From positions 40,711-104,710 of the IMG/VR virus record IMGVR_UViG_3300014775_001776: DNA of 64,000 nucleotides; one strand, written 5' to 3'. Numbering within the stretch: the stretch's first letter is position 1; the number at the start of each line of letters is the position of its first letter. Source of the stretch: a virus. This document shows positions 1 to 64,000 of this stretch, in pieces. The notes under the pieces were generated by a model. It was not told the DNA's origin. It searched no databases and saw nothing but the letters and a program-made list of their open reading frames with translations. A program made the translations under genes and the position numbers.

Positions 1-1214
1 AACATCCAGATATTATGGAGTTTTTGGAAATAGGTACCGAAGGATTTCCAATCCAAGATCTTACACACGCAGTCACAGTAACTGATGAATTTATGAAAGA
101 TATGATCGAAGGTGATAGTGAAAAAAGATCTATATGGGCTAAAGTAATACAAAGAAGAGGTGAAATTGGTTATCCATATATTATGTTTACAGATACTATG
201 AATAACAAATCTCCAGAGGTCTACCAAGATAAAGGGGCTAAAATCTATAATTCTAACCTATGTTCAGAAATTGCATTACACAATTCTGAAGAAGAATCTT
301 TTGTTTGTGTTTTGTCATCTATGAATTTACTTCATTATGATGAATGGAAAGATACTGATGCTGTAGAAACTTTGACTTATTTTTTAGATGCAGTTGTCAC
401 TGAATTTATAAATAAAATTGAGTCTATTAGAGATAATGGAACTATAGAAGGTAAAAGAGCGTTTATATATCTTGAAAAGGCATATAATTTTGCTAAAAGA
501 CAGAGAGCGCTTGGATTAGGTGTTCTTGGATGGCACTCACTTCTTCAGTCAAAAAACCTACCTTTTGATACAAGAGAAACCGCAAAATTGAATGTAGAAG
601 TGTTCAAAACAATTAAAGAAAAATCATACTCAGCTTCAAAAGAGTTAGCTGAAAAATATGGTGAACCTGAATACCTTGAAGGTTATGGTCGAAGAAATGT
701 AACACTAAATGCAATTGCACCCACGACTTCTTCAGCATTTATTTTAGGACAAGTTTCGCAATCAATCGAACCTATTTGGTCTAATTGTTATGTTAAAGAT
801 GTTGCAAAAATGAAAGTTACAATCAAGAATCCAGTCCTAGAAAAGTTACTCGAAGAAATCGGTGAGAATACCAAAAAAACTTGGAATAGTATTAAAAAGA
901 ATGACGGATCTGTACAACATCTAGAATTTTTGACCGAAGAACAAAAAGAAGTGTTTAGAACTTTTGCTGAAATAAATCAGGCATCGATTATAAATCAAGC
1001 AGCAATCAGACAAGATTTCATCGATCAATCACAATCTTTGAATTTAATGATATCTCCTGATATGCCAACACGAGATGTGAATAAGTTGTTGATAGATGCT
1101 TGGAAACTTGGGGTTAAAACTTTATACTACCAACATTCAATGAACTCAGCACAAGCATTTGCTAGAAAGAAACTAAACTTAAATGATCTACAATGTGTAG
1201 CTTGTGAAGGATAA
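1..1214 (+). CDS. nrdA: Ribonucleoside-diphosphate reductase class Ia alpha subunit, 5'-truncated by the window edge
   Basis: The frame is open from position 3 (HPDIMEFL). It contains the active-site NLCSEI, CVLSSMN, APTTSS, the KTLYY tyrosine pair and the C-terminal CVACEG redox pair. Confidence 0.96.
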   Translation, partial: HPDIMEFLEIGTEGFPIQDLTHAVTVTDEFMKDMIEGDSEKRSIWAKVIQRRGEIGYPYIMFTDTMNNKSPEVYQDKGAKIYNSNLCSEIALHNSEEESFVCVLSSMNLLHYDEWKDTDAVETLTYFLDAVVTEFINKIESIRDNGTIEGKRAFIYLEKAYNFAKRQRALGLGVLGWHSLLQSKNLPFDTRETAKLNVEVFKTIKEKSYSASKELAEKYGEPEYLEGYGRRNVTLNAIAPTTSSAFILGQVSQSIEPIWSNCYVKDVAKMKVTIKNPVLEKLLEEIGENTKKTWNSIKKNDGSVQHLEFLTEEQKEVFRTFAEINQASIINQAAIRQDFIDQSQSLNLMISPDMPTRDVNKLLIDAWKLGVKTLYYQHSMNSAQAFARKKLNLNDLQCVACEG

Positions 1215-1220
1215 TAAATG

Positions 1221-1243
1221 ACCCAACGAAAGTTGGGTTTTTT
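1221..1243 (+). terminator. Rho-independent terminator after nrdA
   Basis: Perfect 7-bp stem ACCCAAC-GAAA-GTTGGGT followed by a T-run, 6 nt after the nrdA stop. Confidence 0.88.
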
Positions 1244-1261
1244 ATTAAATTAAATCTAGGA

Positions 1262-1269
1262 TATTTATA
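1262..1269 (+). promoter_or_regulatory. TATTTATA motif, putative phage late promoter
   Basis: 4 nt before the ATG at 1274; the motif recurs in 9 of 11 intergenic gaps of at least 20 nt. Confidence 0.6.
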
Positions 1270-1273
1270 TGTT

Positions 1274-1759
1274 ATGAGTGAAACATATACGTATGGTATT
1301 AATTTTCCATTTAGACAAAGTCTTAAAGGTAATTATTTAAGTCTATCTGAGGATCCAAATCAGGAGATTAGATCAGATTTAATACATTTAATTCTTACTA
1401 GAAAAGGTAGTAGATACTATCTACCTGATTTTGGTACCAGAATATACGAATTCATTTTTGAACCTATGGATGGTACAACCTTTGACTTGATCAAAGATGA
1501 TTTGAGAACTGCTGTAGAAACATATTTACCTAATGTTATACTAAATAATATAGAAATATTACCATACAATGAATATCAATCACCACCTCAAGGAGAAGTT
1601 TCTTTTCCTGAAGAAATAAATGACATGGGTTACAGGACTTTTGATATTTATAGGTCAGTAAGTGAAGAAGCTGCGGAATACACAGCTAAGATTAAAATAG
1701 AATACACAATACAAAGTGATACATTTGAGACTCGAGATTTTATAATTATTAATATTTAA
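1274..1759 (+). CDS. Baseplate wedge protein, T4 gp25/gpW-like
   Basis: LILTRKGSRYYLPDFGTRIYEFIFEP matches the gp25-family motif (T.KGER...P.FG......FE). Size is 161 aa and it lies directly upstream of a gp6-like gene. Confidence 0.88.
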   Translation: MSETYTYGINFPFRQSLKGNYLSLSEDPNQEIRSDLIHLILTRKGSRYYLPDFGTRIYEFIFEPMDGTTFDLIKDDLRTAVETYLPNVILNNIEILPYNEYQSPPQGEVSFPEEINDMGYRTFDIYRSVSEEAAEYTAKIKIEYTIQSDTFETRDFIIINI

Positions 1760-1763
1760 AAAA

Positions 1764-3602
1764 ATGGCTAATAGAAAAATATCATATACTGAAAGAGATT
1801 TCGAAGGTCTAAGACAAGACCTAATTAATTTTACACAACAGTATTATCCAGACTTAATAAATAATTTCAATGATGCCTCAGTCTTTTCAGTTTTATTAGA
1901 TCTTAATGCCGCAATAGGTGATAATTTACACTATCACATAGATAGAAGTATTCAAGAAACAGTATTACAATATGCACAACAAAAATCATCAATATACAAT
2001 ATTGCTAGAACTTACGGTCTGAAAATTCCAGGTAATAGACCATCGGTTGCAATAGTAGATGTCTCGATAACAGTTCCTGCTTTTGGTGATTCTGAAGATG
2101 AGAGGTATTTAGGAATAATCCAGCCTGGATCACAATTTATAGGAGGAGGTCAAATATTTGAAAATACTGATGAAATCAATTTTGCTTCTCAATATAATAG
2201 TAAAGGGTTCCCAAATAGAACAAAAATCCCAAACTTCGATAGTAACAACAAACTTATAAATTACACTATAACTAAAAGGGAAGTTGTGGTAAATGGTGTG
2301 ACTAAAACATTCAAAAGAGTTATTACAGCATCAGACGTAAAACCTTTCTTCGAGTTTTTCTTACCAGAAAAAAATGTATTGTCAATAACTGATGTAATTC
2401 AAAAAGATGGTACAAGTTTTACTACGCCTCCTACGTATGAAGAATTTGTAAATGCACCAACTAAATGGTATGAAGTTGATGCGCTAGTAGAAGATAAAGT
2501 TTTTATCGAAGATTCATCAAAATCGTCGGATAATCCTGGTGTTAAAGTTGGGAAGTATATTGAGACTGAAAACAGATTTATTAGTGAATTTACGCCTTTA
2601 GGTTTTTGTAAACTAACATTTGGTGGTGGGACTACAACTCCAGACGATCAATTAGCACAATTCGCAAGAACTGGTATACCACTAAGAATTCAAGATTACC
2701 AAAATAATATTGGATTAGGATTAACAGTTAAAGCGAATACTACACTTTTTGTGAGATATAGGATTGGTGGTGGACAAACATCTAATGTTGGGGTAAACGT
2801 AATCAATCAAATAGGTACCGTAAACTTTAATGTTAAAGGTCCTTCGCAGAATATTAATCAGAATGTGATAGGAAGTTTAAGATGTAATAATGTAACAGCA
2901 GCAATTGGTGGAGGAGACTTACCTACTACAGAAGAAGTTAGAAATATGGTAACGTACAACTTTGCGGCTCAAAAAAGAGCAGTAACGATCAATGACTATA
3001 ATTCACTGTTAAAAACTATGCCAAGTAAATATGGTGCACCTGCAAAAGCTGCGATTACTGAAATAGATAATAAGATCAATATACAAGTACTATCATATGA
3101 TACTACAGGGTCCTTAACAGAGGCAGTATCTAATACTCTTAAAGAAAACATTGCTAGATATCTTTCTAACTATAGAATGATAAATGATTACATTTCAGTT
3201 AGTAGTGCAAAAGTAATCGATTTAGAAGTTGATTACTCAATAGTCTTAGATAGTGCTCAAAATCAAGGGGATATTATAACAAATGTTGTTAATACTACAA
3301 ATAAGTACTTTACACCTACATCTAATGAATTGGGTAGAAATATTAATATCTCAGATTTAAGAAGAACAATTCAAGATCTACCAGGTGTAGTTAATATTAC
3401 GGATTTGAAAATATTTAATTTGGTTGGTGGAAGATACTCGTCTTCACAGACATCACAACAATATGTTGATAATACAACCAGAGAGATTAGATTGATTGAT
3501 AATACCATATTTGCAGAACCAAATCAAATCTATCAAATAAGGTTTCCTGAGAATGATGTCAAAGTAAGAGTGAAAAACTTGACAGATGTACAATTTACCT
3601 AA
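1764..3602 (+). CDS. Baseplate wedge protein, T4 gp6 / baseplate J-like
   Basis: N-terminal YTERDFEGLRQDL...IYNIARTYG, then AAIGGGD..T.EEVR and QKRAVTINDY motifs typical of gp6/J wedges; 612 aa. Confidence 0.87.
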   Translation: MANRKISYTERDFEGLRQDLINFTQQYYPDLINNFNDASVFSVLLDLNAAIGDNLHYHIDRSIQETVLQYAQQKSSIYNIARTYGLKIPGNRPSVAIVDVSITVPAFGDSEDERYLGIIQPGSQFIGGGQIFENTDEINFASQYNSKGFPNRTKIPNFDSNNKLINYTITKREVVVNGVTKTFKRVITASDVKPFFEFFLPEKNVLSITDVIQKDGTSFTTPPTYEEFVNAPTKWYEVDALVEDKVFIEDSSKSSDNPGVKVGKYIETENRFISEFTPLGFCKLTFGGGTTTPDDQLAQFARTGIPLRIQDYQNNIGLGLTVKANTTLFVRYRIGGGQTSNVGVNVINQIGTVNFNVKGPSQNINQNVIGSLRCNNVTAAIGGGDLPTTEEVRNMVTYNFAAQKRAVTINDYNSLLKTMPSKYGAPAKAAITEIDNKINIQVLSYDTTGSLTEAVSNTLKENIARYLSNYRMINDYISVSSAKVIDLEVDYSIVLDSAQNQGDIITNVVNTTNKYFTPTSNELGRNINISDLRRTIQDLPGVVNITDLKIFNLVGGRYSSSQTSQQYVDNTTREIRLIDNTIFAEPNQIYQIRFPENDVKVRVKNLTDVQFT

Positions 3603-3646
3603 TTGTATACTTTGAAGGTATTATAATTAAAATTATCTAAAATAAC

Positions 3647-3653
3647 TATTTAT
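3647..3653 (+). promoter_or_regulatory. TATTTAT motif, putative late promoter
   Basis: Intergenic, 14 nt upstream of the ATG at 3668. Confidence 0.5.
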
Positions 3654-3667
3654 TTTAAAAGATTATA

Positions 3668-6600
3668 ATGCCCAAAAACATAAGGATAAGGACACAGATT
3701 GGTGAGGATAGAAACCTAAATGTAAAAATAGACCAAGATTTTGATTTTTTAGAAATTCTTTCTTTAAAAATTAGACAAGAAGATGTTTATGATCGTTTTT
3801 GTGCAGATTATGGTATTGTAACAGGAAGGGTAATTGCGAATGGGGGTTTTGGTATTCCTAATGCTAATGTATCGGTATTTATTCCGCTTAATAGTATGGA
3901 TGAAAATGACCCAGTAATCTCCACACTCTATCCATACAAGAGACCATCTGATAAAAATGAAGACGGATATAGATATAATCTATTACCTTACACCCAAGAA
4001 AACTATGCACATAATCCAACGGGGACTTTTCCTTCAAGAAATGATATTTTAACAAGAAGTGAAGTATTACATGTATATGAAAACTATTATAAATTCACAG
4101 TAAAAACAAATGATTCAGGTGATTTTATGATAGTTGGGGTTCCACTAGGACAACAAAAAGTTGTATTAGATCTTGATTTATCTAATATAGGTCAATTCTC
4201 ATTGAGACCAACTGATTTAGTTAGGATGGGAATGGGTGTAGAAACACAATTTGACGGGCAATTTTTCAGAAGATCAGAAAACATTGATTCATTACCTCAA
4301 ATAATTCATGACGTTGTTGATGTTGATGTTGCTTCATTTTGGGGTGATAGTGAAAACTGTGATGTGGGTATAACAAGAGTCGATTTTGATCTTAGAGAAC
4401 TGGGTGTTGAAATTGAACCTACTTCCATTTTTATGGGTTCTTTTTTTAGTTCCAGTGAAAGGGATTTTCTAAAATCTAACTGTAAACCCAAACCAAACAC
4501 GGGTAATTTATGTACATTAGAGACCGCACCTGGTCAGATTTTATCAATCAGACAAACTATCGATTTAGATGAAGATGGATATCCAATTCTTGAAGAATAT
4601 AGATTAGAAAATAATGGTAATCTGATCGATGAAGATGGTACTTGGATGGTTGATTTACCTATGAACCTAGATTATTTAATTACTAATGAATTTGGAGAAA
4701 CAGTAATTTCTAATGATCCTACTGTTGGTATACCGACTAGAGGTAAATACAGATTTAAAATAAAATGGCAAAGTGAGGCTGGGTTAAAAAAGAATATTCT
4801 AAGGGCAAATTATTTAGTACCTAACATTAAAGAACATTGGTTATTATCAGGATCAAGACCGAATGATTTTACAATGAATCAATCGTATTCATTTTCTTTA
4901 GATTGGGATGATTATTTCGATAAAGACGCCGCTATAACGTGTAAAGATACATTCTATGAATTTAAATATAATAAAGTATATACAGTTTCATCTCATATTG
5001 ATAGGTTCAAGTTTGGTAGAAACAGAGCAAGACATTTAGGTATTAAAGAGATCGACGATCGTGAATGTGAGAGTAATATAAATAAATTACCAGTTAATGA
5101 TGGGGTCAGAAATTTCGATTTTATATTTTTTGTATTCAGTATAATGTTATTTCTATTTACACCGAATGTTTTTGTGATTTTACCTATTATACATTTCTTG
5201 GCTTGGTTTTGGCCGGTAATAAGGATAATTATAAATGCTATAAGAGTTTTCTTAAATGCTGTTAGACGAATATTGTGTAAAATTAGTGGTATTAAAATTG
5301 CTGGGTGGTACCCATTCAAATTTATAAAAGAAAACAACCCAGATATCTGTGAAGAAAAACCTTTACTAGGTGATGAAAATCCTTTTTCAAATCTTGGATT
5401 ACCAATGTTACCATATCCAGATTGTGAGACTTGTAATTGTTCTAATGAGCCATTACCTCCAGATACAAATTCACCCGAATACCAAGAAGCTCAAGTGGAA
5501 TTGGCTCAACTAAGTAATGTTAGTTCACTTGCAGATATAAATGTATATCAGTTATATGACCCAGTAGATTGTCAATCTGATGGTGTCTATCCTAATTATG
5601 ATGAGTCAAATGACGAGAATTTACAAAATCGGATGATGGCATTTGCAGGTAACGCAATCACAAATGACATACCTCAGAATAATAACTTAGGTATAGACGC
5701 TTCATTTGCTAGGTGGTTTATGTCGCCAGTATATCCAAGAAGAAAATGGGAATATTGGGAGGGTCAAGAAGGATGTGTAGTACTTAAAAAGTTTTGGTTA
5801 GCGTCGGATAGTCCAACTTTCCCTCAAGTTTTGAATCTTATGAATCAAAGAGCTAGGTATTTTGCACCTGAGACTGCAAATGCTTTTGAGTTAGGTTATT
5901 ATACAAATGCATCCAATAGATTTATGGGTATTAGAAGTAGGTTGATAAATGACCAATTTAATACTGGTGGTGGTGTAACTGGAGTTGGAGTTGGAGGTGG
6001 AGGTGGTAATAATACAAATGAACCGTGGTGGGATATGCCATTAGTTGTTTTAGCCGATGCTGGTGTTAATTGGGAAAGTGGTAATTTGATAACATTTAAT
6101 GATCCAGAAAGTTCTGCGCAAGATGATCCAAACCTAAATTATTATACTGGTGGTACTGTTGGAACAGATAATGGATTTGGAAGAAAAGGTATTACCGGGT
6201 TAACAGATTACAATACAAACAATTATATAGTAAAAGAAGTAAAGTGGATGAACCCATTTTATACTCCAACAAATGGTGAGGATTTAGTCAAAACATCTCA
6301 GATTCAGTACTTTAATACTGCTTCAACTACTGACTATAAATTCACTTCTGGAGTGGAATATTTTCAAGTTATTACAGGTATGACTGTAAATGAATTTTTG
6401 GCGAATTTTCAAACTACGATAAATGATGATGATGAATTGGTAATACCTGATGATGAAATAGTACCATACTCTACTGGTGGATTAGTTTGGGGAACAAATG
6501 CCGGTGGAGGACAAAAGGTGGGAGATATAAAACACCAAAGTATAATTTATCAACATTTAATGCGTTCCACACAAAGAGTGATTTGTAATACATTTAATAC

Positions 6601-9328
6601 TGTAAACCCAGATTTAGATCCGTGTGAAAATTCGCTGGTTATTTTTAGTCAACAACAAGGTGAAGAAACATGGGTAACTAAATACAATTGGTCTCAGTAT
6701 CCAGATTTTAAAAACCAAAAAATATATATAATGACTCGTGGAGTTGATCCACACGGACCTAGGCAAAAAATGAGATTTGAATTGGGTAAATTGTTCGGTA
6801 GAAATAATCCAGGTTATCCTGGATGTGTAGTAGAGGGAGATTTTTATATGAATATACCAATACAACCAAATGGTGGACAAAATACACAGGCTATTTATGA
6901 CCACAAATCACCTAATGCTATTTATAAGTGGATTCAACAGGAACCACAAAATGGATACTGGGAATCAAATAGTGCTGGTGCGGATTTTATACCTACTATG
7001 TCCGATCCTACATTGGCTGGATTTAGTTGTTTTCATAGACCATTTAGTTTTTATATGGGGTTCAATGATCCAGATGATCCTAACTCATATGGGAAAAGGT
7101 TTCAAACTACAGGATTTACAAATTATGTATCGTTATCGAAAGATATAGCATCTACGATGTCTTATAGGTTTTCAACATACAGTAATTTCACGACTGGTAA
7201 TAGTACTATAGAAAATATTGGAAACTTATCTGCTGGTAATTTGGCGGTGAGGATAAATGGATTTAATACACGTCTTTTAGAAGGTAGTGATGGTTGTGGT
7301 AATAGAATAGGAGGGACACAGGTTCAAAACTTTGAACAAGGAGATGGTAATCTGGAAAAATATGAAGGTAGGATAGAGGGGTGTAGTCAACAATTTGCTA
7401 AAAGAAGCTCAAATACTGGGAGTGGTTGTGATAATTGGGGTAGATGTATTGATAGATCGGATGTTGGAACCATTTCACCATCTTACTATAGAAGTGATAA
7501 CTCTATACCTCATACTACTTTGTATGGTATGACAGTCTTCAGGACTGATAGATTACCAACGTCGGATTCAATTAGTTTGGGATTTGATGGTACCCTCCAA
7601 GTTGATCAAAGATTTGCTTTACATATGAATCCTAATTTTAGGGCTTATAAGTATGATGATTTTGGAAATATTACAGAAATAACAGGAGGAAACTTAGGAA
7701 CTACGCAGAGTGATACTACAGGTAATTTAGACGATAATATAGATGAATTCCCAAGCCAGTTGCAAAGCTTACAAAACTCCTTTACTTGTGAAGGTATGAC
7801 ATCTATCAAATGTTATCAAGGTGAGGGTGAAGACTTCGGAATTTTATCCCCTTGTGTTGAGGATGTTGGTACACCTAAATTTATTGATCTTGAATCAAGA
7901 ACAAAAAATGGATGTTATAGATTTGTAAGGGAAAGGTATTTGAGAACACTAGGAAAGGACTTCCAACTCTTTTTCGAATATAAAGCTAGGTTTAGATTAA
8001 TGTTTGCAATGTGTAGAGGAGTACTAAGTCACGTTTTCCAAAATAATTGGATTAACGGTACATTATATTTTCCTTCTTTCCAAAAGAAGACAATTTTTGG
8101 GATCGAGAATTCTACAACGCAAGAATTATTTCAAAATGCTAGTAGCGACTCTACCTCTATATACACCTTCAACTTCAATGGGTATGTGACTATATTAGAA
8201 ACAGAAAACGTAAGTTCTTATACTTTATTTATTAATGATGAAGAAATTGGAGATGACATAACATCATTCCAATTCAATAGTAATTATGACGTATATTTTA
8301 AATTAATACCGACAAATCCAAATATAATCTCGTCCATCACAATGGAGGTTACCGATACTAATATTTCTTATAGATATTGTGGAGGTAGTTCAGATGATGG
8401 ACCACTTTACTTTAATACGCAAAGTAATTCATTCTTCTATAGATCCACACCATATTACAATAACAACTTCATAGGTCAAACACCTTCTCAAAGTTATAAA
8501 GGGGCTAATAAAAAGAATATATGGTTTCCAACTACAATAATGGATTTAGGTCCTAGAGAGCAATTACTTAAAGAAGTCATAAATTCTGCGGAATATGAAT
8601 CTTTTGTGTTAGATAAATTACAAAGTACCTCTTATGAAAGTACAGGGGACATTATAAACTTATTTTTGATTAGTAGACTAGTTAATGCTAACTTCTTAGA
8701 AAATTTATTCAGTGCAGGAGATGCTTCCGTTAGAGGACTTTTTTCTCGTGATGAGGGTGCTGGGTTCCAGGAGGATAGAGTAGATGGTGATTGTGCACAA
8801 ATGTTCAGTATTAATTCTGAATTCGGTGTGGTACCATACTTAGCTGGAAACTACCTAGACAGTGTTACGGTTTTAGAAAATAGGTTTGGTATTTGGTTTG
8901 ATTCTGATTTGATAGATAGAAGAGAAGTAAATCCAGGAATAACTACTTTTGGAACAAATGAGATTACCTCACCAACAAATTATTTTGGATATACTAGTTC
9001 TCAAATAGTACCATATTATAGATGGTATATAGAACCTAATAATGGTCTTTTTGGTGTAGATAGTGAAAATAACTGGAATACCAATGACATTTATTCTATG
9101 AACTATCAAAATTCACCTTTAGATAGTTCAGGATATGCAGTACCAAATAGCGGTCCTGCTTATGGTTATCTATATAATGCTAGTGTTAATGATCCTGAAT
9201 TAGATATGTTCCCAGGAACCAATCACTCTGTAAAAGTGGGATCACCTTACCATTTTTACTTTGGTCTTCAAAAAGGTAAATCAGCATTAAATAAATTTTT
9301 AAGTAAGTACTTATTTTTAGAGACATGA
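3668..9328 (+). CDS. Large putative virion/baseplate protein with an N-terminal carboxypeptidase-regulatory-like beta-sandwich and an internal hydrophobic segment
   Basis: 1886-aa ORF; GIVTGRV...GIPNANVSV and KTNDSGDFMIVGVPLG motifs; hydrophobic stretch at about 5110-5310; located in the baseplate operon. Confidence 0.6.
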   Translation: MPKNIRIRTQIGEDRNLNVKIDQDFDFLEILSLKIRQEDVYDRFCADYGIVTGRVIANGGFGIPNANVSVFIPLNSMDENDPVISTLYPYKRPSDKNEDGYRYNLLPYTQENYAHNPTGTFPSRNDILTRSEVLHVYENYYKFTVKTNDSGDFMIVGVPLGQQKVVLDLDLSNIGQFSLRPTDLVRMGMGVETQFDGQFFRRSENIDSLPQIIHDVVDVDVASFWGDSENCDVGITRVDFDLRELGVEIEPTSIFMGSFFSSSERDFLKSNCKPKPNTGNLCTLETAPGQILSIRQTIDLDEDGYPILEEYRLENNGNLIDEDGTWMVDLPMNLDYLITNEFGETVISNDPTVGIPTRGKYRFKIKWQSEAGLKKNILRANYLVPNIKEHWLLSGSRPNDFTMNQSYSFSLDWDDYFDKDAAITCKDTFYEFKYNKVYTVSSHIDRFKFGRNRARHLGIKEIDDRECESNINKLPVNDGVRNFDFIFFVFSIMLFLFTPNVFVILPIIHFLAWFWPVIRIIINAIRVFLNAVRRILCKISGIKIAGWYPFKFIKENNPDICEEKPLLGDENPFSNLGLPMLPYPDCETCNCSNEPLPPDTNSPEYQEAQVELAQLSNVSSLADINVYQLYDPVDCQSDGVYPNYDESNDENLQNRMMAFAGNAITNDIPQNNNLGIDASFARWFMSPVYPRRKWEYWEGQEGCVVLKKFWLASDSPTFPQVLNLMNQRARYFAPETANAFELGYYTNASNRFMGIRSRLINDQFNTGGGVTGVGVGGGGGNNTNEPWWDMPLVVLADAGVNWESGNLITFNDPESSAQDDPNLNYYTGGTVGTDNGFGRKGITGLTDYNTNNYIVKEVKWMNPFYTPTNGEDLVKTSQIQYFNTASTTDYKFTSGVEYFQVITGMTVNEFLANFQTTINDDDELVIPDDEIVPYSTGGLVWGTNAGGGQKVGDIKHQSIIYQHLMRSTQRVICNTFNTVNPDLDPCENSLVIFSQQQGEETWVTKYNWSQYPDFKNQKIYIMTRGVDPHGPRQKMRFELGKLFGRNNPGYPGCVVEGDFYMNIPIQPNGGQNTQAIYDHKSPNAIYKWIQQEPQNGYWESNSAGADFIPTMSDPTLAGFSCFHRPFSFYMGFNDPDDPNSYGKRFQTTGFTNYVSLSKDIASTMSYRFSTYSNFTTGNSTIENIGNLSAGNLAVRINGFNTRLLEGSDGCGNRIGGTQVQNFEQGDGNLEKYEGRIEGCSQQFAKRSSNTGSGCDNWGRCIDRSDVGTISPSYYRSDNSIPHTTLYGMTVFRTDRLPTSDSISLGFDGTLQVDQRFALHMNPNFRAYKYDDFGNITEITGGNLGTTQSDTTGNLDDNIDEFPSQLQSLQNSFTCEGMTSIKCYQGEGEDFGILSPCVEDVGTPKFIDLESRTKNGCYRFVRERYLRTLGKDFQLFFEYKARFRLMFAMCRGVLSHVFQNNWINGTLYFPSFQKKTIFGIENSTTQELFQNASSDSTSIYTFNFNGYVTILETENVSSYTLFINDEEIGDDITSFQFNSNYDVYFKLIPTNPNIISSITMEVTDTNISYRYCGGSSDDGPLYFNTQSNSFFYRSTPYYNNNFIGQTPSQSYKGANKKNIWFPTTIMDLGPREQLLKEVINSAEYESFVLDKLQSTSYESTGDIINLFLISRLVNANFLENLFSAGDASVRGLFSRDEGAGFQEDRVDGDCAQMFSINSEFGVVPYLAGNYLDSVTVLENRFGIWFDSDLIDRREVNPGITTFGTNEITSPTNYFGYTSSQIVPYYRWYIEPNNGLFGVDSENNWNTNDIYSMNYQNSPLDSSGYAVPNSGPAYGYLYNASVNDPELDMFPGTNHSVKVGSPYHFYFGLQKGKSALNKFLSKYLFLET

Positions 9329-11034
9329 GTAATTTGAAAACAGATAGTATAAGGATCGTAAAAGGATCTGAAAGGTTTGCAGGTTCCACGGATAATGATA
9401 TGTCTTTAGATATTGAATTGAGGGCGGATCAAAAGAATTATGTTGAAAAAGATCGTACAACAATACTAAATCTTGCTGAAAGATTTGATGTAGAACGTCA
9501 GATAAGTAATAAAATAAGAGTATCGGGAAAAATAACTAATATTTTTAAAAATGATATTGTTGGTACATCTACATATGAACCTTTTTTGAACAATTTGTTT
9601 TATGTTAATCCTGAAGTTACGGTACAGAATGGTTCCCCATTTAAAGGTTATCCACCTGCGGATGAATTTGTATTTGTCAGAACTACCGTCCCTGTAGGTC
9701 ATATACCATATAACTCAGAAAGTGCATCTACTTATAATTGGAGAGTCTATTTAAGTTATCCATTTGAAAATGATTATGATCAAGAATTACAATTTGAAGA
9801 CGAACAGACTAATATAACAAATCAATATGTTGTGTCGGATGGTATACCATTCATAATAAAAAATAAAAAAAGTCGAGGAAAAAATCTTATCTATTTTTAT
9901 TGTGCATATAATCATAACCTACAAATAGGTGAATCAATCGAATTGACGCAACCTATTGATGGTAGAACAATTTTTGAAGTCTATAGTCTTGGTGATAATA
10001 GTTACGGAAACGACAAAAAAGTTTTTACAATATACAACTTTGGTTACCAACAATTTTTTGAAAATACTATAGGTAATTTTAAGAGAATAATAGATATTAA
10101 TAACCCTGAAGAAACAAAGTCAGAGTATTATTGTAGAAAGCATAAAATACTATTTAATAGTAAGGATGTTGATATTGTAAAACTTGCATACGAACAAAAT
10201 CCATTTTTTATAGAAAAAAAATTACAATATTCGGCACTAACACCAAACAATGTTGAAAGACTGGCTGTTAAAGAAAATAGTCAGACGTATAGTCTGACAT
10301 TTAATAAAGACCTTGACATAAGTGGACTTAGGGATAATAATAAAAGACCTTTGAGTAGTTTATTTGTTACAATAGTAAAAAGTGGATACATTGGATGGTT
10401 TAATAACGCGGTTCCTGCTGGAAACACTACTAGTATCGAAGTGGGTTGGGACATGAATTTTTCAAATGATCAAATTGATGGATGGTGGTCAAAACTAAAC
10501 CCCTATAACCGTGATAATTTACCTAATAATCACTACACAATAAATGGTAGAGATTTTTATTTTACAAAAGAATTAGAAATAGGAACAGAGATCAAAGGAG
10601 ATATTTGTGAGTGGAATGAATACGATCAAAAAGAAAATGTTTTATCAAGTATTAACCACAAAATAAGTTTCAATCTAAATAATTTTAATGATGGGTCAGA
10701 CGAAAATCCTAATCTACCTAATGGATATAGTTATAAACCTCATCATGAAGTAAAAGTAAAACAATTTTCGGATTCAGTTGAGTTTGGTGATAAAGATAAG
10801 ATAGATCAATTTCCAGATTATGCATTTTTTTCAGATTATGACCAACAATGGAGATGGAGAGACTTATATGATTATGGTTTTATAGATGAAAATGGAGACG
10901 GGGTTAATTTCCCTTTTTTGAATGGTTCTCACTATCCATTTAAAGAAATAATATTTTTACAAACACCTATGTTTAAGAACTTAAATCTATTTACAGATAT
11001 AATAATTGCACCAAATACGGACGATTGTGAATAA
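9325..11034 (+). CDS. Hypothetical phage structural protein
   Basis: 569-aa ORF with an ATGA overlap with the upstream gene; baseplate operon context. Confidence 0.6.
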   Translation: MSNLKTDSIRIVKGSERFAGSTDNDMSLDIELRADQKNYVEKDRTTILNLAERFDVERQISNKIRVSGKITNIFKNDIVGTSTYEPFLNNLFYVNPEVTVQNGSPFKGYPPADEFVFVRTTVPVGHIPYNSESASTYNWRVYLSYPFENDYDQELQFEDEQTNITNQYVVSDGIPFIIKNKKSRGKNLIYFYCAYNHNLQIGESIELTQPIDGRTIFEVYSLGDNSYGNDKKVFTIYNFGYQQFFENTIGNFKRIIDINNPEETKSEYYCRKHKILFNSKDVDIVKLAYEQNPFFIEKKLQYSALTPNNVERLAVKENSQTYSLTFNKDLDISGLRDNNKRPLSSLFVTIVKSGYIGWFNNAVPAGNTTSIEVGWDMNFSNDQIDGWWSKLNPYNRDNLPNNHYTINGRDFYFTKELEIGTEIKGDICEWNEYDQKENVLSSINHKISFNLNNFNDGSDENPNLPNGYSYKPHHEVKVKQFSDSVEFGDKDKIDQFPDYAFFSDYDQQWRWRDLYDYGFIDENGDGVNFPFLNGSHYPFKEIIFLQTPMFKNLNLFTDIIIAPNTDDCE

Positions 11035-11860
11035 GTTTAGATTTACAATATCAGATTTAGATCAACAAATCAATATTCCAGTAAAAATTGATTTTGATCT
11101 CAATGGACAAGAAGATTTAATCAAAATATTTGAAAATGATGTAATAGATAAAGTCATAAATCCAATCAAAAATTTTGAAACGATCAAATTCTCACATAAG
11201 CCAATAGGCGATCCACCAAAATCGGAAATAAATTATATATTTAATTTTTTCGATTATAGTCAAAACATATCAAATACATCTTTTGGGGATTCTGAATTAT
11301 GGATTAACGATTACAATTCAACGACAAACCCAGATTTTACAGGACAGTCCTTTACTGATAAAGAAATATATTATGGTGCGAATTCATTCAAAAGAAGTTT
11401 TTTCAAATTAGATTTTTATGATAGTAAAAACTCATCAGATCAAAAAAATTACTTTACAGTTATAATACCAACACAACAAGGGGGAAACGTAATAAGAAAT
11501 ATTGGAACAGAACTGGTTCCCAATAACGTAAAAATTCGTATACCTAACTTTAAATTAGACTATGTGGGGGATAAAGAAGGGTTTTATATATATTTCACTG
11601 AAGATTTATCTTTAATATCTTCTAATACTTTCTTTATGTCAGTTAAGTTCTTCAACGCAAAAATAGGAGAGTTTGTGAGGTTTTTAACCTCACCACAATC
11701 GATCATTTCTACCAAATTTAATTTTAAAAAAGAGGATTATTTTTATCACAAAATTGTAATGGATTTTGAATCATTAAAATATTCAGTTTTTAATGATCAA
11801 GACCAACTAATAGGAAGTGAGAATAATCCAATAAACTGGTATGAATATGTAAATCCATGA
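11027..11860 (+). CDS. Hypothetical phage structural protein
   Basis: The ORF track starts at TTG 11006; an in-frame GTG at 11027 overlapping the upstream stop is the more plausible start. It ends in an ATGA overlap with the next gene. Confidence 0.55.
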   Translation: MNKFRFTISDLDQQINIPVKIDFDLNGQEDLIKIFENDVIDKVINPIKNFETIKFSHKPIGDPPKSEINYIFNFFDYSQNISNTSFGDSELWINDYNSTTNPDFTGQSFTDKEIYYGANSFKRSFFKLDFYDSKNSSDQKNYFTVIIPTQQGGNVIRNIGTELVPNNVKIRIPNFKLDYVGDKEGFYIYFTEDLSLISSNTFFMSVKFFNAKIGEFVRFLTSPQSIISTKFNFKKEDYFYHKIVMDFESLKYSVFNDQDQLIGSENNPINWYEYVNP

Positions 11861-12810
11861 GTCAAGATAAATATTATTTTAAAATTTCACCTGAAGTTTT
11901 ACAAAAAGACATAATAGAAAAAAATTACGATGAAGTAGAATTTGGTTTATATAAACCAATAGAATATGTTTTGCAAAATGGTATAATCCAAGAGTTGAAT
12001 TTTACAATATCACTGTCACAAGATATTAAAGATATTGGTTTTTACACTCCTTTTGATGGTACAGTAGATCAACTGAGTCAGATTACTAATTTTATAATAT
12101 CAGGAAACCCGATTAATATCTATGAAATAATATTTTTTGATACATCAATAAAAGAAGGTAAAATAAATATAGGATCGGAATTTACAATAGATTGGGGTGA
12201 TGGATTATCAGAACAAATAAATCCTTTTTTGAATGATTCTATATCGCACATTTATCCATTTGAAGATAATAATTATACAATAACATATACTAGAAAAAAC
12301 AAATGGGGTGAAGTTGAAATAAAAAAAACCATTTCGATTCCGTTTAATCCTTCTAATGTTGAGGGTGAAATTTCATATGAAAATGAGCCTTTTATTATTA
12401 GTGGTTATACAAGTTCGAAACTTAATGAATTGAAACTATATGGTCAGATAAAATATGAGACTTTAAGACCAATAATTAAAAAAGGAGAGTTTTATGGTCA
12501 GGTGACTGAAATGAACGATCAGTATACAGCTTATACAGTTAATCAAATAGATTATTTCGATTATTCAGATGGTACTACAATTTTCTTTGTTGAGAGTTAT
12601 GGACTTAATGAAGAGAACCAAGTCTATTCAGGTACAACAAAAGAAGAAGTTCTTTTAGGAATTGTAGATTCTCCAGAAATACAATCAGAAGTATTTATTG
12701 ATAGAGGTAAATTATCAGGTTTGGAAAGTTTACAAAGACTAGGTGAAATAGACAATATTGGTGATTTACAAAACTACGGGTATAAATATTTTAAAATTAA
12801 TAATCAATAA
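11857..12810 (+). CDS. Structural protein with a PKD-like domain
   Basis: FTIDWGDG...SISHIYP...YTITYT is the PKD-type signature; 317 aa. Confidence 0.6.
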   Translation: MSQDKYYFKISPEVLQKDIIEKNYDEVEFGLYKPIEYVLQNGIIQELNFTISLSQDIKDIGFYTPFDGTVDQLSQITNFIISGNPINIYEIIFFDTSIKEGKINIGSEFTIDWGDGLSEQINPFLNDSISHIYPFEDNNYTITYTRKNKWGEVEIKKTISIPFNPSNVEGEISYENEPFIISGYTSSKLNELKLYGQIKYETLRPIIKKGEFYGQVTEMNDQYTAYTVNQIDYFDYSDGTTIFFVESYGLNEENQVYSGTTKEEVLLGIVDSPEIQSEVFIDRGKLSGLESLQRLGEIDNIGDLQNYGYKYFKINNQ

Positions 12811-12812
12811 TT

Positions 12813-13721
12813 ATGGCACTAGGAAGTTATGGAACCCAAAGACCGGCAGATGTTTTACCCTCTGATGTCGAAGTAATATTAAACTACTCACCAAGTAGGG
12901 ATGTAAGTAATGATACTTTACTTAAAAAATTAAATGCGCAAGATGTATTAACTCCTTTATATCATAACAGTAATACAGGGGGTAACCCTAATGTTGAAGT
13001 AATTGGTGGATTATATAATCTTAAGTTACCTTCATCAGAATTTAATAAAATAGGTATATATACTCTTTATATTAAACCTGTAGAAATAAGAACCACAATA
13101 AGAGATTGTGGTGTTTTATCAGCGCTCCCAAATGTAAAAGGAATAATTTTAGATATTACACAAGTACCGTCTGAATTCAGAAGTAGATTTACAAATAATG
13201 GATTAGTGGGGTATAGAGTAGAATATTTAAATAATGACGGGAGTAAGACGAACAATTTTTTTAGAATTATCACATCTTCTTTTTTCTGTGAGCCAGTAGT
13301 TTCTAATCAAAGTAATACTACTCAGAAAAGTATTAGATATAGATATGTTGATAATGGTAGTGATTTGATATTTTTGACATTATCACCTTCGAGTGCACCA
13401 TCTAATAAACCAAACGCAACACCGTTTATTGGTAACCCAGATCAAAACATTATTGTAACTAATACATTTTTTAATCCAGTTTCTATAGATATTCAATTAG
13501 CTGAACATGATATTGATACGTTGGCATTAGCCTTATATGGTAATCAGACTAAGAGTATTGAAGACGGTATCTATACAATTTATGATAACCAACTTAATAT
13601 ATACAAACAGTATAACTTATTCGAAATCAGAGATGAATTTAATAATTTATTATATGAAGTCCGTCAAAATAGGAATGATAATATAGACTTCAGTAAAAAT
13701 TTCACTAGCATCATTGAATAA
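12813..13721 (+). CDS. Hypothetical phage structural protein
   Basis: 302-aa ORF with a TAATG overlap with the next gene. Confidence 0.6.
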   Translation: MALGSYGTQRPADVLPSDVEVILNYSPSRDVSNDTLLKKLNAQDVLTPLYHNSNTGGNPNVEVIGGLYNLKLPSSEFNKIGIYTLYIKPVEIRTTIRDCGVLSALPNVKGIILDITQVPSEFRSRFTNNGLVGYRVEYLNNDGSKTNNFFRIITSSFFCEPVVSNQSNTTQKSIRYRYVDNGSDLIFLTLSPSSAPSNKPNATPFIGNPDQNIIVTNTFFNPVSIDIQLAEHDIDTLALALYGNQTKSIEDGIYTIYDNQLNIYKQYNLFEIRDEFNNLLYEVRQNRNDNIDFSKNFTSIIE

Positions 13722-16657
13722 TGGCTGATAATAAGTTTAGATATCCACCAGCACCTCCTAATGGAGGTGATACGTTCTCTAAGAACTTAGTTGGTTTGCA
13801 AATCACTGATGGTGGAGGACTAACTCAAGGGAATTTTGATTTTGGTAGTGGTGTAAGTGAAAAGAGTAATAGAAACTTTGATATAGGTGTTTTCTCCGAT
13901 CCAATCACTTTAAGTGATTTACAAGTTAATTCAGTTAATGAAGCTAGAGAAATCGCATCCAAAAAGTTTAATGTCTACCCAAATTATGATCTTACTAGGG
14001 TTACTAATTATGCTCTTTATGGTTCATTAAGAAAAAGATTATCAGCTTCGGTAACTAAAATAATTAATAATTTTCCAGCGGCATTACAGGTAAATTTTAT
14101 TTCTAATAATTATACAACTGGTAATACTGCATATGATATTACATATGATATTAATAACAATGTTACAGAGCTAAAGATAGATGTTAACAGATTAAAAAAC
14201 CCTTTTGGTATAGATTATTCGAAAAACTCAAGTAGAAACATTTCATTGAATCCAATTGGTGTGAGTGAGGTAAGAGATTTAACTAATAATTTCAGTAAAT
14301 ATTCATTATATGTTGATAATGAGTTTAATAATGAATTTAATCTTGTTGATTTCGAGCCATCTGAATTTGTTAGTGGGGGAACAATTACACTATTTGTAAA
14401 TGGTAACCCATTCTTAACAAATACAACAACTAAAACTCTAGTAATTAAGCCTAGTAATTTAGAGACTGAAAAAATATTTGATCAAAGTTTTGATGAAGTC
14501 GAAAAATTCATACTTAATAGACAAATTGTACCAAAATATACTGCTGAATTCCAAGTAATTGAGGAAGACATTAGTGGTAGATATTTCAAGACTAATAAAA
14601 GAGCAACATGGCCACTTGATGGTGAATGGAATTTAGATATTGTTACAAATAGTTATGAAGAATATTTAGAAAAACTTAATAGTATTGGTGAAAGTCTGGA
14701 TGAGTTTAAAACAGATTTAATCTCCAGATTTTTGACTACAGGGGCATTTAAAGATTTCGATACTGATGACCAAAAAATGGAAAAAGTTCTACAACTATAT
14801 GGTAGAAGTTTTGACGAAATTAAAAAATTTATAGACGCTTTAGCACACATAAATTCTGTAAATTATAATGTTCAGGATGATATACCTTCTCAGTTATTAA
14901 AAAACTTATCTATGACATTAGGATGGAACACTGATATTTCTCCGATCAGTAACTCAGATTTCTTAGAATCAGTTTTTAATACAAAAGAAGGATCAATATA
15001 CAGTGGATTATCAAAGGATAAAAGTCCTGCAGAATTGAATTACCAATATTATAGAAATTTAATTTTAAATTCTGCATATCTTTTTAAGTCAAAAGGTACT
15101 CATAGGTCTCTAGAATATTTACTTAGATTCATAGGTGCACCAAAGGCATTGATAGAATTTAATGAGACGGTTTATTTAGCTGATGGTCCGATCAATATTA
15201 ATAATTTTAATCAAGAATTTAATTCATTCTCCGGTGGTTCTAAGATTATTACCGATACTGTATTAGACCCTAATGATGTGTTTAGTTTTGAAGGTGTTCA
15301 ATACACAGGATTTACAACTCAAAGTAGAGTGGTAAATGTTACTGCCACACTCGAAGATTTTCCAGTAGATGAGTTAGGTTATCCTAAAAGTCCTAAACAA
15401 ACTGAAGAGTATTTCTTTGAACAAGGTGCGGGATGGTTCCAACAAACTCCAGATCACAGGTCACTAGAAGTTTTAGATGTTGGTAATTCTACATTCACTG
15501 GACAAAATTCTAATGTTCAAACAACATTAGAGTCATTCACGTATGGTGAAAAATATCTTTCGAGATACAAATATTTCCCAGAAATGAATATTGGATTTGG
15601 AATTACAAGAACAATAGATAATCAAAAGTCATGGGCTTATGATGAAACAGGACTAAGAAAAAATAGTAATCAAGGATTTAATTCATATTATCAGGTTTCG
15701 GATGAAAGACTTGTCATAAATGCAAAAAACATAGAAGTATTTTTGAATATGGGTCAAGGACTAGTCTATGATGTTTGGGATATGTCCAGAAAATTCAATT
15801 ATCCAATTCCTTCTTCAGGATTGACCACAGAATTGTTAAATACTACTGGTACTGACAGAACTATAATAGATCCTAAACCCCAAGAAAAGACCTTCTTTGA
15901 ATTTGCACAAACATTTTACAGAAATTTAATAGACGTAAAAAAACGTCAGACATCATATTACACTTACCCATCTTTACAACAAATTTATTGGGATTACTTA
16001 CAATCGGAAGAAAATATCAATATTCCATCCAATAAATACACTTACCAAAAAATGATCGATTTTACCAACGGTCTAGGTAGTTACTGGACAAAGCTACTAG
16101 AACAAGTTGTTCCTGCGACAACACTTTGGACTGGTGGTCAGAAACTCGAAAACAGTGTCTTTCACAGGCAGAAGGTAGTGTGGAGAAAACAAAGAGGATG
16201 TGAAATAGTACCAATTCCTTGTATACCTTGTACTCTTACAGGACAAATATTTGGATACGATTGTGTCACGAAAGAATTAAGTTGTGATATTACTACTAGT
16301 TTATCATCAATATTGAATTCAACCTTACAAAACTTATTAAATACTAATAACTTAACCACTTCTAATTGTGATCTAAATTCTTTGACTAGTGAATGGTATG
16401 TCTTGTTCAAACTAGATGAAAACGTGATATTAGAAGAAAATTTTTATTCAGGCAATGGGAGTAATGATTTTCCTACACAAGATGAATGGTATAATTCGGT
16501 ACTAGAAAATTTGAATATTTTTACGACTTATGGTCTTGTTTATACTGTGAATGAAAATGTCATTAATATTCAGAATGCTGGGTGTGATACACTATTTGAA
16601 GAAGAATCACTTTCCATAAATGCGAAAGTAGATATTTCAATTAATTGTCAGACATAA
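13721..16657 (+). CDS. Baseplate wedge protein, P2 gpI / T4 gp7-like
   Basis: DDIPSQLLKNLSMTLGW ... YLFKSKGTHRSLEYLLRFIG matches the L..LA...G.W / K.KGT...I..L pattern of gpI-like wedges; 978 aa. Confidence 0.65.
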   Translation: MADNKFRYPPAPPNGGDTFSKNLVGLQITDGGGLTQGNFDFGSGVSEKSNRNFDIGVFSDPITLSDLQVNSVNEAREIASKKFNVYPNYDLTRVTNYALYGSLRKRLSASVTKIINNFPAALQVNFISNNYTTGNTAYDITYDINNNVTELKIDVNRLKNPFGIDYSKNSSRNISLNPIGVSEVRDLTNNFSKYSLYVDNEFNNEFNLVDFEPSEFVSGGTITLFVNGNPFLTNTTTKTLVIKPSNLETEKIFDQSFDEVEKFILNRQIVPKYTAEFQVIEEDISGRYFKTNKRATWPLDGEWNLDIVTNSYEEYLEKLNSIGESLDEFKTDLISRFLTTGAFKDFDTDDQKMEKVLQLYGRSFDEIKKFIDALAHINSVNYNVQDDIPSQLLKNLSMTLGWNTDISPISNSDFLESVFNTKEGSIYSGLSKDKSPAELNYQYYRNLILNSAYLFKSKGTHRSLEYLLRFIGAPKALIEFNETVYLADGPININNFNQEFNSFSGGSKIITDTVLDPNDVFSFEGVQYTGFTTQSRVVNVTATLEDFPVDELGYPKSPKQTEEYFFEQGAGWFQQTPDHRSLEVLDVGNSTFTGQNSNVQTTLESFTYGEKYLSRYKYFPEMNIGFGITRTIDNQKSWAYDETGLRKNSNQGFNSYYQVSDERLVINAKNIEVFLNMGQGLVYDVWDMSRKFNYPIPSSGLTTELLNTTGTDRTIIDPKPQEKTFFEFAQTFYRNLIDVKKRQTSYYTYPSLQQIYWDYLQSEENINIPSNKYTYQKMIDFTNGLGSYWTKLLEQVVPATTLWTGGQKLENSVFHRQKVVWRKQRGCEIVPIPCIPCTLTGQIFGYDCVTKELSCDITTSLSSILNSTLQNLLNTNNLTTSNCDLNSLTSEWYVLFKLDENVILEENFYSGNGSNDFPTQDEWYNSVLENLNIFTTYGLVYTVNENVINIQNAGCDTLFEEESLSINAKVDISINCQT

Positions 16658-16686
16658 AATCTACACTTAATAAATATTTTTATCAG

Positions 16687-16694
16687 TATTTATA
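16687..16694 (+). promoter_or_regulatory. TATTTATA motif, putative late promoter
   Basis: 4 nt before the ATG at 16699. Confidence 0.6.
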
Positions 16695-16698
16695 ACAA

Positions 16699-19600
16699 AT
16701 GGCCAATACTGCAAAATTAAGATTTTTAACACTATTACAAGATTCAGGATTTAATAATCCTGGATTACTAGTTAGTGGATCTTCGGGTGTTGCGACAAGT
16801 AATAGTCTTGGAGGTGCTCAGGTTGGTGACAATATAGTATTAAAAGGGTTAACAACAGGTATTCCTGTAGGTTCAACAATTGATGGATTAGAGTTTAGTA
16901 ACTTAGTTGGTGCTACCCAAAAATCGATTTTTTTAAGGTTTATAATTGGTTTTTCTAGCGTTCCGGATAATTTAATAAGAGCTGAAGAAGTAACTGGTTC
17001 GACACAACAAGTAACCATTGGTGGGCCCACAGAACTTTTCGGTTATACGGGTCTTACAGTATCACTTTTAGAACAACTAACTTTAAAGTTTTTAGTAACG
17101 TCTAATACGGGTATCGGTGATTTATCAATCACCGGAAGTTCTGTATCGGGAAGTGAACTACCATCAGTTAAAGTTTATTATACTATTCCTCCTACTCCTA
17201 CACCAACAATAACTAGTACTGTTACTAGAACCCCAAAAGGAACTCAGACCGCTACTCCAACCATTACCCCAACCAATACCACTTCAAATACTCCAACTCC
17301 GACTGTTACTCCAGACCCTACTAAAACTCCTGCGTATTATAATTTAATACCTTGTTGTAGATCAGATGTAAATGAATATTATAGAATTAGTCAATCAAGT
17401 TGGGTTCAAAGCCCAATAGGTACATGGCAAATAGAAAATGATTACAATATACCTTCAGGTTGTTATACATTTTCACAAATAGTACCATCTGCGGACCCGT
17501 TAGGTAGTTTTGATTTTACAGGTGATGCGGTCGGTCCAATCTTTCTAGGTTGCGATGATAATAGTCTTTGTTTATGTCCTACAAATACACCTACTCCTAC
17601 AATAACCAGTACACCAACAATCACTCCAAGTAATCCTGTAACGCCAACCCCAACATATACACCTTTACCACCATTTGCCACTCCAACACCCTCTGAAGAT
17701 CCTAAATATAAGGATCAATATCCTAAACGTAATACTCAATATTTTACTTCTAATAATTGTGACGCTACAGTTCAGGATCCAATAATAAAAATATTTGGAA
17801 CTTATGAAGATGGTGAAAATTTAATAAATAAAGTTGTAACTTATGTAGATGATTTAGGTCATTCATTTAGTACGATAATTATTAATAGGGCTAGTTCACT
17901 TACAGACGATCAGATATCTGATGCTAAGTTTGCACAAACAGTTCATGATGATTGTGATGATGCTATAGAATTCATCGAGTATTATGATGGTGACATATCA
18001 AATATGTCATTTAGGGTCAACACATGTGAAGTAAAACCACAAAAGGCATTGCTTAGTATGACATTAAGTAATTCAAATGCTCTTTATCCATATACACATT
18101 TTAAAGTAGGTAGTACATGTTACTCCTTTAATATGTTCTATAAAGATAGTGGTGGATTAGTTGTGAATGAAAAATACTCTTCTTGTAGTGAGTGTGGATT
18201 TAATGGAACACAAACACCAACACCCACACAAACAAGTACACCTACATCAAGTCCAACATATACACCAACATCAACAGTAACTAATACGATTGATACAACA
18301 CCCACTGTAACGCCAACACAAAAATCGACAACTTATATTGCAACAAATTGTTGTAATGATAGTTTGGACATAAATGTTCAAGGTCCAATCAATCCTAAAA
18401 AAATATTTGTTTTTTATGATGGTACTATCCGTGATGAGAAAAAACTCAAATCAGCTTCAAAACAAATTAGGGAATGGTATTCTAGTTATCTAGTTAAAAA
18501 TCAATTTCAGACTGGTAACCTTTATGAGACTGTTATTGGTAATAGTCAGGATAATGCAAATGGTGAAAACTGGTTATGGTGGTCAGTTTATCCATACCTA
18601 GGTTCTTTATCTGGTGGTGATTTATCTGATGGTACTACAATTAACGAGTTTGATGATGTTGTTGAAAATAGTACTTTTATTAGTGAGTCTTGTGATTCAA
18701 GTAAATCAGGTTATAGATGTGCACCATATAAAACCCAAGTTAATGACTTTGGTTCTATCGCACAAAGAATTAACAGAGGTCTTGACCTAGATGACGGAAT
18801 AAGTTCAACAGTATCTAATGGTGTTGCTTTTAGTCATGATAATCTGAATCAGACTTATAATTCAGGAGTAGGACAATTTAATGGTGGTGAAAAAGATTAT
18901 TTGGTAATAACATTTATTGAAGAATCTGATGGTGAGATCGGGATGTACCATGGGCAAAGTACTAAAGATGATTTAATATATGATCCTTTTACACTAAAAG
19001 GTTATGGATGGGATCTGTCTCAAAGTAAAGAACCGACCAACAGGTATAAACATGATTATGAATCTTATCTTTCTGTTTGGGCTGACATTACTAACAATTT
19101 ATCTGGTGAAATAAATACTGCATTATATAATGTTACTGATGACTTACTGTCAAACTTTGCGTTTTCATTACATAATTTAGCTGCGGTTGAAGGTAATACT
19201 ATAAGTGCGTCTGATTTCCAAACAAAGTATGGTGATTCTATAACTGATGTGGGTCCTCAAAACTTAAATTTATCTATACTCACATCTGAAAATCCATACT
19301 CTGATCTTGAAACTACGACTAATTTTAATGATGTACTAAATCCTGAACAAAGAGAAAATGGTCCTGGTCTCACAAACTTTGGTTTCTTTACTAATCCTAC
19401 ACTCACAGAATGGGATGATAATACTTACTTAAGTGAAATAGGTACAAATGTCGACTATTTCTTAAAAGACGGATTTATACATGCTGGTCAATGTTATCAA
19501 TTCTTAAGATATGAAAATGTTACTCCCGCAGTTGTCATAAATGAATCAGATATTGTAAAAAATATTTGTTCAACTGACGATTGTGTACCTTTGTTATGTC

Positions 19601-22600
19601 CTAGTCCTACTGCAACGCCTACAAATACTATCCAACTTACACCAAATGTAACACCTACAATAACGAATACACCATTTATTACTAGAACACCAACAGTCAC
19701 ATCGACAATACCAGTAACACCTACACAATCTGTAGGAATTGCAAAATTACCTCCACAAACATTAGAATTCAATAAATGTAGTGTCGGAACTCCCGGTGAT
19801 AACACTCTTTATGTTAATCTGACATTATGGCAAAGTAATGGAGAAAAAATATCCTTTTACCATGGAGGATCATGTTATGAAGCAAAAAACACTAATCAAG
19901 TAACTACCAATTCACCCACTGCTTATCCAACAGTATGGTTCATCAGATGTCAAGATTGCGTAAACTATTTGGATGAATTACCCACACCAACACCTACACA
20001 AACACCAACAATCACCCCACAATATAGATGGGTTAACTTTGTAAGTTGTTGTGATAGCGGATTCTTGGTAAGAATAAAATTAAGAGTTGATGTTACACCC
20101 CTAGCTGGCCAAGGATTTTTCTATAATGACTGTTATTATTATGATCCGGTTTACGAGTTTTATAGTGGTGGTGTAGATTTAATAATAAGTAGTATTGTTT
20201 TAGATGGTCTCGATGATGATTTTTGTCAATCCTCATATTGTTCAACTTATGATCCGTGTCCAACATTAACGCCTACAAGTACACCAACAATTTCAATAAC
20301 CCCCTCACCTACAGAGACGACACCATTAAATTATTATAAAATTAATCCAAAAAGTTGTTGTGATGAATCACAACCATTTACAAACGGTTTATTTATAAAT
20401 GATTTAGTACCTGAAGGAAGTGTATTCATATATAATGGTGAAGAAATTGCATCCCTTAGAGGACAATGTTTTATTGCCGAATATGATCCAAATGTCAATC
20501 CTACTGAATATATTGTAGTTAATGAATTTTTAGGTAAATGCACTGAATGTAGCCAATTACCAGGATTTAAAGCTTGTGAAACACCAACCCCAACACCAAC
20601 AATAACATTGACTCAAACTCCAGACCTTTGTGCAGATCAAGACATAGTTATTCTTATTGATCAGTCAGGAAGTATTGGTAGTCAATCTAATTTTGATTTC
20701 TTAGTAAATGGTGCTATCGAAATAGCAAATTTATTAGAGGATCGTATGGATGCTGGTGAAGTACAAATAGGCGCTTATAAATGGTCAGATTGTGCTGAAG
20801 ATAAAATAGAACTATTAACAGGACTAACATCCAACCATACAAACTTTGTTAATGCATTAAGTGGTACGAGTTGGGATTTAGGTTATACGTATGCATCCAA
20901 ACCCATAGAACTGGCTTATAACCTTTTAAGTGGAAGTACAAATACTGAAGCTAAAAAGAACATCATTTTGATAACTGATGGTGTGATTTCAGATTTTACA
21001 GAGGCACCGGAATGTATTGATTTAGACAATCCGTTATATTCAACATCTCAGATCGCTTCCTTATTAAAGTTAGGATTGTATGGAAATGGTGAGCAAGTAA
21101 ATATTTACACCGTTAATGTAATAAATGGAAGTAATAATCAATTAGAAAGTATTTCATCAGGAGATGGATACCACTTCTATGCAGATTCCTTCTCAGATTT
21201 TCAAAATGTTGTATCTGGACTTATTGTTGATCAGGTATGTTCAGAAAGACCTATAGTTGAATCTGTAGAGAAATATCGAGCAAATCCATGCTGTGGGGGT
21301 GATCCTATTCTTGTTGGTGTTGCTAATGCAACGACTAGTGTTATAGGTAAAGGATTTGTATTTAATGGTGCTTGTTATGAAATCGAAGTTATAGTTCCAG
21401 GGAATGATGCTCCCGATCATGAAGTTTCTTCTAATGATTTATTTGACGATATTTGTTTAGATGTTAACAAATGTTCTTGTTTAAATTACAGAAAATTTGA
21501 ACTAGAAAATTGTTGCGATCCAAGTGATGTTATAACAATTGGATATTCAGCGGGTCAACCAGTATTAGGTTCAGGTATCGAATACAATAAAAAATGTTAT
21601 CAGTATAGAGGAAATGAAGGTAGTGGAGATACACAATTACTTTTAGATACTTTAGTGTTATCTATGTGTGGACAGGAAGGTTGTTTATGTGCTACACCGA
21701 CACCAACTGTTAGTCCAACGACTACAATGACCCAAACACCATCAATTACCAGTTCACCAACTGTGACAATAACTCCCTCTATAACTTCTTCCGAGACTCC
21801 GACACAAACACCCACCAACACAATTACTTCGACTATTACTGCTAGTCAATCGCCAACTATAACACCTTCTAATACATTAACAGTTACACCTACTAATACT
21901 ACACCTTCAGAATATGTAATTTACTCATTATCTGGTGTATGTGGAGAAGGGACTAAGTTATTATTTGTCAGTTCGATTGTAGAACCAGGAGATTTTATCC
22001 AATACAGTGGAACGTGTTATGAAGTTTTACAATACTCGGCCGGTACACCGACTGATACAGTAGACGTATTACCGAGTGAAATTTATGAAAATGCAGATGC
22101 ATGTACTCAAGATAGTCCTTGTGTTACATTAACTCCAACACCAACTCTCACACAAACACCGACAGTAACCATTAATAATACGCCTACTAATACTCCAACA
22201 CACTCACACACCGTCACACCATCTAAAGCAACTAAAGTTGCTATTATTCAATCTTGTTGTACTGGGGGTACGACTTATGAAATTTCAGTTACTACTGACG
22301 TAACAATAGGTGATTCTTTATTATATTCTGGATCGTGTTTTAATGTAATTTCACTTCCAGCAGGTCCAACAACTGGATTGATATATTATGATTTACCTTA
22401 CACTAGTTGTACTGACTGTACATCTTCTGAGACAATCTGTCCGACAGCGACCCCGACTGAAACACCAGCCGTTACTACTACCCCAACAAAAACACCTAAT
22501 ATTACTCCAGAAGTAACTTCGACACCAACTGGAAGTTTACCAATAGATACTTGGTTGGCTAGGGGTTGTTGTGACTTTAATGATACATTAAGAGTTAACG

Positions 22601-25600
22601 TACCGGAAAACCCACAAAAGGTCTATGTCTTTTATGATGGTACATTTATTAATGAGACTCAACTTAAAAATGCTTCAGAAAATATAAGATCTTGGTATCA
22701 AGGTAAAGTTTTAAATGATGAGTTAGCTCCGAATGTACTTTATGAGGGTATTATAGGTAAAGATGATAATAATGGTCAAAATTGGTTATGGTTTGCAACT
22801 TATCCATATCTTGGGTCTCTATCGGCAGGTACGGTAAACGGAAGTACAGTATCTGCATTTGGTATAAGTGGTGAATCTGAGACTCACAGTAAATACGATT
22901 CCAGATGGTGTTCATCTAATGATGGTGGAAAATGTGTTCCAAGAACACCATCGTTCAACCTCAGTCAAAGTGGTATATCTACTAGTGATATATACAAGAG
23001 AGTTACTTATGGTTATCAATTAGAAGGGTCTTACGGTGTAAGTGATCCAAGATCACAAGGTATACCATTTACTCCTGAATCTGGACAAGCCGATACTTTT
23101 GATACTGTCTATGGTAATTTCGCAGGTGAAGAAACAGACTATATAGTCATAATTGTTACCAATCAGAGTAGTGGTGAGGTTGGTTTATATCATGGGTCTA
23201 CATCATATAATGAAGGTAACGCTAAAAAGTCAGACTTAGTAAACCATCCATTTAGATTAGATGGAAAGGGATGGGAAGGAGAAATAACGGATCTAGATGA
23301 TACGGTAGGACAGTTCTTTGAACCAACAGATAGATTCACACATGATTATGAATCATATCTGAAAGTTTGGGAAGAAATCAAAAAATCGGGTGGTACTCCA
23401 AACGTTTTTGTCTATCCTGTCTCAAGTGACGATCAAGAAGTTGTTCCATTTACACAACATCTGATTGGGTCGATTGAAGGTGGACAAATTTCATCCGATC
23501 AATTCCAATCTAAATATGGATCTTCGATTTATAATGTTAGTAATCAAAACGTAGATCTTTCTACTCTTACTACAAAAAATCTTTATTCTGGGTTCGGAAT
23601 TAACTCAATATTCTTAGATCTAAATATACAATATCAATCTGGTGGGCCTGGATTGAAAAACTTTAATGTTTATACTGATCCTAATGTCTTAGATTATTCA
23701 TTGAGTTCAGTATCGAATTCACTTAACAAACTGATCGATGAAGTTGGGTATCAAAGTGGTTACGGATTTATATATGGTGGAAAATGTTATTACTTAGATA
23801 GTGTTAGTTCTGGTGTTCCCGATTACTCACCGACAAGTGATGACATCATTGAAAATATATGTTCTTATTCGGGATGTCCAAGTTGTATACCATCTGGTTG
23901 TTATTCTGGTTTGACAACAGGTTTAGAACACTATTACTACGATTGTTGTAATGGTACATATATTACAGGTACTAGTAATAATGTGACTGTTTGTATCGAT
24001 ACTTCTAAACCTTTCAGTGGTGTTGATATTTCAGATTATATATCTTGTACACCTGAATGTTTGACTGGATTTTCAATTACTAAATCAGTAACAGGAACAT
24101 GTGAAAATCCAGGTAATGGTATTATATTAATTCAAGTTCAGGATGCATTACAACCATTTATTATAACACCTATTGGACCTTCATACCCATCATATAGTGG
24201 AAGTCAAACATTCGATGGTATTATAACATATTCAGGTCTTTCTATAGGTGCTTATGGATTTACGGTTACAGATAGTATAAACCAAAGTGAGACATTTACA
24301 CTGGTTGTTGATGGTTGTGTATCAGTTCAAATAAGTAATTCGAAAAATACTAGTTGTGGTCTGAATAATGGTACTATAACTGGTACTACAAATGCTTCAC
24401 AACTACCTTTAAATGGTAAATTATATAAAGACGGTGGTCTTTATGAAGAATTCGAGATAAGTAATGGAACTTTTGTAAGAACGGAATTACCTGCAGGTGT
24501 TTATATACTCGAAATTTTAGATTTATTCAATAATGTTTTAGATCAATCAGGGGCAGTAACTGTAAACGATTCGAATAATCTTACTTACGATTTGTCTGGT
24601 ACATCAATACCACAATGTAATAGTACGGGCGCCACAATGACTGTGAGTAATATCGTGGGTGAGTCACCATTTACTTATATTGCTAGTAATGGAGATACTG
24701 GAACGACTACCGCAACTACTTTCACATTAACAGGGTTTACTGTAGGGTCTCAAAGTATTTCAATAACAGGTAATAATAATTGCTCACTTTACCAAAGTAT
24801 ACTTTACAGTGGGGCTGCAACAGTAGGAGTGGCTGAACCAGATATTGAAATTGCCACATGTTTAGAATGTAACGGATCAATAGACTTCAGAATATCTGGG
24901 GGAACACCACCTTTCCAAACAAAACTAGATCAAAATGAATATATCTCATATTCTAGCACTGATTACGATACTGTCTACAATTATAGTGGAATATGTAGTG
25001 GAAGTCACCAAATTACTATAAAAGATAGTGCTGGTTGTATATCTAACCCTTATACTTTCTTTGTTGAAAACCAGGGAGGTCTTAATGGTGTTTCTATAAG
25101 TGCAACACAACCAACTTGTAATAATTTAGGGTCATTCTTAATACAGATCGATTCTGAATACGTGGCGAATCAAACCTTATTTAGATTTTATGGTCAGTGT
25201 AGTAATATTCCTGAAGGTGTCCCTGTTGGGGTTACAGTATTTGATAGAGTGGATTTCTTCCCACAATTCCATTTCGAAAATTTATCACCTGGAACGTGGT
25301 CGATAAGTGCTGGTACAATTAATAACGCTACTGAAAAAGAATTTATTTGTGAATATAATACGCAATTTGTATTAGAGGATGATGGAGATCCGTTCCCGTT
25401 AATTATTACACCGACAGGTACTACATGTGGTATACCAAATGGTGTTATAGAGGTAAGATTATATGAAAATATCGAAGCACTAATAAATGGATTATTGGCG
25501 GTACCATTTGATTACTATATCTATAACGAGAATAATCAAATAGTTTATCAAAAAATAAATTCTTCAGATTTTAAAATAACAGTCAATAATTTAAGTTCTG

Positions 25601-27954
25601 GAATTTATACCGTAAAAGTTGTAGATAATGAATCATGTGAAAAGCAACAAAACGTTACGATAACTGCATCGGAGGGGATGGATTTCACACTTGAAGGTAC
25701 CGATACCGTCAATGGAAATGATGGATCAATAAAGGCTGTGATCACATCAGGACAACCACCATTTACTTATCAATGGTCTTCAGGTCAAGTAACTCAAAAT
25801 ATTGAATCCATCACTCAAGGTGGATATACGCTTACAATTGCAGATGCTAATGGATGTTCTTTACAAAGGGAAATAACTTTAGGAGGTACTGTATTATTCT
25901 CTTCATCTCAGACGGTTGAAGTATGTTCTAATGAATTTGCTATTTCTTCATCATCAAAACGTTCTATTAAAGACATGTATGATGAAGGTTTTGCTGAAGT
26001 TACATTTGGTGACACTGGATGTACATTGAATCAAGCTACTTTTACATGTGTAGTTGATTTATCTGGTCCAGTAGAAATAACAGAACAAGAGATTTTCTTC
26101 TACTCTGAATCACTTGACACATATCCATCTGACAATATATGGGTTGCGGCTATAGGTGTGGTTTTAAACAGTATTGAGGAAATACAAGATTACAATATAG
26201 ATTTATTAAGTAATACTATAACAATTAATTCATCATGTTCTGGTGAAGAAGATCCATTGAGGGGTGCATCCTTATCGTTAAGTTTATTTATTGAATATGA
26301 TGTCGAATGTCAATTCGTTAGTGAGGTATCACCAGAACCATCATCAACACCTTCACCAACAATTACATTTACACCAACAATGACAATAACTCCAACACGT
26401 ACATTGAGTCCTATGATTAAGTCAATATTTGCCGAAAACTGTTGTGATCAAACTATTATTCAATTGAGAGTTAATTCTAACGTCATAATTGGTGATGTTG
26501 TGAGTTATGATTCCGGTTGTTATAGAATGATCGGTAATAATGATAATAATGATTCCCCATATGTTGATTCTATAATATACACTTCTTGTACTGAATGTTC
26601 ACCGTCCACTACTCAATGTGTGACACCAACTGTGACAATGACAAATACTGTCACACCTACTATCACTCAATCACCATCTGTAACACCAACTAATACTATT
26701 ACAAATACAGTATCACCATCTGTAACACCAACTAATACTTTGACACCAAGTGAAACTCCAACTAATACTCCAACTAATACAACTACTATTACTGCTACAC
26801 CAACTGGAACTCCAGCAGTAACACCTAATGACACACCATCAGTAACACCAACAAATACTATCACACCAACGAATACTATAACGAATACTGCGACACTGAC
26901 TAATACTCCGACTAATACAAACACAAATACTATTACGGCTAGTCAGACAACAACACCAACAAACTCACCAACACAAACAGGTACACCTGGTTTATCGTCT
27001 ACACCAACTGAGACACCAACAAATACAGTGACTTCAACACCTACTGATACACCTGTAGAAACTCCAACGGTGACTCCATCAATTACAAATACGATGACAA
27101 TGACGCCAACAAATACTATCACTAATACACAAACAATGACATATACACCAACATTAACACAAACACCGACTGAAACGTGGCCATTAGATACGCCACAACC
27201 GACACCAAGTATAACACAGACAAATACACCAACATTGGCATATCAAGCAGTAATATTATTCGACAGATGCTGTACTGGTGAGATCGATTACGGTACTGCA
27301 ATTGCTGTTAACATTCCCGTAGGAAAGGCCCTTGAAACAAATTCAATATTCCTTTCTGGTGAATGTAAATATGTTGGTATTGTTAGTGGTATTGATTATC
27401 CGACCATTGAATATGTAAACCCAGATAGTTCTGACATCTATGAAGATTGTGAATTGTGTAAGCAACAAAACGGTTGTCCAACCCCAACACCGACCAAAAC
27501 ACCACAAGCAACACCACCAGCAACCGCACCAGGAGCTTCACCAACGGGAACTCCATCGGTAACTTCTACTCCTGAAGTGACACCAACTAATACTATAACA
27601 AATACTCAAACACCTACACAGACTAAGCAAATATTGGATCCGACACCATTCCCAACTCCGAGTAATACGCCTGATGTTGTGAGTGATACTGTAATAAGAG
27701 CTGCAGGTCTAGTAGATGGTGATTTCAGAACATGGGCTGATACTGATGGATTCTGGCCATGGGAAGTTGACGGATATGTTGGAGGATGGATCAGAGTTTC
27801 CAGAGAAGATAGTGAAGAAATGTTAGAAAGAAATGTTAGCTTTATATATGAACTCGATGGGTACTACATCATGGCAGGTCAACTTGGACAACCAGTAGGT
27901 ATACCTTCACCACAAATATTAGTTAATAATAAAGTTGGTGAGATTGACAACTGA
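16699..27954 (+). CDS. Giant mosaic fibre/adhesin-like protein: Thr-Pro linkers, about 14 Cys modules, vWA domain, two vWA-like inserts, SprB repeats
   Basis: 3751 aa. vWA MIDAS DIVILIDQSGS...ILITDG at about 20641-21240. SprB-like units such as NDGSIKAVITSGQPPFTYQWSSG...GGYTLTIADANGC at about 24060-25890. Many TPTPT tracts. Confidence 0.8.
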   Translation: MANTAKLRFLTLLQDSGFNNPGLLVSGSSGVATSNSLGGAQVGDNIVLKGLTTGIPVGSTIDGLEFSNLVGATQKSIFLRFIIGFSSVPDNLIRAEEVTGSTQQVTIGGPTELFGYTGLTVSLLEQLTLKFLVTSNTGIGDLSITGSSVSGSELPSVKVYYTIPPTPTPTITSTVTRTPKGTQTATPTITPTNTTSNTPTPTVTPDPTKTPAYYNLIPCCRSDVNEYYRISQSSWVQSPIGTWQIENDYNIPSGCYTFSQIVPSADPLGSFDFTGDAVGPIFLGCDDNSLCLCPTNTPTPTITSTPTITPSNPVTPTPTYTPLPPFATPTPSEDPKYKDQYPKRNTQYFTSNNCDATVQDPIIKIFGTYEDGENLINKVVTYVDDLGHSFSTIIINRASSLTDDQISDAKFAQTVHDDCDDAIEFIEYYDGDISNMSFRVNTCEVKPQKALLSMTLSNSNALYPYTHFKVGSTCYSFNMFYKDSGGLVVNEKYSSCSECGFNGTQTPTPTQTSTPTSSPTYTPTSTVTNTIDTTPTVTPTQKSTTYIATNCCNDSLDINVQGPINPKKIFVFYDGTIRDEKKLKSASKQIREWYSSYLVKNQFQTGNLYETVIGNSQDNANGENWLWWSVYPYLGSLSGGDLSDGTTINEFDDVVENSTFISESCDSSKSGYRCAPYKTQVNDFGSIAQRINRGLDLDDGISSTVSNGVAFSHDNLNQTYNSGVGQFNGGEKDYLVITFIEESDGEIGMYHGQSTKDDLIYDPFTLKGYGWDLSQSKEPTNRYKHDYESYLSVWADITNNLSGEINTALYNVTDDLLSNFAFSLHNLAAVEGNTISASDFQTKYGDSITDVGPQNLNLSILTSENPYSDLETTTNFNDVLNPEQRENGPGLTNFGFFTNPTLTEWDDNTYLSEIGTNVDYFLKDGFIHAGQCYQFLRYENVTPAVVINESDIVKNICSTDDCVPLLCPSPTATPTNTIQLTPNVTPTITNTPFITRTPTVTSTIPVTPTQSVGIAKLPPQTLEFNKCSVGTPGDNTLYVNLTLWQSNGEKISFYHGGSCYEAKNTNQVTTNSPTAYPTVWFIRCQDCVNYLDELPTPTPTQTPTITPQYRWVNFVSCCDSGFLVRIKLRVDVTPLAGQGFFYNDCYYYDPVYEFYSGGVDLIISSIVLDGLDDDFCQSSYCSTYDPCPTLTPTSTPTISITPSPTETTPLNYYKINPKSCCDESQPFTNGLFINDLVPEGSVFIYNGEEIASLRGQCFIAEYDPNVNPTEYIVVNEFLGKCTECSQLPGFKACETPTPTPTITLTQTPDLCADQDIVILIDQSGSIGSQSNFDFLVNGAIEIANLLEDRMDAGEVQIGAYKWSDCAEDKIELLTGLTSNHTNFVNALSGTSWDLGYTYASKPIELAYNLLSGSTNTEAKKNIILITDGVISDFTEAPECIDLDNPLYSTSQIASLLKLGLYGNGEQVNIYTVNVINGSNNQLESISSGDGYHFYADSFSDFQNVVSGLIVDQVCSERPIVESVEKYRANPCCGGDPILVGVANATTSVIGKGFVFNGACYEIEVIVPGNDAPDHEVSSNDLFDDICLDVNKCSCLNYRKFELENCCDPSDVITIGYSAGQPVLGSGIEYNKKCYQYRGNEGSGDTQLLLDTLVLSMCGQEGCLCATPTPTVSPTTTMTQTPSITSSPTVTITPSITSSETPTQTPTNTITSTITASQSPTITPSNTLTVTPTNTTPSEYVIYSLSGVCGEGTKLLFVSSIVEPGDFIQYSGTCYEVLQYSAGTPTDTVDVLPSEIYENADACTQDSPCVTLTPTPTLTQTPTVTINNTPTNTPTHSHTVTPSKATKVAIIQSCCTGGTTYEISVTTDVTIGDSLLYSGSCFNVISLPAGPTTGLIYYDLPYTSCTDCTSSETICPTATPTETPAVTTTPTKTPNITPEVTSTPTGSLPIDTWLARGCCDFNDTLRVNVPENPQKVYVFYDGTFINETQLKNASENIRSWYQGKVLNDELAPNVLYEGIIGKDDNNGQNWLWFATYPYLGSLSAGTVNGSTVSAFGISGESETHSKYDSRWCSSNDGGKCVPRTPSFNLSQSGISTSDIYKRVTYGYQLEGSYGVSDPRSQGIPFTPESGQADTFDTVYGNFAGEETDYIVIIVTNQSSGEVGLYHGSTSYNEGNAKKSDLVNHPFRLDGKGWEGEITDLDDTVGQFFEPTDRFTHDYESYLKVWEEIKKSGGTPNVFVYPVSSDDQEVVPFTQHLIGSIEGGQISSDQFQSKYGSSIYNVSNQNVDLSTLTTKNLYSGFGINSIFLDLNIQYQSGGPGLKNFNVYTDPNVLDYSLSSVSNSLNKLIDEVGYQSGYGFIYGGKCYYLDSVSSGVPDYSPTSDDIIENICSYSGCPSCIPSGCYSGLTTGLEHYYYDCCNGTYITGTSNNVTVCIDTSKPFSGVDISDYISCTPECLTGFSITKSVTGTCENPGNGIILIQVQDALQPFIITPIGPSYPSYSGSQTFDGIITYSGLSIGAYGFTVTDSINQSETFTLVVDGCVSVQISNSKNTSCGLNNGTITGTTNASQLPLNGKLYKDGGLYEEFEISNGTFVRTELPAGVYILEILDLFNNVLDQSGAVTVNDSNNLTYDLSGTSIPQCNSTGATMTVSNIVGESPFTYIASNGDTGTTTATTFTLTGFTVGSQSISITGNNNCSLYQSILYSGAATVGVAEPDIEIATCLECNGSIDFRISGGTPPFQTKLDQNEYISYSSTDYDTVYNYSGICSGSHQITIKDSAGCISNPYTFFVENQGGLNGVSISATQPTCNNLGSFLIQIDSEYVANQTLFRFYGQCSNIPEGVPVGVTVFDRVDFFPQFHFENLSPGTWSISAGTINNATEKEFICEYNTQFVLEDDGDPFPLIITPTGTTCGIPNGVIEVRLYENIEALINGLLAVPFDYYIYNENNQIVYQKINSSDFKITVNNLSSGIYTVKVVDNESCEKQQNVTITASEGMDFTLEGTDTVNGNDGSIKAVITSGQPPFTYQWSSGQVTQNIESITQGGYTLTIADANGCSLQREITLGGTVLFSSSQTVEVCSNEFAISSSSKRSIKDMYDEGFAEVTFGDTGCTLNQATFTCVVDLSGPVEITEQEIFFYSESLDTYPSDNIWVAAIGVVLNSIEEIQDYNIDLLSNTITINSSCSGEEDPLRGASLSLSLFIEYDVECQFVSEVSPEPSSTPSPTITFTPTMTITPTRTLSPMIKSIFAENCCDQTIIQLRVNSNVIIGDVVSYDSGCYRMIGNNDNNDSPYVDSIIYTSCTECSPSTTQCVTPTVTMTNTVTPTITQSPSVTPTNTITNTVSPSVTPTNTLTPSETPTNTPTNTTTITATPTGTPAVTPNDTPSVTPTNTITPTNTITNTATLTNTPTNTNTNTITASQTTTPTNSPTQTGTPGLSSTPTETPTNTVTSTPTDTPVETPTVTPSITNTMTMTPTNTITNTQTMTYTPTLTQTPTETWPLDTPQPTPSITQTNTPTLAYQAVILFDRCCTGEIDYGTAIAVNIPVGKALETNSIFLSGECKYVGIVSGIDYPTIEYVNPDSSDIYEDCELCKQQNGCPTPTPTKTPQATPPATAPGASPTGTPSVTSTPEVTPTNTITNTQTPTQTKQILDPTPFPTPSNTPDVVSDTVIRAAGLVDGDFRTWADTDGFWPWEVDGYVGGWIRVSREDSEEMLERNVSFIYELDGYYIMAGQLGQPVGIPSPQILVNNKVGEIDN
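26620..27235 (+). repeat. Thr/Pro/Ser-rich mucin-like coding tract of about 200 aa
   Basis: Translation shows Thr/Ser at alternating positions; a 27-nt exact direct repeat occurs at 26671 and 26713. Confidence 0.85.
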
Positions 27955-27969
27955 ATTTATTTTATAATG

Positions 27970-27976
27970 TATTTAT
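27970..27976 (+). promoter_or_regulatory. TATTTAT motif, putative late promoter
   Basis: 6 nt before the ATG at 27983. Confidence 0.55.
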
Positions 27977-27982
27977 TAGATA

Positions 27983-30900
27983 ATGGAAAAGACTAATTAT
28001 ATCTATTTATCTGGTATTTCTTCAAATCAGGTTTATGCCATTTGGGCTTTAGCATTCAAATATCCAGGTACTGATATTGTTACTACAGATTCTGAATTTA
28101 TAGGAAAAGAAGGACAGTATATCAGAGCAGAAATTTACTTAGATGATTTACCATATGGTACTTATTCTAATAATGGGTATAAAACACCTATTTATGCTTC
28201 TGGTGCAACGAATAATTTAGCACCTGCTGGTGAATCTATATTTTTAATAATTACTGAGGAAGAGTACAATAATAACAAATGGAGTCAGTGGGCTAATTTT
28301 GGAAAATCTGCATTTGCTAGAGTCTATGATTATATTAATCCATATGGTAATGAGATAATACATGAACTAGATTACATTAGTGAAACTTTTGCATTTGATA
28401 ATATAAAATCCTTCGATGAACCAAGAATAATTAGACATTTATATGAAATTGATAAGGTAGTTTTCAATTTTTTTGATTCTTACAACGAATGTCTATCTAC
28501 CTTCACTAATATAGGTGAAAGATGTAAAGAATTTATCGAAAATTCTTTTACGGGATACACATATGAATATGTGATCAATATAAATGAAGATGAATTTGTT
28601 TTTTCTGATGGAGAAAATTATTATAATGGTGCTGGATCTTCTAGTAGTGAAAATTATTGGTATGCATTAGAATCTAAATATCGACCCACTGGGGGGATTT
28701 ATAATACAACAGGATGTCACTTTGCAATTATAATTACTAAGTTACCTAATGATGTATTTTATGGTATTGCGAAGCAATTTCATTATCTAACCGCTTTTAA
28801 TTATACTGATCAAATTGCCAATTCTTACCCGAAGTTAGATACTGACAATATGGAAATTTTTGCTCAAAAATTAATTGTTCATGAATTAGGTCACAATCTA
28901 GGCTTAGACCATACTTTTTCTGACATTCAGGCAGAATGGAAAACTTTATATCCAGATTTACATTTGAATGCGTTAGACAATCTAAGGAGATTTGAACTTA
29001 ACCCACCATTTAGTGAACCATATTATGATGATGGTAATAGTTATATTGCTTATTCAGGTGAGGCACCTGGTAAATCTGCTGCAATGTCGTATGATTTAGA
29101 TCCTAGTCATGGGTATGGATGTCCGTTGAATCCAAACGTACTGTTAGATGTTAATTACGATCAATTTTCAGGAGTGACAAGGTATCGTGATTACCCAATC
29201 AATGAGAATAAAATTAATACACTTTTCTTAAATCAAGGAAGGACTGATGATTTTACAAGTTCTAAAAATGGTTTGACTTATTATTCTGGAAATAATCTTA
29301 ATTTATTTTCATACATGGTAGATGGTGAATTTGTTGAAGGAGAAATCACTGGTATGACATTGAATTTTACTGCAACTACCGCAGTACAAAGATTAAAACA
29401 GCCATTTTGGGAAAATCCGGCAACATCGGAGTTTAATGATGATTTGAGTTGGACAGATTTAATGTCTTATACTATGTATTTCACCAAAAATAATACATTA
29501 CAAAAATATCCTATATATGCTAAGACAAGTTCGACAGATTCTCCAGAGAATTCTACTGGAATTACTACAAATATTTCGGTACCACTTACAGGGACCGTTT
29601 GGAATATTATCTCATTAGGTTTTCTAGATTATACTGATCTTTCTACAAATGGAATTTTTATTGAATATTTCAGTGGGGCGTACAGTTATAGCGGAACACC
29701 TTCAGGTACAACTATTATACCAAATGGTAGTAATGTGGTATTAGAATTGGATGATTTGAATTTACAAATTCATACAACTGGTGGAACATTCACAAGAAAG
29801 GCTAGAGGTTACGATAGCAGATTTACTGGTCATACATTGTCAACAAAAATATATGAAGAAGGATCCAAAATACAAAGAATAGGTATTGGACCTCCAGTAA
29901 ATGACAGATTTGTTAGTTATGAAAGAGATGCTGCTATTTATATGTTGAAAAAATACGACAGATTTTTCGCATTAAGTCAACCAGCATCTAATGAAACAAT
30001 TAAAGTTGAACAAATATTTTACTATCTATTTGATGATATTGGTAAACCGACCCTAGCTAAAATAGATATAACCAAGGATAATATTCAGTCCACGTATGAT
30101 ATATCAGATTTGAGAATACAAAATACAGAAATTATAAATATTTTATTTGCAGTCGTTGAAAGTCAAACTTATTTGTTCCTTTTACAAAAAGAAAGTAATG
30201 AAAAATTCTATCTTACCAAACATCTTGTTTTAGATTATTTGAATTTGAATTTAGTAAATGAATCGGTAAAGACTACGACAATAAATCTAGATTCATATAA
30301 TGGTACATTTACATTACTTAGAATGTCTTTGTATGACGATTCAAATATCATAATTTCTACAGATTATTATTTTAATTCGCCTAGTTTCTTAGTAAATGTA
30401 GTTGGGTCGACCAATACAACGGTAGACTTTGATTTGGATTCTCAATTACCTTATGGTAGTGGAGGTATAACAAGTTCGATAAGGGCCAATTTAAGTGGAA
30501 CTACATATTATCATCAATATTGGAGATCTGGTACTAATAAAAGAATATATCAAAATCACGAAACATTTTATAATGGTAATGTTTTTGCATATGATATAGA
30601 TCATCCTTTGGAATCATCAGAAGAGGTATTAAGAATTTTTTATTATTCGTGGGATGATAATGAGAATAAAATAAATGTTATAACAGATCAAGGGAGGGTA
30701 ATAAGTCTTGACGGAAATAATTATACGGGTGGTACTTATACCATAACTGGCACTTCTATCTTAAGACAATTTGATGATCATCAAATAATTTCAATTTCTA
30801 ACCTTCAAAACTTCTCTAATACGTATGATATTACATTCGATTTAGAACAATATTACTTGAGAGGTCTCAATAGTGATATCGTTTATGTGATTGAAAAAGC

Positions 30901-32515
30901 GAGGTGTGAAAACGAACTTACAATAGGTACAGTGGTTAGTGGAAATACTTATTTGTCTTATACCCAAGCAGGTGATAGTTTAAGATATCCGTATGTCAAT
31001 AACCAACCGGTCACACAAAATGAAAAATTTTATGAAGTAATTTCTCTGGATGATGCAGTGACATCAAAATACTTTGATTATTACAGTAGAATGATTACAA
31101 AACAACCAAGTTATTCTGGTACTTCTTTATTTGGATTTGATAATCCTAATATACCAGAGGGTGAAATTAATTACTCTTTTGATACTGTAGAGTATGGTGA
31201 TGGTGAGGAAATAATACCATTTACAGGAACTATCAGAGTTTTAGTTTTAATTTATGTATGGGATGATGATGAAGTTATGAATCAAGATGGAAGGCCTGAA
31301 TCTACAGGCGATTTTGTTTGTGCAATTTCTGAAGAAAGGTTAAATGAAGAGATAGATCTAGGATTCAATTTTGAATTTAATTATGAGATAATTAATTCAA
31401 GTCATGAGTGGTATCTATCGTTACAAAGTCCTTCAGATCCTACAGTTGGTATTGGTATAGATCATTTCCAAGGATGGTGGTATGAAAATTATGGAAGTGT
31501 TTATGATTATAATCAATATCACTATTGTACGTTACTACAAAAGCATGGACCAAATACGGGTAATATAGGTGGTACTTTATTGAGAATGAGTACTTTTACT
31601 TCTCCAACACCAGGATCTATCATGGGTATATATTTACATGAATTCGGACATGTGTTAGGATTAAGACATTCTTTTGATAATGTTTGGGGTGATGTATTTC
31701 CCGAATTAGGTACACCATATTTAGATCCAGGTAGAAGAGAGATTGCTAGTATAATAGGATATGAATGTTGTAAAGGAGGAAATCAAATTCTACCTTACTA
31801 TAATGAGTTTATAGACGACGATGTAAATAGTAAAAAAATCAGTATCATGTCTTATGGTGGAATGACCAATGAAGGGTATAATGCACCAAAAGACGCACAA
31901 AATGTACTAGACGTCAAAATATTATTTGATAAGCCTACTAACGAGACTTATACAAATATAACACCAAAGTCTAATGTTACATATTATGATTTTATATCTA
32001 TTGGTGATGAAATAACTTCGAAAGTTATTACTGGATTGACAATAACTTATACGGCTCCTGAAAGTAATGATGAATTAGAGAATCAAATTAGACTTGTCAA
32101 TACTGCAAACACATTGAACCAAATCGTATTAGATCGTGAAACTACTACAACATCAGGTAATTATGAAAAAACATTTAATCAAGAAGAAATACAAGGAATA
32201 TACTTAAGTGGTGACCCACTTTCCTTGGGATTAGAAATTACAAGATTCGATGTGTCAACAAATAATAATGTAGGAGACTTTGATTTCCAGTGGAAAATTT
32301 ATAGAGGAGAACTCAAGATTACTTTTAAAGACGATCAAGGTACGGAATATGATAGATTACCTAAAAATTGTTTTACGATTGCGCCGGATTCTTCTATAAT
32401 ACATAATTATGTAGATGCTTCGATATTCCAATTAGAAATTTTTACATCGTATGAAAGAGAGATTATCAAAAATAACATAAACAATAGAATGCAAACTTAT
32501 TTAAATCTATCATGA
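27983..32515 (+). CDS. Protein with two metzincin zinc-metalloprotease domains (M43/M12B-like)
   Basis: HELGHNLGLDHTF (28880) with AAMSY Met-turn, and HEFGHVLGLRHSF (31637) with SIMSY; 1510 aa. Confidence 0.85.
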   Translation: MEKTNYIYLSGISSNQVYAIWALAFKYPGTDIVTTDSEFIGKEGQYIRAEIYLDDLPYGTYSNNGYKTPIYASGATNNLAPAGESIFLIITEEEYNNNKWSQWANFGKSAFARVYDYINPYGNEIIHELDYISETFAFDNIKSFDEPRIIRHLYEIDKVVFNFFDSYNECLSTFTNIGERCKEFIENSFTGYTYEYVININEDEFVFSDGENYYNGAGSSSSENYWYALESKYRPTGGIYNTTGCHFAIIITKLPNDVFYGIAKQFHYLTAFNYTDQIANSYPKLDTDNMEIFAQKLIVHELGHNLGLDHTFSDIQAEWKTLYPDLHLNALDNLRRFELNPPFSEPYYDDGNSYIAYSGEAPGKSAAMSYDLDPSHGYGCPLNPNVLLDVNYDQFSGVTRYRDYPINENKINTLFLNQGRTDDFTSSKNGLTYYSGNNLNLFSYMVDGEFVEGEITGMTLNFTATTAVQRLKQPFWENPATSEFNDDLSWTDLMSYTMYFTKNNTLQKYPIYAKTSSTDSPENSTGITTNISVPLTGTVWNIISLGFLDYTDLSTNGIFIEYFSGAYSYSGTPSGTTIIPNGSNVVLELDDLNLQIHTTGGTFTRKARGYDSRFTGHTLSTKIYEEGSKIQRIGIGPPVNDRFVSYERDAAIYMLKKYDRFFALSQPASNETIKVEQIFYYLFDDIGKPTLAKIDITKDNIQSTYDISDLRIQNTEIINILFAVVESQTYLFLLQKESNEKFYLTKHLVLDYLNLNLVNESVKTTTINLDSYNGTFTLLRMSLYDDSNIIISTDYYFNSPSFLVNVVGSTNTTVDFDLDSQLPYGSGGITSSIRANLSGTTYYHQYWRSGTNKRIYQNHETFYNGNVFAYDIDHPLESSEEVLRIFYYSWDDNENKINVITDQGRVISLDGNNYTGGTYTITGTSILRQFDDHQIISISNLQNFSNTYDITFDLEQYYLRGLNSDIVYVIEKARCENELTIGTVVSGNTYLSYTQAGDSLRYPYVNNQPVTQNEKFYEVISLDDAVTSKYFDYYSRMITKQPSYSGTSLFGFDNPNIPEGEINYSFDTVEYGDGEEIIPFTGTIRVLVLIYVWDDDEVMNQDGRPESTGDFVCAISEERLNEEIDLGFNFEFNYEIINSSHEWYLSLQSPSDPTVGIGIDHFQGWWYENYGSVYDYNQYHYCTLLQKHGPNTGNIGGTLLRMSTFTSPTPGSIMGIYLHEFGHVLGLRHSFDNVWGDVFPELGTPYLDPGRREIASIIGYECCKGGNQILPYYNEFIDDDVNSKKISIMSYGGMTNEGYNAPKDAQNVLDVKILFDKPTNETYTNITPKSNVTYYDFISIGDEITSKVITGLTITYTAPESNDELENQIRLVNTANTLNQIVLDRETTTTSGNYEKTFNQEEIQGIYLSGDPLSLGLEITRFDVSTNNNVGDFDFQWKIYRGELKITFKDDQGTEYDRLPKNCFTIAPDSSIIHNYVDASIFQLEIFTSYEREIIKNNINNRMQTYLNLS

Positions 32516-32850
32516 TACAAATAATAACAACTGTTGATGAAAACAACCCAGAAATAACTCATGGACGTGGAATTTATGATGTAGTTTCGGATGGTCCAGG
32601 TACATTTAATTATAATGGAAAGATTACAAAAGCCACATTTAGAAACAAAACAAAAAATGGTAGAAATTTTGTTTTGGTGACGAATTTTGATGGGTATGAC
32701 GCATTCATTATTGACTCAGGTAATAATTTCTATGGAGAATTGAAAGGATTATTCTATTATTCAAAGTATGGTGTGTCTGTTCCAAGTTTTAACAACCCTG
32801 AGAGTAAAAATCCTGGAGAAATAAATTGTCAAAATTTATTCGATAATTAA
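32512..32850 (+). CDS. Hypothetical protein, 112 aa
   Basis: ATGA overlap with the protease gene; a single Cys near the C-terminus. Confidence 0.6.
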   Translation: MIQIITTVDENNPEITHGRGIYDVVSDGPGTFNYNGKITKATFRNKTKNGRNFVLVTNFDGYDAFIIDSGNNFYGELKGLFYYSKYGVSVPSFNNPESKNPGEINCQNLFDN

Positions 32851-32861
32851 TTTTAAAATGA

Positions 32862-32869
32862 TATTTATA
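32862..32869 (+). promoter_or_regulatory. TATTTATA motif, putative late promoter
   Basis: 4 nt before the ATG at 32874. Confidence 0.6.
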
Positions 32870-32873
32870 CAAA

Positions 32874-33191
32874 ATGGTAATTATAGAAAAAAATAATAAT
32901 ACTATAAAGTTCGAGGTAACGCAAGATTCGAACGTAGTCAAATTGAATAATATGATTTATAATGGTAACAGTTTAAAATATAAATCATTAAGTCAGGCGG
33001 GAAAAACTATCGAAAGATATGAAATAAATTCTTTAAAATTTAATATTATCGAAGGTGAAGTCTTCGGAAAAACCTCAGACAAAAAAAACTTCAGTGGTAG
33101 AATTAATGAAGTTCTAGAGCTTAAACCACAAAAAGTTCTCCAAGATCTAGGACCTGAATATCAACAGATAAAATTTTGTGGTCACGAGTAA
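32874..33191 (+). CDS. Hypothetical protein, 105 aa
   Basis: Preceded by the TATTTATA motif; ends in FCGHE. Confidence 0.65.
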   Translation: MVIIEKNNNTIKFEVTQDSNVVKLNNMIYNGNSLKYKSLSQAGKTIERYEINSLKFNIIEGEVFGKTSDKKNFSGRINEVLELKPQKVLQDLGPEYQQIKFCGHE

Positions 33192-33194
33192 AAA

Positions 33195-36100
33195 ATGGCT
33201 AATGTAATAATAAGATTGACTATAGGGTCTAATGCTAGAGGTCCATTTAATGTGTATTCAGGATCAACAAGTGATACTCCATTAATAAGTGGTGCATCTA
33301 GATTTGATTTACAAAAAGGTCAGGTAGTTGATTTACCAGGTTCAGTAAACGGTACTGAATATATTATTACAGTTGTTGATACTTTTAGTGAAGAGTATTC
33401 AGAATATGTAGAAAAGAAAATAGTCGTATACGATGATGATGATGAGGAGCAAAGATTGATAAGATCTAATCCTGAGATGACACCAACACCATCTGCCTTA
33501 AGTGATTATGATTTATATCTTTATAGAAAATGTAATTCGGATAATATAGATGTTGAATACAAGTTTTTGAATATCAAAAGAATCTTTGGTAATACTGATT
33601 TTTTGATGTTTGAAAATGAATGTTATGAAAAAGAGGTAGGACCATTAAACGCTAGTCACAAACATCCATATATCGAAAACAATTTTTACAATTCATGTAA
33701 TGAGTGTTATATCGAAAGAACTAAAGAATTCAATGAAAAAAGTATTGCCCCACCACCGACATATTATGCGGTTAAGGCGGTAAAATGTTGTGATGAAGGA
33801 CATTCTGGACAAGCTGAATTGTACTACTTTAATGTAAATTTTTCTTTTTTCCTTTCAAATCCATTTATTTCGCCTAGTCCTAGTAACTTTACAAATTACG
33901 TATTTAATTATGGTGGTGAATGTTATAGAATTTTACAGGCGTATAATTTTGCATTTGCTTTTATGCCTAATATTACCGGTAATTTTTTCAAAAAATGTTC
34001 AGATTGTATTGGACGAAATGGATGTCCCACCGCCTATTTAGCAATCTCCTGTGACGAGAGTTTAAATCTTCAAATGATAGTACAGATAGGTGAGGATATA
34101 TTAGATTTTGTCCCAGGATCTAATCCACCTCAACTATCTAGTCAAAACGTCTATATATACGAAGGAATATGTTATCAGATAATTGAGCCAGTTAATCAGG
34201 CCCCAACATCACAAAATATTGATGTGTCAGATTTGTATGTTCCAGGTATAAAATGTAGCGTATGTGAGGAACCAGTATTATGGTCGTATATTTTGAAAAA
34301 ATGTTGTGGAACTTACAGTGATCCTAATGTATATTTTATTTCATCAACCCAAGACCATTATGTTGGTGAGGCAATTTATTGGAATGGAGACTGTTATAAA
34401 ATAATTGATGTATTCGAAGAGGACTTAGGTTACGAATGGGGTGGGAATCAATTCTTTAATGATTGTGATGAGTGTTATGAAGAGTCCCCGGCTCATATTT
34501 GCCCAACTCCAACACAAACAGTCACGCCGTCAACCACAATGACAACACCGACTCCTACCACTACACCAACTTATACCCCTACTAATTCATTGACTGCCTC
34601 AATAACCCCAACACCCACAAAAATTAAATTTAAGGTAAGAATAAAAAAATGTTGTGCAACATATAATGATGTACAACAATATATTGAGTTAAGTTATGGT
34701 TTAGGAACATTAGTTCCTGCTGCGGGGCATGTAATACCATATCTAGGTACTTGTTGGAGAATAGTGCAAATTAACACTGGTTCTGGTCCAGAAGTTTTTG
34801 TACCTCCTATATTAGTTTATGTAAATGATGATCCGGATACTGCTTGTACTGAGTGTATTGCCCAGGGTAGTTACAGTTGTGATTCATTATATTTTACTGG
34901 TTGTACAACAGGTCAATTATATAGAATTAATGGTACTGGTGGTAATGCTGATTATATTCCTGGTCAAACATACTATTTTCCAGCGGCACCACCATTCAAT
35001 ATAGAGTTAACCTATGGAACTGATTATTGTTTTACAAATGTTATTCAAACAAATACACCTCCAAGTAATTCATATATTACATTAACTTATCTTGGTTATC
35101 CACAATATCCTGAGATTGTTAATTGTGAAGACGAACAATGCGTATATATCCCACCAACCCCCACACCTACTGTGACAATTACACCTACACAAATTATAAT
35201 GTATATAAAATTAAGAAGATGTTGTGGTGGTACGTATGAATTTTGGAGAAGAGTATATTTACCTAACAATTATGAAGTTGGTGATGTAATAAGAATGCAA
35301 AATAACATCAATTGTTTTCAAATAATTCAAACTTCATTATCTCAACCCTCTGGTAACCTTCCTGAATTTGCTAATATACAATTTCATTATTCAGATGGTG
35401 ATGTATTAGAAAATTGTGCAGAATGTGTTTGTGATGCTGACCCTGATTGTAACAACCCAGATCTTGCTTGTACACCTCCAGTAACTGAAACTCCTGCAGT
35501 TACTCCTTCGATAACGCCAAGTCCATCAAGACAAAAGGCTATAACTGTTCCTTGTTGTGAAGTTGATGAAGATTTGTATCCTAATGCCATCTCAATCGTC
35601 CAATTTTATGTACCACTTGATGCTGAAATAGGTGATGTAATATATTATGAGCTTTATCCAGTACAAGCACAAATGATAGGTACCTGTTTTAGAATAATTG
35701 AGTTGTTACCTATGACAGAACAATATCCAGGGTATCCATATACACCAACAAATAATACAATAATTCCTCAATATAGTAGTGGTGTTCACGCCTGTCAAAA
35801 TTGTATAAATGAACACCCATGTCCAATAGAACCATCTGCTACACCAACACCAACGGGAACACCAGTACAAACCCCAACACCTTCCGAAGTTTCAGTTGTA
35901 TTACCGCCTACAGGCGGAGTTAGTGGTAATCCACAATGTCCTATACAGCCATGCTTAACATTCGATCAAAATTTACCTAGAATCGAGGATGTAGCATTAG
36001 GTAGAGCATGTTGTTCATTTTCAGAAAGAAGACTTAGGATAATGTATTTAATAGATGTTCCTAATACTATTAATGTCCCCGGACCAAACGGTGTAATTCC

Positions 36101-39077
36101 TGATCAAGAAAAGACATATTTCAAAAATATGATGACATCAAATGAATGGTCAACATTATTAAATTTTATAGGAACTAATTACACATATCTTTGGGATCCT
36201 ACTATACCGAGTAATCCTTGGTCTAACCAAACAGATGGTTATGGATATGCTCAAGTAGCTTCTTTACCATTTATTCCTGTGTACGATCCGCAGGATGTGA
36301 CATATCAAGAATCTGTTGATAGAGTTGCATATGCCCCACAATATAATTCTTGGATTTACTTTTTAACTCCAGTAACTCAACAAAGTGGAGCATTTTTTAG
36401 TTTAGTATCACAGGAGGCACTTAGTCCTGATTATGGATTCGGCCCTGTAAATGCTGAAACACATACAACTGCTCTTGATACAATTCTTAAAGAAAGATAT
36501 GGGAATAATTTACCTGCAGGATTATTAAAAATAATTGGTACATTAAACTCAGTAAAAAATTTAGAAAATTGGAAGTTAGGAGGTGATCAAGATGAAGGTA
36601 CATATGATGGTTTAGGAAATCAAACTGAACATATACTTTCATATCCTTTGGTTGTGGATGATCTTGAATTCCCCTGTGAAAATAGCTATTGGGGAATAGA
36701 TGAAAATCAGTTTAATCCTAGAATAGCTAAAAAAATTGTGTTATTTATTCTAGATCCAAATTCTTATAATGGTAATGCATTAACTTGGGGACCAAACACA
36801 CACTTGACAGATGAGGATGGTGTTTTTGTTGGAACAAATAAAGTTAATGACCCGTTATTTACGTGGTTCCAAACTAGATTTATTGTTGAAGGTATGCAAT
36901 CACCATTTGCAGGTAAATTAGGAAATGCTCTTGATCCTGCATTAGGAATCGAAGATCCTAATGATCTTCCTGATGATCCTACTTCTAGTGTAGTTTACCA
37001 TACTGAAATAATTGCGGTAGGAATTGGGGAGGGTGCAGAATGGGAACATCTCGAAGATCTAGCGTCGTACCCAGACTATGTTCATAAGGTATCGGATATT
37101 GGACAATTAAACGATTTAACATTTGCTGAAAATTTAAACTGTCAAATCAAACAAAATCTTTGTGATCGAGATAGATTTGGATTTTTGTGGCTTAGTGGAT
37201 TAACTACTGGATTTATTTATGAATTTAATCCAGAAACAAATTTTTATAATTATTATACCAATACAATTCAAGAAGGTCCACTAGGATATTTCACTATAGG
37301 TGACATAGTATCAGGTAAAACATATGTGAAAAATTACGGAAATCCACCAGGATTGGATCTAACTGTTTGTGGTGACATGAGAAAGAATAGACATTTTGCA
37401 GTCACACAAGATGGTGAACTAATTGAAAATTGGGAGACTAAATATAGAGTAGTTTCGTATAAAGAGGTATATGAAACTGGAAAGTTCAATTATCATGATT
37501 GGTGGAGAACGCAACCAATTCATAAATTACTTACTTGTTCATCGGTCGATGCGTCTAGTGAGTCTAGTTCAACATATTTAAAGATTGATTATTTCTTTAA
37601 TAAATTATATGAATACGGTTATGACTGTGAGACACCTGGATGTAAGTATGATATAAATCCCCCTACATTACCAATACCTGCGGGTGCTGATGAACCAGAA
37701 GAATATCAATCATTTAGTGGTACCCTTAAAGTTAGAATTGACGTTGCTCAAGACGTAATAGAATTGGCTAATGAAAGTGGAATAAATATATTATCACAGG
37801 CTATAGATTGTGGTGAACTATTAAAAGAAGTTATAGAAAATACTCCTGAATGTAATTTCGATGTAGAATATGAAGTTATACTCCATACGACTAATGATTT
37901 AAATGGTTTAGATAGATTTGATTATGAATGTTGGTTAAAAGAAACCACTGAAACACCAACAAGTTCTGGTAGTATTATAGACACTGGATTCCATAAAGGT
38001 TGTATATTTACGACACATTCGCCAAATCCAGGTACAGTGGGAATTGCTACATTACCTGGTTTTGTTTGTCAAATGTGTTGTACATCTCAATTTATATTAG
38101 AATTAGATATTTTTGAATCGGCATTTGTACACGAAATGGGACACACATTTGGGTTACACCATACATTTATTTGTGATAGATGGCAAAAGGAATATCCGGA
38201 ATTAGAAAAAGAAACTTTAGATAATGTATTACCCTTCAACACTTTTAGTGAATGTTTAGAGTGCGGTGATTACCAACCATATTTTGAGGAGACTAATGGT
38301 AAAGCAGCAATTATGTCTTATTTTGGATATAGGGTTGATATGTGTGGATCGGTGAGAAATACTTTTGGACCTTTAGATGATGATTATGTACCTGATTTGG
38401 GTTATAAATATGTAGTATCTACACCTGCAGGTAATGCGAATATAAATGACTTTATATTTGATCCATTTAGAACCCAAAACTATGTAAATATAGTTGGATT
38501 AGATAAGAAGGCTAATATAACATACAATAAATTTGTACTAGACAACGAGTTCGAATTTGGAAATCCTCAAATCCAGAGTATACAAATCAATTTCAAGATT
38601 ATAGGTAATTCAAATGGGATGGGAAATGATTTTACAAATCTTACAGCAAAAATCATTAATTCTTCAGGTGGTGTCTATCAATTCTACAGTAAAGGTATAA
38701 ACGCACTTGCTAGTGGAGTTATAAATAATGTAACATATACTATTTCATCAACAGCAAATCCTTATTTATATTTATTTGACTACTCAAATCAAGAGGGTTT
38801 TGGTGTTAGATTCGAGCATGAATTCCTAGATGAATCCCAAAATAATTGGACTTTCATAATTCGTGATTTGAATATGACATTCAATTTTAGTAATGGTACT
38901 AGTCTCAATAAAAAAGCAAAAGATTATTATAACATACTTCAAGATTCAACAGGATCTTACCAAATGAAAGCAACTGATACTGAAATGTACGTTGCACAAA
39001 GATTTACATCATATGAAGGGAAAATAATTCAATTCTACATGGATATGAATAAAAATTACTTCGATTATTTAAATTAA
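33195..39077 (+). CDS. Mosaic protein: shared N-terminal domain, about 8 Cys modules with Thr-Pro linkers, degenerate vWA, C-terminal metzincin protease
   Basis: 1960 aa; IIAVGIG...LEDLASYPDYVHKVSDIGQL vWA C-terminal signature; HEMGHTFGLHHTF (38130) with AIMSY. Confidence 0.82.
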   Translation: MANVIIRLTIGSNARGPFNVYSGSTSDTPLISGASRFDLQKGQVVDLPGSVNGTEYIITVVDTFSEEYSEYVEKKIVVYDDDDEEQRLIRSNPEMTPTPSALSDYDLYLYRKCNSDNIDVEYKFLNIKRIFGNTDFLMFENECYEKEVGPLNASHKHPYIENNFYNSCNECYIERTKEFNEKSIAPPPTYYAVKAVKCCDEGHSGQAELYYFNVNFSFFLSNPFISPSPSNFTNYVFNYGGECYRILQAYNFAFAFMPNITGNFFKKCSDCIGRNGCPTAYLAISCDESLNLQMIVQIGEDILDFVPGSNPPQLSSQNVYIYEGICYQIIEPVNQAPTSQNIDVSDLYVPGIKCSVCEEPVLWSYILKKCCGTYSDPNVYFISSTQDHYVGEAIYWNGDCYKIIDVFEEDLGYEWGGNQFFNDCDECYEESPAHICPTPTQTVTPSTTMTTPTPTTTPTYTPTNSLTASITPTPTKIKFKVRIKKCCATYNDVQQYIELSYGLGTLVPAAGHVIPYLGTCWRIVQINTGSGPEVFVPPILVYVNDDPDTACTECIAQGSYSCDSLYFTGCTTGQLYRINGTGGNADYIPGQTYYFPAAPPFNIELTYGTDYCFTNVIQTNTPPSNSYITLTYLGYPQYPEIVNCEDEQCVYIPPTPTPTVTITPTQIIMYIKLRRCCGGTYEFWRRVYLPNNYEVGDVIRMQNNINCFQIIQTSLSQPSGNLPEFANIQFHYSDGDVLENCAECVCDADPDCNNPDLACTPPVTETPAVTPSITPSPSRQKAITVPCCEVDEDLYPNAISIVQFYVPLDAEIGDVIYYELYPVQAQMIGTCFRIIELLPMTEQYPGYPYTPTNNTIIPQYSSGVHACQNCINEHPCPIEPSATPTPTGTPVQTPTPSEVSVVLPPTGGVSGNPQCPIQPCLTFDQNLPRIEDVALGRACCSFSERRLRIMYLIDVPNTINVPGPNGVIPDQEKTYFKNMMTSNEWSTLLNFIGTNYTYLWDPTIPSNPWSNQTDGYGYAQVASLPFIPVYDPQDVTYQESVDRVAYAPQYNSWIYFLTPVTQQSGAFFSLVSQEALSPDYGFGPVNAETHTTALDTILKERYGNNLPAGLLKIIGTLNSVKNLENWKLGGDQDEGTYDGLGNQTEHILSYPLVVDDLEFPCENSYWGIDENQFNPRIAKKIVLFILDPNSYNGNALTWGPNTHLTDEDGVFVGTNKVNDPLFTWFQTRFIVEGMQSPFAGKLGNALDPALGIEDPNDLPDDPTSSVVYHTEIIAVGIGEGAEWEHLEDLASYPDYVHKVSDIGQLNDLTFAENLNCQIKQNLCDRDRFGFLWLSGLTTGFIYEFNPETNFYNYYTNTIQEGPLGYFTIGDIVSGKTYVKNYGNPPGLDLTVCGDMRKNRHFAVTQDGELIENWETKYRVVSYKEVYETGKFNYHDWWRTQPIHKLLTCSSVDASSESSSTYLKIDYFFNKLYEYGYDCETPGCKYDINPPTLPIPAGADEPEEYQSFSGTLKVRIDVAQDVIELANESGINILSQAIDCGELLKEVIENTPECNFDVEYEVILHTTNDLNGLDRFDYECWLKETTETPTSSGSIIDTGFHKGCIFTTHSPNPGTVGIATLPGFVCQMCCTSQFILELDIFESAFVHEMGHTFGLHHTFICDRWQKEYPELEKETLDNVLPFNTFSECLECGDYQPYFEETNGKAAIMSYFGYRVDMCGSVRNTFGPLDDDYVPDLGYKYVVSTPAGNANINDFIFDPFRTQNYVNIVGLDKKANITYNKFVLDNEFEFGNPQIQSIQINFKIIGNSNGMGNDFTNLTAKIINSSGGVYQFYSKGINALASGVINNVTYTISSTANPYLYLFDYSNQEGFGVRFEHEFLDESQNNWTFIIRDLNMTFNFSNGTSLNKKAKDYYNILQDSTGSYQMKATDTEMYVAQRFTSYEGKIIQFYMDMNKNYFDYLN

Positions 39078-39108
39078 AAAAAAAATAAATAACATTCTAC
39101 TTTAGTAA

Positions 39109-39116
39109 TATTTATA
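39109..39116 (+). promoter_or_regulatory. TATTTATA motif, putative late promoter
   Basis: 4 nt before the ATG at 39121. Confidence 0.6.
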
Positions 39117-39120
39117 TTTG

Positions 39121-42100
39121 ATGGCACAGGTAATAATCAGACTCACACTTTCTTCGAATGCAATTGGTCCATTCGATATACACACTGGTTCCACTGCAAC
39201 ATCACCTATAGCTTTAAATTTAACTAGAGATCAATTGATTTATGGTCAAATTGTTGAATTAGACGGATCAGAAGAGGGTACTCGATACGATCTTTTCATA
39301 GTTAGTAAAGAAACAGATTGTGGAAACGTAATCGAAAAAGAGATTATTGTTTATGATGATGAAACTACTAGACAGAAAGACAGAGTACCAACAGTGACAC
39401 CGAGTCCTACGGTTTTACCTGAAGACTATAGCCTTTATTTATTTAACAGTGTCTGTGCGGATTTTGGAGAAACACAGACAATATTTTTGAATATACCTGA
39501 TAGTGATTCTTTCGGTGATATTGTAAGTTACAATGATGTGTGTTGGAAAAAAGTTGCGGGTCCACTAGATTTAGATTATAGACATCCAGTCATAAGTTCT
39601 TCTTACTCAGACAAAGATGCTTGTTTGACTGAAAATCCATGTGAAGATATGTATAAAACAATCCAAGCATCTAAATGTTGTGATTCTAATTTTTCTACGA
39701 CCTTAAATGTACCGTCAAAATTACAAGTTGGGCAAACATTTATTTATGAAGGTCAATGTTGGATAAACGAACAAATTTTATCAAAAACAAGTACAATTGG
39801 ATTTCCAAGGGTACAAGATCAACAGTTTTATGAGGATTGTTTTTCATGTTTGTCAGTAAGACCATGTTATTTTGCCTATGAGTGTGTACCCTGTTGCGGA
39901 GATCAAACAACTGAATATTTCAATATTCCATTTACTAATTTGGATACCAACATAACACATGTTAGTTACAATAATACGTGTTATAGTGTTGTATCTCTAT
40001 TTGCTAATTATGAAATTTCGACTTATCCAAGAATTGATGAAAGAAGAATTTATGATAGTTGTGCTAGTTGCAGAAACGTATTTCCATGTATAAACTTTTA
40101 TTTATTCTCAGCTAAAAAATGCTGTGATGGAAGTTCAGGAGATACCTACTTTAAATTATTAGTAAATGAATCAAACCTTGATGAAACATTCTACTTCTCT
40201 TATGAAGAAGAATGTTATTATTCAGATCAGTTTATATCAATTACTTTAAGTGACTTCGAAGGTGATAACATACCAGAGATTACTAATTTCTATACATCAT
40301 GTAATACATGTCAAGGTCTTTATGGGTGTACCCCATCTCTTACACCTACATATACCCCAACTAATACAGTTCCTATTACCTATTATACTATTGTGTGTAG
40401 TCAGGGATGTTGTGGTGATTATGAAGACTGGATTATATTCAGAATAGATTCAAATCTAGAACCCGAACAAGATAAAGTAGTTAATTTTGAGAATAGTTGT
40501 TTTGTTATAGAAAGTGTTCTTGAGTATCAAGTCCAAAGTGACTTTCCAATTGTTGAATTAATTTACGACAATTGTGATAGTTGTTCAACATTATATCCAT
40601 GTCCTACACCAACCCCCACTGTTACATTAACACAAAGCTCATCATTGAAACATGTTTATATACAAAGATGTTGTCCCGCCCAATATCAAGTACAAGTCGT
40701 AGTTCAGACAGATGAAAACGCCACAATTGGTGATATTATAGTTGTTGATGGTAAATGTCATACAATTATTGGTCTCGATGCTCCTGATACAGGGGACTAT
40801 CATCCTGTAAGTAATTATAGTCAGTGTAGTGACTGTGAAACGGATTATCCATGTCCTACGCCTACACCAACTTTACCATTAAGTCCTACAGTGACAAGAA
40901 CAAATACTCCAACACCTACAAATACCTCTACATATACACAAACACCCACAGCCTCTGGGGAAGTTTTTATTGATGTGGATTTTGGTGTTGAGTATGAAAC
41001 TGGATCAACGATTGCTAATTTTAGCATTTGTGCGACTACCGTAGTTACTGAAGTTACAACTATTAATTTTGATAATATCTTATACCTTGCAAGTGATCCA
41101 ACTAAAACAGAAAGATTAAGTGTAAGAGTTGATATTTTAGCAGGTGAAACTGAAGGAACTGCACAAGTCACATCTACTAAAGATCTATCACTTTTTATTC
41201 CATATCAAACTTCATATGAAAATATAAGATCTGATAGGGGTAATTCATTAAGAACAATTAACAAATATGCAAAAGTTGTATTCCCAGAAACTGCGCCAAT
41301 TACAGCAGGTTATCAATTTGCAAATTGTTGCTGGACAGACATAAAAAATGGTCCGCCTGAATTTGTTTATGCCTTTGTTGATGCTACACAAATTAATGGA
41401 TGGATATCACTAGGATATGGTATAACCTATAGTGGTGAATGTTATTATCCAAGATCTTTAGGAACACCAGGTCCAACTGATATTAGTTTGGGTACTATTT
41501 GGGGTCCAGATAATAAAGGATGTACTGATGTAAACTGTGCTTGTGTTACCCCTACTCCGACTAGAACAAGTACGCCAACACCTACACCAACTAATACTGT
41601 TACGGCAACAATTACTAAAACGCCTCAACAAACACAATCACTAACACCTTCTCCAACTAGAACTCCAGTTGCTACGGTTACAAAAACACCTGCAGTTACA
41701 ACTACACCAGTCATGTCCTACAATTGCTGGACTGCATTTTCATGTTGTTCACCAGAATCACAATTAATATCACTACCAACTATTGTTTCAGGTAATACAT
41801 TCTCGTCAGGTGATTATATTACACTAAGTGGTATTTGTTACCAATTAGGTACAATAGCGACTTCTGGAGTTTGTCCTGTTAATTCAAATTATGGTAATTA
41901 TGATAACTTAACGTATACTAGTTGTACAGACTGTAATTTTTCTAATCCATGTGTAACACCAACACCTACAAGAACAGTTACGCCGACTCAATCAAATACA
42001 CCTACTTATACATATACAAATACATCCACTCCTACAATAACTGCAACAGTTTCTGTGGGATCGGATATAAGTCCAACACCAACACATACACCAACTATTA

Positions 42101-45100
42101 CACCTACTAGAGATATTTCAATTGTAGATGCTCAAAGCTGTTGTAGTTCATCTGTTATAAAAGTTAACATTCCCTATGATTTACAACCAGCTAGTGGTTT
42201 GACCTCTGTGATCGGGACTGTGATTAGTTTCGATAATCAATGTTATACGATAATTACAACTGGAAGTACTGGTACCCCAGTAGGTATTATCGATACAGAT
42301 GGTTCAGGAAATTATATTACTTACTCTGGGTGTTCAGCATGTACAAACGATGAACCATGTCCTACACCTACAATCACTGTAACAAATACTAATACAACAA
42401 CTAATACTCCGACTAATACACCAACTACTACAGTTACACCTACTGTTACCACTACAAATACACAAACACCAACACTTACAATGACAAAACAGTTTGAAAA
42501 ATGGATTGCAGTAAAATGTAATACAGGTGAATTATTAATAGTGGAATCTGAAAGTGGAACTACTGCTGGAAGTATTATACTTGTTGATAATCAATGTTAC
42601 ACCGCAACCTACACAACTACGACTGGTGTTACTGCATCTGCGGCTACATTAACTGAGTATGTTAATTGCGATCAATGTAGGACTGAATATCCAGATTTGT
42701 CACCAACTCCTGTGGCTTCACCTACTTCAACACCTTCATATACGCCTACATTAACATTAACTAGAACGAATACGCCAACACCATCACAGTCTAGTGGTTT
42801 TCCTATAGTTTACGCTCAAACAATTTGTTCTACAGGTACTACAAGTTTGAATAATGGACAGTTTTATGCTACCAATGAAGATCCAGAAATTGGGCAATAT
42901 GGTGAATTCGAAGGATCCTGCTACGAAATAATCTATATTTATCCAAGTGACTACGGATTCCCAGTTTATCCATTAGGTCTTGTTAATTTCCAATATAGTG
43001 GTGAATCAGAATGTAGTGACGTAAATCCATGTCCAACACCTACTCCGACCTTAACTGTGACAGTAACAAATACTATTACAAATACTATTACAAATACTAT
43101 TACCCCGACACCAACAATAACAAATACTAATACGGTTACTCAAACTATCACGTCTACTAGTGGGTTTAAATCTTACACATTAATTTCATGTTCAGCTTGT
43201 ACATACCAAGTTGATTTCTATAACATGTCTGAAATATATGAAGTTAACGATGTGGTTGAGGTTAGTGGTGTTTGTTATACTATAACTGGTGAAATTTCGT
43301 ATAATCCGTCTTTTGATACTGTAACTGCTACGACTTATGGTAATTGTGATTTATGTATAAGTTCTAATCCTTGTGTGACTCCTTCACCATCTAATACACC
43401 AACTTTAACTCCTACACTAACAGTAACAACTTCTATAGGTCAAAGGTTAGCTAGAGTAATAAACTGCTGTGACCCAAGTGATGTACAATTTTACAATGTA
43501 ATTAATGGTTCGACAGGAAGAACATTCAATAGTTCATATAAGTGCTGGGAAATAGTAGAGATTTACACATATCCGGCATCTGAGGTACCAGTATTTGTTG
43601 GTACATACTACAGTTCATGTACACAATGTACTACTGTACATTCAATTTGTCCGACCACCACACCGACAAATACACCAACATATACCTCAACAAACACACC
43701 AACTCCCACAAATACCGTAACAGTTACAAATACTATTACAAATACAAATACTCTTACAAACACCAATACACCTACACATACTGTTACAAATTCACCCACA
43801 CCTTCAGTGACACCATCATTTGGGACAACACCGACTCCAACACCTGGATTAACCGTAACACCAACGGTGACTGCGACAAACACCAGTACACCTACTCAAA
43901 CTGTTACACATTCAGTTACACCTTCAGTAACACCTTCAGTCGGAACAACTTCGACTCCAACACCGGGATTAACAGTAACACCAACAGCTACAGTCACAAA
44001 TACTCCTACAAACACGAGTACACCAACTCACACAGTCACAAATTCAGTAACACCTTCAGTCGGAACAACTTCGACCCCAACCCCTAATACAACTTCTACA
44101 CCTACACCAACTATAACTACTACACCTACATTTACACTGACAAATACCGAAACCCCAACGTATACTCCATCACCTACTCCGACACTAACAATATTTGCAT
44201 CACAAACACCAACTTTGAGTCCTACACCCACCAAAACATTTGCCGGGACTCCAACGAACACTCCAACCCTAACAAATACGCCAACTGTCACAGTCACGAA
44301 TACAAATACAAATACTCCTACATATTCTAACACTGTCACACCAACAAATACTTCAACGACTACATTAACACCTACTGTAACACAGACGATAACGAGCACG
44401 TCAGCTTTATTCACATGGTCATTGGTGGATACTTGTACAAATACCGTTTACGTATTTGCGAACCTTCCACAATATGTGAATGGTTATGAACTTATAAGCG
44501 GTGATCAAGTAGGTCTTTCAGGTGCATGTTATACATTACAATCAAAAATTAAATATATTAGTACTGGAACTACTGCTGAGTACCCATGTACATATATCTG
44601 TCCCTCTCCACAAAGTACATCTGGTGCTACACCAACACCAACTCCAACAATTACTAGGACACCAACTGTGACTCCAAGTGTGACAGGAACACAAGTTGCG
44701 ACACCTACAGTAACTGCTACAGTTACAAAGACAGCAACAGTCACAGTTACGAATACAATAACTAGGACGCATACTAGTACTCCTACAGTTACAAGTACTA
44801 CAGGTGCAACACCAACACCAACATTGTCGAACACAATGACAAATACACCAACAATTACTAAAACTGCTGGACCATTCCCAGTCACACCTTCTAATACTCC
44901 AACAACATCTGTGACACCGACATTATCACCTACAGGTCAATTTAAAGATGTAATAGCTTCTGGATCGTGTGAGGTTAGTGGTATTATAGCAGTTAATGTT
45001 CCACACTACGTCCTAATCGGTGAAATTATTACAGTTGAGGTCCCATATCAAGGTTATGTGGTAAATCAATGTTACCAAGTAATACAAGAGATCCCTGCAG

Positions 45101-47793
45101 GTGCTACTTTGATCGGTGAAACAACTACATACTCATCAGTTCAAGAATGTATTTCAAATAACAATCCATGTGCTGGTTTATTACCTAGTTCTACACCTTC
45201 AGTCACTAATACACCTACATATACAAACACACCTACATATACAAATACACCTACTTTGACATCTAACTTCAGAAGAGCTGCGTTTATGTCATTATGTTGT
45301 CCAAGTAGTGGTAGTTCGGAAATCACATATTTCAATATAAGTGCAAATATAATATCAGGTATTTTCTTCTACAATGGAACTTGTTATACACTAATACCAG
45401 ATGATTATGGTCAATTTAGTGGTACGACAGATACTTCTTTACCTTACTTGACTGATTATTATGAAAGTTGTTACGAATGTTCTGCAAGTAATACTGTAAT
45501 TTGTGGTACACCGCCAGTAACACCTACTAATACCTTGACACCGACAAATACGCCAACACATACTATAACCAGAACAATAAATGCTACACCAACACCATCA
45601 TTTACACAAACTCAGACGGGTACATTATTAGTTACATCAACACCATCTGGGTCTGCAGGTTTAATTGATATTCGGGTTAGTGGGGTTTGTTCTGGAGATA
45701 TATATGATGCATTATCAACAGTACCAGTATTTTTCGGACAAGTCGGTGTGTTTAATGGAGAATGTGCCACAGTTGTTGGTATAGGGGTTGGTAATGGAAC
45801 CGAAGTATTTACCGCAACTTATTTGACTGGAGACACTATTAATAATTGTCTAAGTGATAATACTTGTCCAACACCAACACCACAAATTACTTATACACCA
45901 ACGACAACACCAACTTTAACAAAAACATTAGCGGCAACAAGTGCTCCAAGATATTCCTACAATTATTACTTATGTCAATCATGTACTAATGAGACACAAT
46001 TTAGATACTTTAATGTTAGAAGTGATTTCCCTGAAGGAGGTGTTGTATTTGACGTTGAGACAAATAATTGTTTCCAGAGAGTTGAACAATTAGATCCACC
46101 AAAAGACAATAATGCTCCTCAGATTAACTCATTCTTTGTTGATTGTGAGACGTGTTTTGCAAGTAGAGGTAAGTCACTACCAACACCGACTGTTACTCCA
46201 CAAGTTACAACTACAGCTACACCAACGGGTAGTCCAACATATAGATTAAGGTTAGCACAAAGTTGTTGTACTGATTCTTATGAATACTTCAACGCACCTG
46301 AGAACTTACCAGTAGGTCAAATTGTTACTGTTAATGATGAGTGTTATACGTTGTTTGAGAGTTTACCAGTAGGTCCGTTCTTTGGATATCAGTATGTGAC
46401 AGTTGAAAATTTCCAAGATTGTGAAACTTGTACCCAAAATAAATCTTGCTATTCCTTATTCTTAATTAGAAGATGTAACGATTCAACAATTTATGATGTG
46501 GTAAACATTTATAAAGGCAATGAAGTTCCATTCTCGATAATTTATGATAATGAATGTTGGGATGTATTGACAAAATTAAGTGATACTGAAAATTCAGATT
46601 ACGAATATGCCACTATTGGTTTAGAATATGATAGTTGTGAGTTATGTTCAGACGATCTTACAAACTATTTAAATTCTATTGGAGCTTCGATGACACCAAC
46701 ACCAAATGTCACACCAACAATTACACCAACAATACCACAGGCTAAGAGTTTACCAGAAAATACAGTCTGTCTGACTCAAAATACACCAGTGACTGTTGAA
46801 TCAGGAAGTAATGGTTTTGAATATGTATTTGGAAATGGTAACTATGGAAAACAATATGCGGTCAATACTGGAACTTATATATTCCAGAACGTACCAATAG
46901 ATAATCCGATTACATTCTTAAATAGATTTGTGACTGGAACAACTGTTACAGGACAATATTTAAAAGGTACCAAAATTGCTAGTGATGGTAATGTTTATGA
47001 ATTCTTCTATGGTGATGTGACATTGACTGTTGAACAAGAATTTATTTCTATGAGTTATGAATCATGGGATCAAGGTTATTTAGGAGGACTAAATAATGTT
47101 ATATTCGATCCAACATGTTCAGATGGAATAGATTCGGATATGATAATATTTTATGTATGGGAAGATGGGATAGTCGCAAGGAAAAATGGGTTACCAGTCT
47201 TCAAAGAAATTGAAGATGTAATTAAGTTCTCTAACAAAAATAATTTTGACGGATATCATCTAGTTAAGTATGATTTACTAGGTTATAATTTTGAAAAACC
47301 GGATGAATTACAAATACTCGTTGAAGATAAAATAGGTTATTCACCAGGAAGTAATGAAAGAGCAGGATCGGAATTTGAAAGATTGGAGTTGAGATATGCT
47401 TTAAGATTAAGTGACCTTGTTAATAACACTAAAAATGTGAGAACCAAGACTGATTTCTATGGTCAAACATACTTACTTCAAGGAGATACATTATATGAAG
47501 GTATTGACAGACAAACTAATTCTACTGATTCTTACTACGTTGAGCAATATGGTAGATATTTCTATATAAGTGATTGTGGATTAGTAAATTTACCAGAAGA
47601 TGATGTAAATGATCTTTTCCCAGAAGCTGGTGGATTTAAGCGTTGTACTTGTGAAGTCAGAAGACCAGATTATTGCGGAGAAGAAGGAGTATATATCCAA
47701 AGTTCGATAACGATTAGATGTTGGAGACCAATTCCATGTCCTGTTTGTTGTACCGCATTTTCAATTGGAAACGGAGGAAAACAAATTGTTTAA
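39121..47793 (+). CDS. Giant beads-on-a-string protein: about 20 Cys modules separated by Thr-Pro mucin-like linkers
   Basis: About 2890 aa. The start is placed at ATG 39121 because MAQVIIRLT aligns with MANVIIRLT of ORF 33195 and the motif spacing matches. Repeated CC..CY..CxxC..C units. Confidence 0.82.
43651..44400 (+). repeat. Thr/Pro-rich tract containing a 120-nt (40-aa) tandem triplication
   Basis: TTCAGTAACACCTTCAGTCGGAACAACTTCGAC is identical at 43923 and 44043, with a diverged copy at 43803. Confidence 0.8.
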
Positions 47794-47861
47794 TTAAGAT
47801 CAAAAAAAACTTTACAATTTAATTTATTATCCGAAATTTTTTCTAAGTAAAATTTAAAAAG

Positions 47862-49130
47862 ATGCCTAGAAAAAAAGAAACAATATTTGTTCAGATTGCA
47901 TCATACAGAGATCCAGAACTAGTAAATACTCTGGAAAGTATGATAAAAAACGCTAAAAGACCAAAGAATTTGGTAATTGGTATTTGTAGACAATATCATC
48001 CAGAAGATGGATTTGATAACTTAGATAAGTGGAAAGATGATAAAAGATTTAGAGTAATCGATGTACCTTATACTGAAAGTAAGGGAGTTTGTTGGGCAAG
48101 ACACCAAGTCCAACAAGTTTATAGTGGTGAGACCTATACACTACAGATTGATTCACATATGAGATTTGAAAAAGATTGGGATGTTGAGATGATAGGTATG
48201 GTAAAGCAATTACAAAAAATGGGAATACCAAAACCATTATTGACATCATATGTTTCTTCTTTTGATCCAGAAAATGATCCACAAGCAAGGGTTACAGAAC
48301 CATGGAGAATGGCTTTTGATAGATTTATACCTGAAGGTGCGGTATTCTTCTTACCAGAAACAATACCCAATTGGAAAGAATTAGATACCCCAGTTCCATC
48401 TCGTTTCTATTCTGCCCACTATGCGTTTACGTTAGGAGAATTTTCAACAGAGGTACAACACAACCCTGAATATTATTTCCACGGTGAAGAAATTTCAATT
48501 GCTGCTAGAGCATATACTTGGGGTTATGATTTATTCCACCCACACAAAGTTTTAATTTGGCACGAATATACTAGAAAAGGTAGGACAAAACAATGGGATG
48601 ATGATAAAAAGTGGGTAGATCGTAATAAGCATTCGCATCTTACAAATAGAAAATTATTCGGAATGGATGGTGAAATCCAAGAGGGTCACGATGGTAAGTA
48701 TGGTTTTGGACCTGTGAGAACTTTAGAAGAATACGAAGAATATAGTGGATTACATTTTCAGAAAAGAGGAATACAACAATATACATTAGATAAAAACTAC
48801 CCACCAAACCCAGGAATCGATACATTCGAAAATAAAGAGGCTTGGTTAGATAGTTTTGCAACAATCTACAAGCACTGTATTGATGTTGGTTATGATTCTG
48901 TACCTGAAAAAGATTATGAATTCTGGGTGGTTGCTTTCCACGATAAAGAAGATAATACAATTTTCAGAAAAGATGCGGATAAGGGTGAAATTGATAGAAT
49001 GATGAGAGATCCTGATGGTTATTGTAAAATTTGGAGAGAATTTAATATTACTGAGAAACCAGCATATTGGGTTGTTTGGCCATACTCAACTGAAAAAGGA
49101 TGGTGTGAAAGATTAACAGGTAATCTTTAA
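47862..49130 (+). CDS. Polypeptide alpha-GlcNAc transferase-like glycosyltransferase (GT60 / Pfam GlcNAc, Gnt1-like)
   Basis: IFVQIASYRDPE, SKGVCWAR, LQIDSHMRF (DxH), FHGEEISIAARAYTWGYDLFHP and IWHEY are the conserved blocks of Dictyostelium Gnt1/Gnt2-type enzymes. Confidence 0.9.
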   Translation: MPRKKETIFVQIASYRDPELVNTLESMIKNAKRPKNLVIGICRQYHPEDGFDNLDKWKDDKRFRVIDVPYTESKGVCWARHQVQQVYSGETYTLQIDSHMRFEKDWDVEMIGMVKQLQKMGIPKPLLTSYVSSFDPENDPQARVTEPWRMAFDRFIPEGAVFFLPETIPNWKELDTPVPSRFYSAHYAFTLGEFSTEVQHNPEYYFHGEEISIAARAYTWGYDLFHPHKVLIWHEYTRKGRTKQWDDDKKWVDRNKHSHLTNRKLFGMDGEIQEGHDGKYGFGPVRTLEEYEEYSGLHFQKRGIQQYTLDKNYPPNPGIDTFENKEAWLDSFATIYKHCIDVGYDSVPEKDYEFWVVAFHDKEDNTIFRKDADKGEIDRMMRDPDGYCKIWREFNITEKPAYWVVWPYSTEKGWCERLTGNL

Positions 49131-49151
49131 ACTAAATTATAATTCTACTAA

Positions 49152-50858
49152 ATGACTACACCTACTAAAAATGAAAAGAGTAAAGTAACAATTGTTACAG
49201 GAATATGGGATATTAAAAGAGAGGAGTTAACGGAAGGTTGGTCCAGATCATATGAGCATTATATCCAGAAGTTTAAACAACTTCTGGATATGCCATATAA
49301 TATGATAATTTTTGGAGAAAAAGATTTGAAAGAGATTGTTTTCGAAAATAATTATAGAGATCAATCAAATACACAATTCATTCAAAGAGATCAAGAATGG
49401 TTTAAAAATCATTTTTATGAACAAATACAAGAGATCAGAAATAATGAATCGTGGAAAAATCAAGCAGGGTGGTTAGCAGATTCTACACAAAGTAGATTAG
49501 AAATGTATAATCCACTAGTTATGTCAAAACCATTTTTGTTGAATGATGCTAGAATTTTTGATAAATTTGATTCTGAACAATTGTTTTGGTTAGATGGTGG
49601 AATTACTAATACTGTACATTCTGGGTATTTTACACATGATAAAGTACTCGATAACTTAGAATTCCATGACAAAATATCATTTTTAGCATTTCCATATGTT
49701 GCAGATAAAGAAATACACGGATTTGATTACGAAGAGTTATGTAGGTTATCTGGTGCAAAAGTAGACAAGGTATGTAGAGGTGGATTCTTCGGAGGATCGA
49801 AAACAGCTATCGAAAAGTTCAGTAGTCAATACTACGGTTTAATGAGTTCCACACTTCATAGTGGATTTATGGGTACTGAAGAATCACTATTCTCAATTCT
49901 TTTATATCAAGATACTGAAAATTATCAATACTATTCAATAAATGGAAACGGACTAGTTTCTAAATTCTTTGAAGATCTTAAGAATAAAACAAATGAAGTA
50001 AAAAAAGAAAAGACAAGAATAAGAGGTAGTAAGTCGAAATTAGATGTAAATAATGTTGCGGTTTATATTTTAACTTTCAACAGTCCGAAACAATTAGAAA
50101 CTTTATTTAGGTCTATGTTATACTATGATAATGACTTCCTAAGTAAACCTGATATTATTGTAATTGATAATTCTGTTGATGCAAGTACATACGATGAATA
50201 TACAAGGATATGTCAAGATAATAATGCAACACACGTTAAAATGGAAGAAAACTTGGGGGTGTGTGGAGGAAGACAGTATGTTGCAGAGCACGCTGCGAAA
50301 GCAGATTATGACTATTATTATTTCTTTGAAGATGATATGTTCTTCTATCCAAAAGAGGGTGAGGTTTGTAAGAATGGTTTTAACAGATACGTAAAAGGTT
50401 TATACAGAAAATCATTACAGATTGCTAAGAAAAATAATTTTGATTTCTTGAAACTCTCTTTCTCTGAGTTTTATGGTGATAACAGAACACAATGGGCGTG
50501 GTATAACGTACCACAATCATTCCGTGAAGAACATTGGCCAGAAAAACCAATTTTACCTGTTCAAGGTTTAGACCCAAATGCTCCAAAAACGGCAATCACT
50601 AAAATTGATTGTTTCGAGGGTATACCATTTGCTCACGGTGAGATTTACTATTGTAACTGGCCTCAGGTGGTTTCAAAATATGGTAATAGAAAAATGTTCT
50701 TAACTGAGAAATGGGTACGTCCATTCGAACAAACATGGATGTCTTATATGTTCCAAGAAACAATTAAAGGTAACATATATCCAGGTATTCTTTTATTGAG
50801 TCCTACAGAGCACGATAGATTTGACCATTATGATGGAAATTTGAGGAAGGAATCCTGA
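49152..50858 (+). CDS. Two-domain glycosyltransferase-like protein: HtrL/YibB (WlaTC)-like N-terminus plus GT-A (GT2-like) C-terminus
   Basis: N-terminal VTIVTGIWDI.R...Y...F..LL, YNPLVMSK, FWLDGG, GGFFGG and TEE; C-terminal VYILTFN, IIVIDNS, ENLGVCGGR and FFEDD. Confidence 0.8.
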   Translation: MTTPTKNEKSKVTIVTGIWDIKREELTEGWSRSYEHYIQKFKQLLDMPYNMIIFGEKDLKEIVFENNYRDQSNTQFIQRDQEWFKNHFYEQIQEIRNNESWKNQAGWLADSTQSRLEMYNPLVMSKPFLLNDARIFDKFDSEQLFWLDGGITNTVHSGYFTHDKVLDNLEFHDKISFLAFPYVADKEIHGFDYEELCRLSGAKVDKVCRGGFFGGSKTAIEKFSSQYYGLMSSTLHSGFMGTEESLFSILLYQDTENYQYYSINGNGLVSKFFEDLKNKTNEVKKEKTRIRGSKSKLDVNNVAVYILTFNSPKQLETLFRSMLYYDNDFLSKPDIIVIDNSVDASTYDEYTRICQDNNATHVKMEENLGVCGGRQYVAEHAAKADYDYYYFFEDDMFFYPKEGEVCKNGFNRYVKGLYRKSLQIAKKNNFDFLKLSFSEFYGDNRTQWAWYNVPQSFREEHWPEKPILPVQGLDPNAPKTAITKIDCFEGIPFAHGEIYYCNWPQVVSKYGNRKMFLTEKWVRPFEQTWMSYMFQETIKGNIYPGILLLSPTEHDRFDHYDGNLRKES

Positions 50859-50878
50859 TACAAAAGGGTCTAACCGAT

Positions 50879-50886
50879 TATTTATA
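50879..50886 (+). promoter_or_regulatory. TATTTATA motif, putative late promoter
   Basis: Intergenic, 18 nt before the ATG at 50905. Confidence 0.55.
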
Positions 50887-50904
50887 GGTTAAGTGTATCT
50901 TTAA

Positions 50905-53900
50905 ATGTCAGGATTTAAATTAGGTCAAAAAGTATTATTGAGTAATGGTTCTCAAGTTGAAATAGAAAATATTCAACTTGGGGACCAATTATTTTCTTTT
51001 GATATACCCGAAATCGTTGTCGGTAAAGATTTCCGTGACATTACTTTTCCATCTATAGATGTTGAAAATGTAAGAACCCCTGAGGTAGTTGAGGTCTACC
51101 AAAATGAGGGTAACTATATCCAAATTAATGATTTGGGTTTAATTGATGAGTATGTCTTAGCTTATCACAAACAATCAAAACAATATCAATTTGTTCACAC
51201 CACAGATTTACTTGTTGGTGGATATTATGATATGGTTAGATATGTGGAGGGTGATATTGTCCACGAGGAGGTTGTCAGTAAAGAAATTGTATATTCTTTT
51301 GACCCTCTTTATAACTTAAGTCTTACTAAACCTAACTACTATGTTTTGGATGGTTATATCGTCCATAACGTAGGTTATGCTTGTATTTCACCATGTGACC
51401 CCGCATTAACCCAAGTGGCGTGTATACAAAACGTATATGGTTTTACCACTGGAAATGCTTTTATTGATAATCTTAATGTTTGTTGGGAGGTAATAAGTGT
51501 AGGACCTTGTGAGGGATGTTCTGCTAACGTATCATTTATTGGTAGTGTGGTGTCCACTTTTGAAAACTGTGATGGTTGTAGAGGTGGTGGAGAGCCGGTG
51601 CCTTTTGACCCTGAGAATCCTGAAAATCCTTATGATATTGGTAATGCAGAAGACCCTTGTTGTGTTTATCTAATTGCTTGTAGTGATATTGACCCTGGTG
51701 CTTGTGCAGAGTGTTCATATACTCTGAATCAACAATATGTTACCATTAACAATTTAACTCCGTGTCCAAATGCTGGTCAGGTTGTTAAGTTAGATACTTG
51801 TGATAACTGTTGTTATTTCATTGAGGGAGTGGTTCCTAACTGTACTCCTGTTGCCACTTGTGATGCTACGGTATATGAAACGTGTACTGAGTGTTGTAAT
51901 GCTGCACCACCTGAGTCACCGACCCCAACACCTACTCGTACTCCAACTCGTACTCCATCTCCAACACCTACTAAGACTCCGACTCCCACACCAACACCTG
52001 CGGTTGATAAGTATTTAATGGCTAATTGTTGTGATGAGAATGATACAATAATTCTTTCTGTACAATCTGGTACTGTAATTTATCAGGGTGATGGTGTTAT
52101 TAACCCATTAGGTAATAATAAGTGTTATTATGTTGTAAACTCTTCAACAGGCACTCCGGATGCATTTGTTGATGCGGGTAGTTGGATTGAGCAGATATGT
52201 GATTATCCTGAATGTCCTACATGTCCTTCACCTACACCAACCCCGACTAAAACGGTAACGCCTTCACCTACTCGTACCCCAACTAATACTCCTACTGCGT
52301 CTGTTACTCGTACTCCTACGAATACTCCGACCAACACGGTAACTCCTTCTATAACTAGAACCCCAACAAATACGCCAACCGCATCGGTAACGAGAACCCC
52401 AACCGTTACTCCAACAAATACGGTTACACCATCTATTACTAGAACTCCTACAAATACTCCTACTGCGTCTGTTACTCCTTCTGTTACTGCCTCAGTTACT
52501 CCATCACAAACCGCAGCGGTTACACCTACAAATACGCCGACAAATACGGTCACTCCGTCAATCACACGTACCCCAACGAATACTCCAACATCATCGGTAA
52601 CTCCATCGGTGACTAGGACGCCAACAGTAACTCCGTCTATCACTCGTACACCGACTAATACTCCTACTAGTACGGTAACACCATCTATTACACGTACTCC
52701 AACGAATACGCCGACACCTTCTATCACCCCAACGAACACCCCAACACCATCTATTACGCCTTCTGTAACTAGAACACCAACTAATACTCCTACGAGTACG
52801 GTCACTCCTTCTATTACTAGAACACCTACGAATACTCCAACCCCGTCAATTACGCCAACTAACACTCCAACTAACACTGTTACTCCTTCAATCACAAGGA
52901 CGCCAACTAATACGCCGACCAGTACCGTAACACCATCTATTACTCGTACTCCGACTAATACTCCAACACCGTCAATAACCCCTACAAATACTCCCACGAA
53001 TACAGTTACTCCTTCAATCACAAGGACACCGACAAATACACCAACGTCAACTGTAACTCCTTCTATCACTAGAACACCAACTAATACTCCAACGGCTTCG
53101 GTTACCCCTACTCATACGCCGACAAATACGGTTACCCCATCTATCACTCGTACACCAACGAATACACCAACTGCGTCTATCACTCCGTCCAACACTGTAA
53201 CCCCAACGGTTACTCCATCTATTACTCGTACTCCTACAAATACACCTACGGCGTCTGTTACTGCAACTCCAACTGAGACCCCGACAAACACGCCAACAAA
53301 TACGGTAACTCCGTCAATTACTCGCACCCCTACAAATACACCAACGGCATCTGTAACACCATCTGTTACTGCTTCGGTAACACCTTCTCAGACCGCTGCG
53401 GTTACACCAACGAATACCCCGACAAATACTGTTACTCCTTCAATTACTCGCACACCAACAAACACACCTACATCTACGGTAACACCTTCTATTACCAGAA
53501 CACCAACTAATACTCCAACGGCATCTGTAACTCCAACAAATACTGTAACACCATCTATAACTCGTACACCAACGAATACTCCTACGGCGTCTGTTACTCC
53601 ATCTGTTACTGCTTCGGTAACTCCGTCTCAGACTGCCGCAGTTACTCCTACAAATACGCCAACGAACACAGTTACACCTTCAATTACTAGAACACCAACC
53701 AATACTCCAACTGCTTCAGTTACACCATCTAATACTGTAACCCCATCTATAACTCGTACTCCTACTTATACTCCAACTTCTACTGTAACTCCTTCTATTA
53801 CTCGTACACCTACCAATACTCCGACAGCATCTGTAACTGCTTCGGTTACTCCGTCTGTTACCCCAACTGAAACTCCTACGAATACTCCAACAGCATCTGT

Positions 53901-56900
53901 TACACCATCACAGACGGCTGCGGTTACTCCTACAAACACACCTACATCTACGGTAACACCATCATTGACTAGAACTCCAACTAATACTCCAACTGCGTCA
54001 GTAACTGCAACACCTACGAATACTCCTACGAATACGGTTACACCGTCAATCACTCGTACTCCGACAAACACTCCAACTGCGTCTGTAACGGCATCGGTAA
54101 CGCCATCAGTAACTCCAACTGAAACACCAACTAATACACCTACTGCGTCAGTGACTCCGTCACAAACGGCTGCGGTTACTCCGACAAATACTCCTACATC
54201 AACAGTTACTCCATCAATCACTCGTACTCCGACAAACACACCAACGGCATCAGTAACTGCGACACCTACTAATACGCCGACATCAACGGTAACGCCTTCT
54301 ATTACTAGAACCCCGACATATACACCGACTGCTTCAGTAACGGCTTCGGTTACTCCATCTATTACTCCTACTGAAACCCCAACACAGACTCCAACGAATA
54401 CTGTTACTCCGTCTATCACTCCAACTGAAACTCCGACTAACACTCCTACGGCTTCAGTTACACCATCGGTAACTCCAACGGAGACGCCAACGAACACTCC
54501 AACTGCATCTGTTACTCCATCTCAAACTGCGGCAGTTACACCAACAAACACTTCTACTCCGACAAATACTCCTACATCAACTGTAACACCAACACAAACG
54601 GTAACTCCTTCAAATACTGTTACTCCAACATTCACGCCGACAAATACAATAACCCCTACAAACACGGTAACTCCGTCTAATACTGTTACTCCAACATTTA
54701 CTCCAACAGCATCAGTCACCCCATCTGTAACACCAACCGAAACGCCAACTAATACGCCAACCGCATCGGTAACACCATCGGTAACGCCAACTGAGACCCC
54801 AACGAATACTCCAACAGCATCTGTAACACCATCTCAGACTGCAGCGGTTACACCTACTAATACACCAACATCGACTGTAACACCTACTGCGACGGTTACA
54901 CCAACCAATACGGTAACACCTTCAAATACGGTAACTCCGACTTACACTCCAACTAATACGATTACCCCTACAAATACGGTAACTCCATCGAATACCGTGA
55001 CACCTACCTTTACACCTACCGCTTCTGTTACTCCGACAGAAACACCAACTCAAACGCCAACAAATACTCCAACTGCGAGTGTCACTCCTTCTATTACTCC
55101 AACAGAGACACCAACAAATACTCCTACCGCATCTGTTACACCATCTCAGACTGCTCAGGTTACTCCTACGAATACACCGACATCTACGATTACTCCAACG
55201 GTTACTTCATCGGTAACACCAACTGAAACGCCAACACAGACTCCAACTAACACTCCAACTGCGTCAGTGACCCCTTCACAGACAGCCGCAGTTACCCCTA
55301 CGAATACTCCAACATCGACTGTTACACCGACTGCAACTGTAACTCCAACTAATACGGTAACTCCTTCAAATACTGTTACACCAACATACACTCCAACTGC
55401 AACAATTACATCAACACCGACATTTACACCTACATCATCTGTAACCCCATCTGTTACACCGACAGAGACTCCGACTAACACTCCAACCGCAAGTGTTACA
55501 CCATCAGTAACTCCGACAGAAACTCCTACTAATACTCCAACTGCAACAATTACACCAACACAAACAGCAGCAGTTACTCCGACAAATACTCCTACTTCAA
55601 CAGTAACTCCAACCGCGACGGTTACTCCAACAAATACTGTAACTCCATCTAATACGGTAACGCCTACTTACACCCCAACTTCAACAGTTACACCAACGAA
55701 CACGTTGACACCGACAAATACCATCACTCCTACAAATACCCCTACATCATCGGTAACTCCAACCGAAACACCTACTCAAACGCCGACAAATACGCCGACT
55801 GCTTCGGTTACACCTTCTATTACTCCTACTGAAACACCTACAAACACTCCGACTGCCTCTGTTACCCCTTCTGAAACTCCTGGAGTTACACCAACTAACA
55901 CCCCAACGGCAACGATTACTCCAACTCAAACAATCACACCGACAAATACTGTTACTCCGTCTAATACAGTTACACCGACTAATACTCCTACATCATCGGT
56001 AACTCCGACACCAACTGAAACGCCAACTAACACTCCAACGGCAAGTGTTACACCGTCTGTAACCCCAACTGAGACACCTACTCAAACTCCAACAAATACT
56101 CCTACCGCTTCGGTTACTCCAACTCAAACTGCACAGGTAACTCCAACATCTTCTGTTACCCCAACAGAAACACCAACACAAACACCTACAAATACTCCAA
56201 CTGCGAGTATTACTCCGTCTGTTACCCCTACTGAAACACCTACAAACACACCTACTTCAACGATTACCCCAACACAGACAAATACACCTACAAATACGGT
56301 TACACCTTCTAATACTCCTCAGGTAACTCCAACAGTTACTCCTACAAACACGCCAACATCATCAGTTACTCCATCGGTTACCCCAACTGAAACACCGACA
56401 CAGACACCGACATCTACTATTACTCCAACACCTACAAACACACCTACATCTACGTTGACATCCACACCAACAGGAACTCCTGCGGTTACTCCAACATCAA
56501 CTATAACTCCGACTCAAACACCAACAAATACAACTACGGTAACACCTACGAATACGATTACTCCAACTGAGACTCCAACGAATACTCCAACTTCGTCAGT
56601 TACACCAACCCCACCATCATCTCCAACACCTACACCAACTAACACTATTACTCCTACCCAAACGGTAACAACAACCGCTACGGTTACTCCAACAGCGTCT
56701 ATTACTCCATCCGTAACTGCGTCAGTTACGCCAACATTTACACCAACGAGTACGGTTACACCAACTGGAACTCCGGCAGTTACTCCAACGAATACACCAA
56801 CTGAAACTACCACAAATACTCCAACTCCGACAATCACTAGTACCGCAACGGTTACCCCTACATTGACGGCATCACCAACAGGAACACCAGAGGTTACACC

Positions 56901-58629
56901 GACAAATACCCCTACTCAGACTCCTACGTCTTCTGTAACTCCATCGGTAACTCCGACTGAAACGCCAACTAACACTCCAACTGCGAGTGTAACCCCTTCT
57001 ATTACCCCAACTGAAACACCTACACAAACGCCAACTAATACACCAACAGCATCTGTAACTCCATCTGAAACACCATCAGTAACTCCTACGAATACTCCTA
57101 CATCAACGATTACTCCTACTCAAACTATTACCCCAACGAATACTGTAACTCCAACTCAGACGATTACTACTACTCAAACTCAAACACCAACACAGACTCC
57201 AACGAATACTGTAACTCCTTCTATTACTCCAACTAACACACCTACTCAGACATCAACAGTCACTCCAACTGCATCTGTTACACCTTCACAAACCGCCAAT
57301 GTTACCCCAACAAATACACCTACACAAACTCAAACGGTTACTCCTACGGCGTCCATCACTCCATCGATTACACCTTCTGTTACACCTACAGAGACACCAA
57401 CACAAACTCCTACTATTACATCAACTGTAACGGTTACTCCTTCTATTACTCCTACTGAAACTCCAACTGAGACTCCAACTAACACTCCAACTGCGTCAGT
57501 AACACCATCTCAAACACCAGGTGGAACACCAACTAATACGCCTACTCAAACATCAACTCCGACAGCGACAATTACACCAACTCAAACATCAACTGTTACA
57601 CCAACCGAAACCCCAACGAACACTCCGACACCATCGGTTACTCCTTCTATTACACCTTCTGAAACTCCTACTCAAACTCCAACTGCAACAGTTACGCCAA
57701 CAGGTACACCTGGTACTACACCAACAAATACACCAACGTCAACGATTACCCCAACACAAACAGGTACTGTGACTCCAACACCTTCAGTTACGTCATCGGT
57801 AACTCCTTCTAATACTCCAACACAAACTCAAACACCGACAAACACAACAACATCAACACCGACAGGAACACCAGGAACTACTCCAACTGAAACACCAACT
57901 CAGACTCCAACTAATACTCCTACATCATCAGTTGCGGTGACACCTACACCTACTATTACATCAACAGGAACTGCTACCCCTACACCGACCCCAACGGTTA
58001 CACCATCTGAGACTAGTACATTGACAGATTGTTCACTGTATCAGATTGATGTGGCATCGTTGAATCAATTATCAGGAACATTTGAATTGTACTACACTCG
58101 TTGTGAAGATGTAAGTTGTGGTCAGGATAGTATTGTTCACTTAGTGGTGGAAAATGTTGGATTTTCAACTACATTCTGTGCGTTGACAGACTCAGTGGTT
58201 ATCCCTGTGGACTTTACAGGTGGTACATTAACCACTATTTGTACGGGTTGTTGTTCATCACCAGCAGTTACTCCTACTCCAACATTAACACCATCGACAA
58301 GTACAGGAGGTTCAACACCAACGCCAACAATAACCTCAACAGTAACACAAACACCAACTGTGAGTCCATCAATCTCAATTACACCAACAGGTACTCCAAC
58401 ACCAACACCAACAATACCAGCATTCACAGGTGCTTGTGAATGTGTTAGATACATCATCTCAGGAGGTACAGGTTCTTACACTGTTTGGTCAGCTTACTGT
58501 TATGATAGTAGTATGTATGCTACAAATATGCCGGCGGGTGGTTACTATTCAGTATGTGCTTGTAACGGAAGTTTAAGTATAGATAATGGTACATATACTG
58601 TCCTAAACATTGGTGCTGACGATTGTTAA
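50905..58629 (+). CDS. Mucin-like giant protein with N-terminal Hint domain, Cys modules and an approximately 1930-aa Thr/Pro/Ser stalk
   Basis: 2574 aa. [25 protein letters not shown] is Hint block A-like and [19 protein letters not shown] is blocks F/G, ending at 51369. The T/P/S tract spans 52225-58020 and the C-terminal modules are Cys-rich. Confidence 0.85.
52225..58020 (+). repeat. Degenerate coding repeat array (TPTNTPTxxVTPSITR, TPSQTAAV and TPTETP units)
   Basis: About 1930 codons almost entirely T, P, S, V, N, A, I, Q, E and R; the peptide units recur many times with scrambled synonymous codons. Confidence 0.92.
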
Positions 58630-58659
58630 CACTTTATATGGGTAAAAAAAGGATTAAGA

Positions 58660-58667
58660 TATTTATA
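58660..58667 (+). promoter_or_regulatory. TATTTATA motif, putative late promoter
   Basis: Intergenic, 14 nt before the ATG at 58682. Confidence 0.55.
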
Positions 58668-58681
58668 AACAAATAGAATAA

Positions 58682-59557
58682 ATGCCGTCAGGTTCAGTTA
58701 CATATAAAATCTTTGAAGAGACCTTCTCGTGTAATACAGTTAAGAAATTAGTTGATTGTACGAGTGGTGACGTATATTACACTGCCGACCCTCTATCATA
58801 TACTGGTACATCATTGACAACCGGTCAGACATTTAGTGTTAAAATGGTTGGTCCTTCAGGGTACTATTCTAAGTGTGTTACTTATACTGAAGATATTGTA
58901 GGTTCATCAAACGTATCGGTACAATCCGTATTGGAATTATTTGCGTCTTGTACAAGTTGTGGATTTACACCTACACCAACGGTAACTCCAACAATTACAC
59001 CGACACCTTCAGTCACTCCATCTGTGACACCTACTCCGTCACCATCAGGTAACTTAGTCTATGTGTTTACTGCATGTACAGGTACACAAAGAGCCATTAT
59101 TCAACCATCATCGGTATCAGGTGTTGCCGTAGGTAACTCAATTGAATATAATAATGAATGTTGGACATATATTGGTCCTAAAACATCACCATATAACCCA
59201 CCTGCTGGATTTATTTCATCAAACATGGGTACTAACGTATTTGGTACACCTTCAGAGGTGTTTAGTAACTGTTCAGCATGTGTTAACCAACCTACACCAA
59301 CACCAGCGTATAGAGCACATACAGTTCAATGGGCATGGACACACCAATGTCCTGTTTGTAACTTAGTTGGTACAACAACAACTGTTTATACTGAGTATCA
59401 GTACACAAGTTTGAATGGAGGTATTAATATTTACAGTAATACCGCATTAACAATACCATTTGGACCTGGTAGAATGGTTAAAGATAGTCAGAATGTTTAT
59501 AGTGTAGGTTCAGGTGGATTAATAACATTAGAATGTGTAATAGGAGGAGGATGTTAA
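58682..59557 (+). CDS. Small structural protein with two 4-Cys variants of the Cys module and a Thr-Pro linker
   Basis: LVDCTSG..SKCVTY..CTSC and FTACTG..NECWTY..CSAC modules; 291 aa. Confidence 0.72.
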   Translation: MPSGSVTYKIFEETFSCNTVKKLVDCTSGDVYYTADPLSYTGTSLTTGQTFSVKMVGPSGYYSKCVTYTEDIVGSSNVSVQSVLELFASCTSCGFTPTPTVTPTITPTPSVTPSVTPTPSPSGNLVYVFTACTGTQRAIIQPSSVSGVAVGNSIEYNNECWTYIGPKTSPYNPPAGFISSNMGTNVFGTPSEVFSNCSACVNQPTPTPAYRAHTVQWAWTHQCPVCNLVGTTTTVYTEYQYTSLNGGINIYSNTALTIPFGPGRMVKDSQNVYSVGSGGLITLECVIGGGC

Positions 59558-59558
59558 G

Positions 59559-60947
59559 ATGAGTAGTTATACGGCAAATACAAACAGTTGTGGTATCAAA
59601 ACCATTTTCCCGATGGGTATAATTACCTTTGTTGAGGAACCATCAACTCCAACATCAGCTGATGGAACAATCGCCTTATTCATTAGTGGTGGTACTCCAC
59701 CATATTCTATTTTATGGTCTAACGGTCAAACAAACACACAATTTTTAAGTGGTGTATCTGCTGGTGATTATAGTGTGACTGTAACAGATTATTATGGTGA
59801 TTATACTGATAGTGAATCTGTTGTTATTTCTGGTGTTCCTGTAACTCCGTCCGCAACACCGACACCAACACCATCTCCAACACCATCTCCAACATATTCA
59901 GATTATATGTGTATGACATTGAACCAATCACCATATACTCAATATGAATTCGGATATCAGGGTATTATCAATGGTAAACCATCATGGAGTGGTACTTCAT
60001 TTGATATGGTTTATGATTCTGCTGATACTCGTTGGGAAATCTCTGGTTGGACAGGAACAGGAGAGGTTGTTAAGTATACTACAATTACAACACCAACAGG
60101 TACTTGGAATCAGTTGGGAACTGACTATAGTTGGAGTGTTGCTACAGGACAATGTACTAGCCAACCATTAGCGTTGATTTTAAATACGACTAATGAAACT
60201 TGTTCAGGATTGAATAATGGTACACTTACGGTATCAGTAACGAATGGTACTACACCTTATACTTACTCAATCAATGGTGGGGCAACACAGGCTTCTAATT
60301 TCTTTAGTAGTATTCCTCCTGGAAATAGTTACGTAACTGTGGTAGATGCATCGGCCAATACTGTAACTGAAAACTTCACAATTAATGCCGGTCCATTGTC
60401 ACAAACATATTCAGTTCAATTTACTCAAACAATTACATCTGGTTTAATTACACAAACACAGGCTAGTAAAACAATGGTATGGACGGCATCTATAACACCT
60501 ACATTACCAACAGGTGCATCGGTAACCTTTAATATTAACTTTAACCACGTTGAAACTGATAATTGGGTTGACTTAGGAAGTATGTATCAAAATGCTTCGT
60601 TTGTATCGGCATCTACAATCAGTGCTGTAGGTAGTGCGGTAGTTAACTCAACAACACAAAGTGCAACTGTTAATGGTTCGACTACATCATCTTGTGGTGG
60701 TCAGTCAGGGGTAACTCATTCTACTGTTTATAATGTAACATTGAGTGGAGGTTATGTTACGGGTACCATCAATTCAACGGTATTGAATGATGCATCTGAG
60801 AATCCAAGTTGTCCTGTGTATGGAACAGTAAGTGATAGTTTGGGTATTAGCGGAGCGGGTATTAATGGAACTACCTGTGGTAACGTAAGTCAGACAGTAA
60901 CACCAATAACAATGAGTACAACAACAAATCCATTTTTATTAACATAA
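59559..60947 (+). CDS. SprB-repeat-containing structural protein
   Basis: ADGTIALFISGGTPPYSILWSNG...AGDYSVTVTD and NETCSGLNNGTLTVSVTNGTTPYTYSING; short PT linker; 462 aa. Confidence 0.78.
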   Translation: MSSYTANTNSCGIKTIFPMGIITFVEEPSTPTSADGTIALFISGGTPPYSILWSNGQTNTQFLSGVSAGDYSVTVTDYYGDYTDSESVVISGVPVTPSATPTPTPSPTPSPTYSDYMCMTLNQSPYTQYEFGYQGIINGKPSWSGTSFDMVYDSADTRWEISGWTGTGEVVKYTTITTPTGTWNQLGTDYSWSVATGQCTSQPLALILNTTNETCSGLNNGTLTVSVTNGTTPYTYSINGGATQASNFFSSIPPGNSYVTVVDASANTVTENFTINAGPLSQTYSVQFTQTITSGLITQTQASKTMVWTASITPTLPTGASVTFNINFNHVETDNWVDLGSMYQNASFVSASTISAVGSAVVNSTTQSATVNGSTTSSCGGQSGVTHSTVYNVTLSGGYVTGTINSTVLNDASENPSCPVYGTVSDSLGISGAGINGTTCGNVSQTVTPITMSTTTNPFLLT

Positions 60948-60961
60948 AGTAATTAATAAAG

Positions 60962-60968
60962 TATTTAT
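60962..60968 (+). promoter_or_regulatory. TATTTAT motif, putative late promoter
   Basis: 6 nt before the ATG at 60975. Confidence 0.55.
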
Positions 60969-60974
60969 CATCAT

Positions 60975-63176
60975 ATGGCATACATTTTAAAAAATACCTC
61001 AGGTTTATTAAATACGGTCCTAACAGATGCGGGTCGTAGAGCAATGTCTCGTGGACTATTTAATATTTCTTACTTCCAAGTAGGGGATAGTGAGGTATGT
61101 TACGATTGTATTGAAAACGCCGACCTTTCTACCTTAAACGTTTTGGCTCCTGAATATAACGCTCAAAACAAAACAGCCGTTCCACAAAAAAATAAGATGC
61201 ATGTAAAGTATCCGTTGTTTGTGGATTCTACATCAGGTTCAACATGGGGTATTCCATTCTCAAATCCATCTGTTGATGATATTTTTAATTCTGCCGCTCC
61301 TCGTGGATTTTTCACGGGTAATACAGGTTCGTTTAGTGCATTCACTTCATCGTCTTATACTAAATCGTCTAATTGGGTTGTAGACATTGCCACTTTATCC
61401 TCAGGTAATTCAATGACACTAACATACGATGCATGTAGTACTTCTTTCAGTGCAGATACACAAGCGGGTGACTATGTTGGTTTATGGTTAGATGGTACTG
61501 GTGATTGTGGAGATTGGACAGGTAGTTTCCCAATGTTGATGTATAGAGTTGAATCAATTGTTGGTAGTACAACAGGTACATCAGGTAGTATTACAGTTGA
61601 AGTTGATAGAAACTTACCTGACTTCAGTTCTATGGGTTTTGCTGGTAGTGCAAGAGCATATTTCTTCCCATCAAATATGGATGTGATTTATGATAACAGC
61701 ACTCCATTGACTTATGACCAAATTCAAGATTTAAATTTTGATAGTAATTGTGTGACAGGTAATGATGTTGATGTATGGAATATGAATATTCCGTGGACTG
61801 AGTCACCTGCAGGTTATACGGTAAACGATATGGGTTATAACTACTTTGGTTCAACAGGATATACGGGTTCTAAAGAATATTTTGGTTATAACAGTACAGG
61901 TGGTACTTACGATACTGATTCAACTTATTATTATAACTCAGTAGATGAAAAGGTAACTGTTTCACCTAAGGACCAAAAAGCCATCGCAATTATTCACTAT
62001 ACTAACAATGCAATAGACAACTATTATGGTGAGAAATTTGCACAAGAAATCTATGACTCTGCAAATCCTGGTCAAACAGGTCAAGCAAGAAACTTTAGAT
62101 TAGATATTCCATGGTTGATGTGGCACAAGACTACAGGCACAACAATGGGAGAATCATTCTACACTGACCCTGCGGGTTTTGATGGTAAAAACTTATTCCA
62201 AGTTTACTACATTGAGTCTACTAAAAATGATAATATGGATGACCCAGGTTTGAGATATTATCACCTATGGGACACTAATCCAAATGCGAATGGTATTCCA
62301 AACAGAGTGGGTAAAGTATTCCCTGACTTAAAGACCGTTGTTATTGATGATGAAGAATTGGTTGCGGCGTTAAGTTATAAGTCTAACAGAAACTGGACAT
62401 TACCGGCACCTAAGTTAGGATTAATCACACCTAATACTTTAGGTGATGTAATTTGTTCAGACGAAGGTTTATTATCGGGAGACACTCAAAACTTATGGGT
62501 TACTTACCGTTTCAACAATTCTGCATTTACTGATTCATTACATTGTAACTATTACACTAGAATTCAGGGTAAAGCGGCAACATGTGATACAGGTACCTTC
62601 AACGTAACTATGAAATTCGGTGGTGAGTTCCCATTCTTAAACTCTTCACCATCAGGTGTACCATCAGGATTCTCTGCTAATGATTTTGTTGTACTAGCTC
62701 AGAAAACAACAGGTGATACTCGTCCTGATGCTGCTAGTTGGATTGAAGTAACAGGTATTACCGAACAACTCCAATCAACTTATGTTGGTGGTTATGTTAC
62801 CGCAACAGGATTAACAAATACTACCTTACAAATTACATTGGACAGTTACACAGGTGGTACAAGTTATGTGTTGGAAGATTACATTGACTTACCACAAACA
62901 GGTGACACTCAAATGAACTTTGGTAATGAGTACTTCTTCTATGGGTCTATCAGAACAGACATCCAAGCCTCAATTTATGTAATGAACTATCAAGTCAATC
63001 TCGGACAGGTACAATTTATGGATAGTTCAAACCCAACGTGGAACAATGCGATTCCTCCATACGTTACAGAAGTTGGACTTTACGATTCTAACAAAGACCT
63101 TATGATTATTACTAAGGTACAAGCACCTGAGAAAAGACAAGGTGTACAACAGTACTCGATAAAGTTAGACTTCTAA
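60975..63176 (+). CDS. Tail-collar/baseplate fibre-attachment-like protein
   Basis: N-terminal VLTDAGRRAM...ISYFQVGD and C-terminal VTEVGLYDSNKDLMIITK...K resemble the two ends of the phage tail-collar fibre (DUF3751-type) domain; 733 aa. Confidence 0.6.
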   Translation: MAYILKNTSGLLNTVLTDAGRRAMSRGLFNISYFQVGDSEVCYDCIENADLSTLNVLAPEYNAQNKTAVPQKNKMHVKYPLFVDSTSGSTWGIPFSNPSVDDIFNSAAPRGFFTGNTGSFSAFTSSSYTKSSNWVVDIATLSSGNSMTLTYDACSTSFSADTQAGDYVGLWLDGTGDCGDWTGSFPMLMYRVESIVGSTTGTSGSITVEVDRNLPDFSSMGFAGSARAYFFPSNMDVIYDNSTPLTYDQIQDLNFDSNCVTGNDVDVWNMNIPWTESPAGYTVNDMGYNYFGSTGYTGSKEYFGYNSTGGTYDTDSTYYYNSVDEKVTVSPKDQKAIAIIHYTNNAIDNYYGEKFAQEIYDSANPGQTGQARNFRLDIPWLMWHKTTGTTMGESFYTDPAGFDGKNLFQVYYIESTKNDNMDDPGLRYYHLWDTNPNANGIPNRVGKVFPDLKTVVIDDEELVAALSYKSNRNWTLPAPKLGLITPNTLGDVICSDEGLLSGDTQNLWVTYRFNNSAFTDSLHCNYYTRIQGKAATCDTGTFNVTMKFGGEFPFLNSSPSGVPSGFSANDFVVLAQKTTGDTRPDAASWIEVTGITEQLQSTYVGGYVTATGLTNTTLQITLDSYTGGTSYVLEDYIDLPQTGDTQMNFGNEYFFYGSIRTDIQASIYVMNYQVNLGQVQFMDSSNPTWNNAIPPYVTEVGLYDSNKDLMIITKVQAPEKRQGVQQYSIKLDF

Positions 63177-63184
63177 GAAGATAT

Positions 63185-63784
63185 ATGGCAAAAAATTTAA
63201 AGAATACTCCAAAGGTATTGGGGTTAGATATTTCAACCAAAACTATTGGTTGGTCACTATTCGATATTCAAACACAAAAATTATTGGAATTAACTCACGT
63301 TTCACCTGTGATTAAACCTAAACCTGAAGATAAGGTTGAGGAGTTATTGGGTAAGGTTGATGCGTTCGAGGAGAAGTTATCAGAATACAAAGACTTCGGT
63401 ATTACCAAAGTCATTATTGAGGAACCATTATTAAACTCTAATAACGTATGGACCGTTGGTACTCTATTGAGATACAACTCAATGATTACAAAGTCTATCT
63501 ATGATATTTTAGGGGTTGTGCCACACTATATTTCAACATATAACTCACGTAAATTTGCTTGGCCAGAATTCGTTCAGGATAATGGTAAAGGAAAGAAAGT
63601 ATTGTTTGGTGGATTACCAAAAGATATTGATAAGAAAGAGTTGATTTGGCAAAAAGTTTCAGAGGCAGAACCACAAATCGTTTGGTTGTATACACGTAAC
63701 AACACATTGAAGAAAGAATGTTACGACCAAGCAGATGCATACACTTGTGTTCAGGGTTATATGAAGCAAGAAGGTTTGTGGTAA
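63185..63784 (+). CDS. ruvC: RuvC-like Holliday junction resolvase
   Basis: VLGLDISTKTIGWS, VIIEEP and DQADAY supply the RuvC acidic residues; 199 aa. Confidence 0.8.
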   Translation: MAKNLKNTPKVLGLDISTKTIGWSLFDIQTQKLLELTHVSPVIKPKPEDKVEELLGKVDAFEEKLSEYKDFGITKVIIEEPLLNSNNVWTVGTLLRYNSMITKSIYDILGVVPHYISTYNSRKFAWPEFVQDNGKGKKVLFGGLPKDIDKKELIWQKVSEAEPQIVWLYTRNNTLKKECYDQADAYTCVQGYMKQEGLW

Positions 63785-64000
63785 TGTATCTCAATCAGAA
63801 AAAGAAAATATTATTCAATCATATACCGAAGACTGCCGGTACATCTATCTTATTCCAATTGGGTAAGAACAATGAACACTGGGATATCTTTATGGGTATG
63901 CATGTCGTCTATAGTCAGGTTTATCAGAAACACCCTGACATTTACGAAGATTTAAAATTAAATTGGGATAAATTCACCACAGTACGTAACCCATGGGACC
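63784..64000 (+). CDS. PAPS-dependent sulfotransferase (Sulfotransfer_2-like), 3'-truncated; absent from the ORF track
   Basis: The ATG overlaps the ruvC stop (TAATG). Manual translation gives MYLNQKKKILFNHIPKTAGTSILFQLG...DKFTTVRNPWD, containing the 5'-PSB (HIPKTAGTS) and 3'-PB (FTTVRNPWD) motifs. Confidence 0.88.
   Translation, partial: MYLNQKKKILFNHIPKTAGTSILFQLGKNNEHWDIFMGMHVVYSQVYQKHPDIYEDLKLNWDKFTTVRNPWD

Follow-up and report, generated by a model that had tools for sequence, protein, structure and literature searches.

The window analysed here is a whole 64,000-nucleotide stretch of one contig (positions 40,711 to 104,710 of IMG/VR record IMGVR_UViG_3300014775_001776), which derives from an uncultured marine jumbo phage and represents ~35% of a genome of roughly 300 kb. 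The phage origin assumed in the preliminary description is supported by the contig, which carries the sheath, tube and hub genes of a myovirus as well as baseplate genes of the gp25/gp6 type. Genes for giant proteins come straight after the gp25/gp6-type genes on the same strand and form, together with two glycosyltransferase genes, a co-oriented module whose intergenic gaps of 21-68 nt contained no terminator-like site (Table 1; genes are designated by the position of their first nucleotide). Both glycosyltransferase genes do lie between the two most Thr/Pro-rich genes, and a gap of 68 nt separates 39121 from 47862.

Table 1. Features of the fibre and glycosyltransferase module and its surroundings
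Position	Strand	Feature	Details
16699..27954	+	Giant protein, 3751 aa, candidate substrate and fibre	VWA domain aa 1315-1504
33195..39077	+	Giant protein, 1960 aa, Cys-rich modules	Single PT tract at aa 423-487
39121..47793	+	Giant protein, 2890 aa (T 18%, P 8%), candidate substrate	Directly upstream of GT60
47862..49130	+	GT60-family glycosyltransferase, 422 aa, predicted soluble	PF11397, E 7e-69
49152..50858	+	Two-domain glycosyltransferase, 568 aa	HtrL_YibB aa 11-253; Glycos_transf_2 aa 304-403
50307..50355		Probable join between the genomes of two related phages	Inside 3' part of 49152
50905..58629	+	Mucin-like giant protein, 2574 aa	Hint-like N-terminal domain, ~aa 1-156
52177..58065	+	(S/T)-X dipeptide tract of 50905, aa 425-2387	1,963 aa
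58682..59557	+	Small Thr/Ser/Cys-rich protein, 291 aa	Single PT tract at aa 73-124
59559..60947	+	Thr/Ser/Gly-rich protein, 462 aa, SprB repeats	PF13573, E 3e-17
63185..63784	+	RuvC-like Holliday-junction resolvase, end of fibre module	phrog_159, E 7e-8
63784..64000	+	5' fragment of Sulfotransfer_2-type sulfotransferase, 72 aa	Cut off by contig end

Thr/Pro/Ser-tract proteins

All six ORFs that had been proposed to carry Thr/Pro/Ser tracts exist and have them, although the (S/T)-X tract of 59559 is marginal (20 aa), and the longest, previously put at ~1930 aa, measures 1,963 aa. In 50905, the Hint-like domain is followed by Cys-rich modules, this long tract and a Cys-rich C-terminal domain. 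The tract consists of 41% T, 19% P and 10% S (810 Thr and 191 Ser), with Ser/Thr occupying 946 of its 981 odd positions (96%) and 55 even ones, and Pro found at 377 X positions. The (S/T)-X runs of 50905 cover 1,952 residues, whereas composition-preserving shuffles average 29; Arg-bearing units appear early and Glu-bearing units late in the tract, and its tandem-repeat periods are all multiples of 6 nt. In 16699, (S/T)-X/Pro tracts are set between Cys-rich modules and the (S/T)-X runs total 408 residues (shuffle mean 0.7), while 39121 alternates ~18 (S/T)-X tracts with Cys-rich modules and has 558 residues in runs. A weak zincin (Reprolysin-like) motif was detected at ~aa 1574-1685 of 33195. 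None of the giant proteins matched a known fibre, baseplate or other virion family. A crude hydropathy check agreed with the reported lack of signal peptides in the substrates, found none in the enzymes either, and detected no transmembrane segment in substrates or enzymes. The candidate substrates are best described as beads-on-a-string proteins, with Cys-rich modules linked by (S/T)-X stretches, and probably form long, flexible virion fibres or whiskers.

The two glycosyltransferases

A profile search placed 47862 in GT60, as anticipated, with 233 bits against a cut-off of 21. In the protein, a GT-A catalytic domain bearing a DxH motif (D97-S98-H99) and H234 is followed by a beta-rich C-terminal domain (~aa 333-421); both the DxH and the distal His are invariant in an alignment of 41 sequences. 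The top roughly 30 PDB fold matches of its AF2 model (pLDDT 95.5) were GT27 ppGalNAc-transferases (best E 3e-10, at an identity of only 10-17%), with which 47862 shares the GT-A fold with DxH and the order of catalytic domain and C-terminal accessory domain; however, the two differ in Pfam and CAZy family, and the 47862 C-terminal domain may not be a ricin-type lectin. A DxH in place of DxD has been described as specific to GT27 and GT60, which also have polypeptide Ser/Thr O-glycosylation in common (PMC7185993). The polypeptide alpha-GlcNAc-transferases of protists in GT60, namely T. cruzi TcOGNT1/2, Dictyostelium Gnt2, and Gnt1 on Skp1-Hyp, have PF11397 and the DxH metal motif in common with 47862, and their Thr-rich mucin-like substrates resemble the alternating T-X tracts of the window; TcOGNT1, for instance, forms GlcNAc-alpha1-O-Thr on mucin-like proteins (PMC9472816). 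The protist enzymes, though, are mostly Golgi type-II membrane proteins, whereas 47862 is phage-encoded, predicted to be soluble and would act in the bacterial cytoplasm, and it carries the beta-rich C-terminal domain in addition. Based on sequence and the structural model, we propose that 47862 could be an initiating polypeptide O-glycosyltransferase.

The suggestion that 49152 is a second glycosyltransferase also held, since the profile search returned an HtrL_YibB and a Glycos_transf_2 domain, the GT2-like C-terminal domain having an invariant E393-D394-D395. The best fold matches of its model (pLDDT 89) were enzymes with two GT-A domains: Mimivirus R699 at the top, LH3/COLGALT1, K4CP, LARGE1 and PmHS2. 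The architecture is common to all of these, but TM-scores were low (0.23-0.29) and sequence-level membership of 49152 in those enzyme families was not found. We propose 49152 as a putative extending or polymerising enzyme.

Sulfotransferase fragment and probable junction

The PAPS sulfotransferase described at 63784 does start there, but what is present is a 72-aa fragment that falls below the Pfam cut-off for Sulfotransfer_2 (20.2 bits against 22, E 7e-4). It contains HIPKTAGTS and RNPWD motifs, which we take to be of the PAPS-binding kind. Because it comes after the RuvC-like gene, the fragment lies outside the fibre module, in the next gene module; a link between sulfotransferases and the cassette is seen in relatives. 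The fragment is similar (38% identity, E 7e-7) to the ORF directly after GT60 in a Verrucomicrobiales genome (L163), and in one related phage a Sulfotransfer_2 domain is fused to a GT domain directly 3' of GT60. Any link of 63784 to the glycan would rest on these relatives.

The window itself is probably an assembly chimera or a natural mosaic of two related phages. Up to position 49974 there are 194 GATC sites, whereas the following 14 kb, with 48 expected, have not one, so that the junction has GATC on its left and none on its right. Contigs from four public runs match the window either to ~50355 or from ~50307, at different depths, and none bridges the interval; those of run X3 follow the window as far as 50355 before diverging, and those of runs X1 and X6 agree with it from 50307 on and differ from it ahead of that point. 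Therefore, the complete layout that the preliminary description attributed to one phage is not secure, and genes on the two sides of ~50.3 kb may never occur together in a single phage. Each of the two lineages nevertheless has the system.

Distribution of the gene pair

The expected co-occurrence of GT60 and PT tracts extends well past the window, to related phages, the XacN1 group and bacterial genomes, and was set against genome-wide controls. Among 80 IMG/VR loci of related phages, 75 keep HtrL/GT2 1.6-8 kb downstream of GT60 and 74 have a PT-rich ORF at a distance of no more than 10 kb; the ORF directly upstream of GT60 is PT-rich in 44/66 loci, and PT residues amount to 55.9 per kb upstream versus 7.2 per kb downstream. 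In related phages, the genes between GT60 and HtrL/GT2 code for glycosyltransferases (GT10-, GT25-, GT61- and PLOD-type) and for sugar-tailoring or sugar-activating enzymes, with carbamoyl-, methyl- and sulfo-transferases among the insertions. The GT60-bearing jumbo phages XacN1, Xoo-sp13 and CM1 contain 30, 21 and 20 matches to a (TP)4 pattern, respectively, against 0 in each of four jumbo phages without GT60 (Atu_ph07, SCTP-2, RaK2 and GAP32).

The 49152-type gene is the constant partner of GT60 and adjoins it in phages and bacteria, including ~30 bacterial loci from several phyla. A TP-repeat ORF stands beside the pair in 8-9 of 18 high-GC bacterial loci. In three genomes of ~4 Mb, this ORF contains 11/12, 15/16 and 14/17 of the genome-wide (TP)4 matches, and in a fourth it holds the sole perfect match. 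PT-rich neighbours are absent from many of the bacterial GT60 homologues, and a fused PT tract was present in only 2 of 150 diverse GT60 proteins.

Discussion

Considering the families of the genes, the conservation of the pair and the TP-repeat genes that accompany it, we hold it moderately probable that the core of a phage-borne system for protein O-glycosylation, acting on the (S/T)-X giants, is encoded in the window; in other words, the phage probably glycosylates its own fibre-like proteins. The soluble GT60 enzyme would move a first sugar, probably an alpha-linked HexNAc by analogy with its protist relatives, from a nucleotide sugar to Thr/Ser hydroxyls in the long (S/T)-X/Pro tracts, in the host cytoplasm, and 49152 would then add two further residues or a repeating unit. 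In related phages, a variable set of additional transferases and tailoring enzymes stands between GT60 and its partner, and the glycan is therefore probably lineage-specific.

It is unlikely that the pair acts instead on a non-protein acceptor, either phage DNA bases or a glycan or lipid of the host envelope (LPS, capsule), with the Thr/Pro tracts as unmodified flexible spacers that happen to be close by in the late-gene region. HtrL/YibB, an LPS-region family, takes its name from a gene in the LPS-core region of E. coli, and the wall teichoic acid glycosyltransferases TarP and TarS are among the fold matches; but every characterised GT60 enzyme acts on polypeptides, as do the best fold matches, and no membrane anchor that would suit a lipid-linked acceptor was predicted. 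Moreover, in four bacterial genomes the only or dominant TP-repeat tract is found beside the pair. As for DNA, the cassette abuts DNA polymerase B, two genes before it, in most related phages, that of XacN1 is near DNA polymerase and RNase H, and variable multi-GT cassettes that hypermodify phage DNA have been described, although GT60, PF11397 and XacN1 are absent from both of the papers concerned (10.1101/2023.12.21.572611; PMC13326640). In addition, neither a ThyA-family hydroxymethylase nor a Tet/JBP match was found in a 98%-complete relative, the latter being a weak negative with the Tet control silent.

We consider it similarly improbable that the giants, glycosylated or not, are non-virion proteins that serve, for example, as a scaffold, decoy, matrix or adhesive in the cell or after lysis. 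Their lack of homology to fibre or baseplate families, the Hint-like N-terminus of 50905, which suggests processing, and the PT tracts at at least 5 scattered sites in a complete relative would fit such a role, and tail fibres of XacN1 were not seen by electron microscopy (PMC5852040). On the other hand, the giant genes directly follow baseplate genes, the order in XacN1 is identical, with the baseplate wedge followed by the giant ORF325, which has a PT tract, and this by the GT operon, and purified XacN1 virions gave at least 2 Schiff-stained glycoprotein bands (PMC5852040, Suppl. Fig. S4).

Less likely still is that the same substrates are modified on hydroxyproline rather than Thr/Ser, once a 2OG oxygenase of the phage or the host has hydroxylated the prolines, akin to Dictyostelium/Toxoplasma Gnt1 on Skp1 or plant Hyp-O-glycosylation: GT60 does include the Hyp-directed Gnt1, Pro fills many X positions, and the 98%-complete relative G001 has two 2OG-FeII_Oxy_3 (P4H-type) ORFs, but no P4H-like gene was found on the contig of the window or in three other partial relatives, such genes lie ~210 kb from the cassette where present, and it is Ser/Thr at every second position, not Pro, that is the strictest feature of the tract, an alternation also kept by the bacterial neighbour ORFs.

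The statement that no phage pathway of this complete layout was known to have been described needs to be tempered, as the layout is not wholly without precedent. The XacN1 operon ORF334-ORF330 (PMC5852040) has orthologues of GT60 (at 48% identity) and of HtrL/GT2 (at 38%) beside baseplate genes and a giant protein, and TP-repeat tracts are scattered through its genome. However, the host is a gammaproteobacterium (Xanthomonas), these two genes are the only ones of the region that XacN1, like Xoo-sp13, has in common with the window, the longest PT tract is ~280 aa versus 1,963 aa, and the XacN1 study names no protein for the glycoprotein bands and draws no link between glycosyltransferases and PT tracts. 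Virion O-glycosylation has also been described in mycobacteriophages (Freeman et al. 2023, cited in PMC12619734), where phage glycosyltransferases modify the phages' own structural proteins in the host cytoplasm, as proposed here; the targets in that case are short C-terminal tails of capsid and tail-tube subunits and the enzymes belong to other GT families, with no GT60 and no giant repeat proteins. In Mimivirus, too, virus-encoded glycan machinery decorates long surface fibrils.

The tract of 50905 alone could reach ~0.5 micrometre when extended. A glycan on such probable fibres or whiskers may serve to stiffen them, to shield them from proteases or defence, or to mediate adhesion.

Results

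The two glycosyltransferases

Gene 47862 had been described beforehand as encoding a GT60 enzyme, and the profile search agrees, with a match to PF11397/GT60 at 233.3 bits (cut-off 21, E 7e-69). An alignment of 41 diverse homologues showed that D97-S98-H99 and H234 are invariant, and the AlphaFold model (pLDDT 95.5) has a GT-A fold with an additional beta-rich C-terminal domain; the protein thus has the fold, the DxH in place of DxD and the distal His metal ligand of a GT60 enzyme. DxH in this position is specific to GT27 and GT60, families that have polypeptide Ser/Thr O-glycosylation in common (PMC7185993), and TcOGNT1, a GT60 enzyme of T. cruzi, forms GlcNAc-alpha1-O-Thr on mucin-like proteins according to the summary in PMC9472816. 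No match was found when the PDB was searched by sequence with the GT60 protein, and when it was searched with the model the top roughly 30 matches were polypeptide GalNAc-transferases (E about 3e-10). These GT27 fold matches and the gene neighbourhood lend indirect support to the reaction expected of the family, which would be a retaining transfer of GlcNAc from UDP-GlcNAc to Thr/Ser (or Hyp) hydroxyls of a polypeptide. Metagenomic proteins of 1,600-2,500 aa were also seen that contain up to four GT60-like stretches (P0123-P0125, P0132, P0136).

The second glycosyltransferase that had been proposed, 49152, is confirmed as a protein with an HtrL_YibB domain (PF09612, 50.7 bits, cut-off 24.1) and a GT2 domain (PF00535, 28 bits, cut-off 23.3), the latter with an invariant E393-D394-D395. 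It scored 64 bits against the NCBIfam YibB equivalog, whose cut-off is 265, and is therefore a relative of YibB rather than its orthologue. Its model (pLDDT 89) contains two GT-A domains, and the best fold matches, with low TM-scores, were Mimivirus R699, human LH3, chondroitin polymerase K4CP, LARGE1, COLGALT1 and heparosan synthase. Since the model has two such domains and its best matches are two-domain proteins, 49152 is predicted to be a bifunctional-type transferase.

The Thr/Pro-rich giant proteins

All long ORFs of the window are on the + strand, and translation bore out that six of them carry Thr/Pro/Ser tracts (Table). The longest tract, aa 425-2387 of 50905, has 810 Thr, 381 Pro and 191 Ser in 1,963 aa (51% Ser/Thr, 19% Pro). 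Ser/Thr occupies 946 of its 981 odd positions and only 55 even ones, so that a single dipeptide register runs throughout the tract, and every DNA repeat period within it is a multiple of 6 nt. The tract has the dense Ser/Thr/Pro tandem repeats expected of the substrate in a mucin-type system. The tract also has a charge gradient, with Arg units only in its first ~800 residues (protein aa ~400-1200) and Glu units dominating later.

Giants 16699, 33195 and 39121 consist of Cys-rich modules strung together by shorter (S/T)-X tracts, that is, dipeptides with Ser/Thr first. Dozens of these modules, about 60-90 aa long with CC and CxxC patterns, lie between PT linkers in these three ORFs, 50905 and 58682, and they gave no match to a known family. 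A von Willebrand factor A domain occupies aa 1315-1504 of 16699, and weak zincin/HExxH matches (Reprolysin-, Matrixin-like) in two giants may represent virion-borne metalloprotease domains. The N-terminus of 50905 resembles a Hint/intein-type domain that ends in VHN and has almost no N-extein. All language-model look-alikes of aa 1-156 belong to the Hint clan (score 0.91, 179 shared features), and this segment gave no Pfam match at E 0.01 and none in a PDB sequence search; by the look-alikes, the one source of support, it may be a self-removing leader.

As had been suggested, the candidate substrates appear to lack signal peptides, since the hydropathy check showed no hydrophobic segment or signal-like N-terminus in the Thr/Pro-rich proteins or the enzymes. 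Searches of Pfam, PHROG and NCBIfam assigned the giants to no structural family, and homology to the structural families of Pfam and PHROG did not identify them as tail fibre or virion proteins; matches to phrog_15511 fell on low-complexity PT tracts and were discarded. At the start of the window, an RNR gene is followed by gp25- and gp6-type baseplate wedge genes and then by very large ORFs of no known family, and it is only from this place after the baseplate genes that we infer the giants to be virion parts. Promoter and terminator scans of the window gave signals not above shuffles.

Coordinates of features in the window and in related phage or bacterial loci (L-numbers); end left empty where only one position is available
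Source	Start	End	Feature
Window	16699	27954	Giant ORF, 3751 aa
Window	17330	59290	Region with Cys-rich modules
Window	27983	32515	Giant ORF with zincin-like match
Window	33195	39077	Giant ORF with Thr/Pro/Ser tracts and zincin-like match
Window	39121		Giant ORF with Thr/Pro/Ser tracts
Window	47862	49130	GT60 gene
Window	49152	50858	HtrL/GT2 gene
Window	50905	58629	Mucin-like giant ORF
Window	50905	51372	Hint-like segment
Window	52177	58065	Charge gradient
Window	58682		Smaller Thr/Pro/Ser ORF
Window	59559		Smaller Thr/Pro/Ser ORF
Window	63185	63784	RuvC-like resolvase gene
Window	63784		Sulfotransferase fragment
L027	1012	2016	PT protein ending in Laminin_G_3
L085	10703	13159	Sulfotransfer_2 neighbourhood
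L117	9245	9970	TP-repeat protein beside bacterial pair
L118	9068		TP-repeat protein beside bacterial pair
L119	9164		TP-repeat protein beside bacterial pair
L136	4192	5065	TP-repeat protein beside bacterial pair
L138	6943	7455	TP-repeat protein beside bacterial pair
L157	11566	12144	TP-repeat protein beside bacterial pair
L158	6816	7452	TP-repeat protein beside bacterial pair

GT60 and PT tracts in related phages

More than 7,400 close GT60 proteins were found in metagenomes. Among 80 IMG/VR loci with GT60 at 72-85% identity, which are related by descent and so amount to few independent observations, HtrL/GT2 is kept downstream of GT60 in 75, and in 44 of 66 loci a PT-rich ORF directly precedes GT60. 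PT residue density in related loci is eight times higher upstream of GT60 than downstream, and many of the upstream PT proteins have a ConA-like Laminin_G_3 domain at the C-terminal end. This type, a stalk with a lectin-like head, is the commonest PT-rich protein just upstream of GT60 in the relatives (cluster of 153 ORFs in 72 loci). The interval between GT60 and HtrL/GT2 is variable and holds transferases (GT25, GT10, GT61, PLOD-type, GT4-like), a carbamoyltransferase, FkbM and CmcI-type methyltransferases, a kinase, an aldolase and a HAD plus nucleotidyltransferase fusion; it looks like a glycan-building island that would diversify as O-antigen loci do.

Only 4 of 50,697 phage records contain GT60, namely Xanthomonas phages XacN1 and Xoo-sp13 and Stenotrophomonas phages CM1 and RAS14. 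GT60 and HtrL/GT2 are the only genes that the cultured jumbo phage XacN1 has in common with the window region, and its GT operon has baseplate wedge genes and the gene for a protein of 3,313 aa as neighbours. Purified XacN1 virions gave at least two Schiff-positive glycoprotein bands, whose proteins the authors did not identify (PMC5852040). A screen with a (TP)4 DNA pattern, one mismatch allowed, found 30 matches in XacN1, 21 in Xoo-sp13 and 20 in CM1, against 0-1 for the reversed control pattern. The co-occurrence of GT60 and PT tracts proposed in the preliminary description held, as Atu_ph07, SCTP-2, RaK2 and GAP32, jumbo phages without GT60 that have been put in the same broad group as XacN1 (PMC5852040), had 0 matches each, a comparison that is effectively one contrast because the three GT60 phages are mutually related. 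Of two distant GT60 representatives used for viral scans, P0228 led to two loci, both lacking a PT tract, and P0264 to none. Fusion of GT60 to a PT tract, considered as Rosetta-stone evidence, occurred in only 2 of 150 proteins and was set aside. Our search of the literature on GT60 in phages or mucin-like jumbo-phage proteins found no description of such a system.

Bacterial modules

About 30 bacterial loci, from Gemmatimonadota, Acidobacteriota, Myxococcota-like bacteria, Alpha- and Gammaproteobacteria and others, have GT60 immediately next to HtrL/GT2. Of 18 such loci with high GC, 8-9 also have a small TP-repeat ORF next to the pair. In three genomes of about 4 Mb, 11 of 12, 15 of 16 and 14 of 17 genome-wide (TP)4 matches fell in the ORF beside the pair, as did the single perfect match of a fourth genome; in the genome G006 (GC 72%), matches were scattered and uninformative. 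Even with locus selection allowed for, the probability of chance adjacency is negligible. A twin-arginine-like leader (RRRLLQxLG) is common to some of the TP-repeat proteins, and a PqqD-like N-terminus occurs in some, which suggests that they are glycosylated in the cytoplasm and exported afterwards.

Origin of the contig and host

A viral contig of 104.7 kb, by estimate ~35% of the genome, ends with the window, which makes up its final 64 kb. The source is a jumbo myovirus; the contig upstream encodes a tail sheath, tail tube, baseplate hub, helicases, SSB, a UvsX-like recombinase and RNR. Parts of the contig occur in public runs from marine sediment, seawater, estuary and aquaculture metagenomes. 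The nearest GT60 copies in cellular assemblies are on contigs of low GC that binning placed with Bacteroidota (Saprospiraceae, Lewinellaceae, Cytophagaceae), and a profile search found SprB repeats in one fibre-region protein; together these hint at a Bacteroidota host. Aquatic jumbo phages with Bacteroidota hosts and four core GT families have been described as 'moraphages' (PMC12619734), and the window phage may belong to that lineage.

GATC counts are normal in the first 90 kb of the contig, with 194 observed and 152 expected in the window up to 49974, whereas the remaining 14 kb (49975-64000) has 0 against 48 expected. GATC is absent from 78 of 99 related phage loci (within L005-L103) and at normal content in 21, so the clade holds two kinds of genome, which hints at GATC-directed host restriction. 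Contigs from four public runs were aligned to 47.5-52.3 kb. One run gave low-depth contigs identical to the window up to 50355 and divergent beyond, and the other three gave contigs whose agreement with the window starts at 50307-50360, with dissimilar sequence to the left. Depths were unequal (about 2 vs 10-14) in runs holding both sides, and no contig in the four runs spanned the 49-nt overlap 50307-50355. Given these one-sided matches, unequal depths and the missing bridge, the window most likely arose as an assembly chimera in which two related phages meet in the conserved 3' end of 49152; a natural mosaic with the same join is less likely. The probable chimera weakens the case for the complete layout in one phage. 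It does not weaken the biology, because both kinds of relative carry PT-rich ORFs with GT60: in GATC-free relatives (L005-L008), PT-rich ORFs, GT60, HtrL/GT2 and a giant with Hint and PT parts like 50905 follow one another as they do in the window, and GATC-containing relatives likewise have PT-rich ORFs ahead of GT60.

The putative sulfotransferase

A PAPS sulfotransferase had been placed at 63784, and the fragment does contain HIPKTAGTS and RNPWD, which we take to be PAPS-loop-like motifs; however, it is only 72 aa long, is cut by the contig end and reaches 20.2 bits against a Sulfotransfer_2 cut-off of 22. Because it follows the RuvC-like resolvase gene, it belongs to the next module. Related phages have full-length Sulfotransfer_2 ORFs, to which the fragment shows weak similarity (E 0.07), and in the closest relative for this region, L085, such an ORF lies among replication and metabolic genes. 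There it stands between a PALP (cysteine-synthase-like) enzyme and a metallophosphoesterase, and this neighbourhood may be a small sulfur/PAPS-related gene group. One related phage encodes, immediately behind GT60, a fusion of a Sulfotransfer_2 domain with a PLOD-type GT domain, and in a Verrucomicrobiales genome a homologue of the fragment comes right after GT60 (E 7e-7). These two cases make glycan sulfation plausible for the family as a whole, and for the window phage we consider it possible but doubtful.

Discussion

Our results support the core of the mucin-system idea, since GT60 is linked to putative Thr/Pro substrates in independent lineages and with controls, but the idea was overstated for this contig, which is probably chimeric and in which the sulfotransferase is peripheral. 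Judged from sequence, GT60 and HtrL/GT2 with their putative Thr/Pro substrates are a real and widespread module, and among the new evidence the bacterial loci speak most strongly for (S/T)-P/X repeats as the acceptor of the pair.

A bolder reading, which we regard as unlikely, is that the pair is an ancient prokaryotic 'proteoglycan' module, used for GAG-like fibres in phages and for exported TP-repeat proteins in bacteria. GT60 would prime each second residue of an (S/T)-X polypeptide, and on each of these primers its bifunctional partner would assemble a chain of repeating disaccharides, like LARGE1 or the chondroitin and heparosan synthases, before sulfo-, carbamoyl- and methyltransferases tailored the chains. 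Jumbo phages would in this way make half-micrometre bottle-brush fibres, GAG-like and possibly sulfated, in the host cytoplasm, and the bacterial substrates would be small TP-repeat proteins with Tat-type leaders, exported once modified.

It is also improbable, in our estimation, that the GT pair modifies DNA or an envelope glycan and that the Thr/Pro tracts are unmodified spacers. In most relatives DNA polymerase B lies directly next to the GT cassette, and cassettes for DNA glycosylation have been described (10.1101/2023.12.21.572611; PMC13326640), but those papers describe cassettes without GT60, a ThyA-type hydroxymethylase is missing from a 98%-complete relative, and the bacterial modules favour a protein acceptor. 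A search for Tet_JBP gave no match, a negative that carries no weight because the control was silent too. Hydroxyproline is a possible acceptor within the tracts, as the same 98%-complete relative has two P4H-like ORFs, but these lie far from the cassette and the conserved feature of the tracts is the alternating Ser/Thr.

Three-gene modules in bacteria, together with XacN1 as a phage in culture, make the linkage of GT60 and HtrL/GT2 to Thr/Pro substrates directly testable. If it is true, tailed phages build mucin- or proteoglycan-like glycoproteins inside bacteria with their own enzymes, at about 1,000 potential sites per protein, a scale otherwise found only in eukaryotic secretory pathways and giant viruses. 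Confirmation would assign a class of substrates to the large GT60 family of prokaryotes and make available a compact cytoplasmic system of two enzymes that O-glycosylates densely and could serve glyco-engineering, and it would revise the view of fibres, adhesion, particle stickiness and immune or defence shielding in abundant aquatic jumbo phages.
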